IMG/VR virus record: IMGVR_UViG_3300042569_002054
Strand: one strand, 5' to 3'
DNA: 64,000 nt
DNA from: a virus
In this document: one piece after another, positions 1-64,000 of the stretch
Numbering within the stretch: the stretch's first letter is position 1
Layout of the letters: the number at the start of each line of letters is the position of its first letter
Notes under the pieces: model-generated
Databases searched by the model: none
What the model saw: only the letters and a program-made list of their open reading frames with translations
Told to the model about the DNA's origin: nothing
Translations under genes and position numbers: made by a program

Positions 1-2
1 TT

Positions 3-1775
3 GCGAATATATCCTTTAACAATGGTACATTTGACCTTATTGTACGTGATTTCTTTGACACAGATTCAAATCCTGTTGTTTTAGAAAAGTTTACAAACTG
101 TAGTATGGACCCTGCTGAAAATAGTTACGTAGCTAAAAAAGTTGGTTCATCTGATGGTGAATACGCAGTACAGTCAAAATACATTTTTGTTGAGGTAAAT
201 CAGGAAGCTCCAGTGGATGCTCTTCCTTGTGGATTTGAAGGTTTTGTTACAAGAACATACTCAGGTGCTAAATCACCATTCCAAATCTTCAAGACAAAAT
301 ATGATTATCCTGGTGAAGTTATTTATAACCCACCGTTTGGAAATTCATCTAATGGTTCTAACAGTACACCAAGTGCTGGTGATAACATAAGAAGAACTTA
401 TTTAGGTATTTCTTCAGCGGTAGCATTTTCATCGGATGCACCAGGTTATGACCCTGATTTCTTCCAATACAAAGGGATGCCAAATCCGAATTCGTCAACT
501 TGTACACCACCTTCTCATGTATATTGGCCAAATGTTACAAAAGGTTTCCACATGGATTCAGGAGCAACTTCTATTGTTATAGCAAATGCTTACCAAAACA
601 GTGGTCAAACGGCATTTGAAGTTGGAGCTGGGTCGTTTAATTCAGAACCTACGTCACAAACAAGTCCATATTACTTCTTATACTCTCGTAAGTTTACATT
701 CCTTGTTCAAGCAGGATTTGACGGATGGGATATATACAGAGAATATAGAACAAATGCTGACAGATTCCGTTTAGGAAACACAGGATACAAACAAGGAGCA
801 CTATCTTGTGCACCGTACACAGATGCTACAGGATGGGGAGCGTTTAAACAAATCACAGTTGGTGATAACACGGTTGATTACGCAAATACTGACTATTACG
901 CATACTTGTTAGGTGTACAGTCGTTTGCAAATCCTGAAATAACAAACATCAATGTTCTTGTAACTCCTGGTGTTGATTATGTTAACAATAGTGATTTAGT
1001 TTCAGCAACAATTGACATTGTTGAAAACGATAGAGCGGACTCAATCTACATTTGTACAACTCCTGACTTTAACTTGTTCCAACCATCAACTTCAATGGAT
1101 AACTTAATTTACCCACAAGAAGCGGTTGACAACTTAGAAAATACAGGAATTGACTCTAACTACACTGCTACTTACTATCCATGGGTTCTTACTCGTGATA
1201 CTGTAAACAATACACAAATCTATATACCAGCAACTGCTGAAGTTACAAGAAACTTAGCGTTAACTGACAATATAGCTTTCCCATGGTTCGCAACTGCGGG
1301 TTACACAAGAGGTATTGTAAATGCTATTAGAGCAAGAAAGAGATTAACTCAAGAAGATAGAGACACTCTTTACAAGGGAAGAGTTAACCCAATCGCAACT
1401 TTTAACGACGTTGGAACTGTAATTTGGGGTAACAAAACTCTTCAAATTAGAGAGTCAGCTCTTGACAGAATAAACGTAAGAAGATTGTTGTTACAAGCTC
1501 GTAAGTTGATTTCAGCAGTAGCTGTAAGATTATTGTTTGAACAAAACGATAACTTGGTAAGACAACAGTTCTTAGATTCTGTTAACCCAATCTTAGATGC
1601 AATTCGTAGAGACAGAGGTTTGTATGACTTCAGAGTTACTGTTCAAAACACACCTGAAGACTTAGATGCTAACCAATTAGTAGGTAAGATTTATATCAAA
1701 CCAACTAAAGCTCTTGAATTCATAGATATTGAATTCTTAATCACTCCAACAGGAGCGTCGTTTGAAAATATTTAA
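3..1775 (+). CDS. gp18: Tail sheath protein (T4 gp18-like), 5'-truncated by window edge
   Basis: Frame is open from position 3 (ANISFNNGTFDLIVRDFFDTD...) so ATG 105 is internal; C-terminal sheath motifs YYPW, PWFATAGYTRG, RDTLYKGRVNPI, IWGNKTL, DRINVRRLL, IKPTKALEFI. Confidence 0.95.
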   Translation, partial: ANISFNNGTFDLIVRDFFDTDSNPVVLEKFTNCSMDPAENSYVAKKVGSSDGEYAVQSKYIFVEVNQEAPVDALPCGFEGFVTRTYSGAKSPFQIFKTKYDYPGEVIYNPPFGNSSNGSNSTPSAGDNIRRTYLGISSAVAFSSDAPGYDPDFFQYKGMPNPNSSTCTPPSHVYWPNVTKGFHMDSGATSIVIANAYQNSGQTAFEVGAGSFNSEPTSQTSPYYFLYSRKFTFLVQAGFDGWDIYREYRTNADRFRLGNTGYKQGALSCAPYTDATGWGAFKQITVGDNTVDYANTDYYAYLLGVQSFANPEITNINVLVTPGVDYVNNSDLVSATIDIVENDRADSIYICTTPDFNLFQPSTSMDNLIYPQEAVDNLENTGIDSNYTATYYPWVLTRDTVNNTQIYIPATAEVTRNLALTDNIAFPWFATAGYTRGIVNAIRARKRLTQEDRDTLYKGRVNPIATFNDVGTVIWGNKTLQIRESALDRINVRRLLLQARKLISAVAVRLLFEQNDNLVRQQFLDSVNPILDAIRRDRGLYDFRVTVQNTPEDLDANQLVGKIYIKPTKALEFIDIEFLITPTGASFENI

Positions 1776-1793
1776 TCAACGATAAAATAATTG

Positions 1794-1820
1794 AAAACCC
1801 TCACGAAAGTGGGGGTTTTT
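1794..1820 (+). terminator. Intrinsic terminator after sheath gene
   Basis: AAAACCCTCAC-GAAA-GTGGGGGTTTT stem (one G-U pair) with T run. Confidence 0.8.
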
Positions 1821-1842
1821 ATTTTACATAATATTTATAGAT

Positions 1843-2658
1843 ATGAAAATATTTTTAGTAGAAGAATTTGATGAAGAAATCACACCCGATTTAAAATATT
1901 ATGCTTTTGATTGGGATGATAATATTCTTACAATGCCGACACAAATAATACTTCGTACCGAAGATAATAAAGAAGTTGGTATGTCAACGGAAGACTTTGC
2001 GGAATATCGTGTAAAAGTTGGAGTTGAACCTTTTGAATATAAAAATAAAACAGTTGTTGGATTTGCTGACGACCCGTTCAGAAATTTTGGAACCAAAGGG
2101 GATAAGAGGTTCATTATTGACGCAATGATGGCAAAAGAAGGTCCAGCATGGGACGACTTTGTTGAAGCGATTAATGGGGGTTCAATCTTTTCAATAGTTA
2201 CCGCAAGAGGACATTCACCATTGGCTTTACGTAGGGCGATTGAAAATATGATTGAAACTAATTTTAAGGGGATATCTAAAAAAGAATTAGTTAAAAATTT
2301 AAGAAAGTTTAGAAAGTTTGCAGGTGAAGAAGATATGACGGACAAAGAACTTATAAATGCTTATATGGATATGAATAAGTATTATCCTGTAACATTTGGA
2401 GCCGGTTCTGCCCAAAGTCCTGAAAAAGGAAAGGTTGAAGCTTTAAGAGAGTTTCAACAGTATGTAAAATATTTGGCAAACTTATTAAAAAAACCAATAA
2501 TGTTTAAAGATGATATTAGTAATAGATTTATACCTAAAATAGGTTTTTCAGATGATGATTTAAGAAATTTGGAAAAAGTTAAAGATGAATTATCAAAAGA
2601 CCCAGAAAATATTATTCAAACAATATCAACACATGGAGGAGAAAAGAAATTATATTAA
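1843..2658 (+). CDS. HAD-superfamily phosphatase-like protein
   Basis: Motif I AFDWDDNI (DxD), motif II IVTARGH, motif IV GFSDDD. Confidence 0.7.
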   Translation: MKIFLVEEFDEEITPDLKYYAFDWDDNILTMPTQIILRTEDNKEVGMSTEDFAEYRVKVGVEPFEYKNKTVVGFADDPFRNFGTKGDKRFIIDAMMAKEGPAWDDFVEAINGGSIFSIVTARGHSPLALRRAIENMIETNFKGISKKELVKNLRKFRKFAGEEDMTDKELINAYMDMNKYYPVTFGAGSAQSPEKGKVEALREFQQYVKYLANLLKKPIMFKDDISNRFIPKIGFSDDDLRNLEKVKDELSKDPENIIQTISTHGGEKKLY

Positions 2659-2774
2659 TATTTATAAACTGGACTTATAGCAAGTTTGACTGAAAAAAAG
2701 TTCAAAGTAAATAGAAAAATATTTAATTGAGACTATTTATAATAAAATAAAAGAAAATTTAAAAACAAAATAAT

Positions 2775-3263
2775 ATGGCTGATTTGTTAACCAAAATGCC
2801 CTTTCCATATGAACCCAAAAAGAAAAACAGGTTCATTTTGAGATTTCCTGATTCGTTGGGAATAAACGAGTGGTTTGTTCAATCTGCGGCTCGACCTAAA
2901 ATTACTATTAAATCAAATGATATTCCATTCTTGAATACCAAAAGATATGTTGCGGGTATGTATGAGTGGAACACTATTCAGGTTAAACTTCTTGACCCAA
3001 TCGGGCCATCAGCAGCTCAGGCTATGATGGAGTGGGTAAGATTACATGCTGAAGAAGTTACAGGTCGTATGGGATATGCCGCGGGTTACAAAAAAGACGT
3101 AGAACTTGAAATGTTAGACCCAACAGGTGTTGTTATTGAAAAGTGGTCATTAATACAATGTTTTTTAACTGACGTTGATTTTGGTAGTGTATCATATTCT
3201 GAAGATGGATTGGCTGATATCACTTTAACTCTTCGTCCCGACTATTGTGTATTACTTTACTAA
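2775..3263 (+). CDS. gp19: Tail tube protein (T4 gp19-like)
   Basis: 162 aa; YEPKKKNRFILRF, RPKI, DPIGPSAAQAMMEW, GRMGYAAGYKKD, LEMLDPTG pattern; follows sheath. Confidence 0.9.
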   Translation: MADLLTKMPFPYEPKKKNRFILRFPDSLGINEWFVQSAARPKITIKSNDIPFLNTKRYVAGMYEWNTIQVKLLDPIGPSAAQAMMEWVRLHAEEVTGRMGYAAGYKKDVELEMLDPTGVVIEKWSLIQCFLTDVDFGSVSYSEDGLADITLTLRPDYCVLLY

Positions 3264-3284
3264 TATTACTACAAACTTTATATT

Positions 3285-3310
3285 AAAACCCACAGAAATG
3301 TGGGTTTTTT
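3285..3310 (+). terminator. Intrinsic terminator after tail tube gene
   Basis: Perfect AAAACCCACA-GAAA-TGTGGGTTTT plus further Ts; same GAAA loop design as 1794. Confidence 0.85.
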
Positions 3311-3311
3311 A

Positions 3312-3340
3312 TTTACATAAAGATAATTTTAAACTATGTT
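3312..3340 (+). promoter_or_regulatory. Possible host-sigma-type promoter
   Basis: TTTACA-N17-TATGTT directly after the terminator and before ATG 3354; AT-rich background lowers significance. Confidence 0.4.
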
Positions 3341-3353
3341 TTAAACAAAAACT

Positions 3354-4106
3354 ATGGAAGATAATAGTGTAAATCAAATGAATTTCAACTTACCTCACGA
3401 CGTAATTCAATTACCGAGTCAGGGAAAATTTTATAAAAATAAAAAAAAGTCGGTTAAAGTTGGTTTTTTAACTGCTGCTGATGAAAATATTTTAGCAAGT
3501 GCTAGTAACGTTGGTGGAGACCAAATAATTTATAATTTAATCAGAAATAAAGTTTATGAACCTGATTTGAAGATTGAAGAAATGTTAGATGGCGACATCC
3601 AAGCAATTTTATTGTTTTTAAGAAATACATCATTTACACCTGAGTATAAATTAAATTTAATTGACCCTGAAACACAAAAACCTTTTGAAGTTTCTATTGT
3701 GTTAGATGAAATTAACTTTATTAAACCATTAGTTAACCCTGATGAAAATGGTTATTTTGAAACAATTCTTCCAAAATCTAACGTAAATGTAAAATTAAAA
3801 ATTCTTAATTTTGGTGAAATTAAAGAATTAAACGAAAGAGAATTATCTTATCCAAAAAACATGACTGTTCCAGTTGTAACTTGGAGATTACAAAAACAAA
3901 TAGTATCAATAGACGGGAATACCGATAAGGGGGAAATTGTTAAGTTTATAGAAAGGATGCCAATTATGGATTCAAAGTACATTACAAGATTTTTACAAGA
4001 AAATTCACCAGGATTAGATTTAACACAAGAAATTATAGCCCCATCTGGAAAAAAGGTACTTGCACGTATTACCTTTGGGGCAGAGTTTTTTCGACCTTTC
4101 TTCTGA
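3354..4106 (+). CDS. Baseplate hub / tail assembly chaperone (T4 gp26-like)
   Basis: LPHDVIQLPSQGKFY, FLTAADENIL, GDIQAILLFLR, DSKYI...PGLDL; lies between tube and tape measure. Confidence 0.7.
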   Translation: MEDNSVNQMNFNLPHDVIQLPSQGKFYKNKKKSVKVGFLTAADENILASASNVGGDQIIYNLIRNKVYEPDLKIEEMLDGDIQAILLFLRNTSFTPEYKLNLIDPETQKPFEVSIVLDEINFIKPLVNPDENGYFETILPKSNVNVKLKILNFGEIKELNERELSYPKNMTVPVVTWRLQKQIVSIDGNTDKGEIVKFIERMPIMDSKYITRFLQENSPGLDLTQEIIAPSGKKVLARITFGAEFFRPFF

Positions 4107-4254
4107 TTATTTAGAATATCTTTTAGACGAATACATTTATCTGTCACGACAATTAACAATGTCGTATTCGGACTTTTTAAAAATGCCTACTTTCCAAAGA
4201 AAGTTTTTAATTAACAAGTTGATTGATTTAAATAGTAATAAAAATCAAAGTTAA
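4060..4254 (+). CDS. gp51/GT-like chaperone extension ORF, probably reached by frameshift from the upstream gene
   Basis: Only a TTG start inside the upstream gene; YLLDEYIYLSRQLTMSYSDFLKMPTFQRKFLI resembles the chaperone-extension MPxxxR pattern; TTT TTT CGA at 4086-4094. Confidence 0.6.
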   Translation: MHVLPLGQSFFDLSSDYLEYLLDEYIYLSRQLTMSYSDFLKMPTFQRKFLINKLIDLNSNKNQS

Positions 4255-4277
4255 GTTATTTATTAATAAAACATTTT

Positions 4278-6290
4278 ATGTTCAATCCAAATGACGGAAA
4301 TACAGACCCTAATAATTTACAAGGTCAACAAATTGGTTATGTTAGATTGACCCAGCTTGCTAATGATTTTTTAGAAGTAACTAAATCTCAAGCATTTGCT
4401 TTTAAAAATTCTGCGGAATATCTAACTAAAATGGACCAAAATATGGGTTCATTGGTTAAAAGTATGGGTGTTACTAGGGAATATTCACAGCTTTTAAAAC
4501 AAGAACTAGGTAGAGCAGTTACAGAAGTAACTGCAATGGGTGGTAAACAAGAAGACATCAATAGATTACAAAAAGAATACATTGAAGCAACAAATAGAAC
4601 GATTGTTTTAAGTACTGAAAATGTTGAAAAGTTATTTGCGGTATCGCAAGTTACAGGAGTTGCAGCAAAAACATTAGAAACTTCTTTTAGAAACGCTGGT
4701 ATGGAGACAACCCATATTGAAGAAGAAATGAGAACAGTTTACAATACTGCAAATAGTATGGGTGTCAATGCTCAAGTAGTTTCGGCAATGGTTGTTAATA
4801 ATTTAGACAAAATGAATAGGTACGGGTTTGGTACTGGTGTTGAAGGTATGGCTAAAATGGCGGCAAAAGCGGCAGCAATGAGAGTTGATATTTCACAAAC
4901 CATGGCGGTTGCTGACAAATTATTTTCACCTGAGTCTGCAATAGACGTTGCATCTACTTTACAAAGGTTAGGTGCAACTTCAAGTGCGTTGCTTGACCCA
5001 TTAAAATTAATGGATTTAGCTCAAAATAATGTACCTGAGTTACAAAACCAATTATCCGAATTATCCAAAACCTTTACAAAATTTGATGAAAAAACAGGTA
5101 AGTTTCAAATTATGCCTGAAGCAAGAAGACAACTTGGTGAAGTCGCAACTGCTTTAGGTATTGACAGAGCTGAATTTGAAAAAATGGCATTAGAGTCTGC
5201 AAAAATTGAAAAGAAAATGAGTGAAATTGACTTTTCAGGTTTAATGCCTAACGCAACTGAAGAAGATAAAATGTTGGTTGCAAATCTTGCGGAATTTAAT
5301 AAAGCTAAAGGTGAATATACTGTTAAATTTACCGACCCAGAATCTGGTAAAACAGTGGAAAAAGGATTGAGTGAGCTTAAAGATGGACAATATGATTATT
5401 TAAATGAACTTAAAAAACAACAAAATCTTGACGACCCACAAAAACAATTAGTTGATGTTGCTAAACAACAGTTAAGCTATACTGAAACATTAGTTAATCA
5501 AAACGCTTCCTTAAATGCGACAATACAAACTCAGTATGCAATAACCAAAGAAGGTCAAGATTATTTGAAATCCGCGGTTGAAGCACAAATAAAGGCGTAT
5601 GAGGTTGGTTTTTCAAAATTTTCATTAGATAAATCAAATAAAAGAGAATTTGGTACAACAACTTATGAAACTTTAACTAAATTAAATAAAGGTGAGTTGC
5701 AAATGACAGATGAGGCAATAAAAAAACTTATTACGGATATTGGTTTGGGAATAGGTGAAAATTATATTGATGTTGCAACACAATTAGGTGAAAAAATTGA
5801 ACAGAACCCATTTAATGCTGCTTTAGGTTCAGTGGCAAGTAAAATGGAAATAGTAGATAAAACTTTAACTACTGTGGGCGTAGACCTTAAAGCAATTGGT
5901 GATGTATTAACAACTGCGGCAGTGGAATTTCCGATAATAAAAAGTGTCTTAAACTTCATAACTGGAACTAACCTACCTGAAGAAAAAGATGTTGTTGTAA
6001 ATGCAAATGGTAGTAAATTTTCTTTAGACAAAGGTGATTTATTAATGGCTGTGAATCAAGAAATGTTAGCTCAATCAATAGGTGCCTCAGGACAAGTTTT
6101 TGCTAATAATACAACACCTGAAACTAAATCATCACCTAAAGAAATTAAAATTACATTAGATGTAAATGCCAATTCAAATGATTTACAAGTTAAAAACGCA
6201 ATACTATCGGCATTTAATAATGACGATACTTTAAGAACATTAAGAGATAAAATTGGAGTAGTTGGTTCTGATTATGGTCTAACTGTATAA
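4278..6290 (+). CDS. Tape measure protein
   Basis: 670 aa, helical Ala/Lys/Glu/Gln-rich; position after tube and chaperone genes. Confidence 0.7.
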   Translation: MFNPNDGNTDPNNLQGQQIGYVRLTQLANDFLEVTKSQAFAFKNSAEYLTKMDQNMGSLVKSMGVTREYSQLLKQELGRAVTEVTAMGGKQEDINRLQKEYIEATNRTIVLSTENVEKLFAVSQVTGVAAKTLETSFRNAGMETTHIEEEMRTVYNTANSMGVNAQVVSAMVVNNLDKMNRYGFGTGVEGMAKMAAKAAAMRVDISQTMAVADKLFSPESAIDVASTLQRLGATSSALLDPLKLMDLAQNNVPELQNQLSELSKTFTKFDEKTGKFQIMPEARRQLGEVATALGIDRAEFEKMALESAKIEKKMSEIDFSGLMPNATEEDKMLVANLAEFNKAKGEYTVKFTDPESGKTVEKGLSELKDGQYDYLNELKKQQNLDDPQKQLVDVAKQQLSYTETLVNQNASLNATIQTQYAITKEGQDYLKSAVEAQIKAYEVGFSKFSLDKSNKREFGTTTYETLTKLNKGELQMTDEAIKKLITDIGLGIGENYIDVATQLGEKIEQNPFNAALGSVASKMEIVDKTLTTVGVDLKAIGDVLTTAAVEFPIIKSVLNFITGTNLPEEKDVVVNANGSKFSLDKGDLLMAVNQEMLAQSIGASGQVFANNTTPETKSSPKEIKITLDVNANSNDLQVKNAILSAFNNDDTLRTLRDKIGVVGSDYGLTV

Positions 6291-6331
6291 ACATAAAATT
6301 ATTTCTATTCTATTTATAGAAAAAAGTATAG

Positions 6332-9300
6332 ATGGCTGTAGAATTCTTATCATTCAACAATTCGGAACAATTTAGAAAAGCGTTAGTTGCAAGGAATTTA
6401 GCACCGTATAGTGTTCAGGGTAATTTTACTGCTCCACAAGGATTACAAAACTATCCAATTAAATTACAAGACAATTCACCAGCAGATTCTGAAAGTGTAA
6501 GTTCAAATTTATATATTGAACCAGCATATAGTACAAGAATGAATTTGTATAGTCCCGCAGGTCAGTTTTTTGATGGGGCTTTGATTGTTGATAATACAGT
6601 CCTTCCTGGTGGAACGGGTATTGAAAATAACCCTTTAGGTACTTCACAACCATATAGTTTACAGTCAGATAGAATAGTGTCGAACAATGAACAGTTTATT
6701 AATAATGTTGAAGTTATTAATAGATACTTACCACCCGAAGGTTATGAAGATTTATTTGTTACATCGGATTTAATACTTGGAAAGTTATCTGCCGGTTCAC
6801 AAGTTTATGGTGATGGTAGAGCCGCCCCAATCATATTTGTTCAGGGAGATTATACTATTTACGAAATATTATTTGGTGAAGCAGCGTTAGCAAACGACTC
6901 GTTTTTACAACAATTAGCAGCTCAAAGTTTAAGAGAGGCGACTCAGTCTCGTATTGCTAGAGAAATTGAAAGAAATACTCTTGGGGCGATTAATCTTGAC
7001 ACTCTTACTAATCCATTTAATGCAACATTATTAGCAACAGGACAACAACCTTTTATTTATAGAGATTATACAATTACAAAACCTGATGGTTTATTAGATT
7101 ACGCGGCGTTTTTTATACAAAAGTTAAGTGGTACTTATTTACCCGCATCTCCTATTGAGGGAAGTTATTTTTCAGATGTTGAACTTTTAAGATTACGACC
7201 ACTACAAGCTTTAGGTAATTTAGGTGGTGGTAATATTATTAATAGACCAAATCCGTCAATTAAGTTCTTACAAAACACGGGAGCTGGTACTAAGTCTGTT
7301 TTATTTAATGCTCTTAACTATAATAGGTTTAAACCTAACTACGCTATAACATCTACACAGGTAGGTAATTTTATTAATAATTTATTTGATAATTTTACTT
7401 CAATAGGAAACCTTTATGTTGGTAGACAAGAAACAGATATTACAAATATTGTATCACCACCAAACGCTTCACCTATTGACGCTTTTGGAATACCAACACA
7501 AGCTCCTGTATATGGGCCTGATAAAGTTGGTATATTATATGAAGGTGACCAAAATTTTCAATTCGGTTTAGCTGGATTAAATTACGAACAAAAACCTTCT
7601 TTTGATGGTGGATTTGTTTGGATTACTGAATTTACAAAACCTGAGATTGGAAGAAATGTTGGACAAGGTGGACAATTATTAAGTAACAATCCAAATTTCG
7701 CACCACTGGCATCTTCTTATAATCAAGTTTTATCTACAAACTATACATTTAGACCTGGTTCTATTTTAGACGTTACACAACGATTAATTAACTCAACACC
7801 GGCACAAGGAGCGGATAGATTAGGACATGTTGGAAATGCGATTAACCAAGCGTCTAAAGTATTTTCAGATGGTTATAAAATATTAACCAAAGGTTCAAAA
7901 GTTAAAAAATATGTTAATAACTCAGGTACTGAGGTAGGACAAGAATATTGTAGAATTTTTACAAAAGATAAACCTTATTACACATATGCTAATTTACAAA
8001 AAACAGTTGCTAATGACTCAGGTTTAGAAACTAATGGTAACATTAGAAGGTTTACTTATTCTGTTTTAGATAGTACCTACAATCTTAATATAACACCTTT
8101 TAAAAATGGTGGAACAAATGTTATTAATGGACAGGTAAAGAAATACATGTTGTCTTTAGAAAACTTAGCTTGGAAAGATACTCCTGAATATAATCAACTT
8201 CCATCCGCTGAAAAAGGGCCTAATGGTGGTAGAGTTATGTGGTTTCCACCATATGATTTAACTTTTGATGATAGTTCTACACCATCATTTAATGAAACAG
8301 ATTTTATTGGTAGACCTGAACCAATATACACTTATAAAAATACTAAAAGGTCGGGTAGTTTAAATTTTAAAATTATTGTTGACCATCCGTCCGTGTTAAA
8401 TTTAATTGTTAATAAAGAATTACAAAATCAATCTAACTCAACCGTAACATCAATAGTTGAGTCATTTTTTGCGGGATGTAAGAGGTATGATATATATGAA
8501 TTGGCTCAGAAATTTAGTTCATTAAGTTTAGGTACTATTGACGAAGTTTACCAACAGGTCTTGGAAAGTTTGGATACATCAGAAAGTGATAAAGTAGACG
8601 CTTTAACACAAATACCACAAGAGGATAATTCAGGGCCAAAAGAATTACCTAATTTAAGTTCATATGTTGGTAACGCTTTGTATTTTGATTCAGACCCAAG
8701 AGACTCTAATTATAATCAACCATATCCTGACATTTATGAATATGAAGTTGTTCTAAATATAAATTCGGCATTTTTTGATGGTGTTGACGCTTCTAAAAGT
8801 TTTTTAGAAAACACAATAACCCCAAATTATGAAAACTTTATTGAATTGGCACAAGAAATTGCAGATGCGTTAGTGAATGATAATGAAGTTAAAATAGATT
8901 TAAAGGCAACTAATTTTGGTGTTGGAAATTTTTCAGGGCCTGAATCACAAAATTTAGGTGAAGATAGAAAACAAAGTATTATTGATTATTTTAATCAACT
9001 TACGTACCAAGGTACAAACATTTCAGACTATGTTGAAGCTAAAAGATTAAAAATTGATGTTAACTCTGGAACTATTGATAATTACAAACCTAAAGATAGT
9101 AGTCAAACTTATAATTGTAATGGTAATAATATTGCCGATGAATATAATGTAATCCGTGTCGCCTGTAGTGCTTTGGTTATTAGTAAAATTACAGTACAAC
9201 CGTATACACCATTTGGTACGAGAGTAGCTAAATCGGTAAGTGAGGGTTATAATAATACTATCGGATTAAAACAAGTACCTGTCGCTGATTTTCAGAGTAA

Positions 9301-11110
9301 ATTAAAAAATGTTACAAAAAGACTTATTAGAGAACTTTTAAATGAACAAGATTATTTTGAAACAATAAAAAACTCTGACCCATTTTTATATGATGGTATT
9401 AAACAAAGAATTAAATTTTTTAATCCGTTATTCCATTCTATAACACCTGAAGGTTTTAACTCAAGAATCACATTTTTAAATCAATGTGTAAGACCAGGTA
9501 GAACTATACCGACAACAACTAATAACCAAGGGGGTGTTAAAAACAAAGATGCGTTTAATACTAATTTTGGTAGACCTCCAATTTTAATTTTAAGAGTTGG
9601 TGATTTTTATAATTGTAAAATTGTACCCGATACATTATCTTTTACTTATGAACAATTAGATTTTAATCCTGAAGGAATTGGTGTACAACCGACAATCGTT
9701 AGTGTTAAACTTGGTTTTAAAATGATTGGTGGTCATGGATTAAAAGAACCAATTGAAAAACTTCAAAACGCTTTGAGTTTTAATTTCTATGCAAATACTG
9801 AAGTATATGATGAAAGAGCTGACGCTACCGACGAAACGGAAGTTGAGTCTTTTATTTTAAGTAATCAACAATCAAGTAATGTTAGTCAAGCAAATGCTGC
9901 ATTTGCAAATTCAACACCTTCTATGAGTAACCAACTTAATACCCAAATAACAAATAATGGGGGTACACAAGCTGGAAATATTACTAATTCACAAACTTCA
10001 GGTGGTGTTGAAACGGGTACATTATTATATGGTGGTTTATTTGATAATACGGTTGTTTATACTCAAAACTATTTTAATAATATTGAAAGTTTTGTGACAA
10101 AAATTATTCAAACCACAAATTACGGTGTTTATAAACAGGTGAGTTCTGAAAAACAATTTTTAATTGGTTCATTAAATAGTTTAGATACTCCAGTTACAAA
10201 CGTTAAGATACTTGGTAAAATGTTTAATTACAACAATTATCTTTTAAATGTTGCAAATGAACTGAGTACTGAAATTACTAATGGAACTGATTTTTTAATT
10301 TCAGCATTAATCATTAATAATGTATCAACATCAGACATTAGAGCTGTAAGAGCTAATTATATATCACAAGTATCAAATCAGGTTAATAGTATAATTTCTA
10401 AAATATCTAGTCAAATACAAAGTGTTTCTAATACACAAGTTAGTATATATCAAAATTATCGAAAACTTGATTTAATATGTTCATCAACGGATGGTAAAAT
10501 TACATCTCTTGGTAGTCCTTATGTTTATACTCTTACAGGATTACCTGACGGAGTAAGTGACACACTAACTTCAATAAGAACAGACTATATTAAATTAGCA
10601 TCTGATATTCAATCATACTATACATTATTGAATTCTAATGATATTATTATTGACGTGACAACTCCAAGTACAACATTTATACCTATATCAAGTCAAAATA
10701 TTACAGGTAATTTAAATAGATTTTTTACTCTTTTTTGTAATGAAATAATTGACAACAACTCAAGACAAAGTTTAATTAATAATTTAACTCTAAATTTAGT
10801 TTCAGACACTATACAGTTAACAAAAAGTATTGTTGAAACAACTATTAATGGATTAGTCCCAAGTTTTACAATTGAAAAAAATGCTCAAACAAATAAAGTT
10901 GATACTTTCTTTAATTCACCTGACTATTTAAGTTATAAAAATTATAATCCACAAGTCTCAAACCAAAGTATTGTTGGAAAAACAAGAAATTTCTCTTATA
11001 CAAGTGCAGGTGCAACTCCTACACAAAACGAAAATTTGAAAAATTTGTATTCGAATGTGAATGTTAATTTAGATAAAACGACCTTTAACGGAAAAATAAT
11101 TTTTGACTGA
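6332..11110 (+). CDS. Large baseplate hub / tube-initiator-like protein with possible OmpA-like domain
   Basis: 1592 aa; WFPPYDLTF...FIGRPEPIYTYKNTKRSGSLNFKIIVD and FGRPPILILRVGDFYNCKI segments resemble gp48/gp54-type tube initiators. Confidence 0.55.
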   Translation: MAVEFLSFNNSEQFRKALVARNLAPYSVQGNFTAPQGLQNYPIKLQDNSPADSESVSSNLYIEPAYSTRMNLYSPAGQFFDGALIVDNTVLPGGTGIENNPLGTSQPYSLQSDRIVSNNEQFINNVEVINRYLPPEGYEDLFVTSDLILGKLSAGSQVYGDGRAAPIIFVQGDYTIYEILFGEAALANDSFLQQLAAQSLREATQSRIAREIERNTLGAINLDTLTNPFNATLLATGQQPFIYRDYTITKPDGLLDYAAFFIQKLSGTYLPASPIEGSYFSDVELLRLRPLQALGNLGGGNIINRPNPSIKFLQNTGAGTKSVLFNALNYNRFKPNYAITSTQVGNFINNLFDNFTSIGNLYVGRQETDITNIVSPPNASPIDAFGIPTQAPVYGPDKVGILYEGDQNFQFGLAGLNYEQKPSFDGGFVWITEFTKPEIGRNVGQGGQLLSNNPNFAPLASSYNQVLSTNYTFRPGSILDVTQRLINSTPAQGADRLGHVGNAINQASKVFSDGYKILTKGSKVKKYVNNSGTEVGQEYCRIFTKDKPYYTYANLQKTVANDSGLETNGNIRRFTYSVLDSTYNLNITPFKNGGTNVINGQVKKYMLSLENLAWKDTPEYNQLPSAEKGPNGGRVMWFPPYDLTFDDSSTPSFNETDFIGRPEPIYTYKNTKRSGSLNFKIIVDHPSVLNLIVNKELQNQSNSTVTSIVESFFAGCKRYDIYELAQKFSSLSLGTIDEVYQQVLESLDTSESDKVDALTQIPQEDNSGPKELPNLSSYVGNALYFDSDPRDSNYNQPYPDIYEYEVVLNINSAFFDGVDASKSFLENTITPNYENFIELAQEIADALVNDNEVKIDLKATNFGVGNFSGPESQNLGEDRKQSIIDYFNQLTYQGTNISDYVEAKRLKIDVNSGTIDNYKPKDSSQTYNCNGNNIADEYNVIRVACSALVISKITVQPYTPFGTRVAKSVSEGYNNTIGLKQVPVADFQSKLKNVTKRLIRELLNEQDYFETIKNSDPFLYDGIKQRIKFFNPLFHSITPEGFNSRITFLNQCVRPGRTIPTTTNNQGGVKNKDAFNTNFGRPPILILRVGDFYNCKIVPDTLSFTYEQLDFNPEGIGVQPTIVSVKLGFKMIGGHGLKEPIEKLQNALSFNFYANTEVYDERADATDETEVESFILSNQQSSNVSQANAAFANSTPSMSNQLNTQITNNGGTQAGNITNSQTSGGVETGTLLYGGLFDNTVVYTQNYFNNIESFVTKIIQTTNYGVYKQVSSEKQFLIGSLNSLDTPVTNVKILGKMFNYNNYLLNVANELSTEITNGTDFLISALIINNVSTSDIRAVRANYISQVSNQVNSIISKISSQIQSVSNTQVSIYQNYRKLDLICSSTDGKITSLGSPYVYTLTGLPDGVSDTLTSIRTDYIKLASDIQSYYTLLNSNDIIIDVTTPSTTFIPISSQNITGNLNRFFTLFCNEIIDNNSRQSLINNLTLNLVSDTIQLTKSIVETTINGLVPSFTIEKNAQTNKVDTFFNSPDYLSYKNYNPQVSNQSIVGKTRNFSYTSAGATPTQNENLKNLYSNVNVNLDKTTFNGKIIFD

Positions 11111-11433
11111 TGGCTAACGAATATTACAATAGATACCAAAATTTTACTGTTGATGGAACAACTACATATATTCCTTTTGTTAACATTCCATTAAAAACTA
11201 CTGATAAGAAATACATCTATAAATTAGGTGTATCAAGATTGGATAAAGTTTCTCAGTTATATTATAACTCACCGTTTTATGGTTGGTTAATATTACAGTC
11301 AAATCCACAATACAGTGGTTCTGAATTAAATATTCCTGATAACGCCGTGTTGAATATACCATTCCCTTTATTGAGTTCTTTGTTAGATTATAAAACATCG
11401 GTGAAAGAATATTTCTATTATTATGGAGAGTGA
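11110..11433 (+). CDS. Baseplate protein, gp53 / LysM-like tail X family
   Basis: 107 aa; RLDKVSQLYYNSPFYGWLILQSNP...LNIP; TGATG overlap with upstream stop. Confidence 0.7.
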   Translation: MANEYYNRYQNFTVDGTTTYIPFVNIPLKTTDKKYIYKLGVSRLDKVSQLYYNSPFYGWLILQSNPQYSGSELNIPDNAVLNIPFPLLSSLLDYKTSVKEYFYYYGE

Positions 11434-14400
11434 GAATATATACGTTTTTCCAAGTACATGTGATAACATTTTTGTTATTAACCCAAATAAGGTTACTAAC
11501 CAATATGGTAACGCTGAAGATAGGAATATAAAACAAGAAAACTTAATTTATTACGCTAATTTAGAATGTGACCTTGAACCAAGAAGTAGACTAATTTCAG
11601 GTGCGGACAAAACCACTGTAAAAACAGTTTCATTAGCAAGTATGAATTTCTTAAATCCTACAGGGACAGGAGCATTAACTACTGAATGGACATCAATCCA
11701 AGACAGAACGGCTAATCAAAACCAAATTGCTAATCAACTTCTTGGAATAAAAACAATTTCATACCGAGTAGGTTTAAGTTATATCCCAACAATCACAATA
11801 AATTTAGAGGATGTTAAAGGTAGAGCATTATTTGAAAGTGGTGAAAATTCACCATATTCTGCGTTTTTTAATTTACCATACCCGACATTTTATCTAACAC
11901 TTAAAGGTTACTACGGTAAAGCGGTTCAATATCCATTAATTTTACAAAAATTTACATCTTCATTTAACTCATCAACAGGTAACTTTGATATTAGTTTAGT
12001 AATGATTGGATATAAATTTAATGTTTTAACTGATATTACTATGGCGGAACTTTTTGCAGTTCCTCAGATGTATCTCAAGAGAACTAATGTTCCTCAAGGT
12101 GAAAATACGGGAAATCAAACACAAACTAATACTCAACAAATAACACAACTTGGGTATGAAAAGATTAGAGATGTTTACACAGATTACAAAAACTTAGGAT
12201 TAATTCCAAAAGATTTTCCCGAATTAACGGTACAACAGTTATCAACAAAGTTAGATAATTTTATCAATTATAGTTTAGCAAAGTTTGGTCAATCAAATCT
12301 AACACCACTTAATGATATTGATACATACTCACAAGATTTAACACAATATCGTGGAGAAATTTATAATTTTACTACTTCGTGGTTTAATTTAAATTTAGAC
12401 ACAACGAATTTCTTTATTTCAAACCCAATTAATAATGTAAGATATAAAATCTACACTTATAAGTTATCAAATTTTCAAAAATTAGATACAGTTGTAATCA
12501 ATGATATTGATACTCAATATTCTAAATTACAATCAATTATTACAAAAAATAATGAAAATTTAAAAAACAATACAACTTTTGGTTCAGGTGAATACAAAAT
12601 TGAAAACCCAATAGATATTGAAAATATAAGAACTGATGATACTAATATTGATTATGTTGAAACATATAAACAAAGAAATAATGTGGAAACAGTAAATCAA
12701 GAACAAGTTACATCAATTGTAAATCAAATTGATAATTTAAAAAATCTTTTTAAAGAAAGTGAAATTGGATTTTTATTTCAATTTGATGGGACAAGTAGAT
12801 TTTTAGATTTAACATATGAGTTAGATAAGATATTAAATGATAGAAAAACATTAATTGAAGATAAACTTACTAAAGAATTATCTAGTTTTATACAAACAAC
12901 AAGTGGTTTAGGATTTTCACCAACGATAAGAAATGTCGTTGCGGTTATTATGGCATCGGCAGAAGCCTTTTTAAGATTAATGCAAGATGTTCATAAAAAG
13001 GCGTTTGATGTTAGAAATAGTGAAATAAAAAAATTAGTAACTAAAAACGATTCCGCTTCACAGTTATCACCTGTATATCCTTGGCCACAATTTGTGGTTG
13101 AAAAAAATATTGATGGTCAAGTAAAATTTGAAATACAATATCCTGGTGATAATTCAGTTATATCAGTAACTAAAGGTAATAACTATACTATTTGGCCTGA
13201 AGTCGAGTTTGTTGAAGAGTTTTTAAAAGGTTATTTACAAAGAGAAACACCACCAGTTCCACCAATACCAACTAACGAAGGTATTAATCGAATTTTAATA
13301 TCAGGGTTTGATACTTTACCAAGTAATGAACCATATAGTAATTTAGCTGAAAGTAAATTTTTATATGAGGTTTGGGAAAGAATTCAAACTATAACACAAT
13401 ATAATGGATTTCAAAAAAATAATGACAGTTCTACTAATCAAAACATATTAAATTACTTAGCAGAAACAGAAAGTCTGAATGTGTTTAACGCCTTAAATTC
13501 GGGTAATCGAGAAAATTCGCCAAGATTAAATTTTCTTTTTAAAACATCGAACTTTACTAAAGATTCTTATTTTTCTGAACTTGTTAATTTACAACAGGAT
13601 TATTCAATTTATTCACAAGGGTATTTTGTAACTGATTATTTGAAAAGAGAAGTTAATGAAAATCCGAATAAAATTTTATTTGAAGATTTACCAACAATTC
13701 AAATAACCAATGATAAAGAAAAATACATGGTAAATTATTTAAATTCTAATGTCCATAATGATATTAGTTTTACTGATACATATCCATATATTGATTCAAA
13801 TTGGGATTACGTTAATTTAGCTGCTGGACAAAATAATTCAAAGTTTAAAAACATTAATTCGACGGAACTTTCAATTTATTATAATACATATTTTAAAAAA
13901 ATTACAAATTTTGAAAAATCTTCAGTTGTAGGTACTAATGGTGATAAAACCAAACTACGACCATATACTGATTATAATTGGAGGTCTAATGAGATAACAA
14001 CACCTGTTGATTTACAAACTTTTTACAATAATAGAAAACCTACAGAATTTTTACCGACAGAAGGATTTATTAATTATATTGACTCTAATTTAACTAATAA
14101 ACAAACAACTTCGATTCTTAATACACCTTATTTTGTTAATGCTATACAAAAAGGTATTAACACGACTTTAAATGGTCAAAGTAGTGCTTATTTAGAAGCG
14201 TCTTATCTTTTCTTAAACAGCTTACCTTTATCAACATTAAAAGAAAGATATTTGTCATTTGAAAATAATTTAAATACATATTCTGATTTTATTTTTGCAG
14301 GTTTAAAAAAATTTGGTGGTGTTCATAGGTTACCATATTTTTGGATTCTAAAATTAGGTTCAATTTGGAACCGATATAAAAATTATGTAAATAATGGAAC

Positions 14401-17400
14401 TGATTATATTACATCTATTTGGACTAATTTTAATTATTTGAATAATTTTGACCCGATTAATAATTTAGCATCAACTACGTATGTTTTATCTTCAGAAACA
14501 TTTAATACAACGTCAATTACATTAGAAAATACTCAAACATCAACAATAAATTATCATATTGGATTTTATCCAAAACTGATAAATGATTTTTATTTTTTAC
14601 ACAATGGTTCTTATTTATACAACCCAAACTCAGTTACTACTTCATTAGAGATACAAAACGCATTACAAACTGCACTTGATAAAAGAGAAATTATTTTATT
14701 TAATGCTAATCAATCAAACATACAATCAACAAATATTAATTTAAAAACTTGGACTGTTTTAATTAAAGTTAGTAATTCAGAAGGTGAAGAGTCTTATACA
14801 ATATGCCCTTCTTTTGGTACTACAACTAATCAAATTGAAAAAGAATGTTTTGATAATAATAAAAATAATATAATATCACTATCAAATAACCCAAGTGTTC
14901 ATAATGGTTCGGTAAGGTTATTTTGGGGGGCACCTAACTATGGGTATTTTAATACAACACCAATTAGAAAATCTGGTTATAATGAATATCTTAAAAAAGT
15001 TTATCCTGATAAACAAGAACAGGTAAGTTTTGAGTTATTTAGTGAATTTGTCTATTCAAATATTGAGGAATTATTTTCTGTTTTTGATACTGAAGAATTA
15101 AATAATTTTGAAATTGAATTTTTAAAATTTGCAAATCAGGGAAGTTCAAGTGTTTATTCTTTTGAGTCAATACTTAAAAAAATAACATTCTATAATGAAA
15201 AATCTGAAAATATTATTGGTGTTGACTATAACGAAATTGTTAAAAGTATTGCCACTTCACAAAGTTATGATGTTAATACAACAATAACAAATTCATTACA
15301 ATATGATGTACTAATTAAACGAGGAAATCCTACGGGATTTGATAAAAATTTATTTAACATACTTTCATCAAATCCATCACCGGCAATTGTAAATAGATAT
15401 AATATCCCAAACTATGAAACAACTCCAAATTCAGTACCGACTAACTTTGGTCTAACTTATAATGAATCAAAGTCTCTTTATCCAAACGAATGGAAGACTA
15501 TGGAACTTTACGTTGGGTTTTCAACAATTAATGGGTTAGAATATGATACAAATACTTCAGTGACAAATGAAAATTATTTAACTAATTTCTTTAGAGTTTT
15601 TAATATAGGTTTCACAGTTGATAACATTAAATTATTTAGAAATTTAATTAAAATGTATGGGACAACATCAATTTTGGGTAATTCTGGGAATATTGATGTT
15701 TTTAGAAATAAAATAGACACTTATTTAAGTGTTACTGATAACTTATCGGGAGAAACTTTCACAAATTTTATCACATCTTTACAAAAAAGATTAGGTGGAG
15801 GTAATACGAATACTGAAAAAATTGATTCGGTTTTAGAAGGGTTCCAGAGTAAAGTTGAATTATATGACATGTTTAAAGCAATTAATGATAAATGGATAGC
15901 TGGAAATGATTATACAAAAATTGATGAAAACTCTGACGCTCCACTATTTAAAGATTACTTATTTGTTGACAGAGCAAACAGAAATGTTGGTGATATATTT
16001 GTTGATATTGCAAAAGTAAATTCATATTTAAAAGGGGCGAATGTTAAAGCTAACGTTTTTACTGTTGTTGGTTCAATAATCAAAGACCATAATTTTGTTA
16101 GTTTTTTAATGCCGTCATACATTAATTTTTATGGAAGACAAACCCCAACTGGACAGGATGAAACTTCAAAAAATACTGAACCAAATGAATTTGCAAATAA
16201 TTTGTTTGGAACATTTGATACTGTTGATTATCAAAGTTCAAAACCAAAAATGTTAAATATATTTGTAGATAAACCTTCACAACAAACGGATAATAAATCC
16301 AAACTTAATGGATATAAAGATGATGGTTTAGATATTACAATATGTGCGGAAAATTCTGTTGGAGTTGACGCATCTCAAAAAAGAAATTTTTCTTTAGAAA
16401 ATAGAATAGTTGGTTTTGCGGTTGACTTTGAATTACAAAATCAAGGAGTTTTTAAAAAAATAAATGTAAGTCAGGATTTAGGTAAGGCTACAAGTGAATC
16501 CCTAATGGCTGAGTATAATTTAGCTAACTCAAGTGCGGGAATTCAAACATCGACACAAAGTGTTAGTTTATACAACATTTATAAAACTAGAAGTTATGCG
16601 GCATCCGTAGAGGCAATGGGTAATGTTATGATTCAACCATCAATGTATTTTGTTTTAAGAAACATACCATTATTCGCTGGTTCTTATTTTATAACTGAAG
16701 TTAATCATAATATAGGATTAGAAGAATTTTCAACATCATTTACAGGTACGAGACAAGCTATTGCAACATTACCAAAAGTGGACACACTTTTCCAAACAAT
16801 TAAAAAACAATTATTAACTAATTTAGGTAGTACATTTAAAAATCAAGGAGGGTCTACTACAGGTATACCTAATAATTCTGTACAAATAAAAAATAGTATA
16901 ACTAATTCTATAATTGGTGGTAAAATAATGTCTAATACACCAAATTGTAATAAAGATGAAGCTTATTCTAATTATACAAAATATTCAGAAACTAATAAAA
17001 ATGAAGGTGCGGATGTTATTGTTTCGGCAATTAAAGTATTACCTACAACTGATAAGGTTAGACTTTGTATTTTTATTAGTTGTTGGATTGAATCTGGATT
17101 ATCTATAAATGAAACTACACATCGTTTACAGTTTTTTGGTAATAATATTGCGGGGGTAACATTAGATTACGATTATCCTGGTGAACTTAAAAATTACCTC
17201 ACTTCAAATTTCATGTGTTTAACTAATAACTCTAGTCAATACACACAAACATATGCAGTTTTTGAAAGAGAAAACAGTTTATATGAATTTATGATTGCTG
17301 CGTATCCTGACAATATTAATAATACAGTAAATAATATAACTGACAAGGATATTTTTGCAACTGAATTTTCTAAATTTTGGATTGAATATTTTCCATATAA

Positions 17401-17530
17401 TAAAGTAGTTAACACTCCAACAATTTTTAATGACTATTCACAAACAAATAAAGAAAATTATCAAAAACTGTTAAGTAAAATTAAAAAAGGATTTGATATT
17501 TACCAAAGTATTATTCCTATTAATGAGTAA
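11423..17530 (+). CDS. Giant baseplate hub protein (gp27/gpD-like fold with large insertion) with possible C-terminal muralytic domain
   Basis: 2035 aa; N-terminal TINLEDVKGRALFE...FYLTLKGYYG; late ASVEAMGNVMIQPSMYFVL...GSYFITEVNHNI; terminal WIESG...GNNIAG. Confidence 0.55.
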   Translation: MESENIYVFPSTCDNIFVINPNKVTNQYGNAEDRNIKQENLIYYANLECDLEPRSRLISGADKTTVKTVSLASMNFLNPTGTGALTTEWTSIQDRTANQNQIANQLLGIKTISYRVGLSYIPTITINLEDVKGRALFESGENSPYSAFFNLPYPTFYLTLKGYYGKAVQYPLILQKFTSSFNSSTGNFDISLVMIGYKFNVLTDITMAELFAVPQMYLKRTNVPQGENTGNQTQTNTQQITQLGYEKIRDVYTDYKNLGLIPKDFPELTVQQLSTKLDNFINYSLAKFGQSNLTPLNDIDTYSQDLTQYRGEIYNFTTSWFNLNLDTTNFFISNPINNVRYKIYTYKLSNFQKLDTVVINDIDTQYSKLQSIITKNNENLKNNTTFGSGEYKIENPIDIENIRTDDTNIDYVETYKQRNNVETVNQEQVTSIVNQIDNLKNLFKESEIGFLFQFDGTSRFLDLTYELDKILNDRKTLIEDKLTKELSSFIQTTSGLGFSPTIRNVVAVIMASAEAFLRLMQDVHKKAFDVRNSEIKKLVTKNDSASQLSPVYPWPQFVVEKNIDGQVKFEIQYPGDNSVISVTKGNNYTIWPEVEFVEEFLKGYLQRETPPVPPIPTNEGINRILISGFDTLPSNEPYSNLAESKFLYEVWERIQTITQYNGFQKNNDSSTNQNILNYLAETESLNVFNALNSGNRENSPRLNFLFKTSNFTKDSYFSELVNLQQDYSIYSQGYFVTDYLKREVNENPNKILFEDLPTIQITNDKEKYMVNYLNSNVHNDISFTDTYPYIDSNWDYVNLAAGQNNSKFKNINSTELSIYYNTYFKKITNFEKSSVVGTNGDKTKLRPYTDYNWRSNEITTPVDLQTFYNNRKPTEFLPTEGFINYIDSNLTNKQTTSILNTPYFVNAIQKGINTTLNGQSSAYLEASYLFLNSLPLSTLKERYLSFENNLNTYSDFIFAGLKKFGGVHRLPYFWILKLGSIWNRYKNYVNNGTDYITSIWTNFNYLNNFDPINNLASTTYVLSSETFNTTSITLENTQTSTINYHIGFYPKLINDFYFLHNGSYLYNPNSVTTSLEIQNALQTALDKREIILFNANQSNIQSTNINLKTWTVLIKVSNSEGEESYTICPSFGTTTNQIEKECFDNNKNNIISLSNNPSVHNGSVRLFWGAPNYGYFNTTPIRKSGYNEYLKKVYPDKQEQVSFELFSEFVYSNIEELFSVFDTEELNNFEIEFLKFANQGSSSVYSFESILKKITFYNEKSENIIGVDYNEIVKSIATSQSYDVNTTITNSLQYDVLIKRGNPTGFDKNLFNILSSNPSPAIVNRYNIPNYETTPNSVPTNFGLTYNESKSLYPNEWKTMELYVGFSTINGLEYDTNTSVTNENYLTNFFRVFNIGFTVDNIKLFRNLIKMYGTTSILGNSGNIDVFRNKIDTYLSVTDNLSGETFTNFITSLQKRLGGGNTNTEKIDSVLEGFQSKVELYDMFKAINDKWIAGNDYTKIDENSDAPLFKDYLFVDRANRNVGDIFVDIAKVNSYLKGANVKANVFTVVGSIIKDHNFVSFLMPSYINFYGRQTPTGQDETSKNTEPNEFANNLFGTFDTVDYQSSKPKMLNIFVDKPSQQTDNKSKLNGYKDDGLDITICAENSVGVDASQKRNFSLENRIVGFAVDFELQNQGVFKKINVSQDLGKATSESLMAEYNLANSSAGIQTSTQSVSLYNIYKTRSYAASVEAMGNVMIQPSMYFVLRNIPLFAGSYFITEVNHNIGLEEFSTSFTGTRQAIATLPKVDTLFQTIKKQLLTNLGSTFKNQGGSTTGIPNNSVQIKNSITNSIIGGKIMSNTPNCNKDEAYSNYTKYSETNKNEGADVIVSAIKVLPTTDKVRLCIFISCWIESGLSINETTHRLQFFGNNIAGVTLDYDYPGELKNYLTSNFMCLTNNSSQYTQTYAVFERENSLYEFMIAAYPDNINNTVNNITDKDIFATEFSKFWIEYFPYNKVVNTPTIFNDYSQTNKENYQKLLSKIKKGFDIYQSIIPINE

Positions 17531-17567
17531 TTTCATTATTGATGAATATTTATAATAAAATAATATT

Positions 17568-17792
17568 ATGAACACTAAACAAATTTTAGATAGATACTTG
17601 GGTAAGAGTACACGAATTACTGAAACTGATAAAGGAAATGGTTTTAAAGAAGTGTGTGATTTAGATACTGGTGATTGTTATACAATCAGAATGAAGGATG
17701 GATTAATTGAAAGAGTTAACAATACTCTTAATACTAATAAAAAAATAAACGTAGAAACAACACAAGGTTTCAAACAATTACTGAACGGTTAA
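17568..17792 (+). CDS. Hypothetical protein (74 aa)
   Basis: ATG start 13 nt after TATTTATA, fills gap, phage-like codon use. Confidence 0.7.
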   Translation: MNTKQILDRYLGKSTRITETDKGNGFKEVCDLDTGDCYTIRMKDGLIERVNNTLNTNKKINVETTQGFKQLLNG

Positions 17793-17793
17793 G

Positions 17794-18456
17794 ATGGCAA
17801 TTTCAGAAACAATTATTGAAGAGTTAAGAAGATATAATAAAATTAATAATTATATTACCGAACAAGAAACGGGATTACCACCGGCACCTGAAGGTGACCC
17901 TAACGCGGCTTTACCACCGGCACCTGATGCTGAAGCTTTACCACCGGCACCTGACGCTGGTATGGGAGCGGCAACACCACCAACTGCAGAACCTATTGAT
18001 GTGGCATCAGACCCTGATGTTGAAAAACTTGATGACGAAAATGAATCATCAGAAACTGAAGAATTAGAAATTACTGATTTAGTAAAATCACAACAAAATA
18101 TTGAAACAAAACAAGAAGAATATTTTAATAATTTATTTAACCAATTAACTGATTTAGAAAGTAAGTTAAGTAATATGGAAAATATTTTTACTAAATTAAA
18201 TGATATCGAAGCTAAGATTGAAAAATACAGAGAAAAAACTCCACAAGAAAAACTTGAACTAAGAAGTTTAGACTCAGGGCCATTCAATCAAAAATTGACT
18301 GACTTTTTTGTTGACAAACAAGAAGATATTGAAAAGTCAGGAAAAAATGAATATGTTTTAACAACTGATGAAGTTGAAGATTTTACTCCTTCAGAAATTA
18401 AAACAACTTTTAACAATTACGGAGAAGAAACACAATACAAACCTTTGAAATTCTAA
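17794..18456 (+). CDS. Hypothetical acidic protein with LPPAP repeats and coiled coil
   Basis: 220 aa ORF adjacent to previous stop; three LPPAP(E/D) repeats; heptad-like C-half. Confidence 0.75.
   Translation: MAISETIIEELRRYNKINNYITEQETGLPPAPEGDPNAALPPAPDAEALPPAPDAGMGAATPPTAEPIDVASDPDVEKLDDENESSETEELEITDLVKSQQNIETKQEEYFNNLFNQLTDLESKLSNMENIFTKLNDIEAKIEKYREKTPQEKLELRSLDSGPFNQKLTDFFVDKQEDIEKSGKNEYVLTTDEVEDFTPSEIKTTFNNYGEETQYKPLKF
17875..17954 (+). repeat. Three identical 17-nt direct repeats TTACCACCGGCACCTGA (coding LPPAP)
   Basis: Copies at 17875-17891, 17911-17927, 17938-17954, all in the same reading frame. Confidence 0.9.
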
Positions 18457-18464
18457 ATTTCAAA

Positions 18465-18496
18465 TTTGACTATTACGGCTGACACACTTATACTTG
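18465..18496 (+). promoter_or_regulatory. Host-RNAP (early/middle) promoter upstream of SSB
   Basis: TTGACT(18466)-N17-TATACT(18489); also reads as Bacteroidota-type TTTG-N20-TATACTTG (one mismatch to TAnnTTTG). Confidence 0.7.
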
Positions 18497-18525
18497 AATA
18501 TTAACTAATAAATTATACACACAAA

Positions 18526-19365
18526 ATGGCGACAAATTCCCTAGATGCTGTACTCGCACAGTATGAAAAAGCGAAAAGTGGAGGTAACTCTGCAAACAAA
18601 ATGTCTCAAGAAGACAGAATGAAAAAATATTTTGCAGCAATCTTGATGCAAAATGAGAACTCAGGACAGAAACGTCTTCGTATTCTACCTACACCTGATG
18701 GGTCATCACCCTTCAAAGAAGTATGGTACCACGAAGTACAAGTTGAGGGTAAATGGAATAAAATCTATGACCCAGGAAAGAACGATAACGAGCGTTCACC
18801 TTTGACTGAAATTCATGATGAATTAATGTCAACAGGTAAAGAGTCTGATAAAGAACTTGCAAAGGCGTATAAGCCACGTAAATTCTATATCGTTAAAGTG
18901 GTTGACCGTGATAACGAAGCGGACGGAGTTAAGTTCTGGCGTTTTAAACACAACTACAAGAACGAAGGTATTCTTGATAAAATCATTCCGATTTGGAAAG
19001 CTAAAGGTGATATCACTGACCCTGTTAATGGTCGTGACCTTATCATAGAATTGACAAAGGCAAAGACACCAAAAGGTGCTACTTACACAGTTATTCAGAC
19101 TGTTATGCATGATGACCCAACACCTGTTCACACAGACGCTGAGACTGCTAAGGCTTGGACTGAAGACCCACTTACTTGGATGGATGTTTACTCTAAGAAA
19201 CCTGTTGAGTATTTGGAAGCAATTGCTCGTGGAGAAACTCCAAGATGGTCATCTGATTTAGGTAAATACGTTTATGGTGATAGTTCATCTGACGAAGGTA
19301 CTATCGGTGGTTCATATGTTGACCCACAGGCAGAAGCAGAACCAGATGGTGATTTACCATTCTAA
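18526..19365 (+). CDS. gp32: Single-stranded DNA-binding protein (T4 gp32-like)
   Basis: LRILP, SPFKEVWYH, YIVKVVDRD...GVKFWRF, DITDPVNGRDL; acidic tail ending DGDLPF. Confidence 0.85.
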   Translation: MATNSLDAVLAQYEKAKSGGNSANKMSQEDRMKKYFAAILMQNENSGQKRLRILPTPDGSSPFKEVWYHEVQVEGKWNKIYDPGKNDNERSPLTEIHDELMSTGKESDKELAKAYKPRKFYIVKVVDRDNEADGVKFWRFKHNYKNEGILDKIIPIWKAKGDITDPVNGRDLIIELTKAKTPKGATYTVIQTVMHDDPTPVHTDAETAKAWTEDPLTWMDVYSKKPVEYLEAIARGETPRWSSDLGKYVYGDSSSDEGTIGGSYVDPQAEAEPDGDLPF

Positions 19366-19371
19366 TTTATA

Positions 19372-19410
19372 AAAGGTTGGACACTAACATACACAAAGTG
19401 TCCAACCTTT
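19372..19410 (+). terminator. 14-bp perfect inverted repeat (terminator or RNA processing stem)
   Basis: AAAGGTTGGACACT (19372-19385) / AGTGTCCAACCTTT (19397-19410), 11-nt loop; T run is offset by a few nt. Confidence 0.6.
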
Positions 19411-19450
19411 GCTATTTTTAAACAACAAACAAATTAAATCATAGACATTT

Positions 19451-20443
19451 ATGGCAATAAAGAAAAAAGAATTTTCATTAGATGCAATCAAAGACAAATA
19501 TTCAACCAAGACAAAATATAAAGAAACAGACTTTTATGAGGTCGGTGAAGCTTTCCATAATAGTTGCGGTTTACCTGGTCCTGCTTTGGGTAACATCAAC
19601 ATGTTCTTGGGTCACTCGAACTCTTCAAAAACGACCGCGCTTGTCAAAGCCGCTGTGTCTGTACAGAAGAAGGGGCATTTGCCTGTTTTTATTATCACCG
19701 AGAAAAAATGGAGCTGGGACCATGCAGTAGAACTTGGTCTTGAAGCTAAAATGGTAGACGGAGAATGGGATGGTCAATTTATCTTTAATGATAACTTTGA
19801 CTATATTGAACAAGTTACAGATTACATTAACGAACTATTAGACGAACAAGAAAAAGGTAATATTCCTTATTCTCTTTGTTTCCTTTGGGATTCAGTTGGT
19901 TCAGTTCCTTGTAAGATGACATTTGACGGTAAGGGTGGAAAACAACATAACGCATCTGTATTAGCTGATAAGATTGGTATGGGTATTCAGGCTCGTATTA
20001 CCAAATCTCGTAAGGAAGATTATCCATACACAAACACAATGGTGGTAGTTAATCAACCTTGGGTTGAATTACCTGACAATCCATTTGGACAACCAACAAT
20101 TAAAGCAAAAGGTGGTGAAGCTCTTTGGTTGGCATCGGCTCTTGTATTCTTGTTTGGTAATCAGAAAAATGCTGGTATTAACCACATTACTGCCACTAAA
20201 AATGGTAGAACGGTATCTTACGCTATCAGAACAAAAATATCTGTCCTAAAGAACCATATCAATGGATTAGGGTATAAAGATGGTAAGATTATCGCAACTG
20301 CTCAAGGATATATTGCTGACGATAAAGATGCTCTTGAAACATATAAGAAAGAGTATTCACAATATTGGAACGCAATCCTTACAGGAACAGGTGAAATAAC
20401 TCTTGACGAGACTGAAGAAACTTTTACAAACGAACAATTTTAA
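19451..20443 (+). CDS. uvsX: RecA/UvsX-like recombinase
   Basis: P-loop GHSNSSKTT, Walker B FLWDSVG, VVVNQPW, KAKGGEAL; next to SSB. Confidence 0.85.
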   Translation: MAIKKKEFSLDAIKDKYSTKTKYKETDFYEVGEAFHNSCGLPGPALGNINMFLGHSNSSKTTALVKAAVSVQKKGHLPVFIITEKKWSWDHAVELGLEAKMVDGEWDGQFIFNDNFDYIEQVTDYINELLDEQEKGNIPYSLCFLWDSVGSVPCKMTFDGKGGKQHNASVLADKIGMGIQARITKSRKEDYPYTNTMVVVNQPWVELPDNPFGQPTIKAKGGEALWLASALVFLFGNQKNAGINHITATKNGRTVSYAIRTKISVLKNHINGLGYKDGKIIATAQGYIADDKDALETYKKEYSQYWNAILTGTGEITLDETEETFTNEQF

Positions 20444-20452
20444 TTTTAGTTC

Positions 20453-21457
20453 GTGAAAAAAACACTACTTGTTGACGGAAACAATCTAATGAAAATTGGG
20501 TTTCATGGTGTGAAGGATTACTTCCACAATGGAGAACACATTGGAGCGTTGTATCATTTTATGAATACACTTCGTAAATTCATTAACGAACAAAACTTTG
20601 ATAAAGTAGTAGTATTATGGGATGGTGAAGATTCCACGAGTTTACGTGGAATTCTTTATCCCAAATACAAACAAAACCGACGATTGGTTATGGAGGATGC
20701 TATCTTTATGTCCTATCTAAAACAAAAAAATCGTATCAAACAATATTTGGAAGAAGTCTATATAAGACAATTAGAGATTAGTGGAAGAGAAGCTGATGAT
20801 TTAATTGCTTATTATTGTCAAGTATCTGAAAATGAAGATAAATTAATTTTTTCATCAGACAGAGACTTAACACAACTTATTTCCGAAAACGTGTCCATAT
20901 ACTCACCATCAGTTAAAGCTACGTTTAAACAGGGGGATAAGATTAAATTTGACGACTTTGAGTACCCACACTATAACGTAAAGACATTGAAGATATTAAT
21001 TGGTGATAAATCAGATAATATTGAAGGCATCTATCTTTTGGGTGAAAAAACTTTAGTTAAATTTTTTCCTCAAATACTTGAAACAGAAGTTTCTTATAAC
21101 GATATTTTAACAAGAGCTGAAAATTTATTAAAAGAGAATAAAGACAATCAAGCTCTAAAGAATCTTTTAACAGGTAAAACAAAATCAGGTATTTTTGAAA
21201 AAGAATTTTTCCAAGTTAATGAACAGATTGTTGACTTATCTAATCCTTTATTGAGTGATGAAGACAAAGAAGAAATACTATCAATTGTTACCGAAAAATT
21301 AGATATTGAAGGTAGAAGTTACAAGAACTTAATTAAGTATATGGTTCAAGACGGGTTATTTAAATACCTACCAAAGGGTGACGACTCATGGACATACTTC
21401 ATCCAACCGTTCATGAAGTTAACAAGAAAAGAAAAAACAAAAACAAACAAAAAATAA
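20453..21457 (+). CDS. 5'-3' exonuclease / flap endonuclease (T4 RNase H-like)
   Basis: GTG start; LLVDGNN, WDG, YKQNR, EADDLIA, SSDRDLTQL, GDKSDNIEGI..LGEKT. Confidence 0.92.
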   Translation: MKKTLLVDGNNLMKIGFHGVKDYFHNGEHIGALYHFMNTLRKFINEQNFDKVVVLWDGEDSTSLRGILYPKYKQNRRLVMEDAIFMSYLKQKNRIKQYLEEVYIRQLEISGREADDLIAYYCQVSENEDKLIFSSDRDLTQLISENVSIYSPSVKATFKQGDKIKFDDFEYPHYNVKTLKILIGDKSDNIEGIYLLGEKTLVKFFPQILETEVSYNDILTRAENLLKENKDNQALKNLLTGKTKSGIFEKEFFQVNEQIVDLSNPLLSDEDKEEILSIVTEKLDIEGRSYKNLIKYMVQDGLFKYLPKGDDSWTYFIQPFMKLTRKEKTKTNKK

Positions 21458-21465
21458 CATAAATT

Positions 21466-21918
21466 ATGAAAGAACAAGACATTACCAAACTGGAATTCTT
21501 GATGACGGTAAACAACAATTTTATCGTACAACGTTTTTTTAACGTTAAGGGGTATAGCCCAAAGGCTCACAACTCGGCTGAGTTGATTGATTTGATGGAT
21601 GGTTTCATTTCAGAATTGAAAGAAAATTTCAAGATGAAAACTGTAAACTATATGTTGGACAATCAATATCAGATTAGTGAAGACCCTGAGGTATTGAACA
21701 CATCATTTACTGATGGACCTGAGTCGTTTAACATCTATATCAAAAATGGTGATACGACAATGTGTCATTATACGTTTGATGCTAAACTTTATCCACCTAA
21801 GGTGAGATACACCGTAGACATACGCCCGTTCCTAAAAGGTATCCTTTTTGGTCTTACTGACGTGTTGTCATCTAGAAATTTAACACACGAATACATGGGT
21901 TATCAGCTGGCTCGTTGA
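21466..21918 (+). CDS. Hypothetical protein (150 aa) in replication block
   Basis: ORF tightly packed between exonuclease and helicase. Confidence 0.75.
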   Translation: MKEQDITKLEFLMTVNNNFIVQRFFNVKGYSPKAHNSAELIDLMDGFISELKENFKMKTVNYMLDNQYQISEDPEVLNTSFTDGPESFNIYIKNGDTTMCHYTFDAKLYPPKVRYTVDIRPFLKGILFGLTDVLSSRNLTHEYMGYQLAR

Positions 21919-21943
21919 TATTTATTCTAAAAACAAACATAAT

Positions 21944-23314
21944 ATGGCTGACAAAAATTTTGACTATTTGGGAGAGACCTTCCAATTACAACTTCTTAAT
22001 CAAATGATACTTGATAAGGATTTTTCACACTCAATTATTGAGGTGATGGAATCTACTTATTTTGAAAACAAATACTTTAGATTATTTGTTCAGATGGTAA
22101 AAGAATACTATTCAAAGTTTGAACACAGTCCTAGTTTTGAGACAATTCAACAAAAAGCTAAGAGTGAAATTAGTCAGGAGTTATTATTAAAGATAACTCT
22201 TGACACTATTTCTGATATACAGAATGTTACCGAAGAGGGTACTCAGTTTGTTCAGGAAAAGGCATTGAAGTTTTGTAAACAACAAGAACTTCAAAAAGTT
22301 ATGGATAAAGCTAAGAAAATCATTGACCATGGTGAGTTTGAAAACTACGACACCTTGGAAGAAATGGTTAGAGGAGCTTTACAGGTTGGAAACGTGGATA
22401 GAGGAACGGGAGATGTGTTTCAAGACTTAGATGAGGTATTGGCGGATGATTATAGACATCCAATCCCTATGGGAATACCGGGTATTGACAATCTTTTGAA
22501 AGGTGGTTTGGCAAAAGGAGAAATTGGTGTTATATTAGCACCCACTGGTGTTGGTAAATCAACACTGACAACAAAGATTGCTAATCACGCTTTTAATTTA
22601 GGGTTTAATGTTTTACAAATTTTCTTTGAGGATAACTATAAGATTATTCAGAGAAAACACTTTACGTGTTGGACGGGTATAGCACCTGACGAACTTGGTA
22701 ATCATAAAGAAAAGGTTATGGCTAAAATCTCAGAGATTAAAGAAACCATGCCAAACAAGTTGATTATGAAGAAGTTACCTTCGGACACATTAACTATGAA
22801 TCAGATTAAGAATCAGATTAGAAAGTTGATTGCCGATGGGACAAGGATTGATGTGGTTATTTTGGATTATATTGATTGTGTAACACCTGAAAAGATGATG
22901 GACGATGAATGGAAATCTGAGGGTTCAGTTATGAGAGCATTTGAATCAATGTGTCATGAATTGGATATTGCAGGTTGGACGGCAACACAGGGTAATAGAA
23001 GTTCTATTTCATCTGATGTGGTAACAACTGACCAAATGGGTGGTTCTATTAAGAAAGCTCAGGTAGGACACGTTATCATCACGGTGGCTAAGTCATTACA
23101 ACAAAAAGAATTAAATCTTGCAACTATTGCTATCACAAAGTCAAGAATTGGTAAAGACGGGGTAGTATTTGAAAACTGTAAGTTCAATAACGAAATGTTA
23201 GAAATTGATACAGAAAGTACTACAACATTCTTAGGACTTGAAGAACAGAAGGAAGAAAGAAATAGAAGTAGAATTAAAGAAATTATGGAGAAAAGAAAAC
23301 AAACAACAGTATAA
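21944..23314 (+). CDS. dnaB: Replicative DNA helicase (DnaB/gp41-like)
   Basis: GEIGVILAPTGVGKST, FFED, ILDYIDC, WTATQGNR, ITKSRIG. Confidence 0.92.
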   Translation: MADKNFDYLGETFQLQLLNQMILDKDFSHSIIEVMESTYFENKYFRLFVQMVKEYYSKFEHSPSFETIQQKAKSEISQELLLKITLDTISDIQNVTEEGTQFVQEKALKFCKQQELQKVMDKAKKIIDHGEFENYDTLEEMVRGALQVGNVDRGTGDVFQDLDEVLADDYRHPIPMGIPGIDNLLKGGLAKGEIGVILAPTGVGKSTLTTKIANHAFNLGFNVLQIFFEDNYKIIQRKHFTCWTGIAPDELGNHKEKVMAKISEIKETMPNKLIMKKLPSDTLTMNQIKNQIRKLIADGTRIDVVILDYIDCVTPEKMMDDEWKSEGSVMRAFESMCHELDIAGWTATQGNRSSISSDVVTTDQMGGSIKKAQVGHVIITVAKSLQQKELNLATIAITKSRIGKDGVVFENCKFNNEMLEIDTESTTTFLGLEEQKEERNRSRIKEIMEKRKQTTV

Positions 23315-23327
23315 TTATTAAAACAAT

Positions 23328-24287
23328 ATGGAACAAAAAATGGAAAAATTATTAGAAGAAAATCCAAATCGTTTTGTGATATTCCCAATCAAGTACAACG
23401 ATATTTGGGAATATTATAAGATGCATCAAGCCGCGTTTTGGACGGCAGAAGAAATTGATTTAAGCGGTGACCTACGTGATTGGGAAAACTTATCAGAGAA
23501 CGAACAGTATTTTGTGAAAAATATTTTATCGTTTTTTGCAGCATCAGATGGTATCGTAAATGAAAACTTGGCTGAGAATTTCTACAGAGAAGTACAATAT
23601 CCTGAGGCAAAATTCTTTTATGGAATTCAGTTGGCTATGGAAAACATCCATAGTCTAATGTACTCACTTCTTATTGATACTTACGTGTCAAATGAGGATG
23701 AGAAGAACAAATGTTTCACTGCATTAGATAACCTACCGGCAGTTCAAAAGAAGGCTAAATGGGCTTTGGATTGGATTGAAAACGCATCTTTTCAAGAAAG
23801 ATTGGTTGCGTTTGCTGCAGTTGAGGGTATCTTCTTTTCAGGTTCATTCTGTTCTATCTTTTGGTTGAAATCAAGAGGTATCATGCAAGGATTGTGTAAC
23901 GCTAATGCTTTGATTTTCAAAGATGAAAACTTACATTGTGACTTTGCAATTCATTTATTAAATAATCACATTGAAAACAAACCGAGTGAAAAGAGAATTA
24001 AAGAAATTCTACTTTCAGCTCTTGAAATTGAAAAAGAATTCATCACTGAATCACTACCTGTTTCTTTAATTGGTATGAACCAAAACTTAATGAAACAATA
24101 TCTTGAGTTTGTGGTTGATGGATTATTGGTAAAGTTTGGATGTAAAAAACAATTTAATGTAGAACAACCGTTCAAATTCATGGAACAAATTGCAGTTGAA
24201 ACAAAGGGTAATTTCTTTGAGTCACGTACCGTTGAATATCAAAAGGCCAAGTTAAATGAAACCCTATCCTTTACTGACGATTTTTAA
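23328..24287 (+). CDS. nrdB: Ribonucleotide reductase class Ia beta subunit
   Basis: [54 protein letters not shown]. Confidence 0.97.
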
Positions 24288-24306
24288 TTTATTATCTTTT
24301 TAAACT

Positions 24307-26739
24307 ATGATGTCACTTAAAATTAAAAAAAGAAGTGGAGATGATTCGTCATTTAATCCACAGAAAATTTATAACCGTATTAAAAGAGCTTCAAAGGGGT
24401 TGAGTGTCAACTCCGATGAAATCTTTATTAAGGTTATCACTTCAGTACCAACTGAAGGTATTATTACTACAAAAGAATTAGATAAGTTAATCTATGAAAT
24501 TGCTGCGGCGTTTACAGGTAGTCATCACGATTACTCAAGATTAGCGTCTTCAGTTGCTATTTCATCTTATCATAAAGAAACTAATCCAAGTTTTTGTCAA
24601 ACAATTAGAGAGTTATATTCTGATGGAATTATCAATGATGGTTTGATAGAAATAATTGAAAGATACGGAGAGGAAAATATTGATAATGTTATTAATCACG
24701 ACAATGATTACAATTTTGACTATTTTGCTTGGAGGTCACTTGCTGAGATGTATCTTCTGAAATTGTCGGAAGGTAAAGTAGTTGAACGTCCACAACACAT
24801 GTATATGAGAGTTGCTCTTTGGGTAACTAATACATTTAAGGAAGCGGTTGAGTATTACCAAGCGTTATCAACTCAAAGAATATCTCCGGCAACACCAATT
24901 ATGATTAATGCTGGTACTAAAACACCACAACTTGCTTCTTGTGTTCTTCATTACAATGATTCGGATTCTCGTGAAGGTTTGTTAAACACCATGAGAGATA
25001 TTTCAACTTACTCATCTGATGCTGCGGGTATCGGACTATCAATGTCTAACATTCGTAGTAAGGAGAGTCGTATTTCATCTTCAGGTGGACACGCTGGTGG
25101 ACTTTTAAAGTATTTGAAGATTGTAAATGAGTCACTTCGTTTCTTTAACCAACAAGGGCGTAGACCTGGTTCTGCGGCAATTTACTTGGAACCTTGGCAT
25201 AAAGATATCTTTGACCTATTGGAAATTAAAAAGAATACAGGCGCCGAGGAATTAAGAGCTCGTGATTTGTTTACCGCACTTTGGATTCCTGACAACTTTA
25301 TGAACGCAGTTAAGAACAACGACGATTGGTATTTGTTCTGTCCTAATGATATAATTAAGGCGGGTATAAAACCATTACAAGAAAGTTACGGTGATGAATA
25401 CGAAGAAAATTATAAATTAGCCGTAAGTATGGGTCTTGGTAAGAAAGTTAAGGCTCAGGAGATTTGGAATAAGATTATTGAATCACAAGTTGAAACAGGT
25501 GTTCCATATTTATGTTCTAAAGATAGTGCTAACAGAAAGACAAACCATCAGAACATTGGTGTTATTAAACAATCAAACCTTTGTAATGAAATCTATCAAT
25601 ACACTGACGAGAATATAACCGCAATCTGTACTCTTTCATCTATGGTGTTAAAGAACTATGTAAAAGATGGTGAGTTTGATTTTCAGGGATTGTATGAAGA
25701 AACTCGTAAGGTTGTAAGAGCGTTAAACAAAGTTGTTAACATCAACAATTACTCAACTGAAAAAGGACGTAAGGGTGGATTATACCAAAGAGCAATCGCT
25801 ATTGGAACTCAAGGACTTGCAGACGTATTCTATTTGATGGATTACATTTTTACATCTGAGGAAGCTCGTAAATTAAATAAAGAAATTTTTGAAACAATCT
25901 ATTTTGCGGCAATCACTGAAAGTAACAGATTGTGTATGGATGGTAAGTATGAACCGTATGCTTACTTTAAAGGGTCACCAATGTCACAAGGAGTATTCCA
26001 ATTTGATATGTGGGGATTGAATGAAGATGAGTTATCAGGAAGATGGCCTTGGTCAACTCTAAAAGAGAATGTTAGTAAGTACGGAGTTTGTAACTCATTA
26101 TTCACAGCTCAAATGCCTGTGGCATCTTCAGCTAAGATTACAGGTTCATATGAAATGACAGAACCTGCTCATTCGGCAATTTTCAACAGACGTGTAATTG
26201 GTGGTGAGATTATGATTGTTAACAAGTATTTGATTAGTGATTTTGAGAAGATTGGAATTTGGTCTGAGGACTTAAAGAATGAAATCATTATGAATGAAGG
26301 TTCAATTCAAGGAATTAACTTCTTGAATTATTTGGACCCTGAAGATAAAAGATATAACTTTAAAGTTAAGAGAATTGAAAGACTGATTGAAAAGTATAAA
26401 ACAATTTGGGAAATATCACAAAAGGCATTGATTGAAATGGCGGCAGATAGAGCACCATTTATTGACCAATCACAATCAATGAATATCTACATGTCAAACC
26501 CAACATTATCAAAAATTTCATCATCACATTTCTACGGATGGGAAAAAGGATTAAAAACACTTTGTTATTACGTTAGAACAAGAGCAATCTCAACGGGAGC
26601 TAAACACTTAGCTATGGACGTATCAAAAATTAACAAACCAAAACCAACACCTGAACCACCAAAGGTTGATTACAGTTATATGAATTTACCTCCAAAACCT
26701 GAGAATAGTGAATTTGATTGTTTTGGTTGTTCATCATAA
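24307..26739 (+). CDS. nrdA: Ribonucleotide reductase class Ia alpha subunit with N-terminal ATP cone
   Basis: KIKKRSG ATP-cone start, SPATP, QLASC, SNLCNEI, ICTLSS, MPVASS, YYVR, C-terminal CFGCSS. Confidence 0.97.
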   Translation: MMSLKIKKRSGDDSSFNPQKIYNRIKRASKGLSVNSDEIFIKVITSVPTEGIITTKELDKLIYEIAAAFTGSHHDYSRLASSVAISSYHKETNPSFCQTIRELYSDGIINDGLIEIIERYGEENIDNVINHDNDYNFDYFAWRSLAEMYLLKLSEGKVVERPQHMYMRVALWVTNTFKEAVEYYQALSTQRISPATPIMINAGTKTPQLASCVLHYNDSDSREGLLNTMRDISTYSSDAAGIGLSMSNIRSKESRISSSGGHAGGLLKYLKIVNESLRFFNQQGRRPGSAAIYLEPWHKDIFDLLEIKKNTGAEELRARDLFTALWIPDNFMNAVKNNDDWYLFCPNDIIKAGIKPLQESYGDEYEENYKLAVSMGLGKKVKAQEIWNKIIESQVETGVPYLCSKDSANRKTNHQNIGVIKQSNLCNEIYQYTDENITAICTLSSMVLKNYVKDGEFDFQGLYEETRKVVRALNKVVNINNYSTEKGRKGGLYQRAIAIGTQGLADVFYLMDYIFTSEEARKLNKEIFETIYFAAITESNRLCMDGKYEPYAYFKGSPMSQGVFQFDMWGLNEDELSGRWPWSTLKENVSKYGVCNSLFTAQMPVASSAKITGSYEMTEPAHSAIFNRRVIGGEIMIVNKYLISDFEKIGIWSEDLKNEIIMNEGSIQGINFLNYLDPEDKRYNFKVKRIERLIEKYKTIWEISQKALIEMAADRAPFIDQSQSMNIYMSNPTLSKISSSHFYGWEKGLKTLCYYVRTRAISTGAKHLAMDVSKINKPKPTPEPPKVDYSYMNLPPKPENSEFDCFGCSS

Positions 26740-26759
26740 TTAACAATATCCGATGTGTT

Positions 26760-26784
26760 ATCCCGAGCTAGGTCGGGATTTTTT
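26760..26784 (+). terminator. Intrinsic terminator after nrdA
   Basis: ATCCCGA-GCTAGG-TCGGGAT followed by TTTTT. Confidence 0.75.
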
Positions 26785-26806
26785 ATTTAAAGAGGTATTT
26801 ATTATT

Positions 26807-27574
26807 ATGTCTAATATCATACAAGAAGAAATTGAAAAAATAAGAAAAATGATGCTCTCAGAGAACATGGTTCAGGAGGGTGGTGAAAAAAAGTTAAAAC
26901 AAACTTTAGACATTCTAAAAAAGAAAAAGAAAGTTTTATTATTAAGTTGTTCAAATAGATATAATTGGGATGATAAAAATATTGATGTCCCTAAATCAAA
27001 AATCTTAGCAATGTATTTAAATGAAGAACTTGGGGATAAATCAGTTTTCATGGATGTTTCTGAATTAAAAATATTTCCTTGTGAAGGAAATGTGTCTAGA
27101 GAAGAAGGTAATAGTTGTGGACTTTTAAAATCTTTACTTAAAGATGATAAAAAAAATCCTTCAGGATACCATAGATGTTGGGCTAGTTTAAATAATAAGT
27201 CAGATGAACTATGGAAAGTATCTAAAGAACTTTTTGAAGCGGATGCTGTAATATTTTTTAGTTCAGTGAGATGGGGACAAGCAAATATGTTCTATCAAAA
27301 TTTAATTGAGAGATTAACTTGGATTGAAAATAGACATGCTACTTTAGGTGAAAAAAATATAGTTGAAGGCATTGAGACAGGATTTATCTGTGTTGGACAA
27401 AACTGGAATGGTGAAGATGTAACTAAAACCCAAATGAAAGTTCATGAGTTTTACGGATTTGAACCAAATAAGAAACTATATTGGAATTGGCAATACACAA
27501 CAGATGTTTATGACGAAAGTAAATCTTCTTACAAAAAATCCCACAAAAAGTTTATTGACGATATGGGATTATGA
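26807..27574 (+). CDS. Flavodoxin-fold protein (NAD(P)H:FMN reductase / iron-sulfur flavoprotein-like)
   Basis: VLLLSCSNR, IFPCEG, ADAVIFFSSVRWG, LIERL, GFICVG; start reassigned to ATG 26807 because the 26753 start would run through the terminator. Confidence 0.7.
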   Translation: MSNIIQEEIEKIRKMMLSENMVQEGGEKKLKQTLDILKKKKKVLLLSCSNRYNWDDKNIDVPKSKILAMYLNEELGDKSVFMDVSELKIFPCEGNVSREEGNSCGLLKSLLKDDKKNPSGYHRCWASLNNKSDELWKVSKELFEADAVIFFSSVRWGQANMFYQNLIERLTWIENRHATLGEKNIVEGIETGFICVGQNWNGEDVTKTQMKVHEFYGFEPNKKLYWNWQYTTDVYDESKSSYKKSHKKFIDDMGL

Positions 27575-27746
27575 AATTGGTTATTATAGGTACTCACCCA
27601 AAGGAAAACCAATAATTGATTGTATAAGTTACTACCCTATTAATGATTTTATAAACGAATATCTACTTAAACAAGAATTTGTAGAATTTGAATATGAAAA
27701 TGAAACTCCAAAAACTATTGAGGGTAAAATTATTGTTTTGATATAA
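27571..27746 (+). CDS. Small hypothetical protein split by a -1 frame change (58 aa if frameshifted)
   Basis: ATGA overlap with upstream stop; MKLVIIGTHPK then C CCA AAG; -1 frame continues GKPIIDCISYY...IVLI*. Confidence 0.45.
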
Positions 27747-27772
27747 ATTTAATTTTTCAGTATTTATTTAAT

Positions 27773-28225
27773 ATGGCAAATGGTGTAACATACGGTATTA
27801 CTTTTCCTTTTAAAGATTCGCTAAATGGTAAATTTTTGGATTTATCAGATACAAGTGAAGAAGAAATTAGAAGTAGTTTAATACATTTATTACTTACAAG
27901 AAAAGGTAGTAGATATTTTATGCCAAACTTTGGGACAAGATTATATGAGTTTATTTTTGAACCACTTGATAGTCCTACTTTTGACCAAATAGAGACAGAA
28001 ATAAAAGAAGCGGTTGAAACTTACATACCAGGATTAACAATTACTTCAGTTAAAATTGAACCAGCGGTTGAGACTCAAGATACTTTACAAATAAATAATG
28101 AGTCGGCAACTGAATTTAATTTTACTAATACTCCTGAAATTGAATACACCGCAAAAGTAAGAATAAATTATAATATTACAAATAATGTATTTAATACCGC
28201 AGGATTTGTAATTATTAATATATAA
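27773..28225 (+). CDS. gp25: Baseplate wedge subunit (gp25-like)
   Basis: YGITFPF, IRSSLIHLLLTRKGSRYFMPNFGTRLYEFIFEP. Confidence 0.92.
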   Translation: MANGVTYGITFPFKDSLNGKFLDLSDTSEEEIRSSLIHLLLTRKGSRYFMPNFGTRLYEFIFEPLDSPTFDQIETEIKEAVETYIPGLTITSVKIEPAVETQDTLQINNESATEFNFTNTPEIEYTAKVRINYNITNNVFNTAGFVIINI

Positions 28226-28229
28226 AACT

Positions 28230-30101
28230 ATGATATCATATACTACAAGGGATTTTCAGGCAATTAGATTAGAGTTAATAAATTATGTTAGAACTTATTA
28301 TCCTGATTTAATTCAAAACGTAAATGATGCTTCTGTTTTTTCTGTATTACTTGACTTAAACGCTGCGGTTACTGATAACTTAAATTATCATATTGATAGA
28401 AGTTTACAAGAAAGTGTTTTACAATTTGCACAACAACCAAGTTCACTTTATAATATTGCTCGAACTTATGGATTAAAAATTCCTGGAATGAGACCATCGA
28501 TTTCATTGGTTGATTTTTCAATACAAGTTCCACCTTTTGGTGACGCTCCTGCTGTACAATCTAGTACAGGTACATTACAACCACCAGACTCTGCTTATTT
28601 TGGAATTTTAGCTAAAGGTAGTCAGGTAATTGGTGCTGGTCAAACTTTTGAAACTTTATACGATGTTGATTTTGGTAATGATTTTAATAGTGAAGGAATG
28701 GTTAACAGAACAGTAATTCCTAACTTTAACGCTAATAATATATTAATTAACTATACAATTACAAAAAGAGAAGTTGTTATTAATGGTATTACAAAAGTAT
28801 TTAAGAGAGTTATTAATACTCCTGAAACAAGACCATTTTTTGAATTTTTCTTACCTGAAAAAAACGTATTGGGTGTAACTGGTGTAATCTTAAAAGACGG
28901 TACTAATTACAACAACATTCCTTCAGCACAAGAGTTTATGGATACTACAAACTTAACTAATAAGTGGTTTGAAGTTGAGGCTTTAGCTCAGGACAATATT
29001 TTTATCGAAGACCCAACAAAACCACAGGATGAAACAGGTATTAAGGTTGGTCGTTATTATAAAACAAACCAAAAGTTTATTACTGAATATACACCACAAG
29101 GATTTTTAAAATTAACTTTTGGTGGTGGAAATACATCCTCAGATGAACTATTAAGACAATTTACTACTAATGGTACTCCTTTAGACATATCGAAATATCA
29201 AAATAACTATTCTTTAGGTTCAACACTTAAAGGTAATTCAACATTATTTGTTCAGTATCGTGTTGGAGGTGGATTGGTAAGTAATCTTGGACCTGGTTCA
29301 ATTACTCAACTTGGAACTGTGAACTTTAATGTATATGGTAGTGACCAAAATAAAGTTACTGCAGTAATTAATTCTTTATCTTGTAACAACATATTACCAT
29401 CAATTGGTGGTGCAAATTATCCAAGCATTGAAGAAATTAGAAATTTAATAACATTTAACTTTGCCGCACAAAACAGAGCGGTAACTATTAATGATTACGA
29501 AGCGATTATTAGAAAAATGCCTTCAAGATTTGGAGCACCTGCTAAAGTTGCAATTACTGAGGTTGATAATAAAATAAACGTACAAATTTTGTCATACGAT
29601 TCTACAGGAGCGTTAACTGAAGTAGTATCTGGTACAATAAAAAATAATATTGCAACTTATTTGTCAAATTACAGAATGATGAATGATTATATCCAAGTTC
29701 TTTCGGCTCAAGTAATTGATTTAGCGTTTGACATTTTTATTGTACTTAATAGTTCACAAAATCAGGGTGTTGTAATTTCAAATATAATATCAAGGATTAA
29801 TACTTATATGAGTCCAAGTAATCGAGGTATGGGTGAAAATCTTTATATATCACAATTAAGAGCGTTAATACAAAGTGAAGAAGGTGTTATTACTGTTGCA
29901 TCTATAAATGTGTATAACCGAGTTGGTGGATTATATTCATCATCACAAGTTTCTCAATCATATTCTAATACAACAACAAAAGAAATTAAGGTTATAGAAG
30001 ATACTATTTACGCAGAACCAAATCAAATTTTTAATATTAGATTCCCTGATAAGGACATTAAAGTGTCAGTTAAAAATCTAACAACAGTTAATTTCAGTTA
30101 A
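28230..30101 (+). CDS. gp6: Baseplate wedge protein (gp6 / baseplate J-like)
   Basis: SYTTRDFQAIR, YHIDRSLQES, FGGG, YRVGGG, QNRAVTINDYE. Confidence 0.9.
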   Translation: MISYTTRDFQAIRLELINYVRTYYPDLIQNVNDASVFSVLLDLNAAVTDNLNYHIDRSLQESVLQFAQQPSSLYNIARTYGLKIPGMRPSISLVDFSIQVPPFGDAPAVQSSTGTLQPPDSAYFGILAKGSQVIGAGQTFETLYDVDFGNDFNSEGMVNRTVIPNFNANNILINYTITKREVVINGITKVFKRVINTPETRPFFEFFLPEKNVLGVTGVILKDGTNYNNIPSAQEFMDTTNLTNKWFEVEALAQDNIFIEDPTKPQDETGIKVGRYYKTNQKFITEYTPQGFLKLTFGGGNTSSDELLRQFTTNGTPLDISKYQNNYSLGSTLKGNSTLFVQYRVGGGLVSNLGPGSITQLGTVNFNVYGSDQNKVTAVINSLSCNNILPSIGGANYPSIEEIRNLITFNFAAQNRAVTINDYEAIIRKMPSRFGAPAKVAITEVDNKINVQILSYDSTGALTEVVSGTIKNNIATYLSNYRMMNDYIQVLSAQVIDLAFDIFIVLNSSQNQGVVISNIISRINTYMSPSNRGMGENLYISQLRALIQSEEGVITVASINVYNRVGGLYSSSQVSQSYSNTTTKEIKVIEDTIYAEPNQIFNIRFPDKDIKVSVKNLTTVNFS

Positions 30102-30152
30102 CATCATTTATTTTTTGAAAATCGTGTGTAAACTATTTATTAAAAAACACAC

Positions 30153-33100
30153 ATGTCTTCATCTTACAGAATTAGAACAGAGTTAGGGATTGATAAAGTA
30201 ATTCAGGTAAAACTTGAACAAAATTTTGACACACTTGAATTATTGTCTTTATCAATTAATCCAAATGATACTTACATTAGAGCTTGTGCTGACTATGGGG
30301 TGGTTGTTGGTAGAGTTTTCTGCAATAACGGATTTGGTTTACCTAACGCTAAAATATCTATTTTTATTGCTTTAGATGAGGCAGACATCAATGATACTGT
30401 AATTAGTACATTATATCCATACAGAACAATTAATGACGTTAATGAAGATGGTTACAAATACAATTTATTACCTTATACACCCTCTTACACAGGACACATT
30501 CCTGTTGGGACTTTTCCTGATAGAAATGACGCTTTAACTAATAAGTCGGTAATTCAGGTTTACGACAAGTATTTTAAGTTTGTTGTTACCACAAATGGTT
30601 CGGGTGACTTTATGATATTAGGTGTACCACCAGGACAGCATACTTTATTTATGCAAGTTGATTTGTCCGATATTGGTGAGTTTTCATTTACACCTGCGGA
30701 TTTAATTAGAATTGGTAGAGCAACTGAATCACAAGTTAACGGGGCTCAGTTTAAGTTTTCTGAAAATTATAGTGAACTACCTCAAATTGTGACAATATCA
30801 AAAACAGTTCAAGTTGCACCATTTTATGGTGAACAAGAAACTTGTGATTATTATATTGCAAGAACTGACTTTGACTTAACTGCTGAAGCTCAAGTTACTA
30901 TTTTACCTACAGCAGTTTTTATGGGTTCATTGGTTTCAACAGTTGATGAAACTAAATTAGGGTATAATAATATCTATGACAAATGTAAAATCCCAAAAAC
31001 AATGGGTGACTTGTGTGACTTGACTTCAGGTCCTGGGCAAATATTGGCGATAAGACAAAGTTATAGAACTGATAGTGACGGATTACCGATATTGGAAACA
31101 GTTGAATTAGAAAATGGTGGTAAAGTAATTGATGAAAATGGAGCTTGGTTACTAGAAGTTCCAATGAACCTTGATTATGTTTATACCGATGAAGAGGGTA
31201 ATCAACAAATAACACAAAATCCTGAAGTTGGTATACCGACAAAAGGTAAGTACAGATTTAAAGTAAAATGGGAACAAGGCCCTGAAATTTCCGAACCTAC
31301 TAAAAGAGCTTATTTTTTAGTTCCAAATATTAAAGAATATGGTTGGACTAATTCAGACGACCCATATTTGGATTACCAATTTAATGAACAGATTGGTATT
31401 CCTGTATCTATTTTCATACCATCAAATTCTCCAAATGAGAATGGTGAGTATGTTTATTTATCAGACGCAGGTTTAAATCCTAATGAAACTAATCGAGTGT
31501 ATAGATTAACAGGTACGTTAAATGTTGAAAACTTTCAAATATATTACTCTGATGGTACTCAATATCTTTCACAAAATATATATCCGCAAGATTTTACATC
31601 TTTATATTTTGTTTATGATAGAATAGATGATGGTTCAGATGCAATCATCAACTTCTTAAAAATTGATGAAGATAGATTTTTACTTGAACAGTCATATGCT
31701 TTTAGTTTAGATTGGACAGACTATGCTAATGTGTCAGCCGCAATTAATTGTGAAGATACATTTATGGAACTTAAATATAATAAAGTTTACACTGTTAGTC
31801 AGTTAATGGATAGATATGTTTCGGAAAGGAGACCGTGGAATACAACAGGTATTAAAAATATTTTAGATGATAAATGTACAGGTGAATATAACAAATTTCC
31901 AACCAATGATGCATTTTTTAGAGTAAATTTTACATATATAGTGTACAACATATTCTTTGAAATTTTCAGATATATCGCAATGATTTTAATGATTATTGCT
32001 CACATTTTGGGATTTCTATGGTTAGTTGTCGGACCAATTTTGGCGACAATTGTTTCATTAATTCAAACTCTTGTTTATGGAATATGTGTTTCGTTAAATT
32101 GGATTAGAAGAAGATTTGGTAGACCTGAAAGAACATGTAATACACCAATAGATGTTAGTGCATTTTTTACAGGTAATCCTTTTAAAAATCTTGGTTTACC
32201 TTTATTATTGTATACTGAAGATGGTTGTGAAAGATGTAATTGTAGGTTAGATGACCAAAGAATTAATTTTGATTCTATTGGACAACCTAATTTATATACG
32301 TTACTTAATTCAAGTATTTTAATTGACTCAACCGATTTTACACTCTATCGTAGTGATAATGTTGAATCTGAGTATATATCTGGTTTATATGCTGGTGACG
32401 TAAATCCAAGTCAATATTTTGAGTATAATAGATTTCCGTGGGTTATTGCTGAAATTGAAGTTGAAGTTGAGGTTAACAATAACGGAGATACTGATATTAG
32501 AACATTAACTAACTCTCATTTCTCAACGTCGCTACCTTATTCTGAATATTTAAATTCTTGGAACAATAAAGGTAGATATTTTGATGGTACTGATATTGAA
32601 ACTGATTTTGGTCTTCCAACTGACTTTTACGGTTCAACAAGAATGATAGTTTCAATTGAACCTGATTTTAACAATCCTCAAACAAAATATCATATGGATA
32701 ATTTTACGGTATTGTTTATTGACCCGTCGGCTAGTCCGTTAGAAGCTGGTAAGATAGTATCATTTCAGGATAGAGATATGTCAATTGACCCGAATTATTT
32801 TTCTGAACAAAGACAAGTATATGCTACAGGTACAACAATTAATTTATCACATATTAATGTACAATGGACAAACCCTACAACGGGGCCTAACCAAGCTAGT
32901 CAAATGATGACAACGTATAATATACCAGGATTTGATAGTTTACCTAAGACAACAGGTTTTCCATCTGACATTGAATATTTCCAAGTAATTACGGGATGGA
33001 CAGTTGGTCAATATAAAGAAATTATAGGTAACCCTTTTGGTGGTAAATTTGGACTCTTATATAATTACAGTATGACTCATTATGAATATAGTACAGGTAA

Positions 33101-35750
33101 TAATATTGCGGGGTATAATGGAAGAATTAGGAGATTTGAGAATCCACAAAACATTATTGGAATATCTAATTTAATATCAAATATTGATGATTATCAAATT
33201 GTTGTTTTAATGAGAGGTGTTGATGTTCACTCACCTAGAGTAAAACAAAGAATTTATACTGACCCATTTTTTAATGCCTTTGGTTATGGTTATGGGTATG
33301 TTAATAACAATGGGTCTTTACCTCCATTAAATCAAGTTTTAGACAATCCAAGTGGTTATATTGAAGGTTATTACAAGTTAAATATACCCTTACAACCAAA
33401 TGCGTATAATAATAAAACTTGTACAAGACATAATCAACTGGGTACTAATACTGACGCTGACCAATGGGGTAGTACTGTATTTTATGATAGTTACGCCTTT
33501 TTATATAATACTAATTTATTTTCAGCGTATATTACTAATATGTTAAATTACTATTCGTCTTTTGATATAACCACGTTTGGTCAAAATGGTAGTAATAGTC
33601 AAATACCACCTCAGTTTTCCGATGGTAGTTACAATCCATTATACTTGAATTTTGATAATGGTTATACTAGAAATAGTACGTTAAATTTTATGGGAGGTTA
33701 TTTTAGTGTACAACAACAAAATCCTGCGAGTGGGGCAGGAAACTGTAGTTTACCAAAACCGGTAACTCCCGTTTATACTTTAAATTATTGGAACTTTCCT
33801 GAGTTATATAGTGGGAATGGTTTAATTCCCTATCAAACATTAGAAGGACAGTCTTTGTATTATTTAAATATTGGTTATTCTTATTACAATTCAGATTGTG
33901 AATTTTGTAATGGAGGTCTCGGTGAACCATGTAGTTTACTAGTTAATAGTTACAGTAGTTTCCAAAGAGGCTTTATTTCACCTTCATACAATAGTACAAA
34001 TTCATATGCTAATTCTAACGCCAATGGATATACAATCTATTCAAGTATTAATATGAATAATAGTTCAAGAATTGTTGTAAGAACTGATAGGTTACCGACA
34101 TCAACATCTGAGTCAATTAATGGTGGTAATAGTTACTTGATGCACCAAAACCCAACATTTGCAATTTTCCAATACAACGACTCTGGTGAACAATCTGAAC
34201 TAACTAATGTAACACAACAAGCATTTTCAATTAATGATAGTACAAATCAATTTTTACCTTATGCTGAAGTCGCTGACTCTTTAGCTGATTGTGAAAAGGC
34301 GGTAATGTTAAAGTGTTATGAGTTAATTAATGGAGTGCCCACTATAAAACCTGATTGTGAGGAATTAATGAACCCAACATCGAGCAATAAAAAATTCTTT
34401 AATTATGGTACAGGATGTTATAATTTAGTTTCAAAATTAATTGCAACTATTCCTGATGACATAAGGTCGATTGTTGAATGGTCACAAAGAGTTAAAGTTA
34501 ATAATGCGGTATGTTTCAATGTGTTTTCCCATTCATTTTCAAATCAATGGATAAATGGTACTTTATACGCTTATCCATTCAACAATAAAAGAGTATTTAC
34601 TGGTTCTGATAATAGACCGTACAGTATCTTTTGTAAGGATACAATATACTTCCATGAAACAAGTAATAATTTTTATTACAGAAGTTCTCCTTGGTCAGTG
34701 ACTGAAGGATTTATTGGTAAAAATAATACAACTTTTGGTAACACTATTGACTTTGGAAATTATAAATTTTTACAGTCACCTACAACAATTTTAGATTTAG
34801 GGCCTAAAGCTTATTTCATTCAGGAGTTAGTAAATAATGATGACTATGATGGTTATATTGTTTCTAAAATTAAATCTACAAGTTACAATAATGTTTCTGA
34901 AATTTTGAATTTGTTTATATTAAGTCGTTTAGTTAATCCAAATTTTTTACAATTTTTAATACCATCGACACCGGGTGTGAATGAAGGTTCGGACGACCCA
35001 ACCGTAAGAGGTTTCTTTAAAAATAGAAGATGGGAAAATAACAATACTAGTACATTACCTGCATTAGTTGATGCTGATTATGCTCAGATGATATCAATTA
35101 ACTCTGAGTTTGGTATAATACCATTTAGTGTTTCTAATTACGCTCAAACAGTAGATTCAGTATACCAACCTGTAATTTTAGGTGACGAAAATAATTTCCC
35201 ATTTTTTGGATTGTTATTAACAGGTATTACCCAAGATAGAGATTATATATCACCAAGACGAACTATATGGAATCCACAGGCAACTATTGATACCCCACAA
35301 CAATATAATTTTACTGAAATTCCTGTTAAGTCACAAGAAGTACCATTTTATTTATGGAAACTTATAAAAATGAATAATGAAGAGACTGGACAACCTATGG
35401 ACTATGGGACAATTTTTGGTTCACAAAATAATAATTGGGTGACAAACTATCCTGATTCAACAGGGGAGTTTAATAATTCATTCTTCCAATACAAATATCA
35501 AAAATTAGATAGATTTAATAATGCTAGTCGATATTTTCAGGTGGATGGAAACTTGGCGGCTAATTATAGAGGGACTTTAATAAACTTTGACTCAAATAAT
35601 GTACCAACAGATACAATACCGACTCAAAACTTTAATCCTCAATTTTTAGTAGGTGCTCCAAACCACTTCTATTTTGGATTAAAAAGAGGTGGAAGTGCGT
35701 TAGATAGATTTTTAATAAAATACGTAAATACAGAAGAAGTAATTGAATGA
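30153..35750 (+). CDS. Large structural protein (1865 aa) with N-terminal beta-sandwich and internal hydrophobic segment
   Basis: YGVVVGRV, TTNGSGDFMILGVPPGQHTL (carboxypeptidase-regulatory/prealbumin-like); follows gp6; preceded by TATTTAT. Confidence 0.6.
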   Translation: MSSSYRIRTELGIDKVIQVKLEQNFDTLELLSLSINPNDTYIRACADYGVVVGRVFCNNGFGLPNAKISIFIALDEADINDTVISTLYPYRTINDVNEDGYKYNLLPYTPSYTGHIPVGTFPDRNDALTNKSVIQVYDKYFKFVVTTNGSGDFMILGVPPGQHTLFMQVDLSDIGEFSFTPADLIRIGRATESQVNGAQFKFSENYSELPQIVTISKTVQVAPFYGEQETCDYYIARTDFDLTAEAQVTILPTAVFMGSLVSTVDETKLGYNNIYDKCKIPKTMGDLCDLTSGPGQILAIRQSYRTDSDGLPILETVELENGGKVIDENGAWLLEVPMNLDYVYTDEEGNQQITQNPEVGIPTKGKYRFKVKWEQGPEISEPTKRAYFLVPNIKEYGWTNSDDPYLDYQFNEQIGIPVSIFIPSNSPNENGEYVYLSDAGLNPNETNRVYRLTGTLNVENFQIYYSDGTQYLSQNIYPQDFTSLYFVYDRIDDGSDAIINFLKIDEDRFLLEQSYAFSLDWTDYANVSAAINCEDTFMELKYNKVYTVSQLMDRYVSERRPWNTTGIKNILDDKCTGEYNKFPTNDAFFRVNFTYIVYNIFFEIFRYIAMILMIIAHILGFLWLVVGPILATIVSLIQTLVYGICVSLNWIRRRFGRPERTCNTPIDVSAFFTGNPFKNLGLPLLLYTEDGCERCNCRLDDQRINFDSIGQPNLYTLLNSSILIDSTDFTLYRSDNVESEYISGLYAGDVNPSQYFEYNRFPWVIAEIEVEVEVNNNGDTDIRTLTNSHFSTSLPYSEYLNSWNNKGRYFDGTDIETDFGLPTDFYGSTRMIVSIEPDFNNPQTKYHMDNFTVLFIDPSASPLEAGKIVSFQDRDMSIDPNYFSEQRQVYATGTTINLSHINVQWTNPTTGPNQASQMMTTYNIPGFDSLPKTTGFPSDIEYFQVITGWTVGQYKEIIGNPFGGKFGLLYNYSMTHYEYSTGNNIAGYNGRIRRFENPQNIIGISNLISNIDDYQIVVLMRGVDVHSPRVKQRIYTDPFFNAFGYGYGYVNNNGSLPPLNQVLDNPSGYIEGYYKLNIPLQPNAYNNKTCTRHNQLGTNTDADQWGSTVFYDSYAFLYNTNLFSAYITNMLNYYSSFDITTFGQNGSNSQIPPQFSDGSYNPLYLNFDNGYTRNSTLNFMGGYFSVQQQNPASGAGNCSLPKPVTPVYTLNYWNFPELYSGNGLIPYQTLEGQSLYYLNIGYSYYNSDCEFCNGGLGEPCSLLVNSYSSFQRGFISPSYNSTNSYANSNANGYTIYSSINMNNSSRIVVRTDRLPTSTSESINGGNSYLMHQNPTFAIFQYNDSGEQSELTNVTQQAFSINDSTNQFLPYAEVADSLADCEKAVMLKCYELINGVPTIKPDCEELMNPTSSNKKFFNYGTGCYNLVSKLIATIPDDIRSIVEWSQRVKVNNAVCFNVFSHSFSNQWINGTLYAYPFNNKRVFTGSDNRPYSIFCKDTIYFHETSNNFYYRSSPWSVTEGFIGKNNTTFGNTIDFGNYKFLQSPTTILDLGPKAYFIQELVNNDDYDGYIVSKIKSTSYNNVSEILNLFILSRLVNPNFLQFLIPSTPGVNEGSDDPTVRGFFKNRRWENNNTSTLPALVDADYAQMISINSEFGIIPFSVSNYAQTVDSVYQPVILGDENNFPFFGLLLTGITQDRDYISPRRTIWNPQATIDTPQQYNFTEIPVKSQEVPFYLWKLIKMNNEETGQPMDYGTIFGSQNNNWVTNYPDSTGEFNNSFFQYKYQKLDRFNNASRYFQVDGNLAANYRGTLINFDSNNVPTDTIPTQNFNPQFLVGAPNHFYFGLKRGGSALDRFLIKYVNTEEVIE

Positions 35751-37545
35751 TAATTTTCAAATATTAAAAGGTACCGCTAGGTATGCGAGTGCTCCCGACA
35801 TTGATAGTAAAATCAATGTTACTTTAGATAGTACTCTGAAGGAACTTACTGAGTATGACAGAAATTTAGGAATTGATTTAGCCTTCAGATTTGATACTGA
35901 AAGACAACAATCAACAATTTTTAATTTTACCTGTAAGTTTACTCTTCTTTTTGAAAACGCTTATTCAGGATTAACACAACCAATTACAAATCCGTATTCA
36001 CCAATCAATAGAAATTTATATTATGTAAGTCCTGAAACGTATAGAATTTTACAAAACAGTAATCCTGACCCTAGTTTTGAAATTGCTTGGGCTGGTTTAC
36101 CACAATATCATGAGTTTGAGTTTATAAGAACGGATTATAATGTTCCTGGATATACAACCATTCAAAATAACCAAACTCCACATGTACCATTTAATACTTT
36201 AGAGGCAACGTTTTACAATTGGTTTTTTTATCTAACATATCCTTTTGAAAGTGATTATACAAAACAATTACAAATTTTATTAGATGATGGTAATACTTTT
36301 GATTGGATTATTGGGAATGGAATTCCATTTGTAGTAAGTAATGAATTTATAAATGGTAAACCTGTAATTCAATTTACGTGTCCATTTAATCATAATTTAA
36401 GTGAAGGTGATAGTGTTGAATTAACAATTTCTTGTAACACTAATAATACCTTTGATGTTTATACTTTAGGTGATTCATATGCGAATAATCAAGATAGAAT
36501 ATTCACAATATATAATTTAGGTTATGCTGATTGTGGTAATTTTTATGATGGGGCAATTGGATTAATGAAACGAATTACAACTAAAGGTAATCCTGAATCA
36601 AAATCAAAATATTATGTAAGAAGACACAAAGTTATTACAAGTTATAATGATTCAGAATTAACAAAAACAGGTTTTGAAAATAATCCATTCGGTACAAACA
36701 CAAAATATGAGTCAAAAGCTTTAACTCCAAATTTGAGTCCAAGAATTTCAATAAAAGAAGGTTCACAAAGTTATAACTTATCATTTAAAAACGATGTTGA
36801 TATAAATAACCTTTTAGATAATTTAAATAGACCTGTTACTGAATTTTATACAACAGTAGTTAATAGAGGATATTTTGGATTTTTTAATAAACCAATTGTT
36901 AATGGGGTAGGGTTAAAACAGGGATGGGAGTTTAATCTTGGGCCAAATTTAAATACATGGTGGAACGATACAAACACGTTAGCGTTAACAAACGTTCAAA
37001 CTAATTTCTATGATAAAACATCACCTGGTGGTACAATTTTAAGATTTTATTATAATTTACCATATAATGTTGGAGATACTCTTGATGGGGATATTTGTGA
37101 ATGGAATGATATGACACAAACTGAAACTGTTTTGTCTGAATATTACCAAAAAATAAATTTTAATCAAAAAATATTTAGAACATCACCTATTGGTGAGTCA
37201 AATCCAAATACTGAAGGTTATTATTATAAACCACACTATAAATTCCAAATAAGGGTTTTTTCAGATTATGTTGAACAAAGTGACGAAAGTAATCCTCAAA
37301 ATTTTCCTTTAGTTAATTTACCTACTTACGCTTTCTTTTCAAGTTACAATAATGATTTCAGATGGAGAGATATATATCCTTATGGTTTCATTGATGATAT
37401 TGGACGAGGTGTTGATAGGCCTTTTTTAAATAACAAACATTACGTACATGAAAACTTCATTTTTAGATTAATACCTGAAGGAAGTAATGTAACTAATATA
37501 AACACTACACAAGTTAACGACCCAATTACAGATGGTTGTGAATAA
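35743..37545 (+). CDS. Putative baseplate/tail structural protein (600 aa)
   Basis: Long ORF overlapping both neighbours in the structural block. Confidence 0.6.
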   Translation: MNDNFQILKGTARYASAPDIDSKINVTLDSTLKELTEYDRNLGIDLAFRFDTERQQSTIFNFTCKFTLLFENAYSGLTQPITNPYSPINRNLYYVSPETYRILQNSNPDPSFEIAWAGLPQYHEFEFIRTDYNVPGYTTIQNNQTPHVPFNTLEATFYNWFFYLTYPFESDYTKQLQILLDDGNTFDWIIGNGIPFVVSNEFINGKPVIQFTCPFNHNLSEGDSVELTISCNTNNTFDVYTLGDSYANNQDRIFTIYNLGYADCGNFYDGAIGLMKRITTKGNPESKSKYYVRRHKVITSYNDSELTKTGFENNPFGTNTKYESKALTPNLSPRISIKEGSQSYNLSFKNDVDINNLLDNLNRPVTEFYTTVVNRGYFGFFNKPIVNGVGLKQGWEFNLGPNLNTWWNDTNTLALTNVQTNFYDKTSPGGTILRFYYNLPYNVGDTLDGDICEWNDMTQTETVLSEYYQKINFNQKIFRTSPIGESNPNTEGYYYKPHYKFQIRVFSDYVEQSDESNPQNFPLVNLPTYAFFSSYNNDFRWRDIYPYGFIDDIGRGVDRPFLNNKHYVHENFIFRLIPEGSNVTNINTTQVNDPITDGCE

Positions 37546-38287
37546 TTTTAAAATATTAAAAACAAATATTGATAAGGGGATTAACATCCCAATCAATATA
37601 AATTGGGACTTTTTGGATAGGGAAGACGCTCTTAATTTGTATGAGGAACAAATTATTACTGAAATAATTGGTGAACCTGAAAATTATGAAACTGCAAGAT
37701 TTTCATATCCATATCCTTTTAGGTATGTTTTTAATTTTAAAAACAGTGGTGATACCGATTGGGTAAATAGTTATGTTGAATCGGGTAGATTTACACAACC
37801 TCAAGTTTTAAATAAGACAACTGCGTTTATGAAATCATTCTTCAAGATTGATTTTTACGATAGTCAAAATACTTTAAGAAGACGAAATTTTCTAACTGTT
37901 ATTTTAAATAAAAAAAATGATACAACAGATGTTGATTTGGGAAATAATCAAGGAACGGGTAAACTATCAATACCTCGATATAGTTTGAACCCATTAACTA
38001 ATCCTGAAGGTTTTTATCTTTATTGGTTTGAAAATCCTGAAATATTAAATTTAACAAAATTGTATATGACTGTTAAATTTTTTGATGGTTCTGATGGGAC
38101 ATTTACAACGTTTACCACAAAAAAACAAACCGATTCATCGACACCTTATCGATTGACTACTGATTATTTTATGAGAGAAGTTAATTTTAATTTTACTCAA
38201 CAGACATATACAATAAATAATCTTAATTCACAAATTCCACTTTCAACAAATAATTGGTACGAGTATAAAAATCCACCTACAGTATAA
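37532..38287 (+). CDS. Putative structural protein (251 aa)
   Basis: Coupled ORF in baseplate block. Confidence 0.6.
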   Translation: MVVNNFKILKTNIDKGINIPININWDFLDREDALNLYEEQIITEIIGEPENYETARFSYPYPFRYVFNFKNSGDTDWVNSYVESGRFTQPQVLNKTTAFMKSFFKIDFYDSQNTLRRRNFLTVILNKKNDTTDVDLGNNQGTGKLSIPRYSLNPLTNPEGFYLYWFENPEILNLTKLYMTVKFFDGSDGTFTTFTTKKQTDSSTPYRLTTDYFMREVNFNFTQQTYTINNLNSQIPLSTNNWYEYKNPPTV

Positions 38288-38289
38288 AA

Positions 38290-39375
38290 ATGGAAATAAT
38301 TAAAATTAAAATATCTCCTGAATTTTTAGAATCAGATATTGTACAAGTAACATCTAGCGGGTATACTTTTGGGGTATATACTGGATTGACAAGTATATTA
38401 CAAGGTAATACTGGTGGAACGTCATTACTTACAGGACTTACATTTCCTATTTTATTAAAACAAAAGTATCAAGATATTGGTTATTATGATGGATTTGATG
38501 GGAATATTACACAACAAGTTATTTCTGCTAACTTTTCATTTACCTCGTCAACAGAAAGTCCGTATACCGTTAGTTTATTTAATAATTCAAGTGAGGGTGC
38601 AGTTTATTTAATTGATTCGACATATACGATTGATTGGGGTGATGGAAGTTCACAAGTTATAAACTCTTTTTATCCTGACTTTATAAATCACACTTATGGA
38701 AATCCTTTACCTAACCCAACAAGTTATACCATTACATTAAGACAAGAAAACATGTGGGGTACTGTTACAACAACTAAAACAGTTAATGTACCTTACTCAC
38801 CTGTGGATAATTCAAACCCATACGGAACTGTGACTTTTGCAAATACAAGTGGAAGTTGGAGTGCTAGTCCTCAGACATATAATTTTATTTATACTGCAGA
38901 TTCATATAATGAAATTGCGTATCAAATAGGTTCTTATTATGGACAGGTACCTTATTTTATTACAGGGGTAACAACGTCAAGATTAGAGGATTTATCATTG
39001 TATGGGCCAACACAATACCAAGTGGGTCAGACGGTTAATTTACCTGGAGGTGGGTATGGTGTTGTTAATTATTTAACATCACAACAAACAGGATATACTA
39101 TAAACAATACAGACTATATTGACTTTTCGGGTGGGACATCAATTTTTGTCGTGGCTTCTTCAGGATTAACTTCAGATATGTTAGTTCAAAGTGCTATTAC
39201 AAAGAATGAAGTTCTTATGAATGTAATAGACCAACCTCAATTATTTTCAAGTGTTTTTGTTGAACGAGGTAAGAATTCCGCATTGGAAAACTTCAGAAGA
39301 ATTGGTGAAGTTTCAACAATGTCAGATTTGGTAAATTACGGATATAATTTTTTCAACATACAAAACAGTCAATAA
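38290..39375 (+). CDS. Structural protein with PKD-like domain
   Basis: YTIDWGDGS...INHTY...YTITL is a PKD-type signature. Confidence 0.6.
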   Translation: MEIIKIKISPEFLESDIVQVTSSGYTFGVYTGLTSILQGNTGGTSLLTGLTFPILLKQKYQDIGYYDGFDGNITQQVISANFSFTSSTESPYTVSLFNNSSEGAVYLIDSTYTIDWGDGSSQVINSFYPDFINHTYGNPLPNPTSYTITLRQENMWGTVTTTKTVNVPYSPVDNSNPYGTVTFANTSGSWSASPQTYNFIYTADSYNEIAYQIGSYYGQVPYFITGVTTSRLEDLSLYGPTQYQVGQTVNLPGGGYGVVNYLTSQQTGYTINNTDYIDFSGGTSIFVVASSGLTSDMLVQSAITKNEVLMNVIDQPQLFSSVFVERGKNSALENFRRIGEVSTMSDLVNYGYNFFNIQNSQ

Positions 39376-39411
39376 AACTAAAAATTAATATTTATACTAA
39401 TAAGGTAAAAA

Positions 39412-40317
39412 ATGGCAACAGGTAATTATGGAACAGTAAGATTGGCGGATGTGAGTCCAGCTGATGTGGAAATAATAATGAATTATACACCATCAAGAGA
39501 TTTCACTAATAATTTCATCTTGAAAAAATTAGATGCTCTTGAGTTGTTACAACCTTATTTTAGTAATCCTGCTATTGGTGGGCAAACAAATGAAATTTTA
39601 GGTGGGATGTATAATTTAAAATTACCATCTTCAGAATTTAATAATCTTGGAATTTATAACCTATTAATTAGGCCAATTCAAATTAGAACTGAAATTCTTG
39701 ATTGTGGTGTATTACAAGCACTACCAAATGTTAAGGGTATCATTATTGATTTGACAAATGTACCCCAAGAATTTTTAAACAGATTTGTTCCACAAGGACT
39801 AGTGGGTTATCGAATAGAATATTTGAATAGTGATGGTACAAAAAATACTAATTTTTTTAGAATAATTACTTCTTCATTTTATTGTGAGGCGGTAGTTGCA
39901 AATACTAATAATACATCCGATAAAGCACAAAGATGGGTTTATAGTGATGGTGAAACTAATCTTTTATTTTGTACGGTTTCACCAAGTTCATCACCCTCAA
40001 ACAAACCAAATGCAACACCTTATATTGGTGCTGCGGGACAAAATATTATTTTAACAAATACCTTTTTTGACCCAATAATGATTGAAGTTGAAATTGTTGA
40101 AAATGATATATCAACGTTAGCAATCGCACTTTACGGGAATCAAACTAAATCTATTGAAGATGGTATATATACCATTTATGATACTAATAACAACATTTAC
40201 AAACAATACAACTTATATGAAATTAGAAGTCAATTTAATGAGTTGTTATATGAGGTTAGACAAAATAGAGGAAGTAATCTTGATACAACTAAAATCTTTG
40301 ATAATATCATAGCTTAA
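39412..40317 (+). CDS. Putative baseplate protein (301 aa)
   Basis: ORF preceded by TATTTATA; coupled to the next gene (TAATG). Confidence 0.6.
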   Translation: MATGNYGTVRLADVSPADVEIIMNYTPSRDFTNNFILKKLDALELLQPYFSNPAIGGQTNEILGGMYNLKLPSSEFNNLGIYNLLIRPIQIRTEILDCGVLQALPNVKGIIIDLTNVPQEFLNRFVPQGLVGYRIEYLNSDGTKNTNFFRIITSSFYCEAVVANTNNTSDKAQRWVYSDGETNLLFCTVSPSSSPSNKPNATPYIGAAGQNIILTNTFFDPIMIEVEIVENDISTLAIALYGNQTKSIEDGIYTIYDTNNNIYKQYNLYEIRSQFNELLYEVRQNRGSNLDTTKIFDNIIA

Positions 40318-43280
40318 TGGCAACTTATAAATGTCCACCACAAAATAGAAATTTTTCCGATAATTTTGTTGGTTTACAACTGACTGATGGTGGAGGACTT
40401 ACGCTTGGTGGTTTTGAATTCTCAACTAGTATTACCGAAAAGGTTAATAGAAATTTTGAAACTGGTACATTTTCATCATTATTTAATAATGATGATTTAA
40501 ATTTAACACCCGAATTAGCTGCGTCTGTTTATAACAATAATTTCAGATTGTACCCAAATTTTGATGAAACTGATGTTACAAATTTTGTATCCTATGGTTC
40601 ATTAAGTAAACGATTAGAAGTTGCAATTAATAATGTCTTAAATTATTTTCCAGCGGCGTTAGAAATAAGAAATTTTACATCAGGGTCAACAACTGCAAAT
40701 ACTGCGGTTAATATTAGTTATAATGGTAATTTAGATGAAACAGTATTAACAATTCCTTGGCAAACAATAAGTAATCCTTTCAATATTGATTATAGAATTA
40801 ATGCAACTGTTTATATCAGTAGTTTAGGATTTCCTGTTTCAAAATACAGAAACTTAACAAATCAATTTAGAAGTTATTCATTATTTCTTAGCGGACAAAG
40901 TTATGAACTAAATTATATTAATACAACCTCTGATTTTTCAACCGATTTAACAATATATGTTAAAGGTAATCCATTTAGTGGGTTAACAACATATTCTCAA
41001 AATTTTGTTGTTAGACCAAATGATACAATAGTTAATGAAGTTTTCAATCTTGAGTTAGGAGAAATTGAAGAAGCGTTATTAAATAGATACTCTAACCCAA
41101 TATATACGTACCAATATCAAACACCATCTGAATCGGATGATGGTTACATTTCAAATGTTGTACGTTCAATTACTTGGCCATTAGGTGGTGTATGGAATAT
41201 AGATATTAGTTCTTTTGGATATGAAAATTATATATCTGAATTACAGATATTAGGTACAAGTTATGATGAAAATAAAACAAATTTAGTATCTAGATTTTAT
41301 ACGACAAATGCGTTAAAGGAATTTGATACTGTAGATGAAAAGGTTGATAAGACTTTAAAAATTTATGGTAGAAGTTTTGATGAAACAAAAAAATATATTG
41401 ATGGAATACAGTATGTTAATTCTGTAAATTACAATATTGGAAATGATATACCTTCAGGTTTAGTTACTAATTTGGCTCAAACACTTGGTTGGTCAATCAG
41501 GATGTCCCCAATTGCAAATGCTGACTTTTTAGAGTCGGTTTATGGTACTACGGATAATGCGTTTCCTGCTTATTCGACAAGTCAAACAAAACAAGATTTA
41601 AATAATCAATATTTTAGAAATTTAATTCTTAATTCATCTTATTTGTACAGGTCAAAAGGAACAAGAAAGTCGATTGAATTTTTATTGGGTTTTATTGGGG
41701 CACCTGAAGCTCTTGTTGAGTTTAATGAGAATGTTTATTTGGCGGACACAAATATTAATATAGAAAAATTTAATTTATTATATTCACAAATTTCAGGTGG
41801 AACATATACCCCACAGTTTACGGTTTTAAATAGTGGTAATACCTATAATTTTCAGGGTGTAACATATACTGCATTTACACAATCAGGTGTTACAATTCCG
41901 ACAAATACAACATTAACCGATTATCCTGTTGACAGTGAGGGTTATCCTGTAAATCCTGTGTTTACTCAAGGGACAACAAGTAGACCAAGTTTTTATTTTC
42001 AAAAAGGAGGTGGATGGATTGAGTCTACAGTACAACATAGAACACCTGAAGAAGTTAATTATAGTACTAGTATCTACACTGGACAAAATGTTAATATCCA
42101 AACTAATTTAGAACCATTCACATATGGTCAAAAATTCTTAGATAGATTTAGAAATTTCCCATTCATGGATATGGGTTTTAATCTTAAAAAAGTTCAGGAT
42201 AATAAAAAGAGTTGGACTAATGAAGATATCGGGTTGAGAAAAAACATTGATAATTTATTTAATGCTTATTACCCAATCTCAACAGATAGATTATTACTTA
42301 ATGTTAAGAATGTTGAAATATTCTTAAATCCTGCTCAAGCTCTTGCATATGATGTTTGGTATGTTTCGGCAACCAAAAATTACCCAATACCTTACACAGG
42401 ATTATCTTCACCGTATCCACAGATAGGTGGTATTGATTGGACTTTTATTAATCCACAACCACAAAATAAAACTTTTTATGAGTTTTATAAAACTTTTTGG
42501 TTGAACATGATAAATGTTAGAAATCGACAATTTTCATCCGATGGAAAAACAAGTGGTTACCCAACATTACAGTCACTATTTTGGAAATACCTTACGATGT
42601 ACCAAGATACAGGATTAACTAATTACAATTTTGGTTATCAAAATATGATTGAGTATATTAATGGACTAGGTGATTTTTGGATTAAATTAATTGAACAATT
42701 TGTTCCGGCAACAACTATTTGGAATACAGGAACAAAATTTGAAAATTCAATATTCCATAGACAAAAGTTTATTTATAGAAGACAAAGAGGTTGTCAGTTG
42801 GTACTACAAGAAGTTGTTGGGCCGGTTACAACTGGTACTCTCCAAACTAATGGTTGTGACTCATTTACTTTTGATATTGATGTACCATCAATTCAAAATA
42901 TTGGAGATGGTTTACATGATGATGCACAAGTATTGGCGACTGAACAAGGGTTTACTGATGGTTATACAATTGTCAATGCAAGTTATGGATTTGGTTTTAC
43001 ATTAACACACATTAATACTGGTGAAGAATTTATATTTGAGTATAATAATGGGCCAACCTATTATTACCCAAATTTATACCCAACTCAAACACAATGGATA
43101 AATACTATAAATCAAGGATTAGTTTACTTTTCAAATAGTGGAATTAATAATCAAGCAGGTGTACAAATAGTTTATAACAGTAATACAAATCAATTACAAT
43201 TAATATCGACAATATGTGGATTTGATGATGTTGTTATAAGTGATATAGTCGTAATAAATGATATACAGATACAAGGATAA
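40317..43280 (+). CDS. Baseplate wedge protein (gp7 / P2 gpI-like)
   Basis: LVTNLAQTLGW and YLYRSKGTRKSIEFLLGFIG are gpI/gp7-type motifs. Confidence 0.65.
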   Translation: MATYKCPPQNRNFSDNFVGLQLTDGGGLTLGGFEFSTSITEKVNRNFETGTFSSLFNNDDLNLTPELAASVYNNNFRLYPNFDETDVTNFVSYGSLSKRLEVAINNVLNYFPAALEIRNFTSGSTTANTAVNISYNGNLDETVLTIPWQTISNPFNIDYRINATVYISSLGFPVSKYRNLTNQFRSYSLFLSGQSYELNYINTTSDFSTDLTIYVKGNPFSGLTTYSQNFVVRPNDTIVNEVFNLELGEIEEALLNRYSNPIYTYQYQTPSESDDGYISNVVRSITWPLGGVWNIDISSFGYENYISELQILGTSYDENKTNLVSRFYTTNALKEFDTVDEKVDKTLKIYGRSFDETKKYIDGIQYVNSVNYNIGNDIPSGLVTNLAQTLGWSIRMSPIANADFLESVYGTTDNAFPAYSTSQTKQDLNNQYFRNLILNSSYLYRSKGTRKSIEFLLGFIGAPEALVEFNENVYLADTNINIEKFNLLYSQISGGTYTPQFTVLNSGNTYNFQGVTYTAFTQSGVTIPTNTTLTDYPVDSEGYPVNPVFTQGTTSRPSFYFQKGGGWIESTVQHRTPEEVNYSTSIYTGQNVNIQTNLEPFTYGQKFLDRFRNFPFMDMGFNLKKVQDNKKSWTNEDIGLRKNIDNLFNAYYPISTDRLLLNVKNVEIFLNPAQALAYDVWYVSATKNYPIPYTGLSSPYPQIGGIDWTFINPQPQNKTFYEFYKTFWLNMINVRNRQFSSDGKTSGYPTLQSLFWKYLTMYQDTGLTNYNFGYQNMIEYINGLGDFWIKLIEQFVPATTIWNTGTKFENSIFHRQKFIYRRQRGCQLVLQEVVGPVTTGTLQTNGCDSFTFDIDVPSIQNIGDGLHDDAQVLATEQGFTDGYTIVNASYGFGFTLTHINTGEEFIFEYNNGPTYYYPNLYPTQTQWINTINQGLVYFSNSGINNQAGVQIVYNSNTNQLQLISTICGFDDVVISDIVVINDIQIQG

Positions 43281-45460
43281 TGGCGGAAAGTTCGTATTCA
43301 ATAAGTTTAACAGGTGATTGTACAAATAGTTCATTAGGAGCTGCGCTAATTACTTTAGTTGGCTCAAGTCCGTATACAATCTATTGGGTAAATAATGTAT
43401 TACCATCGGCAACTTTTTCAGGAAGTTCTTATTCTGTAACAGGATTAAGTACGGGTACTTACGGATTTAATATTACAGCTTCAACTATTCCGATTAATGA
43501 AGTTATAGGACCTGTATATTTTAATATAGTTTCAGCAAGTACTGCATATATTAACACATCTGATTTTGTAACATGTCAACCTGATAGTTCATATTTAACA
43601 GTTGTAACCACAGGAACGACTAATGGGGTAATTGACAATACTCAAGGAACATTTGTTGGGGCAACAATTAATTTATATAAAGACTATGTATACTATGCTT
43701 CCGCAACTTCGGTTAATACCGCATATTCTTTTATAAATTTATCTGAAGGTATGTATTACGCTCAGGTAACAGGGGATGGTAATTGCCCTTGTGAAACAGA
43801 ATCTGTGATAATACATACTAATCCAAATTTACTTGATTTTGGATTATATACAATTGATAATCCAGCATGTTCACAACAAAGTGGTAAAATATACGTTACA
43901 GGTTTAACAGGTGTTTCACCATTCATTTATCAGTGGTCACCTACTGTTGGTGGTACAGGTGATACATTTGTAACTGGGCTAACTCAAGGCTCGTACAATT
44001 TAACTGTTATAGATGCGAATGGGTGTAGTTTAACTAAAATAACAACTATTACAAATGCTGAACCGATATCGTTTATATCTTATACAACCACACCACCAAC
44101 TTGTTTTAATGCTGATGGGAGTATAACGTTTAATATTACAGGTGGAACGGCTCCGTATTTTTATTTATTAAGTAATGGTGATTCAGTTACAACATATGGT
44201 ACATCTGTAACATTTAATAATATTGGGTCAGGAAGTTATACTTTAACAGTTACGGATGTTTCGTTATGTAGTCTCTCAACATCAGTTGATTTCTTAGTTC
44301 CAAGAAGTTTTTCATTGGTATCTGAAACAGTTTCAAACTCACAATGTTCGTATAATAGTGGGTCAATAACTGTTACATTATTAGGTGGGACACCTCCATT
44401 TATATATTCATTAAGTAATAATAGTGGTGTGACAACAACTAATACGTCAACACTTCAAACCAATACATTTAACAGTTTAGAGTCGGGTACATATACTTTA
44501 ACAATTAATGATAGTAGTAGTGCTTGTACTTATACTAATAATATTACAGTATTAAATGATACATCATTTAATTTTTCTATTACAGGAAATAGTACTTATT
44601 GTGGTCTTAATGATGGTTCTATCAATATATCTGTAACTCCAAGTTATACATCTTCAACATTTTATACGTATTCACTATCAAACGGGGCTAGCTCATACCC
44701 GACAACTTCAACGACATATACCTTTACTAGTTTACCTGCAGGTAATTACGATGTAACTATTGAAAATCTTTCAGGATGTACTCAAACTACATCAACTACA
44801 ATTGATTATTTGGCACCTTATCAATTTGCGTTATATGGTACTGATTGTATAAATGGTAGTGGTGGTACGATAAGTGTTTTATTAAATGAAAGTACTGGGC
44901 CTTTTAACTTTATTTGGAGTGATAATGTTAATGGTCAAATTGGTACATATATTACAGGTTTAACTGCTGGTACTTATGTATTAACTGTTAGCGGTACAAG
45001 TAATTGTGAAACAACTAAATCAATTGATATTAGTTGTAACCCATTAAGAACTGCTAGCTCAACTTACAAGTATACGATTGGTAATAAAACATATCTACCT
45101 TCATCAATATTTAATTTTACAAAAATGTTAAATGAGGGATATTCTTCATTAACAACAGGACATGAGGATTGTAAACTTAAATATGCTAAATTTAATTGTG
45201 ATATAGAACTTGACGGAACGGTTTATTCAGGTACTTTCTTTACAACAACATCTTTATCTAATTCACCGACAGTAAACGCATTTAAGACAGTTATTGATGC
45301 ATTAATCAATACTATACCTGATATTAAATCTTATGAGGTTAATTTATTGACAAATACCATCAGTATTGAATCAGATGTTGTTGGTGGTGTTGAAGTTTAT
45401 AAAGATGATGTATTAACTATATCGGTAAGAATGGATTATAGTATATCTTGTCGCACTTAA
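43280..45460 (+). CDS. SprB-repeat protein (putative tail adhesin)
   Basis: About seven Thr/Ser-rich Ig-like repeats such as TGLTQGSYNLTVIDANGC, SLPAGNYDVTIENLSGC, TGLTAGTYVLTVSGTSNC. Confidence 0.75.
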   Translation: MAESSYSISLTGDCTNSSLGAALITLVGSSPYTIYWVNNVLPSATFSGSSYSVTGLSTGTYGFNITASTIPINEVIGPVYFNIVSASTAYINTSDFVTCQPDSSYLTVVTTGTTNGVIDNTQGTFVGATINLYKDYVYYASATSVNTAYSFINLSEGMYYAQVTGDGNCPCETESVIIHTNPNLLDFGLYTIDNPACSQQSGKIYVTGLTGVSPFIYQWSPTVGGTGDTFVTGLTQGSYNLTVIDANGCSLTKITTITNAEPISFISYTTTPPTCFNADGSITFNITGGTAPYFYLLSNGDSVTTYGTSVTFNNIGSGSYTLTVTDVSLCSLSTSVDFLVPRSFSLVSETVSNSQCSYNSGSITVTLLGGTPPFIYSLSNNSGVTTTNTSTLQTNTFNSLESGTYTLTINDSSSACTYTNNITVLNDTSFNFSITGNSTYCGLNDGSINISVTPSYTSSTFYTYSLSNGASSYPTTSTTYTFTSLPAGNYDVTIENLSGCTQTTSTTIDYLAPYQFALYGTDCINGSGGTISVLLNESTGPFNFIWSDNVNGQIGTYITGLTAGTYVLTVSGTSNCETTKSIDISCNPLRTASSTYKYTIGNKTYLPSSIFNFTKMLNEGYSSLTTGHEDCKLKYAKFNCDIELDGTVYSGTFFTTTSLSNSPTVNAFKTVIDALINTIPDIKSYEVNLLTNTISIESDVVGGVEVYKDDVLTISVRMDYSISCRT

Positions 45461-45487
45461 AATAGTTGAAAAACTATTTATCATTAA

Positions 45488-46492
45488 ATGAGTTTAGTAA
45501 CAATAAATAGTTTGGGAGGAATACCTCCTTATGTTATTTCAGTTTGTGACATATTTCAATACTCTTGTCAAACTGTGACAACAATATATGATTATATTCC
45601 ACCATCTGTTAGTTTTAATATTCCGAGTCCATATTCATCGGCTCCAAAAGTTTTAATTAAAATAGTCGATTCTACAGGATGTATTTTCACACAAGAATAT
45701 ATGTGTGTAACACCTACTCCAACCCCAAGTATTACTCCAAGTGTCACCCCGACAATTTCTTTAACTCCTTCAAATACTCCAACACCAAGTATTACACCAT
45801 CATTTACACCTACACCGAGTATCACACCAAGTATTACACCTACACAAACAGTTACACCATCACATACCCCAACACAAACAATTACTCCAACAGTTACAAG
45901 AACTCCAACACCTACAGTTACACCTGACACTCCTATTTATGCTTATTTGTTCATTGAACCATACTCAGGTTCTGCTAGTGTTGGTTCTTACATGAATTCA
46001 CTTGGTTCTAATTTTTATGGATTTACAAATACTACTAAACCAAGTAGTTCGGCTAGTACATTTGATTTAGACATGAACAAATATGTTAACTTCTCAGGAT
46101 GGACAACAGGATTATTTCCAAATATTATAAAACAATTAGTACCATCGGCAAGTAGTGGACTTGATTCATACGGTAACCCATATCTTAAATATAATTTCCC
46201 AACAACAAAAGTACCTGAAAATACGGTTGGATGTAAAGCTTGGTACACTTGGATAATACCAATTAGCAGAACCAATAATCAATACCAAGTTGAGATTGAT
46301 TTGGGAATAGTTAATCCAAATGTCTTTACAAGTGTAAAGACGGAACCGACAATTTACGCTAATACATTTACTTATACAGGTAGTACTATTGCAAATACAA
46401 CATACAGGGTTTACACAACATACCCATCAAATACATTTGAATTGGATAATACTTATGACCTTTATTTTAGAGGAAGTAAGGTTGATATATAA
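45488..46492 (+). CDS. Adaptor-like protein with Pro/Thr linker (paralog of 56705-57913 C-domain)
   Basis: [11 protein letters not shown] linker; C-domain YAYLFIEP...GSYM...YTWIIP...TYRVY...LYFRG. Confidence 0.7.
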
Positions 46493-46501
46493 TTATAGTA
46501 A

Positions 46502-48499
46502 ATGAGTTTCCCATATAAAAATCCAATATCGTCTATCCAACTAAATGGAACACAAAGTGTACCAAGAAACAATACGTATGGTACTACTTTCAGTGTTAAT
46601 AATACGGGTGGTTATATGGAGGTTTTCAGTTTATCTGACCTTTATTATACAATACCATCGGGAACAACGGGAAGTATTGAATATTCGGGTAATACTATTC
46701 CTATTGAGTTTACAAAAGGAACGGGAACAGCTTGGTCACCTGATGTAATTACTTTGGCTTCAGATAATATTTCATCAGGTAGAAGACGACTTGGTATGTT
46801 GGCTTATGTTTATGAGGTTGACCAAGTTTACCAATATCATATTAATGATTACGAGACGTTATTTAATGCTGCGACTGCTAGTACGGGATGCGCTCAAGTA
46901 TCTGATTTTGGAACAACGATAAATAATAAAACTGCTGCGGGTCAGTCGTTTATTAATTCTTGGACTGCTAACACTATTGAAGATGTTAGTGGTGCAACAT
47001 ATAGTACTGCGGCATGGAGAAAGTTTTCGACAGGAACTGGAGGAGGTTCAGGATTTACGTCAGTTAGAATAAATAATGTTAGTCAATTTACGTCATCACC
47101 ATATAGTTATATTAATTTTAGTGGTGTTAATGTTGATATATCATCAGTTGGAAACAATACGATTGTATTATCGGCAAGTACTAGCGGAGGTGGTGGAGGA
47201 AGTGGTTCGTCAGGTAGTAGTGGTAGTTCAGGAACATCGGGAACTAATGGTAGTTCAGGTTCTAGCGGGATTAGTGGTTCTTCAGGTACTAGTGGTAGTT
47301 CAGGTTCTGCAGGAACATCGGGGAGTTCGGGTTCTACAGGTTCGTCAGGAACAAGTGGTAGTAGTGGAACTTCAGGTAGTTCTGGTACATCTGGTTCAAG
47401 TGGTAGTAGTGGTTCTTTAGGAACATCAGGAAGTAGTGGTACCTCAGGTAATGGTGGGTCATCGGGAACAAGTGGTTTAGATGGGATAAGTGGAACGTCA
47501 GGTTCTTCAGGGTCAAGTGGAAGTACTGGCTCTTCAGGAACTAGCGGAACATCAGGTTTAAGTGGTTCTTCAGGAACTTCAGGTAGTTCTGGTACATCAG
47601 GTTCATCGGGTAGTTCCGGTTCTGCCGGAACATCAGGTACAGGATTTACCACAATCACAAGTCCGGGTAGTAATAGAGTATTAACATCTGATGGGACATC
47701 TAATGCTGCGGTTGCTCAGGCTAGAATGACTTTTGATGGTACTACATTATCAGTTACAGGTAATACAAGTGTTAATGGTAATATAAGTACTACAGGTGTA
47801 ACATCTTTTGGTAACGGAACATTTACAAAGGCGGGGTCAGCTACTGGTGATGTTCTTCTTGATAATAATAGTACAGATACTCCGGGTGTTTTGTTTTATT
47901 ATGCTAATAATTCAAACTTTGGTATTGATAGTTTTAATGGGTCATTTGATGTTCTAAGTGGACAGTTAGTTCGTATCACAAATAATTTAAATGAAGCAGG
48001 AGGTGCGGTAAAAATGGCTATAGATACCACAGGTAATGTGGTATTTACAGGATTTATAAAGGCTAATGCGTGGAGAGCCGGTCAGGTAATTAACGATATT
48101 ATTTTGAGTAATACTGAGGTAACTGTTAGTACTACAACTATAGCTACCAGTAATTCGGATACTGATTTTGTTACTTATAGTTATACACCATTAAGTTCTA
48201 CAAGTTATTTAGTAATACATTATCATTTAGCATCTTTTGATTTTACTTCTGGTACAGGTAATGATTCATACATATCTAGAATAAAGGTTGATGGTGGTGA
48301 AATAACCTATTCAGTACAAAGCACGGTTAATGGATTTCGTACAGGTGTTTTATTTCCATTAACGGGTAGATACACTAACTCTAATACTACCGCAAAATCG
48401 ATAGTAGTTGCATGTCGTAGAAGTTTTGCGGATGATAATATCACAATAGTAAATTCATCTACTTCAATGTGGTTAAGAATAACAGAAGTTGCAAGATAA
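46502..48499 (+). CDS. Fibre protein with about 48 Gly-Ser/Thr-X triplets and C-terminal globular domain
   Basis: N-domain with SSGRRRLGM; G-X-Y tract 47204-47638; NRVLTSDG then beta-rich C-terminus. Confidence 0.75.
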   Translation: MSFPYKNPISSIQLNGTQSVPRNNTYGTTFSVNNTGGYMEVFSLSDLYYTIPSGTTGSIEYSGNTIPIEFTKGTGTAWSPDVITLASDNISSGRRRLGMLAYVYEVDQVYQYHINDYETLFNAATASTGCAQVSDFGTTINNKTAAGQSFINSWTANTIEDVSGATYSTAAWRKFSTGTGGGSGFTSVRINNVSQFTSSPYSYINFSGVNVDISSVGNNTIVLSASTSGGGGGSGSSGSSGSSGTSGTNGSSGSSGISGSSGTSGSSGSAGTSGSSGSTGSSGTSGSSGTSGSSGTSGSSGSSGSLGTSGSSGTSGNGGSSGTSGLDGISGTSGSSGSSGSTGSSGTSGTSGLSGSSGTSGSSGTSGSSGSSGSAGTSGTGFTTITSPGSNRVLTSDGTSNAAVAQARMTFDGTTLSVTGNTSVNGNISTTGVTSFGNGTFTKAGSATGDVLLDNNSTDTPGVLFYYANNSNFGIDSFNGSFDVLSGQLVRITNNLNEAGGAVKMAIDTTGNVVFTGFIKANAWRAGQVINDIILSNTEVTVSTTTIATSNSDTDFVTYSYTPLSSTSYLVIHYHLASFDFTSGTGNDSYISRIKVDGGEITYSVQSTVNGFRTGVLFPLTGRYTNSNTTAKSIVVACRRSFADDNITIVNSSTSMWLRITEVAR

Positions 48500-50346
48500 T
48501 GCCAATCCCACCGAATAAAATAAAATACTCAACGTCCTTTCATCCTAATACGATTAAAGTTAAGGATTGGGTTTTGGGTATTAATGAAGGTGCGGAATAC
48601 GGGCCAACAAGTGTTACAGGATTTTGGAATTCTATTATACCACCATCAGGTGGTTATACCATGTATGGAAACAAGGCAGTTGCTGGACCATCCATAGTGG
48701 TTGCTCAAAACGACTCAGAACTTATTGGTTTTACACAAGGATTTGCGGGACAAACATTTAATACTGCTAACGAAGCGTTAGGATGGTACACAGGACAAAC
48801 AGGTCTTATTTGTGTTAACCTTGATTACCCTGATATTATAACTGACGGATTAACATTATTACTTGATGCTGGTTATGTTTCATCATACCCAAGAAGTGGT
48901 TCACGATGGGATGATTTAAGTTTTAGTGGTAACAACGGAACACTAATTAATACTCCAACATTCAATTCAAGTAACAACGGATACCTCACATTTAACGGAA
49001 GTAATCAATATGTTAATGTTGCAGGTACTCCTGTTGGAATAACGGCATATACCAAAAACATTTGGTTTTATCTAAACTCAACGGCTGATAATAATTTATT
49101 AAGTAGTGATACTGGTGGACACTTTATGTTCTTTGCAGGTTCAAATAAATTATATTGTGGACATTCTGATTGGGGTAATTATACGGTTTTCCCATCGGTC
49201 ACTAACTTTAGTAATGGGGTGTGGTATAATGCGTGTGTAACTTTTGATACCATAAATGGATTTGTATTGTATGTTAATGGTGTTCAGGATAGTACATACA
49301 CCACTCAAAAGACACCTATAGGGGGTAATGGTTCAACAAGGATAGGAGCGTTTGGTGATGGAGGTAATCTATTAAATGGTAGGGTTTCAGTTGCTATGAC
49401 TTACAATAGAGTATTAAGTTCTACTGAAGTATTAAAAAATTACAATTCATTTTCGTCAAGATTTATTTCACCATCACCTACTCCGACAACAACAATAACC
49501 CCTACACCTACAATGACAGTTACCCCGACGATAACTCCAACAAATACTCAAACACCGACAAATACAATTACTCCAACACCTTCCATAACTCCGACTAGAA
49601 CTGTAACACCTACCCAAACACAGACACCGACAAATACGATTACTCCAACACCAACAAGTGTGGGTGGGGTAATTAGTGGTAATTTATTTATGAAGTTAGA
49701 TGCTACTAATTATGTTAGTGGTACTTGGACTGATGAAACGGGAAATGGAAATAATGCAACTATTAATGGTGCCACTTGGTTGTCTACTGACGGAGGTATT
49801 TTTGATTTAAATGGGACTAGTAATACAATAAGTATACCTCATACTGCTAATCTTAGTTTAAATACTACAACCCAAAGAACAATACAAGTTTGGGTTAAAT
49901 TTGACGTTTTACCTAGTTCAGGTCAACAAGTTCCGGTCTTTGGAAAACTATCCAGTTCATTTGGATTTGATGGGTATTGGGGTGGGTTATTCTCGAATGC
50001 TGGCGTTGTGAGGGTAGTTACAAATGGAACGGGGGTTCAAAAAATATCCGACTCTACGTTAACCGTTTCAATTAATACTTGGTATTTATTTACATTTGTT
50101 TCACGAATTACCTCAACTGCTAATACCACCAAAGTGTATATTAATAATACCGAATATATAACAACCGCTCATGGTACTGATACATATAGTGAAACTAACC
50201 CTCTTTATTTGGGTTACATTGGTACTGGTATATCATCACTTTATTTAAATGGTAAAATAGGTGCCTGTTATTTTTATACCACAGGATTAACCGCCAGTGA
50301 TGTAACAACAAACTATAATAATACTAAATCAAAATATGGATTATAA
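48499..50346 (+). CDS. Tandem LamG/concanavalin A-like lectin protein with Pro/Thr linker
   Basis: Start reassigned to TAATG overlap at 48499; two LLLDA/MKLDA...W.D.SGN.NN...WY....T....LYVNG...YNRVLS-type modules. Confidence 0.8.
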   Translation: MPIPPNKIKYSTSFHPNTIKVKDWVLGINEGAEYGPTSVTGFWNSIIPPSGGYTMYGNKAVAGPSIVVAQNDSELIGFTQGFAGQTFNTANEALGWYTGQTGLICVNLDYPDIITDGLTLLLDAGYVSSYPRSGSRWDDLSFSGNNGTLINTPTFNSSNNGYLTFNGSNQYVNVAGTPVGITAYTKNIWFYLNSTADNNLLSSDTGGHFMFFAGSNKLYCGHSDWGNYTVFPSVTNFSNGVWYNACVTFDTINGFVLYVNGVQDSTYTTQKTPIGGNGSTRIGAFGDGGNLLNGRVSVAMTYNRVLSSTEVLKNYNSFSSRFISPSPTPTTTITPTPTMTVTPTITPTNTQTPTNTITPTPSITPTRTVTPTQTQTPTNTITPTPTSVGGVISGNLFMKLDATNYVSGTWTDETGNGNNATINGATWLSTDGGIFDLNGTSNTISIPHTANLSLNTTTQRTIQVWVKFDVLPSSGQQVPVFGKLSSSFGFDGYWGGLFSNAGVVRVVTNGTGVQKISDSTLTVSINTWYLFTFVSRITSTANTTKVYINNTEYITTAHGTDTYSETNPLYLGYIGTGISSLYLNGKIGACYFYTTGLTASDVTTNYNNTKSKYGL

Positions 50347-50351
50347 ATAAA

Positions 50352-51215
50352 ATGGCAACATCACGACCTTTTGCATATAATACAGGCTCAACAATTTCAG
50401 GGACAGAACAAGTTGGAAGTATTGCTATTGGATACCCAACAAGTGGTTTTACATCCACAGGTTTAAGATGGTGGAATGGGCCTGATGAAGATTTGGGATA
50501 TGTTATTGCTCACACCGTACCGTCAGGAACACAACCAAATCCTGTTGGAGTTCCTGCTTATATCGGTTTTTGGAGAACACCAAGTAAGACAGATAATAAC
50601 TTTATTAGTTTATCTCAGTATGTATCAAGTTTTACCGGAACACCACAAACATTTGCAAGTGCTTCAGCGGCTAAGACATGGTTAAACTCGGCGGGATATT
50701 GGACATCTTGGGATTTAAGTTATACTGCAGGAGTATTTAAAACAACTTATAGTGGGTACTTTAATGATAATGTTAATTTCTTTGCAACCGCAACTCCCGC
50801 ATCAGTAGGTGGAAATCCTGCGACTTCAGTACAAACCACCGAGATAACAGAACCCCCAACCAGTGACGGTGAGAATTTCAGTTGTCAATGGTTAGGTTAT
50901 TTCAAACCAACTACTACAGAAACTTACACATTCTTTACTTCATCTGATGATGCTTCCTATGTTTGGGTTGGTAGTAATAGTATTTCAGGATTTACAACAA
51001 CAAACTCAACAGTTAATAACGGTGGATTACATGGGACACAAGAACGTTCAGGTACAATTGCCTTAACTGCTGGTACATATTATCCGTTACGAGTACAATT
51101 TGGAGAACTAAGTGGTGGTGACGTGATGACTTTTAGTTATTCAACTCCGACTATAACAAAAACAACCAACGTAACAGGTTTAATTTTTTATAATTTGGTA
51201 ACAAGCGGATTTTAA
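50352..51215 (+). CDS. PA14-domain carbohydrate-binding protein
   Basis: FSCQWLGYFKP..TETYTFFTSSDDAS, GLHG, LTAGTYYPLRVQFGELSGG. Confidence 0.85.
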   Translation: MATSRPFAYNTGSTISGTEQVGSIAIGYPTSGFTSTGLRWWNGPDEDLGYVIAHTVPSGTQPNPVGVPAYIGFWRTPSKTDNNFISLSQYVSSFTGTPQTFASASAAKTWLNSAGYWTSWDLSYTAGVFKTTYSGYFNDNVNFFATATPASVGGNPATSVQTTEITEPPTSDGENFSCQWLGYFKPTTTETYTFFTSSDDASYVWVGSNSISGFTTTNSTVNNGGLHGTQERSGTIALTAGTYYPLRVQFGELSGGDVMTFSYSTPTITKTTNVTGLIFYNLVTSGF

Positions 51216-51285
51216 AAACTAAAACTTATTAATTTATTTCTTTAATTTTTATTTAAAATTAATACTTTTTGTGTAAAACATTTAC

Positions 51286-52530
51286 ATGAAAATTTTTATA
51301 CAAGTTGCCTCTTACAGAGACCCCCAACTAATCCCAACTATACAGTCAGCATTGGAAAATGCTAAACGACCTGAAAACTTAGTTTTTGGTATTGCTCGTC
51401 AGTTTCATCCTGATGATAATTTTGATAATTTAGATGAATATAGGAATGATGAAAGATTTAGAATAATCGATATTCCATACACCGAATCCAAAGGAGCTTG
51501 TTGGGCAAGAAATCAAATACAACAAGTATATGGTAAGGAAACTTACACTCTTCAAATTGACTCACACATGAGGTTTGCTCAAAATTGGGATGATGAGATG
51601 ATTAAGATGGTTAAACAACTTCAAAAGAAAGGATATAAGAAACCTTTATTAACAGGTTATGTTTCATCCTTTGACCCTGACAATGACCCCAACCTACGTG
51701 TTAACGAACCATGGAGAATGGCGTTTGATAGATTTATTCCTGAAGGTGCGGTTTTCTTTTTACCTGAAACAATTCCTGGTTGGCAAAATTTAACTGAACC
51801 TGTTACCGCAAGATTTTACTCGGCTCACTTCTGTTTTACTCTTGGAAAATTTGCTAAAGAAGTTCAACACGACCCTGAGTTTTATTTTCATGGTGAAGAG
51901 ATTTCAATCGCTGCAAGAGCATACACTCATGGATATGATTTATTCCACCCACATAAAGTTTTAATTTGGCATGAATATACTCGTAAGGGTAGAACTAAAC
52001 AATGGGATGACGATAAACAATGGGTTGATAAGAATAATTTTGCTCATAAGAAAAATCGTTCTCTATTCGGTATGGATGGTGAGGAAGATATGAATCACGG
52101 GAAGTATGGGTTTGGTAAAGTTAGAACTTTAAGAGATTATGAAAAATATTCAGGTCTTTTATTTTCAAAGAGAGCCGTTCAACAATATACGTTAGATAAA
52201 GGTTATCCACCAAATCCAAATAACTTCAATTCAGAAGAAGAATGGTTAAAGTCATTTACATCGGTATTCAAACATTGTATTGATATTGGGTTTACTCAAG
52301 TACCTGAAAAGGATTATGACTTTTGGGTTGTTGCGTTCCATAATGAATTAGATGAAACCATTTACAGACAAGATGCTGATAAAGGTGAGGTTGATAGAAT
52401 GTTAAGAGACCCTGATGGTTATTGTAAAGTTTGGAGAGAGTTCTTAACTGATTCAAAACCTAAATATTGGGTTGTTTGGCCTCACTCGGAATCTAAAGGA
52501 TGGTGTGATAGAATAACAGGAAATTTATAA
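51286..52530 (+). CDS. GlcNAc transferase-like glycosyltransferase (GT60 / Skp1 GlcNAcT-like)
   Basis: IFIQVASYRDP, GACWARN, LQIDSHMRF, FHGEEI, DLFHP, WHEY. Confidence 0.8.
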   Translation: MKIFIQVASYRDPQLIPTIQSALENAKRPENLVFGIARQFHPDDNFDNLDEYRNDERFRIIDIPYTESKGACWARNQIQQVYGKETYTLQIDSHMRFAQNWDDEMIKMVKQLQKKGYKKPLLTGYVSSFDPDNDPNLRVNEPWRMAFDRFIPEGAVFFLPETIPGWQNLTEPVTARFYSAHFCFTLGKFAKEVQHDPEFYFHGEEISIAARAYTHGYDLFHPHKVLIWHEYTRKGRTKQWDDDKQWVDKNNFAHKKNRSLFGMDGEEDMNHGKYGFGKVRTLRDYEKYSGLLFSKRAVQQYTLDKGYPPNPNNFNSEEEWLKSFTSVFKHCIDIGFTQVPEKDYDFWVVAFHNELDETIYRQDADKGEVDRMLRDPDGYCKVWREFLTDSKPKYWVVWPHSESKGWCDRITGNL

Positions 52531-52533
52531 GAT

Positions 52534-53244
52534 ATGAAATTTACATTTGCTACTTTTTGTTTTGGTGAAAGATATTATAACCAAGTTAATAGATTTATTG
52601 GTGATATCGTAGAATCGGATTATAAAACAAATTTGGTTGTTATTACCGATGACCCAAGTAAGATTAATAATCAAGAATTTGTTCACACTTTCAACATTAA
52701 TGATTTTAATCCAAATTATTTGGAGTATGCTAAAAACTACTATGATTTTGATTTTTCAGTTAAGAGATATTCGTTAAGAGCTGCTTTAAGTATTGGTTTT
52801 ACTAAAATGATTTTAGTTGATTGTGATATGAGAGTTAACCCATCTTTCTTTAATGAAGAAAAGATTTTAGGAGCGTTTGATGAGAATTGTTTATCAGGGC
52901 CAGTAACATATAATTTTAACGAACAAGTTCATACCAATAGTGAATTAGGTAGACGATTACTTGAGTATGAAAAGTATTTCAATCATGAGGTTAATAAAGA
53001 TAAGTTGGAGGTTATGCCTGAAGATTGTATCCAATACTTGAGTATTGATGAAGATAAGTTTAATAGTTTTTTAGATACTTGGGACAAGTGTATCGAATAT
53101 AAAAAAGAAAAAGGTTTGAGAAACATACCCGCAGGTAACATAGACGAGATGTGTTTCTCGGCGTTATCTAATGGAATTGAAATAAAAAATAACGCTTATA
53201 AAGCATCAAATATAATATACGCAGAACATGACAAATGGTACTAA
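52534..53244 (+). CDS. Putative GT-A fold glycosyltransferase
   Basis: LVVITDD, KRYSL, ILVDCD (DxD), IDEMCF; inside the GT cluster. Confidence 0.55.
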   Translation: MKFTFATFCFGERYYNQVNRFIGDIVESDYKTNLVVITDDPSKINNQEFVHTFNINDFNPNYLEYAKNYYDFDFSVKRYSLRAALSIGFTKMILVDCDMRVNPSFFNEEKILGAFDENCLSGPVTYNFNEQVHTNSELGRRLLEYEKYFNHEVNKDKLEVMPEDCIQYLSIDEDKFNSFLDTWDKCIEYKKEKGLRNIPAGNIDEMCFSALSNGIEIKNNAYKASNIIYAEHDKWY

Positions 53245-54082
53245 AATAATTTCAGCAATTTATGAATTAAAATATGTTGAAGGGATTAATAGTGAAAGAT
53301 ATAAAAATTTTCCATTATTGGTTGCAACGATTAAAAACATAATTTATCCTGAATATCGTTACGTAATTTATACTGACCAAAATTCATATGATAAGTTTAA
53401 TTTAAAGTATGAATTTAATTTCCCAAATGTTGAATTTAAATTTAAAGAATTAAATACATCTGAAACTTGTGAATTAATTGACAGAATTAGAACTCAAGAA
53501 TTATCAGGTGGAATTAACTATGATAGAATTTATTGTGTAAACAATTATTTGGAAGTTGTTTTAAATAAACTTCAATTCTTAATTGATGAGTCACATGATT
53601 GTGATAATATCTTTTGGATTGATGCTGGTTTGATTGGAACATCTTGTCATGACGGGTGGAGAGATTATATGGCTCCGTTAATTAACTCAAAAAACTTTTT
53701 GGATAAGGTGGTTGATAAGATAAATCAACATGGATTTATCCATTTAAAAGGTAATTCAATTGTCATGAATTATGAAACGGTTGCTAAGTTTAACGACCTA
53801 TTTGGTGTTGAATTAAAGGTTGTTCCTGGATGTCTATTTGGTGGAACATCAGAAAAAGTTAGACATATTTTAGACGGATATTTAGACATTTTTAATCAAT
53901 ACTTAACCACACATAACCAACTTATTAGTGAACAAGAGGTTCTTACGGCTATTACAGGTAAACATTCGGATGAATGTCACGCTTTTGAATTTGGTGATTG
54001 GTTAGACTTACAAAAAGCGTTTTTAGACATTTTAGACATTTATGATGAGACAAAATATGTAAGGGAGAAGTGTTATGTTTAG
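53228..54082 (+). CDS. HtrL/YibB (WlaTC)-like putative glycosyltransferase
   Basis: YVIYTD, FWIDAGL, GCLFGG, SEQEVL. Confidence 0.6.
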   Translation: MTNGTKIISAIYELKYVEGINSERYKNFPLLVATIKNIIYPEYRYVIYTDQNSYDKFNLKYEFNFPNVEFKFKELNTSETCELIDRIRTQELSGGINYDRIYCVNNYLEVVLNKLQFLIDESHDCDNIFWIDAGLIGTSCHDGWRDYMAPLINSKNFLDKVVDKINQHGFIHLKGNSIVMNYETVAKFNDLFGVELKVVPGCLFGGTSEKVRHILDGYLDIFNQYLTTHNQLISEQEVLTAITGKHSDECHAFEFGDWLDLQKAFLDILDIYDETKYVREKCYV

Positions 54083-54638
54083 TCTTAACATTGTTTGTAC
54101 TTCAATTGGGAGAGAAACTCTACCAAGATTAATTGAGTCATTCAAAGACCAATTAGACCCAACAGATATTTTTACAATAATCTCAGATATTAATCACGAC
54201 TTTGTTTCAGAAGTATTATCAAGATATGAGTTTAAATTCAAAGTTAATCACATATTAAATCAAGGGGAACAAAAATGGAAATACGGACATCCGTTAATTA
54301 ATGAAAACATTAATTCATTAGAAGGTGATTTTATAATGTTTGCCGATGATGATGATAGATACACTGAAGACGCATTTAAAGTAATCAAAGAAACTATTAA
54401 AGATAAAAACAAATTATACATATTCAAACACAATTGGTTAGGTGATATTAATTGGAGATTAAAAGATTTCACAAGAGGTAATGTAGGGAAATGTATGGGA
54501 GTGATTCCAAACACACATAATTTACCGATGTTCCAAGAAGATGTTTTTGGGGATGTTATTTTTTATGAAGAGATAGGTCAAATGTTTGAAAGTGAATTTG
54601 TTGATTACATAATCTATAAAGTTAGACATACGGAATGA
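54075..54638 (+). CDS. GT2-like glycosyltransferase (short)
   Basis: TSIGRETL, IMFADDDDRY. Confidence 0.6.
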   Translation: MFSLNIVCTSIGRETLPRLIESFKDQLDPTDIFTIISDINHDFVSEVLSRYEFKFKVNHILNQGEQKWKYGHPLINENINSLEGDFIMFADDDDRYTEDAFKVIKETIKDKNKLYIFKHNWLGDINWRLKDFTRGNVGKCMGVIPNTHNLPMFQEDVFGDVIFYEEIGQMFESEFVDYIIYKVRHTE

Positions 54639-56305
54639 GTAATATTACATTAGTTACAGGATTGTGGAATATTGGAAGAGAAAATCTTGAAGAAGGTTGG
54701 TCTCGTTCTTTTTCACATTATTTAGAAAAATTTGAACAACTATTAAAAGTTGAAGAAAACTTAATAATTTTTGGTGAAAAGGAATTGGAGGAATTTGTTT
54801 GGGAAAGAAGAGACCAAAGTAATACCCAATTTATTTTAAGAGATAAGAGTTGGTTTGTTGAAAATGACTTTTACAATAAAATACAAGAAATTAGAAATAA
54901 TCCTGAATGGTATAATCAATCAGGGTGGTTAAAAGAATCAACACAAGGTAGATTGGAAATATACAATCCACTTGTTATGTCAAAAATGTTTATATTAAAT
55001 GATGCAAGGATTTTTGATAAGTTTAATTCAGAGTTTTTATTTTGGATTGACGCTGGACTTACAAATACTGTTCACCCCGGATATTTCACACATGATAAGG
55101 TGTTAGATAATTTAAGTAAGTATATAGATAAGTTTACATTTGTTTGTTTTCCATACGATGCAAGTAATGAGATACACGGATTTTCATATCCAAAGATTAA
55201 TCAGTGGGCTGAAGATGATGTAAAAAAAGTTGCTCGTGGTGGATTTTTTGGAGGTCCTAAAGAAACCATATCACAGATGAATGGTGAATACTATAACCTA
55301 TTGAATGATACACTATCAAGTGGGTACATGGGAACGGAAGAGTCAATATTTTCAATAATGGTTTATAAGTTAAGTGAATACATAAATTATTTTGAAATTG
55401 AATATAATGGTTTATTTGGGAAATTCTTTGAGGATTTAAAAGATGATGTTTTAGTTAAAAAGACAGAGTTTGTTAAAATTCAAAATGATTTAGATATAGA
55501 TAAAGTTGCGTTGTATGTAATAACATTCAATTCACCAAAACAATTTGAAACATTAATTAAATCTATGATTGAATATGATAGGGATTTCTTGGAAAAACCA
55601 AAGAAATTTTTATTGGATAACTCTACAGATTTATCAACAACTGAAGAATACTTAAAACTTTGTAAAGAATATGACTTTGAACATATTAAAAAAGATAACA
55701 TAGGTATTACAGGTGGAAGACAATGGACTGCGGAACACTTTGATGAAACGGGGTTGGACTATATGTTATTCTTTGAGGATGATATGTTTTTTTACTCACA
55801 AAAAAATGAAGTGTGTAGAAATGGGTTTAACAGATATGTAAGTAATCTATATCAAAAAAGTTTAGAGATAGTTAACAAAGAAAACTTTGATTTTTTAAAA
55901 TTAAATTTTTCAGAGTTTTATGGTGATAATAGTACTCAGTGGAGTTGGTATAATGTTCCACAAAATTTCAGAGAACAACATTGGCCAAAAAATCCAAGAT
56001 TACCTCAACAGGGTTTAGACCCAAATGCTCCAAAAACAAAATTCAACGAGATTAAAACACATAAAGGTTTACCATACGCTTCAGGTGAAATTTATTTGTG
56101 TAACTGGCCAATAATCCTTTCAAAAAGTGGGAGTTATAAATGTTATTTGGAAACAAAATATCAACACCCATATGAACAAACTTTAATGTCTCATAACTTC
56201 CAAAACACAATTAAAGGTAAATTAAAACCAGGTATTTTATTACTCACTCCTACCGAACATGATAGATTTGAACATTATGATAGTAATTTAAGAAAAGAAT
56301 GTTGA
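54635..56305 (+). CDS. Two-domain glycosyltransferase: HtrL/YibB-like plus GT2-like
   Basis: ITLVTGLWNIGR, FWIDAGL, GGFFGG, MGTEESIF; second domain YVITFNS, LLDNS, MLFFEDD. Confidence 0.65.
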   Translation: MSNITLVTGLWNIGRENLEEGWSRSFSHYLEKFEQLLKVEENLIIFGEKELEEFVWERRDQSNTQFILRDKSWFVENDFYNKIQEIRNNPEWYNQSGWLKESTQGRLEIYNPLVMSKMFILNDARIFDKFNSEFLFWIDAGLTNTVHPGYFTHDKVLDNLSKYIDKFTFVCFPYDASNEIHGFSYPKINQWAEDDVKKVARGGFFGGPKETISQMNGEYYNLLNDTLSSGYMGTEESIFSIMVYKLSEYINYFEIEYNGLFGKFFEDLKDDVLVKKTEFVKIQNDLDIDKVALYVITFNSPKQFETLIKSMIEYDRDFLEKPKKFLLDNSTDLSTTEEYLKLCKEYDFEHIKKDNIGITGGRQWTAEHFDETGLDYMLFFEDDMFFYSQKNEVCRNGFNRYVSNLYQKSLEIVNKENFDFLKLNFSEFYGDNSTQWSWYNVPQNFREQHWPKNPRLPQQGLDPNAPKTKFNEIKTHKGLPYASGEIYLCNWPIILSKSGSYKCYLETKYQHPYEQTLMSHNFQNTIKGKLKPGILLLTPTEHDRFEHYDSNLRKEC

Positions 56306-56334
56306 TTTTTTGATATTTATTTAAAAAACTATTA

Positions 56335-56703
56335 ATGGAATTTTTTATTAACAAAGGTGCAACACTGCCTGTTCTTAAAATGCAAGTGGTTAAAGATGGT
56401 ATTGCTGACATAACAGAGTTTATGTCATTAATAGAAAACTCGTTGATTTATTTTTCCATGATAGATGTTAAAACGGGAGGTTACAAGATTCTGAATAAGA
56501 AAGGAGGGTTTGTTGAAAAGACATTTATTGACCCAAACGCTGAGACAGAGTACTATGTTTATTATAAATTCACTTCAAGCGATACAAGTAGAGAGGGACT
56601 TTATGAAGGAGAGTTTGTTTTTATCACTGATACAGGAACTTATATTTTACCAATCAGAGAAAAACTTACGATAAAAATTGGTAATAGTTACGTATCTATT
56701 TAA
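56335..56703 (+). CDS. BppU-like baseplate/fibre attachment domain protein
   Basis: FFINKGATLPVLKMQV, YYKFTSSDTSREGLYEGEF, YILPIRE; preceded by TATTTAT. Confidence 0.55.
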   Translation: MEFFINKGATLPVLKMQVVKDGIADITEFMSLIENSLIYFSMIDVKTGGYKILNKKGGFVEKTFIDPNAETEYYVYYKFTSSDTSREGLYEGEFVFITDTGTYILPIREKLTIKIGNSYVSI

Positions 56704-56704
56704 T

Positions 56705-57913
56705 ATGGAATGGTTTATTAAGAAAAATTCAACGTTACCAGTTTTCCAAGTTGAGATATCAAAAGACGGAAGAAGTGATTTTGGTTTAGATGAAAATATT
56801 TCGGGTAATACAATTTTAATTTCGGTATATGATGAAGTTAATAAGAAATATATTGTAGCGTCTAAAGAATGTTATATTACAACAAGTGCGTCTACTGTTA
56901 ATCCTTTAGATATTACTTATTATGTAAACTATCAATTTACAAGTAGAGAAACTAAAAATGAGGGTAAGTTTTTAGTTCAGTTTTTAAAACAATCATCTCA
57001 GGGTATTGTTATTATACCATTACCTCAAAAAATTTATGTAAGTGTTCTTAGTAGTTTTAGTTTAAACTCTTACTCTTATCCGACTAATAATCCTTACATT
57101 ATTGATAGACCATGTTGTAACGCACCAGCTCTACCTGCAACACCTACACCAACACCATCTATTACTCCAAGTGTTACTCCAACAATGTCTTTAACACCAT
57201 CACTAACTCCAACTCTCACACCTACAACAACTACAACACCTACATTTACTCCTACACCATCTATTACAACACCACAATATTATGCTTATGTATTCGCAGA
57301 ACCACAAGATTCTTCGGCAAGTGGTTCGTTGTATGGATTAGGAAGTTATATGTATTACTTATCGGATGGTATAACACCTGATACTAATGTTAATTGGTAC
57401 GGATGGGGTAACTCGGGAGCTCTTCCATTACCAACAAATCCAAACTACAGTTATATGATGAACAAATACTCATCATACTCAGGATTTACAGGTGGAACAG
57501 GAAACTTTGTTAAACCTACAGACTTAAAAGGTGCGTTAAATCAATTCCCAAATACTATCAATGATAGTTTTGGATGTTTAATTAACCAATACACTTTTGA
57601 AACAATAGAAGTTAATAATAGTGATATTAACACTAGTTTACAGTACATGTATACGATTTGGATACCACTTGATGGTGTCGGAGGAACTTTAAATAATATG
57701 AGTGTAAATGTTGGTTATCAATCACAACCTTGTGACTTTGATATTTTAGCAACTCCTGACCCTAAAATTTCGGTTGGGGATATTACAATAACTCCAGGTG
57801 GAGCGATACCTGCGGGAACTTATAGAGTATTATACTTATCAAACGATGGATTGTTACCTCCAAAACTTCCTGATAATAACAATTATTATTTCAAAGGGGT
57901 GTATAAAACCTAA
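56705..57913 (+). CDS. Adaptor protein: BppU-like N-domain, Pro/Thr linker, C-domain paralogous to 45488-46492
   Basis: Start reassigned to ATG 56705 (MEWFIKKNSTLP, paralogous to previous gene's MEFFINKGATLP); YAYVFAEP...GSYM...YTIWIP...TYRVLY...YYFKG. Confidence 0.7.
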   Translation: MEWFIKKNSTLPVFQVEISKDGRSDFGLDENISGNTILISVYDEVNKKYIVASKECYITTSASTVNPLDITYYVNYQFTSRETKNEGKFLVQFLKQSSQGIVIIPLPQKIYVSVLSSFSLNSYSYPTNNPYIIDRPCCNAPALPATPTPTPSITPSVTPTMSLTPSLTPTLTPTTTTTPTFTPTPSITTPQYYAYVFAEPQDSSASGSLYGLGSYMYYLSDGITPDTNVNWYGWGNSGALPLPTNPNYSYMMNKYSSYSGFTGGTGNFVKPTDLKGALNQFPNTINDSFGCLINQYTFETIEVNNSDINTSLQYMYTIWIPLDGVGGTLNNMSVNVGYQSQPCDFDILATPDPKISVGDITITPGGAIPAGTYRVLYLSNDGLLPPKLPDNNNYYFKGVYKT

Positions 57914-57943
57914 AAAAAAGATAATTATTAGTAAGTAAAAAAA

Positions 57944-60900
57944 ATGGCAATACCGTATCAAAATCCAATAAGTGCGTCCCAAATTACAGGACCTTTCAGT
58001 GTAGCGAGAACAAGTCCATACGGAACCAATTTTAATGTTTTAAATGTTGGTGGATGGCAAGAGGCGGCATACCTTACTAATTTAGGTTTAACATTTAGTG
58101 GGCAAGGACAACAACAATTAAGTGTTAATAATATACCTATTAATATTAACATTGGTAACGGTACATTTTCTCCAACATATTTAACTTTAAATTCTGACAA
58201 TTTCTCTTCGGGTAGAAGAAGATTGGGTATGATTGTTTGGGTTAATGAAACTGAAACGGCATATCAATATCAAATAGACAATTACAATGATTTATGGGAT
58301 GCTGCAGTAAGTGCTAATTCTGTAACTCAATTATCTTACGAAACTATTATAAAGAATAATACACCTGAAGGTCAGGCATTTATTAATGCTTGGACAGGCT
58401 CAACTATTGAAGGTGTTAGTGGTGTTACAAGAGAAAATGCGAGATGGAGAGTTTTTGCTCAAGGTACTGAATTAACGGGTGGTACTTATTTTTCAGGTAC
58501 AAGTACATTAGAATTATATAATAGTGATGGAACTATTATTTCTGTAACAGGTATTACGGCATCTGGTTCTAATGGTAGTTCTGGAACATCAGGTTCTGCG
58601 GGTACAAGTGGTTCTTCAGGAAGTGCTGGTTCTTCAGGTAACTCTGGTTCTTCAGGTTCAGCAGGTACAAGTGGAACTTCAGGTAGTTCTGGTTCATCAG
58701 GTAGTTCTGGTTCTGCGGGTACATCAGGAACAAGTGGAACGTCTGGTTCATCAGGGGATAGCGGTTCTTCGGGAAGTGCTGGAACTAGCGGTAGTTCAGG
58801 TAGTGCTGGAACATCAGGTATTAATGGTGTTGATGGTGCAAGTGGAACATCAGGTACAAGTGGTTCATCAGGACTATCAGGTACTGGAGGTTCTTCGGGT
58901 ACATCAGGAACATCTGGCTCCTCAGGTTCATCAGGTTCTTCAGGAAGTGTGGGAACAAGTGGAACGTCAGGTTCTTCGGGAAGTTCTGGTACAAGCGGAA
59001 CTTCAGGAACTTCAGGTTCAAGTGGTTCATCGGGAAGTTCAGGTTCAAGTGGTTCATCGGGTACATCAGGTAGTACTGGTACTAGTGGTAGTAGTGGAAC
59101 AAGCGGAACGTCGGGTTCATCAGGTTCTGCGGGAAGTAGTGGTTTATCAGGTAGTGTTGGAACATCTGGCTCAAGTGGTAGTTCAGGTAGTTCTGGTTCA
59201 TCAGGTACATCTGGCTCAAGTGGTAGCTCTGGTTCAACAGGTTCGTCAGGTAGTAGTGGTATAACTGGGTCTTCAGGTACGAGTGGTAGTTCTGGCACAT
59301 CAGGTTCATCTGGTAGTTCAGGTTCTTCAGGTTCATCTGGTAGTTCAGGTTCTTCAGGTAGTACTGGTTCATCAGGAACTAGCGGAACATCAGGAACATC
59401 AGGTACAAGTGGTAGTTCAGGTTCTACAGGAACATCGGGTTCTACAGGAACATCGGGTTCATCAGGTAGTAGTGGCTCAAGTGGAAGTTCAGGATTGACA
59501 GGTTCATCAGGAACATCGGGTTCATCAGGGACATCGGGTTCATCAGGTAGTTCTGGTTCAAGTGGTAGTAGCGGAAGTACAGGGTCTTCGGGCACAAGTG
59601 GTAGTTCTGGTACATCAGGTTCATCAGGAAGTTCAGGTTCATCAGGTTCTAGCGGTAGTGTTGGAACTTCGGGAACAAGTGGTTCAAGTGGAAGTTCAGG
59701 TTCTTCAGGAAGTGTAGGAACATCAGGTACAAGTGGAAGTTCAGGTTCGTCTGGCTCAAGTGGAAATACAGGTTCAAGTGGAACGAGTGGTTCATCAGGT
59801 ACATCTGGCTCAAGTGGTAGTTCAGGTTCGTCTGGCTCAAGTGGTTCAAGTGGAAGTTCAGGTTCATCTGGAAGTGTAGGAACATCAGGTACAAGTGGTA
59901 GTTCAGGTTCTTCAGGTAGTTCAGGTGTTAATGGTTCTTCAGGGACTAGTGGTAGTTCGGGAACATCTGGTTCTTCAGGAAGTTCGGGTTCATCAGGTTC
60001 TAGTGGTAGTTCAGGAACATCTGGCTCAAGCGGGTCTTCTGGTTCAAGTGGAAGTACTGGTTCTTCAGGAAGTGCAGGTACATCGGGTAGTGTAGGAACT
60101 AGCGGTAGTTCTGGTTCATCTGGTTCTTCAGGTAGTACTGGCTCAAGTGGTACTTCAGGTTCTTCGGGAAGTTCTGGTACTAGTGGTTCATCAGGTAGTG
60201 TAGGTACTAGTGGTTCATCAGGTAGTTCTGGTTCAAGTGGTAGTAGCGGAAGTACAGGGTCTTCTGGTACAAGTGGGAGCTCAGGAACATCTGGTACAAG
60301 CGGTAGTTCTGGGTCATCTGGTTCAGTTGGTACAAGCGGTTCATCAGGTAGTGTTGGAACATCTGGTTCATCAGGTTCTGTTGGTACTTCAGGAACATCG
60401 GGTTCATCAGGTAGTACTGGTTCAAGTGGAAGTTCAGGAAGTAGTGGTAGTGTAGGAACAAGTGGTTCTTCAGGGACATCTGGCTCAACAGGTACTTCAG
60501 GAACATCAGGTTCAAGTGGGTCTTCAGGTAGTTCGGGTTCATCAGGAAGTTCAGGTACAAGCGGAACATCAGGTTCAGTAGGAACAAGTGGTTCATCGGG
60601 AAGTTCAGGGTCAACAGGAACTTCAGGTTCAAGTGGGTCTTCAGGTAGTTCAGGAAGTAGCGGAACATCTGGTTCTAGTGGAAGTGTTGGAACTTCTGGT
60701 ACATCAGGAACAAGTGGTTCATCGGGAAGTTCTGGTTCTGCCGGTACAAGTGGAAGTGTAGGAACAAGTGGTACTTCAGGTTCATCTGGCTCAAGTGGAA
60801 GTTCAGGTTCAACAGGTAGTTCAGGTACTAGCGGTTCATCTGGAAGTTCTGGTTCTGCAGGTACAAGTGGAAGTTCTGGTTCTTCAGGTAGTACGGGTTC

Positions 60901-63900
60901 AAGAGGAACTAGCGGAACATCAGGAAGTTCTGGTTCTGTTGGAACTAGTGGAACGTCTGGTTCAGTAGGAACTAGCGGAACATCTGGAACAAGTGGTTCA
61001 TCAGGTTCTAGCGGTAGCGCTGGAAGCTCAGGAACGTCAGGTTCTAGCGGTAGCACAGGTTCAAGTGGTTCTACTGGCACGTCAGGTTCTTCAGGAACAA
61101 GTGGTTCTGTAGGTACAAGCGGAACATCTGGTTCCTCAGGAAGTGTAGGTACTTCAGGTACTAGTGGAAGCTCAGGAAGTGTAGGAACATCTGGTTCAAG
61201 TGGTACTACTGGTACCTCAGGAACATCAGGTAGTTCAGGTTCTAGCGGAAGTTCAGGTTCAAGTGGAACTAGTGGTAGTTCAGGAAGTTCTGGTTCATCG
61301 GGTAGTAGCGGTAGTTCTGGTAGTGTAGGAACATCTGGTTCTTCAGGAAGTTCTGGTTCAAGTGGTTCATCCGGAAGTTCAGGTTCTACAGGTTCAAGAG
61401 GAACATCGGGTACTTCAGGAACTAGCGGTTCAAGTGGAAGTACAGGAACTAGTGGTACATCAGGTTCAACGGGGACTTCAGGAACAAGTGGTTCAACTGG
61501 AACATCAGGTACAAGTGGAAGTACAGGGTCTTCAGGAAGCTCTGGTACGTCGGGTAGTGTAGGTACTAGCGGTAGTTCAGGCTCTAGCGGAAGTACAGGA
61601 ACTAGTGGAACCTCTGGTTCAACAGGGACTAGCGGTTCATCAGGTAGTTCAGGTTCAAGTGGAAGTTCAGGTAGTAGTGGTAGCGTTGGAACTTCTGGTA
61701 CATCAGGTTCAAGTGGTTCTTCAGGAAGTGCAGGTTCTAGTGGAAGTACTGGAACCTCAGGAACATCAGGTAGTTCTGGTTCTTCAGGTAGTTCAGGTTC
61801 AAGTGGTAGTGTTGGAACATCAGGTTCATCGGGTAGTGTAGGTACTAGCGGTTCTTCTGGTTCAAGTGGAAGTTCAGGTTCTAGCGGAAGTACAGGGTCA
61901 AGCGGAACTAGTGGTAATTCAGGTTCGTCTGGTTCAAGTGGAAGTTCAGGTTCATCTGGAAGTGTAGGAACAAGTGGAACCTCAGGTTCAGTAGGTACAA
62001 GTGGTACATCAGGAAGTTCAGGCTCAAGTGGTAGTACGGGTTCATCTGGTACTAGCGGCTCTTCGGGAAGTACTGGGTCATCTGGAAGTTCAGGTTCAAC
62101 AGGAACTAGCGGTTCTTCAGGAACATCAGGTAGTAGCGGTTCTAGTGGTAGTGCTGGAACAAGTGGTAGTTCTGGTTCTGTTGGTACATCTGGGTCAAGC
62201 GGAAGTAGTGGTTCATCGGGAAGTGTAGGCACATCCGGTTCTTCAGGCTCTAGCGGTAGTGCTGGAAGTTCAGGAAGTGTTGGTACATCAGGGACTAGTG
62301 GTAGTTCAGGTTCTTCTGGTTCAAGTGGTAGTGTTGGTACATCAGGTACTAGCGGTTCATCAGGTACTAGCGGTTCATCAGGGTCAAGCGGAACTAGCGG
62401 TAGTTCAGGTTCTAGCGGTTCTTCAGGAAGTTCTGGGTCATCTGGCTCTTCAGGTAGTACAGGTTCAAGAGGAACTAGCGGTACTTCAGGAACTAGTGGT
62501 AGTGTAGGTACATCCGGTTCTTCAGGTAGTTCGGGAACATCAGGAAGTAGTGGAAGTTCAGGTTCTGCAGGTACAAGTGGAAGTGTAGGAACATCTGGAA
62601 CTTCTGGTTCAAGTGGGTCATCAGGTTCAAGTGGTAGTGTTGGAACTAGCGGTTCATCAGGAACAAGTGGTTCGTCAGGTTCTAGCGGTAGTGCTGGAAG
62701 CTCAGGAAGTACTGGTTCATCAGGTTCTGCGGGAAGTGCTGGTACATCAGGGGTTAATGGTTCTTCAGGAACATCAGGTTCTGCTGGCTCAAGTGGAAGT
62801 TCAGGTTCTTCAGGTAGTTCGGGTTCAGTAGGTACAAGCGGAACTTCAGGTTCATCAGGTAGTGCTGGCTCGTCAGGGTCTAGCGGTTCTGTTGGTACTT
62901 CAGGTAGTAGTGGAACATCTGGAAGCTCTGGCTCAAGTGGTAGTGCGGGTTCATCAGGGAGTAGTGGAACTTCAGGTTCATCAGGAAGTTCAGGTTCAAG
63001 TGGTAGTACGGGGTCTTCAGGAAGTTCTGGTTCAACAGGTTCTAGAGGAACTAGCGGAACATCAGGTTCATCTGGAAGTGTTGGTACTTCAGGAACGTCA
63101 GGTTCAGTAGGTTCGTCTGGTTCTTCAGGAACTTCAGGTTCAGTAGGTACTAGTGGAACATCTGGAAGCTCTGGCTCAAGTGGTAGTGCGGGGTCATCAG
63201 GGAGTACTGGTACAAGTGGAAGTTCGGGTTCAACTGGTACTTCAGGTTCAAGTGGAAGTAGTGGCTCATCAGGTTCTTCAGGGAGTACTGGTACAAGTGG
63301 AACATCAGGTTCTAGTGGAAGTAGTGGTAGTTCAGGGTCATCTGGTTCTGCAGGTACATCAGGAAGTAGTGGAAGTTCAGGGTCTAGCGGTAGTTCTGGT
63401 TCATCAGGTACATCGGGAACTAGCGGAAGTTCAGGAACTTCAGGTAGTAGTGGGTCATCAGGTTCAACGGGTAGTTCAGGAAGTAGTGGAACAAGTGGTT
63501 CATCTGGTACTTCAGGTTCATCTGGCTCAAGTGGTAGTACGGGTTCTTCAGGAAGCTCAGGCTCAAGCGGAAGTTCTGGTTCAACAGGTTCTAGAGGAAC
63601 AAGTGGAACTTCTGGTTCGTCAGGAACTAGCGGAACGTCAGGAACATCAGGCTCAAGCGGAAGTGTTGGAACATCTGGTTCGTCAGGAAGTACAGGAACA
63701 TCAGGTAGTGCTGGTTCTTCTGGCTCAAGTGGTAGTTCAGGTTCAAGTGGAAGTACTGGAACATCAGGTTCATCAGGTTCTAGCGGTAGTACTGGAAGCT
63801 CAGGAACGTCAGGTTCTGTAGGTACAAGCGGGACATCAGGAACTTCGGGAAGTACTGGTTCTAGTGGTAGTTCAGGAAGTTCTGGTTCATCGGGTAGTAC

Positions 63901-64000
63901 AGGTACTTCAGGAAGCTCAGGTTCAAGTGGAACTAGTGGTTCTTCAGGGTCTAGCGGTTCATCGGGTTCTAGTGGAAGTTCAGGGTCATCTGGTAGTACA
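57944..64000 (+). CDS. Giant Gly-Ser/Thr-X collagen-like fibre protein, at least 2019 aa, 3'-truncated (missing from ORF track)
   Basis: Hand translation: MAIPYQNPIS...SDNFSSGRRRLGM...WRVF (paralog of 46502 N-domain), then G-X-Y repeats; no in-frame stop seen to 64000. Confidence 0.9.
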   Translation, partial: MAIPYQNPISASQITGPFSVARTSPYGTNFNVLNVGGWQEAAYLTNLGLTFSGQGQQQLSVNNIPININIGNGTFSPTYLTLNSDNFSSGRRRLGMIVWVNETETAYQYQIDNYNDLWDAAVSANSVTQLSYETIIKNNTPEGQAFINAWTGSTIEGVSGVTRENARWRVFAQGTELTGGTYFSGTSTLELYNSDGTIISVTGITASGSNGSSGTSGSAGTSGSSGSAGSSGNSGSSGSAGTSGTSGSSGSSGSSGSAGTSGTSGTSGSSGDSGSSGSAGTSGSSGSAGTSGINGVDGASGTSGTSGSSGLSGTGGSSGTSGTSGSSGSSGSSGSVGTSGTSGSSGSSGTSGTSGTSGSSGSSGSSGSSGSSGTSGSTGTSGSSGTSGTSGSSGSAGSSGLSGSVGTSGSSGSSGSSGSSGTSGSSGSSGSTGSSGSSGITGSSGTSGSSGTSGSSGSSGSSGSSGSSGSSGSTGSSGTSGTSGTSGTSGSSGSTGTSGSTGTSGSSGSSGSSGSSGLTGSSGTSGSSGTSGSSGSSGSSGSSGSTGSSGTSGSSGTSGSSGSSGSSGSSGSVGTSGTSGSSGSSGSSGSVGTSGTSGSSGSSGSSGNTGSSGTSGSSGTSGSSGSSGSSGSSGSSGSSGSSGSVGTSGTSGSSGSSGSSGVNGSSGTSGSSGTSGSSGSSGSSGSSGSSGTSGSSGSSGSSGSTGSSGSAGTSGSVGTSGSSGSSGSSGSTGSSGTSGSSGSSGTSGSSGSVGTSGSSGSSGSSGSSGSTGSSGTSGSSGTSGTSGSSGSSGSVGTSGSSGSVGTSGSSGSVGTSGTSGSSGSTGSSGSSGSSGSVGTSGSSGTSGSTGTSGTSGSSGSSGSSGSSGSSGTSGTSGSVGTSGSSGSSGSTGTSGSSGSSGSSGSSGTSGSSGSVGTSGTSGTSGSSGSSGSAGTSGSVGTSGTSGSSGSSGSSGSTGSSGTSGSSGSSGSAGTSGSSGSSGSTGSRGTSGTSGSSGSVGTSGTSGSVGTSGTSGTSGSSGSSGSAGSSGTSGSSGSTGSSGSTGTSGSSGTSGSVGTSGTSGSSGSVGTSGTSGSSGSVGTSGSSGTTGTSGTSGSSGSSGSSGSSGTSGSSGSSGSSGSSGSSGSVGTSGSSGSSGSSGSSGSSGSTGSRGTSGTSGTSGSSGSTGTSGTSGSTGTSGTSGSTGTSGTSGSTGSSGSSGTSGSVGTSGSSGSSGSTGTSGTSGSTGTSGSSGSSGSSGSSGSSGSVGTSGTSGSSGSSGSAGSSGSTGTSGTSGSSGSSGSSGSSGSVGTSGSSGSVGTSGSSGSSGSSGSSGSTGSSGTSGNSGSSGSSGSSGSSGSVGTSGTSGSVGTSGTSGSSGSSGSTGSSGTSGSSGSTGSSGSSGSTGTSGSSGTSGSSGSSGSAGTSGSSGSVGTSGSSGSSGSSGSVGTSGSSGSSGSAGSSGSVGTSGTSGSSGSSGSSGSVGTSGTSGSSGTSGSSGSSGTSGSSGSSGSSGSSGSSGSSGSTGSRGTSGTSGTSGSVGTSGSSGSSGTSGSSGSSGSAGTSGSVGTSGTSGSSGSSGSSGSVGTSGSSGTSGSSGSSGSAGSSGSTGSSGSAGSAGTSGVNGSSGTSGSAGSSGSSGSSGSSGSVGTSGTSGSSGSAGSSGSSGSVGTSGSSGTSGSSGSSGSAGSSGSSGTSGSSGSSGSSGSTGSSGSSGSTGSRGTSGTSGSSGSVGTSGTSGSVGSSGSSGTSGSVGTSGTSGSSGSSGSAGSSGSTGTSGSSGSTGTSGSSGSSGSSGSSGSTGTSGTSGSSGSSGSSGSSGSAGTSGSSGSSGSSGSSGSSGTSGTSGSSGTSGSSGSSGSTGSSGSSGTSGSSGTSGSSGSSGSTGSSGSSGSSGSSGSTGSRGTSGTSGSSGTSGTSGTSGSSGSVGTSGSSGSTGTSGSAGSSGSSGSSGSSGSTGTSGSSGSSGSTGSSGTSGSVGTSGTSGTSGSTGSSGSSGSSGSSGSTGTSGSSGSSGTSGSSGSSGSSGSSGSSGSSGST
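58565..64000 (+). repeat. 9-nt period coding repeat, about 604 Gly-X-Y triplets (X = S/T, Y = S/T/A/V)
   Basis: Gly codons at 58565, 59042, 60005, 61022, 62228, 63002 and 63992 are all multiples of 9 apart; the antisense shadow ORF shows Pro every third residue. Confidence 0.92.

Follow-up and report, generated by a model that had tools for sequence, protein, structure and literature searches.

A putative GT60-led protein O-glycosylation island with an exchangeable gene cassette in jumbo phages rich in Pro-Thr linkers

Introduction

Why would a phage carry five glycosyltransferase (GT) genes in a row amid the genes for its fibres and lectin-like proteins, and what would the enzymes modify? 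The question is raised by an island in a viral DNA stretch of 64,000 nucleotides, here called the window. A first-pass annotation had proposed that a GT60-like enzyme primes Ser/Thr residues on fibres or linkers and that the other four enzymes extend the glycan. To our knowledge, phage-encoded virion glycosylation has been demonstrated in mycobacteriophages only, where virion proteins are reportedly O-glycosylated by phage-encoded GTs, as Freeman et al. are said to have described in Cell Host Microbe in 2023 (cited in PMC12619734 and PMC10877033).

Results

The island and its neighbourhood comprise the following features, where PT denotes Pro-Thr:

45488..46492, + strand: PT1, 334 aa, found by translation and PT scan; Pro-Thr/Ser linker at aa 65-162
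46502..48499, + strand: col1, collagen-like tail fibre, 665 aa; Pfam Collagen, E 4e-18
48469..50346, + strand: LamG-PT-LamG protein; Laminin_G_3, E 9e-26, in two stretches; PT linker at aa 324-400
50352..51215, + strand: PA14/GLEYA carbohydrate-binding-type protein; GLEYA E 1e-18, PA14 E 5e-15
51286..52530, + strand: GT60, the 5' bookend; PF11397, E 1.4e-68, 232.4 bits
52534..53244, + strand: GTb; GT-A fold, GT6-like (AF2 and Foldseek), invariant DxD
53228..54082, + strand: GTc; GT-A fold, hhalign 96% to the HtrL N-domain
54075..54638, + strand: short GT2-like ORF; marginal Pfam GT2 match (24.8 bits, cut-off 23.3)
52534..54634, + strand: exchangeable three-gene cassette (GTb, GTc, GT2-like), delimited by DNA homology borders
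54635..56305, + strand: HtrL_YibB domain plus second GT-A-like domain, the 3' bookend; PF09612, TIGR02192
56335..56703, + strand: s122, small conserved protein, paralogue of the PT2 N-terminal domain
56678/56705..57913, + strand: PT2; s122-like N-domain, PT linker at aa 144-211, PT1-like C-domain
57944..64000, + strand, continuing past the window end: col2, giant collagen-like fibre of Gly-Ser/Thr-X triplets

The five GT genes are spaced by -17 to +3 nt. Scans of the window for sigma-70 promoters, terminators and the Bacteroidota -33/-7 pattern gave results at chance level, and therefore an operon structure cannot be claimed. The LamG gene probably starts at an internal ATG near 48499, and PT2 probably at one near 56705. 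DNA nearly identical to the window was not found among isolate phages, and genome-wide statements below are drawn from four relatives (G002-G005) rather than from the window's own assembly. The three PT-linker proteins, the two Gly-Ser/Thr fibres and the LamG and PA14 proteins described in the first-pass annotation do flank the island. Its location inside the tail-fibre region applies to this sub-lineage but not to the complete relative G005, where the island lies ∼57 kb away from the PT1/col1 homologues.

Profile, hhalign and fold evidence places all five genes at 51286-56305 as GT-like, as had been claimed. The strongest assignment is that of the GT60 enzyme, whose match to PF11397 far exceeds the cut-off of 21 bits and runs in two stretches up to profile position 349 of 352. 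The GT60 of genome G001 likewise matches this family profile, and the window protein also matches phrog_24687 (E 5e-170). Across 80 fetched IMG/VR loci, out of 407 matches, the enzyme is 76-98% identical, and it shares 47% identity with ORF334 of phage XacN1. The window sequence QIDSHMRF (IDSH, a DxH-type motif) resembles QLDSHHRF of ORF334. Going by the GT27/GT60 literature, IDSH may be the catalytic metal-binding motif of the family. A PDB sequence search with the GT60 yielded nothing usable. No transmembrane segment was found in this protein, which is soluble.

The characterized GT60 enzymes are polypeptide alpha-GlcNAc transferases, namely the Skp1 Hyp-GlcNAc transferase Gnt1 and the Thr-GlcNAc transferase of Trypanosoma cruzi (PMC6939170). 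By analogy, we propose that the phage enzyme is an initiating polypeptide O-GlcNAc transferase, with both acceptor and donor inferred. The same precedent opens a different reading, in which the island glycosylates a non-virion target, such as a cytoplasmic host or phage protein or a small molecule, for takeover or counter-defence; Gnt1 itself modifies a cytoplasmic regulatory protein, Skp1 (PMC6939170), and the PHROG class of the GT60 family is "moron, auxiliary metabolic gene and host takeover". However, an Skp1-type route needs a prolyl hydroxylase, and PF13640 is found in only one of the five genomes (G003), far from the island. A non-virion target would also leave the PT-linker association and the virion glycoprotein bands described below unexplained, and we regard it as quite improbable. 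The hydroxyproline route was rejected as a general mechanism because a prolyl 4-hydroxylase occurs in one of five module-carrying genomes.

The remaining enzymes were assigned with more varied evidence. GTb has no Pfam match; its AF2 model (pLDDT 89.5) shows a GT-A fold resembling GT6 enzymes, and its DxD motif is invariant. GTc is a paralogue of the N-domain of the HtrL-like protein. This N-domain matches PF09612 at aa 3-254 with 49.7 bits (cut-off 24.1, E 5e-13), carries a WIDAGL motif and is of the GT-A type. It also matches TIGR02192 (E 2e-16), but at 60.6 bits it stays below the NCBIfam equivalog cut-off of 264.9, which makes the protein a member of the family rather than an orthologue of YibB from E. 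coli. The C-domain matches phrog_842 at aa 334-418 (E 5e-5), has a protein-atlas lead to GT2 and contains an invariant FEDD motif; it is a probable GT2-like GT-A domain. PDB sequence searches with the whole HtrL-like protein and with a profile of its C-domain gave nothing usable. The maximum 19-residue hydropathy of all island proteins is below 1.4, and all five GT ORFs are soluble and lack transmembrane segments. The PF11397 match and the five soluble GT-like ORFs thus bear out the view of a phage-encoded, cytoplasmic multi-enzyme glycosylation system led by GT60.

The relatives show how the island is built. In about 70 IMG/VR loci (407 relatives matched), a hypervariable cassette is enclosed by two conserved bookends, the GT60 and the two-domain HtrL-like protein. 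Between them lie 2-13 sugar-tailoring genes, and 67 gene families fill this slot, including methyltransferases, fucosyl- and GT25 transferases, aminotransferases, UDP-Galp mutase and acetyltransferases. The swap borders are sharp: DNA homology to two relatives (L005 and L010) ends at 52533 and restarts at 54635. Among isolate phages, the GT60 and the full-length HtrL-like form occur in exactly the same 4 of 50,697 records. The earlier proposal that four further enzymes jointly extend the glycan has to be revised accordingly, as only the GT60 and the two-domain HtrL-like protein are conserved and the three genes between them are one interchangeable cassette among many.

Hypervariable cassettes inside conserved flanks look like O-antigen loci, which raises the alternative that the island remodels a glycan of the host envelope (LPS/LOS core, O-antigen or capsule precursor) at the cytoplasmic membrane face during infection, for instance to block superinfection or to keep progeny off debris. 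HtrL/YibB, GT25, GT10/GT11, FkbM methyltransferases, GLF and DegT are families typical of LPS/O-antigen loci, and in XacN1 a GT9-annotated gene lies close by. On the other hand, the conserved initiating enzyme is a GT60, a family whose known acceptors are proteins only. The window island includes no lipid-carrier machinery, membrane-spanning initiating transferase, flippase, polymerase, ligase or transmembrane segment, and families of these kinds, as expected of a Wzx/Wzy- or ABC-dependent O-antigen/capsule locus, are not among the 25 most frequent of the 42 Pfam families detected in the 67 cassette gene families. Since envelope remodelling would moreover account neither for the co-occurrence with PT linkers nor for the glycoprotein bands of XacN1 virions, we consider it unlikely.

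The island is associated with PT-linker proteins. Coding sites for three consecutive (T/S)P units number 7-51 in all eight GT60-positive genomes tested and 0-3 in all 11 GT60-negative large phages, a set that for each lineage takes in its nearest relatives; with the pattern reversed as a control, the counts were 0-2. In the window, three such sites were found against none in 100 shuffles. Directly upstream of the GT60, 34 of 70 loci have an ORF with a PT linker, compared with 1.4-3% of ORFs genome-wide. The idea that the GT system is tied to Ser/Thr/Pro-rich virion-type proteins was thus upheld both between genomes (8/8 versus 0/11) and by adjacency. The co-occurrence covers only two lineages and hence may go back to a single event in evolution or to two. 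The genes for most PT-linker proteins of G005 are far from the island. The adjacency may reflect synteny rather than coupling, because the island lies in a variable host-recognition region where PT-linker proteins cluster anyway.

Within the window, PT1 directly precedes col1 and PT2 directly precedes col2. The C-terminal domains of PT1 and PT2 are homologous (32% identity of the PT2 query with a PT1 homologue), and both proteins are candidate glycan acceptors. The LamG-PT-LamG protein, which matches the virion structural protein family phrog_8510 (E 1e-31), is probably receptor-binding. Downstream of the island, about half of the loci encode a PT2-type protein, and nearly all relatives have s122 there. 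A suggested BppU_N-like nature of s122 was a weak atlas lead (12% of one cluster) and was not confirmed; searches of s122 against Pfam at E values up to 1 gave only noise, and its profile found nothing usable in the PDB.

The two fibres deserve separate consideration. Col1 contains 47 Gly-X-Y triplets with 90% Ser/Thr and no Pro (PF01391, 65.3 bits) and matches tail fibre families of PHROG with E values as low as 2e-26. In col2, 603 or more triplets were counted, with 93% Ser/Thr and again no Pro; its N-domain is 46% identical to that of col1. Glycosylation of Ser/Thr residues stabilizes collagens such as Bacillus BclA and the Thr-glycosylated cuticle collagen of Riftia. These Gly-Ser/Thr fibres might accordingly be imagined as the main and original acceptors, their proline-free triple helix being stabilized by glycans. 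Col1 and col2 do lie on either side of the island, here as in the nearest relatives, and fibres of about 90% Ser/Thr without Pro would otherwise need another source of stability. Long Gly-Ser/Thr tracts are also present in relatives L003, L006-L008 and G002. However, collagen-like ORFs are confined to relatives with at least 96% GT60 identity. The complete relative G005 encodes the same five GTs at 67-83% identity, and no collagen-like ORF was found in it, nor near the island in most of the 80 loci or in XacN1. The fibres are therefore at most an added, lineage-specific acceptor, possibly in the form of col2, and their role as main acceptors appears improbable. The first-pass annotation had paired the GT cluster with both GSS fibres and PT-linker proteins; the pairing with PT linkers stands, while that with GSS/GTS collagen fibres is limited to the closest relatives and fails in G005. 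Because of this restriction, PT linkers are more likely to be the conserved acceptor.

The GT60/HtrL pair is also present in Xanthomonas and Stenotrophomonas jumbo phages of the XacN1 group. In XacN1, ORF334 is the GT60 homologue and ORF330 the two-domain HtrL-like homologue (43% identity), and the genes between them encode a carbamoyltransferase and GTc/GTb-like proteins. No other proteins are as well conserved between the window phage and XacN1 as these two enzymes; identity among core proteins reaches 33% at most. At least 15 ORFs of XacN1 contain PT linkers, examples being ORF325 and a paralogue array at 124-133 kb, and Schiff staining of its virions reveals two or more glycoprotein bands (PMC5852040, Suppl. 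Fig. S4). Mass-spectrometric data on XacN1 virions are public (ProteomeXchange PXD008065). The original paper reports these bands without naming the proteins or tying them to ORF334, and it annotates only two GTs, ORF334 and ORF328 (PMC5852040). The module running from GT60 to HtrL, its cassette and the PT-linker proteins were not recognized there (PMC5852040) and are recognized here.

The XacN1 island adjoins DNA polymerase and RNase H on one side, and this position beside replication genes would suit enzymes for sugar hypermodification of phage DNA, which is known from T-even phages, among others. Phage GT-A enzymes can make diverse glycans on 5hmC/5hmU (bioRxiv 10.1101/2023.12.21.572611), the HtrL-like C-domain has a weak match (E 5e-5) to a PHROG that carries the annotation beta-glucosyl-HMC alpha-glucosyltransferase, and cassette diversity would fit a restriction arms race too. 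Known DNA-modification pathways, however, cluster with genes that form hydroxymethylpyrimidines (bioRxiv 10.1101/2023.12.21.572611), and neither the window nor the vicinity of the island contains a thymidylate-synthase-type hydroxymethylase, a 5mYOX/TET enzyme or a C5-methyltransferase. A ThyA-family gene is present in three of five genomes, but it lies far from the island, is a typical ThyA (314 bits) and is absent from the 98%-complete G003; no match to Tet_JBP was found in a search that ran without a positive control. As no nucleic-acid acceptor is known for GT60 either, DNA hypermodification is very unlikely.

Discussion

Family and fold assignments of the enzymes, an architecture of bookends and cassette, and PT linkers that co-occur with and adjoin the island suggest, with a probability of roughly 0.6, that the phage encodes here a cytoplasmic system for protein O-glycosylation with PT linkers as acceptors. 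Because the enzyme set occurs only in phages rich in PT linkers, its most likely role would be to coat phage proteins with a strain-variable glycan. In such a system, structural or receptor-binding proteins would be modified inside the host cytoplasm, where the soluble GT60 would place the first sugar on Thr/Ser hydroxyls of their PT linkers; this sugar would, by analogy, be alpha-GlcNAc taken from host UDP-GlcNAc. The two-domain HtrL-like/GT2-like enzyme would then add a conserved core, and the exchangeable cassette, here of three GT-A enzymes, would complete a strain-specific glycan. In this sub-lineage, the Gly-Ser/Thr collagen-like fibres may be modified too. The outcome would be stiffened, protease-resistant, mucin-like linkers and a variable glycan coat on the host-recognition apparatus of the virion. 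Which donor and acceptor are used, in which order the steps run and what biological role results are our inferences.

Such a system would belong to a known kind, phage-encoded virion glycosylation, of which it appears to be a new, GT60-led variant that is well supported bioinformatically. As in mycobacteriophages, where cytoplasmically made virion proteins reportedly receive glycans on Ser/Thr-rich extensions, phage GTs lie beside structural genes; here the GTs adjoin genes for Ser/Thr-rich virion-type proteins, the PT-linker neighbour being present in 34 of 70 loci. Mycobacteriophages, however, are small actinophages that encode one or two GTs and glycosylate their capsid and tail-tube subunits at the C-terminus, whereas the present jumbo myoviruses have a GT60 start, five to six GT domains and two bookends around a hypervariable cassette, and their candidate acceptors are internal Pro-Thr linkers of fibre and receptor-binding proteins.

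Eukaryotic parallels exist as well. The Skp1 pathway of Dictyostelium and Toxoplasma is likewise soluble and cytoplasmic, starts with a GT60 and uses a bifunctional two-domain GT (PgtA) and further soluble GTs, but it requires a prolyl 4-hydroxylase, has one defined acceptor residue on Skp1 and is extended by enzymes of other families (PMC6939170). The mucin pp-alpha-GlcNAcT of T. cruzi, also a GT60, acts on Thr in Thr/Pro-rich mucin-like repeats in the style of [11 protein letters not shown]; it is a eukaryotic Golgi membrane protein, whereas the window GT60 is soluble and phage-encoded, and its acceptor is predicted. Giant viruses (PBCV-1 Vp54, mimivirus fibrils) similarly encode cytoplasmic GTs and methyltransferases for unusual, clade-specific virion-surface glycans, but they have eukaryotic hosts, other GT families, N-linked glycans in the case of PBCV-1 and no PT-linker acceptors.

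A bolder proposal, which we hold tentatively and are slightly more inclined to doubt than to accept, is that phages own a mucin-type O-glycosylation. Virion fibre and receptor-binding proteins would have Pro-Thr "mucin domains" on which a GT60, akin to the eukaryotic polypeptide GlcNAc transferases, starts glycans, a cassette at a recombination hot spot between two conserved enzymes would vary the coat from strain to strain, and the module and the PT-linker habit would travel together between unrelated jumbo-phage lineages of freshwater Bacteroidota and Xanthomonadaceae.

If protein O-glycosylation is indeed the function, virion glycosylation would be widespread in environmental jumbo phages of Gram-negative hosts, and it would be initiated by an enzyme of a different family, one familiar elsewhere from the cytoplasmic and mucin glycosylation of eukaryotes. 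The abundance of Pro-Thr linkers in these phages would be explained, and the swappable glycan cassette would add a new dimension to the diversity of phage strains, much as O-antigen loci do in bacteria. Host recognition, stability and protease resistance could be affected, as could the immune or environmental persistence of therapeutic and biocontrol phages (XacN1, RAS14). Because XacN1 and the Stenotrophomonas phages are cultivable, they offer a tractable test system.

The "Moraphages" resemble the phages studied here in being freshwater jumbo phages (200-307 kb) with Bacteroidota as predicted host phylum, and four of their core orthologous groups are putative glycosyltransferases (PMC12619734); the likeness is one of habitat, size and host phylum by description. 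For the role of those GTs, the authors left DNA, serotype and virion modification all as options (PMC12619734). As a separate observation, more than 7,000 protein clusters at 90% identity mark the GT60 module as very abundant in nature.

Organization of the glycosyltransferase island

Five overlapping or almost abutting ORFs at 51286-56305, each glycosyltransferase (GT)-like by profile, fold or motif evidence, make up the GT island. The first-pass annotation had observed this GT run beside Ser/Thr-rich proteins; the observation is real, and the region is more structured than was seen then.

Glycosyltransferase-like ORFs of the island
51286-52530, plus strand: GT60 enzyme; strong GT60/PF11397 match (232 bits)
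52534-53244, plus strand: GTb; confident predicted model (pLDDT 89.5) with GT-A fold, closest to GT6 enzymes, invariant DxD
53228-54082, plus strand: GTc; GT-A fold, homologous to the HtrL N-domain (hhalign 96%), WIDAGL motif in common
54075-54638, plus strand: GT2-like ORF; GT2 threshold barely passed
54635-56305, plus strand: HtrL-like enzyme; HtrL/YibB domain and second domain, invariant FEDD motif, weak GT2-type matches

A hydrophobic segment was found in none of the five proteins, which are therefore all predicted to be soluble.

The 64-kb window has a low GC content (∼30%), and its sizeable genes all lie on the plus strand. Since a tail sheath, baseplate hub and wedge, SSB, UvsX-like recombinase, DnaB helicase and class I ribonucleotide reductase (RNR) are encoded, it belongs to a large contractile-tailed phage; relatives in IMG/VR measure 242-322 kb, and three of these records are rated 98-100% complete (CheckV). 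A 726-aa protein (43280-45460) directly upstream of the linker protein PT1 contains SprB repeats, known from a gliding-motility adhesin of Bacteroidota, consistent with a host from the Bacteroidota and with a virion protein of the adhesin type. Freshwater Bacteroidota are therefore the likely host. The recently described 'moraphages', which carry four core glycosyltransferase groups (PMC12619734), resemble the window phage in habitat, size range and predicted host.

Conserved bookends and an exchangeable cassette

Relatives of the GT60 protein number 407 in IMG/VR; in a large protein database, they make up more than 7,000 protein clusters. At all loci examined (80 of 407), GT60, at 76-98% identity, and the two-domain HtrL-like enzyme, at 57-99%, are present in unchanged order, and the interval between them holds 2-13 genes drawn from 67 families. 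These include transferases (GT25, GT10, GT11, GT2, further HtrL-like enzymes), methyltransferase-type proteins (FkbM and other methyltransferases, rhamnosyl-O-methyltransferase/CmcI, TylF), DegT aminotransferases, UDP-galactopyranose mutase, nucleotidyltransferase, hexapeptide acyltransferase and HAD phosphatase. Unrelated cassettes occur in phages that are near-identical on both flanks, and the 92-95% DNA homology of the window to two relatives (L005, L010) stops at 52530-52533, the GT60 stop, and restarts at 54635, the start of the HtrL-like gene. Thus, the three middle genes form one interchangeable cassette, and the fixed five-enzyme pathway proposed earlier is not supported.

A small protein, s122 (56335-56703 in the window), follows the island almost everywhere, and roughly half the loci have another s122-like domain, which is joined to a Pro-Thr/Ser-rich, mucin-like (PT) linker, as in PT2. 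In the window phage, the island directly follows the PT1/col1/LamG/PA14 block; in the complete relative G005, island, s122 and PT2 occupy another genomic position (G005 105240-111571 vs 168069-169631; L092, L095), which shows that within the lineage the module has changed place as a whole.

A lipid-carrier polysaccharide pathway is unlikely, as its membrane components are missing from the island proteins and from the 25 most frequent of 42 cassette Pfam families. That the island enzymes add sugars to phage DNA is very improbable: genes for such hypermodification sit beside those for a hydroxymethylase, TET or methyltransferase, none of which lies near the island, and a ThyA-family gene, scoring as ordinary ThyA, occurs in only three of five genomes.

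Linkers and fibres as candidate acceptors

Ser/Thr-rich and adjacent proteins of the window
45488-46492, plus strand: PT1; PT linker
46502-48499, plus strand: col1, collagen-like fibre; 47 Gly-Ser/Thr-X triplets without proline
48469-50346, plus strand: LamG-PT-LamG protein; PT linker
50352-51215, plus strand: PA14/GLEYA protein; domain match
56705-57913, plus strand: PT2; PT linker
57944 to beyond 64000, plus strand: col2, collagen-like fibre; at least 603 Gly-Ser/Thr-X triplets without proline

The three linkers each comprise 70-100 residues of the [11 protein letters not shown] type. The plus frame of col2 runs on from an N-domain that has its homologue in col1; a 1837-aa open frame antisense to it (58486-63999, minus strand) was dismissed as a by-product of the GGN-AGY/TCN repeat. 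The closest large relative, G002, encodes tandem giant Gly-Ser/Thr collagen-like fibres on its minus strand (70258-78168, 2636 aa; 78319-84315, 1998 aa), and tract length is very unequal among near-identical phages, ranging between 33 and over 600 triplets in the set made up of L003, L004-L010 and the window.

Collagen-like Gly-Ser/Thr ORFs were found only in relatives with a GT60 identity of ≥96%. None was detected in the complete G005, where all five GT genes recur at 67-83% identity and the island is ∼57 kb away from the PT1/col1 homologues. On this evidence, the fibres do not qualify as the island's conserved partner. In contrast, a (T/S)P x3 coding pattern, which has three sites in the window and none in 100 shuffles, is present at 7-51 sites in each of the eight GT60-positive genomes examined (freshwater relatives: G002 10, G003 12, G004 40, G005 7; isolate phages: XacN1 51, Xoo-sp13 40, RAS14 36, CM1 36) but at only 0-3 sites in each of the 11 GT60-negative large phages examined, for which polymerase or tail sheath similarity had guided the choice of nearest relatives (RsoM2USA, XbC2, CBB, RaK2, SCTP-2, Phosso, Vibrio 2.275.O, LR756508, Mel-JY01, Flavobacterium phage immuto, S-CAM7); the reversed pattern gave 0-2 occurrences. 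In the freshwater lineage, the ORF directly upstream of GT60 contains a PT linker at 34 of 70 loci, in more than 12 architectures of 391-3289 aa; genome-wide, only 1.4-3% of ORFs do so (G005, G002). The domains of these upstream ORFs (LamG, CBM4_9, L-type lectin, CBM5_12, DUF285, SprB) mark them as putative variable adhesins or receptor-binding proteins. Judged by this co-occurrence, PT linkers are the conserved partner of the island; of the two candidate acceptors the first-pass annotation had left side by side, fibres or linkers, the linkers hold across genomes and the fibres do not.

A homologous module in Xanthomonas and Stenotrophomonas phages

A search of 50,697 isolate phage records for GT60 gave hits in just four, all from a distant lineage: the Xanthomonas phages XacN1 and Xoo-sp13, together with RAS14 and CM1, which infect Stenotrophomonas. 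The full-length two-domain HtrL-like protein has precisely the same distribution. In XacN1, the module starts with GT60 (ORF334) and ends with the HtrL-like ORF330; between them lie, in this order, a carbamoyltransferase gene, a GTc-like gene and an ORF of 247 aa with a DxDxD motif. GT60 (47%) and the HtrL-like protein (43%) are by far the proteins most similar to those of the window, whereas the values for tail sheath, helicase and RNR are no higher than 24-33%; by these similarities, the module appears either exchanged between lineages or under unusual constraint. At least 15 XacN1 ORFs carry PT linkers, among them ORF325 (3313 aa), adjoining the GT island and a baseplate wedge gene. Six paralogous ORFs of ∼400-750 aa, each with a PT linker, stand in tandem at 124048-133104 (AP018399.1); outside this array, giant ORFs with PT linkers map to 203370-213311 (3313 aa) and 272200-280671 (2823 aa).

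Phage virion glycosylation has a precedent in mycobacteriophages. Besides this precedent, it has already been hinted at for XacN1, whose virion proteins gave at least two unassigned periodate-Schiff-positive bands (PMC5852040, Suppl. Fig. S4); its authors suggested that the phage's own GTs produce these bands (PMC5852040).

Proposed role of the island

Since many of the cassette families are of kinds usual in LPS loci, the soluble island enzymes may remodel the host LPS core, but this would leave the GT60 enzyme, the PT-linker association and the virion glycoproteins unexplained. The explanation with the best support, at a probability of roughly 0.6, is that the phage's own enzymes glycosylate Ser/Thr-rich virion proteins; this retains the core of the original proposal without its stress on collagen fibres or a fixed pathway. 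A Skp1-type hydroxyproline route was discarded as the overall mechanism, since the prolyl hydroxylase it requires is found in only one of five GT60-module genomes, as two 2OG-Fe(II) oxygenase (prolyl-hydroxylase-like) ORFs (G003 288908-291681; L085, L086).

For virion glycosylation, GT60 would initiate on Thr/Ser of the PT linkers, the two-domain HtrL-like enzyme would add a conserved core, and the cassette would tailor the glycan. It is in the cytoplasm that virion proteins fold and are assembled, out of reach of the general Bacteroidota O-glycosylation system, which is periplasmic. By analogy with mucins and with those PT linkers of bacterial glycoside hydrolases that are O-glycosylated, the glycan would lengthen and stiffen the linker and shield it from proteases. 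The fast turnover of the cassette points to a glycan under selection at the virion surface. In the window sub-lineage, the giant proline-free Gly-Ser/Thr fibres could possibly serve as additional acceptors.

Three giant ORFs in the baseplate region (6332-11110, 11423-17530 and 30153-35750; 1592, 2035 and 1865 aa) gave no match in Pfam or PHROG and are only 41-44% conserved in G005, compared with 60-96% for adjacent genes. The tail sheath gene of the window is truncated by the window start; in G005, the sheath ORF (120910-124089) encodes 1059 aa, the N-terminal part being rich in Ser/Thr.

Follow-up and report, generated by a model that had tools for sequence, protein, structure and literature searches.

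A collagen-like Gly-X-Y tract of at least 604 proline-free triplets in a predicted baseplate fibre of an uncultured lake phage

The viral DNA analysed here (IMG/VR record IMGVR_UViG_3300042569_002054; 64,000 nucleotides, hereafter the window) ends inside a long series of Gly-X-Y triplets that hold no proline and very few charged residues. This raises the question of whether the tract belongs to a real gene of the apparent length and, if so, what type of structure a chain of this composition may form.

The gene and its Gly-X-Y tract

An open reading frame (ORF) on the + strand starts at ATG 57944 and is stop-free to nt 64000 (2019 codons), where it leaves the window. It consists of two parts:

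57944..58564, +, N-terminal anchor domain of the giant fibre (N-domain), 207 aa, with an invariant SDNxSSGRRRxGM motif
58565..64000, +, Gly-X-Y tract of 604 unbroken triplets, truncated where the window ends; Pfam PF01391, 288-319 bits

In a computed register scan, Gly occupied position 1 in 604/604 consecutive triplets from nt 58565, a count that runs up to the window end, inside the tract, the full gene being read only in relatives. The 1812 residues comprise 49% Ser and 13% Thr (62% together), no Pro, and only seven charged residues (0.4%; five Arg and two Asp, with no Lys or Glu). The tract matched the Pfam Collagen family (PF01391/IPR008160) at E 1e-87, with scores of 288 and 319 bits against a gathering threshold of 27.2. 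A sequence-only reading of the window had proposed a real, very long phage fibre gene, missing from the ORF track because it runs off the window, with about 604 uninterrupted, Pro-free triplets in which X and Y are mostly Ser/Thr with some Ala/Val and almost no charge. All of these points were borne out: a listing that allows open-ended ORFs, and only such a listing, recovers the ORF, the full scan and the composition agree, and the conserved N-domain and the Collagen match support the gene.

The X and Y positions follow different rules. X holds Ser in 409 and Thr in 182 of the 604 triplets; Y holds Ser in 481 (80%), Thr in 48, Val in 40, Ala in 24, and Arg in 5. Thr is therefore concentrated in X (182 vs 48, p 1.5e-23) and Val plus Ala in Y (64 vs 4, p 1e-15). 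All five Arg lie in Y, a single Gly lies outside position 1, and GTS comes next after GSV in 39 of 40 cases. The positional pattern is also present in five relatives.

At the DNA level, the tract is approximately 58% identical to itself when shifted by multiples of 9 nt, no higher-order period is present, and exact internal repeats reach 53 nt at most; a simple amplified DNA unit is thereby ruled out. A search of the tract for a long-range period and for a periodic turn or fold-back motif found none. The only other open frame is on the minus strand, where it mirrors the GGN codons and encodes Pro in each third position.

Two relatives carry the gene at full length. The 98%-identical G002 encodes 4766 aa with 1168 unbroken triplets, and the near-identical G003 encodes 1998 aa with 486. 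The frame is intact across 5.4 kb in the window and 14.3 kb in G002. At the collagen rise, 486 to 1168 triplets would extend over approximately 0.4 to 1.0 micrometre. The difference between such similar phages suggests that repeat length is a fast-evolving trait. Beyond the stalk, full-length relatives have knobs and C-terminal domains; in G002, G003, and L027, scans of these gave no Pfam or PHROG match, and hence no match to Peptidase_S74 or another recognised trimerisation/chaperone domain.

Anchor domain, adaptors, and neighbouring genes

The phage is an uncultured, AT-rich, T4-like freshwater (lake) jumbo myophage of about 240 to 290 kb, and its host is probably a member of Bacteroidota. 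Its tail sheath is less than 40% identical to that of any cultured phage, and neither megablast nor tblastn matched the locus or the N-domain in cultured phage records. The fibre gene is within a baseplate/tail-fibre block, with gp25-like, Baseplate_J, sheath, tube, and hub genes upstream; no tape-measure gene was identified. We infer the location of the fibre on the virion from gene order, the sole basis for this placement. The block also contains:

45488..46492, +, adaptor A, a paralogue of the adaptor B C-domain (32% identity)
46502..48499, +, short paralogous fibre with an N-domain 46-47% identical and 51 Gly-Ser/Thr-Ser triplets
48469-50346, +, LamG-type lectin-like structural gene (domain match)
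50352-51215, +, PA14/GLEYA lectin-like structural gene (domain match)
56335..56703, +, 122-aa protein paralogous to the adaptor N-anchor and sharing 29% identity with adaptor B
56705..57913, +, adaptor B, with an Ig-like N-anchor, a Pro/Thr linker, and a C-domain

The N-domain is conserved in an alignment of 24 IMG/VR loci and is N-terminal in all 203 cluster representatives. Sequence and profile searches of this domain gave no Pfam, PHROG, or PDB match. Its AF2 model (pLDDT 80.6) returned nothing at E <= 0.001 in Foldseek against PDB, only an uncharacterised homologue against BFVD, and a best Z of 3.7 in a wide structural search. The C-domain of adaptor B, the ORF of which is listed from TTG 56678 while homologues begin at the Met of MEWFIKK, always immediately precedes an N-domain-bearing fibre, and loci L010-L031 retain this arrangement. 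The genome carries the conserved adaptor-plus-fibre pair twice. The short fibre has PHROG matches to tail-fibre and collagen-like minor-tail proteins, and the two lectin-like genes match PHROG virion structural proteins. The adaptor N-anchor is modelled as an Ig-like sandwich with a weak resemblance to BppU-type baseplate domains; phage baseplate proteins account for four of the ten top structural matches (80alpha baseplate 6v8i, Z 8.2; 4v96, Z 7.6; 9m8o, Z 7.5; TP901-1 ORF48 3uh8, Z 7.1). The 122-aa paralogue adjoins an adaptor in 59/80 loci with a GT60-like gene.

A glycosyltransferase cluster lies between the two adaptor-fibre pairs:

51286..52530, +, GT60-like glycosyltransferase (PF11397 'GlcNAc', E 1.4e-68; phrog_24687, E 5e-170)
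52534-53244, +, gene with no family assigned, syntenic in the close clade
53228-54082, +, gene with no family assigned, syntenic in the close clade
54075..54638, +, short GT2-family glycosyltransferase (PF00535, E 2.3e-5, barely over the cut-off)
54635..56305, +, HtrL/YibB-like protein with an extra C-terminal half (PF09612, E 5e-13)

Family searches with the second and third genes gave no match. The GT60-like gene has 407 matching stretches in IMG/VR, and the HtrL-like gene is present in 75/80 GT60 loci. In a distant relative (G008), GT60 is located approximately 10 kb from the fibre. The near-complete G002 and G003 also encode a GT4 fused to a TibC/Aah-family serine O-heptosyltransferase (265 bits vs a cut-off of 200), a gene found in relatives only and 38 kb from the fibre end.

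With these candidate transferases, O-glycosylation of the fibre is plausible. However, Gly-X-Y fibres occur within 10 kb in only 12/80 GT60 loci, and we reject the idea that the cluster is specific to them. Since about 68/80 loci keep the cluster without such a fibre nearby, and Pro/Thr linkers are its commoner neighbour (53/80 loci), its target may be something else. The earlier suggestion of glycosylation-dependent stability thus stands in part: GT60-like, GT2, and HtrL-like genes upstream and the TibC/Aah type in relatives are circumstantial points in its favour, whereas the conservation of the cluster in loci without the fibre weakens it.

Structure and length of the stalk

We consider it reasonably probable that the gene encodes a baseplate fibre with a three-chain collagen-type Gly-(Ser/Thr)-Ser stalk that acts as a long tether for host capture. 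The register is perfect in the window, G002, and G003 despite diverged codons, which indicates selection on a period-3 structure. As no long-range period is present, the chain is not expected to fold back regularly. As far as sequence patterns can tell, the X/Y rules and the lack of a fold-back period argue for an ordered collagen-type rod over a disordered mucin or a polyglycine-II bundle. Host-guest peptide scales rank Arg, Val, and Ala above Ser for the collagen Y position.

In our view, the tract is unlikely to be a mucin-like brush or tether in which single or loosely associated chains are intrinsically disordered and heavily O-glycosylated, with the Gly period reflecting repeat ancestry and a sequon such as Ser/Thr-Gly. 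The high Ser plus Thr content, the lack of both Pro and charge for stabilising a helix, and the several glycosyltransferases of the lineage fit such a chain, as does the low confidence of the AF2 monomer from the start of the repeat (residues 211-219). However, disorder leaves unexplained why, despite diverged codons, Gly keeps a perfect period-3 register through runs of 604 to 1168 triplets, why X and Y are asymmetric, and why Arg is confined to Y. Moreover, mucin domains are typically rich in Pro, Thr, and Ser, and the tract has no Pro.

The gene may also be real while part of its apparent length stems from short-read metagenome assembly, in which repeats can collapse, expand, or be joined chimerically. 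Related contigs mostly end within the repeat. The L017 contig, the N-domain of which is 100% identical to that of the window, falls out of step with the window after the first 56 nt of the repeat, and G001, which is also frame-broken, departs from the register of the otherwise identical G003 gene past nt 3853. However, the longest exact internal repeat is shorter than the usual read length, and no frame break occurs in the window or in G002. Furthermore, independent metagenome assemblies reproduced the G002 and G003 arrays almost exactly, with three contigs in agreement at 99.97-99.99% over 10.6 kb and four at 100% over 5997 nt, while breaks or slips within the repeat affect some contigs. We regard a substantially artefactual length as rather improbable.

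Polyglycine-II bundles of the snow flea antifreeze or gp38 type are rich in Gly-Gly-X and consist of short helices connected by regular turns. A lattice of this type without superhelical twist, either folded back as in these proteins or in straight parallel bundles, is compatible with the period-3 Gly and small side chains, which suit side-by-side polyproline-II helices, with the three gp38-like Gly_rich_2 genes just downstream of the fibre in G002, and with a supercoil-free collagen-like helix described for peptides (PMC11869133), but we consider this alternative, also raised by the sequence-only reading, very improbable because X and Y contain almost no Gly and the tract lacks periodic turn or loop motifs.

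In the collagen-type model, the N-domain would dock on the C-domain of the adaptor encoded directly upstream, and the Ig-like N-anchor of the adaptor would be seated on the baseplate. The stalk would most likely be a three-chain structure based on polyproline-II, either a rod or a flexible rope, with a length of at least 0.5 micrometre in this phage and approximately 1 micrometre in the closest full-length relative. Because the tract has neither proline nor salt bridges, its stability would have to come from networks of Ser/Thr hydroxyls and water, and probably from O-glycosylation by phage-encoded transferases. A long tether would widen the capture radius for host cells or surface glycans, to which the distal knobs and tip would bind.

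Several observations count against this model, among them the absence of matches to trimerisation or S74 chaperone domains in the C-termini of relatives and the retention of the GT60 cluster in loci without such fibres nearby. In worm cuticle collagen and (Gly-Pro-Thr)10 peptides, the glycosylated Thr that confers stability is in Y, whereas Thr in the tract is mainly in X. The stabilisers described for natural triple helices are proline, hydroxyproline, and Lys-Glu/Asp salt bridges (PMC11923368), and the tract contains none of these: no Pro in X, no Pro/Hyp in Y, and neither Lys nor Glu for KGE/KGD triplets. We only tentatively propose that the stalk represents a third collagen-helix design, which is free of Pro and charge, held by serine O-glycans or hydroxyl-water ladders, unbroken over more than 1000 triplets, and able to form a tether of approximately 1 micrometre with fast-evolving length. 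KGE/KGD interchain salt-bridge triplets have been proposed as universal for collagen (PMC11923368); if true, the third design would contradict this proposed universality of salt-bridge-guided folding.

Ser/Thr-rich, Pro-free collagen-like phage fibres are common in metagenomes, and the distinctive feature here is the unbroken length of the tract. The fibre is an extreme case within a known, unstudied type; our literature search found no paper on Ser/Thr-only collagen-like phage fibres. A repeat-query database search among proteins longer than 3534 aa returned non-collagen proteins only and also missed the known 4766-aa relative, which makes it weak on rarity. The T4 long tail fibre is about 0.15 micrometre long. 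At 0.5 to 1 micrometre, the fibre would be severalfold longer than classical long tail fibres and could let the phage meet hosts more often in dilute lake water. If the helix is stable, it would be so without imino acids or salt bridges; for collagen biophysics, the tract would then offer a natural test of glycan- or hydration-based stabilisation as well as a very simple biomaterial sequence.

Comparison with known systems

Phage and prophage collagen-like tail fibres, such as EPclA of E. coli O157:H7 prophages (PMC3368898), share a Gly-X-Y stalk between non-collagen domains, and adhesion devices of streptococcal and lactococcal phages also include collagen-like segments (PMC9437275, PMC7533335). 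The known fibres and the present one are both encoded in tail/baseplate modules and match PF01391; here, the stalk follows the N-domain in the window and precedes knobs and C-terminal domains in relatives. However, known stalks have tens to about a hundred triplets with proline, in contrast to 604 to 1168 unbroken triplets without it, and scans of the relatives of the present fibre found no S74 or other recognised trimerisation domain. EPclA has about 22% charged residues (PMC11923368), compared with 0.4% in the present tract. In the TP901-1 baseplate, an adaptor (BppU) holds receptor-binding trimers (BppL), and here the gene immediately before that of the fibre encodes an adaptor. However, the N-anchor Z scores are within the generic Ig-fold range with no sequence-family match, and the present phage is a contractile myovirus.

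Cuticle collagens are micrometre-long. In Riftia cuticle collagen and in BclA of the Bacillus anthracis exosporium, glycosylated Thr replaces hydroxyproline (Daubenspeck 2004, Mann 1996, as cited in PMC11923368). These proteins resemble the present fibre in having collagen-like repeats rich in hydroxy amino acids, and O-glycans are thought to stabilise their helix. However, they have Thr in Y and abundant Pro in X, as in the Gly-Pro-Thr triplets of BclA, whereas Y is mostly Ser here, Thr is mostly in X, and Pro is absent.

Freeman et al. 2023 reportedly found that mycobacteriophage virions are glycosylated by phage-encoded glycosyltransferases, with O-glycans on Ser/Thr-rich parts of structural proteins. 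The targets there are short C-terminal extensions of siphophage capsid and tail-tube subunits, whereas the present case involves a giant fibre and candidate transferases only. The autotransporter O-heptosyltransferases of the TibC-TibA and Aah-AIDA-I systems (TIGR04414), the equivalog cut-off of which the G002/G003 protein passes, modify many serines on a repetitive surface adhesin in the cytoplasm. The substrates known for them consist of beta-helix repeats, not Gly-X-Y, and the phage enzyme differs in its GT4 fusion and its distance from the fibre gene. This predicted serine-glycosylating enzyme of the lineage itself makes self-glycosylation by the phage testable.

The giant fibre gene and its repeat

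Translation from ATG 57944 to the end of the window gave 2019 codons with no stop, and the gene was listed only when open-ended frames were allowed. Downstream of a 207-aa N-terminal domain (N-domain; 57944..58564), a script scan of nt 58565-64000 found Gly at the first position in 604 of 604 triplets. X was mostly Ser (409) or Thr (182), while Y was Ser in 481, Thr in 48, Val in 40, Ala in 24, and Arg in 5 triplets. Ser, Gly, and Thr accounted for 49.1, 33.4, and 12.7% of the tract, respectively; its charged residues were 5 Arg and 2 Asp, and Pro, Lys, and Glu were absent from the composition count. The sequence-only reading, which described a gene leaving the window with Gly in a 9-nt register, X and Y nearly all Ser/Thr with some Ala/Val, no Pro, and nearly no charge, was right in every detail checked. 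The GC content of the tract was 48.6% versus 31.4% in the remainder of the window. A single further frame is open across the tract (58486-63999, minus strand, 1837 codons); it mirrors the GGN codons, every third residue being Pro, and does not warrant annotation as a gene.

The tract DNA is not the product of recent unit amplification. Tandem Repeats Finder returned only short, overlapping, imperfect arrays, the longest exact internal repeat was 53 nt, and self-identity was approximately 58% at each lag divisible by 9, with no higher-order period preferred. Because the Gly codons (GGT 345, GGA 194, GGG 36, and GGC 29) varied at the third base and never at the first two, codon usage indicates that purifying selection has long maintained the register.

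Related IMG/VR contigs served as independent assemblies of the fibre gene; they mostly end within the repeat. Three loci from three metagenomes (L010, L011, and L012) agreed at 99.97-99.99% across 10.6 kb of the gene, and four others (L013, L014, L016, and L018) at 100% across a complete 5997-nt gene. The related contig G001 loses register with the otherwise identical gene of G003, another relative, after nt 3853 and also carries a frame break, which is probably an assembly slip. This break lies near the end of the G001 gene copy (L009:18320-18356), and the repeat goes on in the other frame to the contig end. The window and locus L017 have 100% identical N-domains, yet part 56 nt into the repeat. 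We concluded that the giant fibre gene is real and that its kind is secure; the 604 triplets belong to a tract cut by the window end, and the exact count for this genome is not secure.

Full-length relatives revealed how such fibres continue. In G002 (a 240,759-nt contig; N-domain 98% identical), the 14,301-nt gene encodes 4766 aa. Its N-domain is followed by 1168 unbroken triplets and a 117-aa knob; next come 189 triplets and two short runs, then a 110-aa knob, 47 triplets, and a 27-aa tail. In the G003 fibre (1998 aa; N-domain 92% identical), a 118-aa knob separates 21 triplets from a run of 486, and a 152-aa C-terminal domain ends the protein. The fibre of locus L027 (>3337 aa; N-domain 64% identical) has two knobs and triplet runs of 372, 282, and 293. 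If each residue rises by 0.286 nm as in collagen, the unbroken runs would span 0.42 (G003), at least 0.52 (window), and 1.0 micrometre (G002), in agreement with the earlier estimate of about 0.5 micrometre if extended. Since the repeats of the window and G002 share 77% aligned identity with many gaps versus 92-99% for flanking genes among these phages, repeat length and sequence turn over much faster than the surrounding locus. The knob of approximately 117 aa in relatives (L013:10811-11164, L034:11134-11484, and L027:17030-17380) starts with SGRW or NSGRW and ends with ISW(I/V)xN; it had no Pfam or PHROG match, and none occurs in the gene part visible within the window.

Probable order in the stalk

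We favour, with some reservation, a three-chain collagen-type tether that would be fixed via an adaptor at the baseplate, would probably be glycosylated, and would extend the reach of the phage. The perfect register, the non-equivalence of X and Y, and Y residues suited to the collagen Y position argue for an ordered period-3 helix. Thr favours X (182 versus 48 in Y; p 1.5e-23), Val and Ala favour Y (64 versus 4 in X; p 1e-15), Arg is confined to Y in the window tract, and GTS follows GSV in 39 of 40 cases. On host-guest peptide scales, the collagen Y position favours Arg, Val, and Ala over Ser. The same X/Y rules hold in G002, G003, L027, and two further loci (L021 and L031), and Pfam Collagen (PF01391) matches the tract strongly.

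The main rival, a disordered glycoprotein brush, appears unlikely: the register is perfect for hundreds to more than 1000 triplets despite diverged codons, and X and Y are not equivalent. The previously suggested folded polyglycine-II bundle is also unlikely because X and Y hold almost no Gly and the triplet pattern has no periodic turn signal.

Genomic context, likely anchoring, and possible glycosylation

The window is a single co-directional block of a T4-like myophage, with the following features:

Within the window: tail sheath, tube, and hub; SSB, UvsX-like recombinase, DnaB, and ribonucleotide reductase
Within the window: gp25-like and Baseplate_J wedge proteins and large unassigned proteins
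43280-45460: 726-aa structural protein with SprB repeats (PF13573)
45488..46492 (+): adaptor A, paired with a 665-aa fibre that has an N-domain as in the giant fibre and 51 Gly-Ser/Thr-Ser triplets
After this pair: LamG-type and PA14/GLEYA lectin-like proteins
51286..56305: GT60-like glycosyltransferase (PF11397, E 1e-68), two unknown genes, GT2, and HtrL/YibB-like protein
56335-56703: 122-aa protein
56705..57913 (+): adaptor B
57944 to window end: giant fibre

Relatives suggest a genome size of approximately 240 to 290 kb (CheckV-type completeness). No close cultured phage was found, the tail sheath being <40% identical to that of any cultured phage. SprB repeats are typical of Bacteroidota gliding adhesins, and the SprB-repeat protein is consistent with a Bacteroidota host. 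Three very large ORFs in the tail/baseplate block (6332-11110, 11423-17530, and 30153-35750; 1592, 2035, and 1865 aa) had no PHROG match, and the last, the one scanned against Pfam, had no match there either.

The N-domain family has 203 representatives at 50% clustering and always starts at residue 1. The shafts behind it differ widely; since only 8 of the 150 representatives listed carry six or more Gly-X-Y triplets, the collagen-like stalk is one of several shafts on a common anchor. Modelled with AF2, the N-domain was predicted confidently (pLDDT 80.6), and structure searches with the model returned no convincing neighbour. In the model of adaptor B, a Pro/Thr linker joins an Ig-like N-anchor to a C-domain. 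It is the C-domain rather than the N-anchor that always lies directly 5' of an N-domain fibre, including in distant relatives with another N-anchor; this pairing speaks for the fibre N-domain docking on the adaptor C-domain. In locus L047, the N-anchor and linker instead form one 1085-aa protein with another C-terminal part, which is long and contains repeats, and no fibre follows. The best structural matches of the N-anchor included phage baseplate proteins of 80alpha (6v8i, Z 8.2), TP901-1 (4v96, Z 7.6; 3uh8, Z 7.1), and NF5 (9m8o, Z 7.5), with many generic Ig domains scoring nearly as high, and we consider baseplate attachment likely. The 122-aa gene is paralogous to this N-anchor (56705-57080), of the MEFFIKKNATLP... 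type, and related phages carry the N-anchor joined to a wide range of unrelated C-terminal modules.

Just 3' of the G002 fibre are three tandem genes of approximately 292-298 aa (L034:14949-17624). Of these, the first was scanned and gave hits to Gly_rich_2 (PF21722) and phrog_863 'tail fiber assembly' (gp38-like); the three genes look like gp38-type adhesin candidates and could cap the fibre tip.

For the earlier proposal that stalk stability may depend on glycosylation, the case was circumstantial and mixed. In its favour, a GT60-like gene (PF11397, which we take to be CAZy GT60) lies 5.4 kb upstream of the giant fibre, and approximately 10 kb from the fibre in G008, a distant relative. Pfam describes PF11397 as a cytoplasmic polypeptide GlcNAc transferase family. 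A TIGR04414 search found a single protein scoring over the equivalog cut-off in G002 and likewise in G003. The TibC/Aah family (TIGR04414) glycosylates many serines of repetitive adhesins. The G002 protein (L119:403-2535; G002:C1:220144-222276; 710 aa, 265 bits, cut-off 200) has an N-terminal GT4 domain and a TibC/Aah-type O-heptosyltransferase domain. However, the TibC-like gene is 38 kb past the fibre, outside the window, which counts against a link. The GT60-like gene occurred in 407 IMG/VR stretches, and in the best 80 of these loci (76-98% identity) the conserved core comprised GT60, the HtrL-like gene, the 122-aa gene, and the adaptor N-anchor. Pro/Thr-rich linkers were present in 53 of the 80; since Ser/Thr Gly-X-Y fibres lay within 10 kb in just 12, the cluster is older than the collagen-like stalk, and specificity for it was rejected. 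Its targets may be Pro/Thr linkers or other virion proteins.

Comparison with known collagen-like chains

When fibre residues 300-900 were searched against 5.8 billion proteins, the top word-sharing candidates being scored, the hits included many long PF01391 proteins with Gly-X-Y runs often 50-94% Ser and Thr and little or no Pro, many carrying the phage Peptidase_S74 domain. Proline-poor Ser/Thr collagen-like phage fibres are thus frequent in metagenomes. Unbroken runs in the 123 proteins retrieved reached at most 179 triplets, weak evidence on rarity since the search scored only those candidates and missed known relatives. No paper on Ser/Thr-only collagen-like phage fibres was found in the literature searched. 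We regard the giant fibre as an extreme case within a widespread but unstudied type of collagen-like phage fibre.

A 2025 survey of approximately 59,000 collagen-like sequences argued that KGE/KGD salt bridges are a folding device shared across life and viruses, with Thr glycosylation as an alternative stabiliser; (Gly-Pro-Thr)10 is helical only if galactosylated (PMC11923368). In contrast, the window tract, with no Lys, Glu, or Pro, is without any documented stabiliser, and its Thr is mostly in X; both features count against a classical triple helix. Prokaryotic collagen-like chains reach up to approximately 2000 triplets with many interruptions (PMC11923368), whereas the 604 triplets in the window are unbroken.
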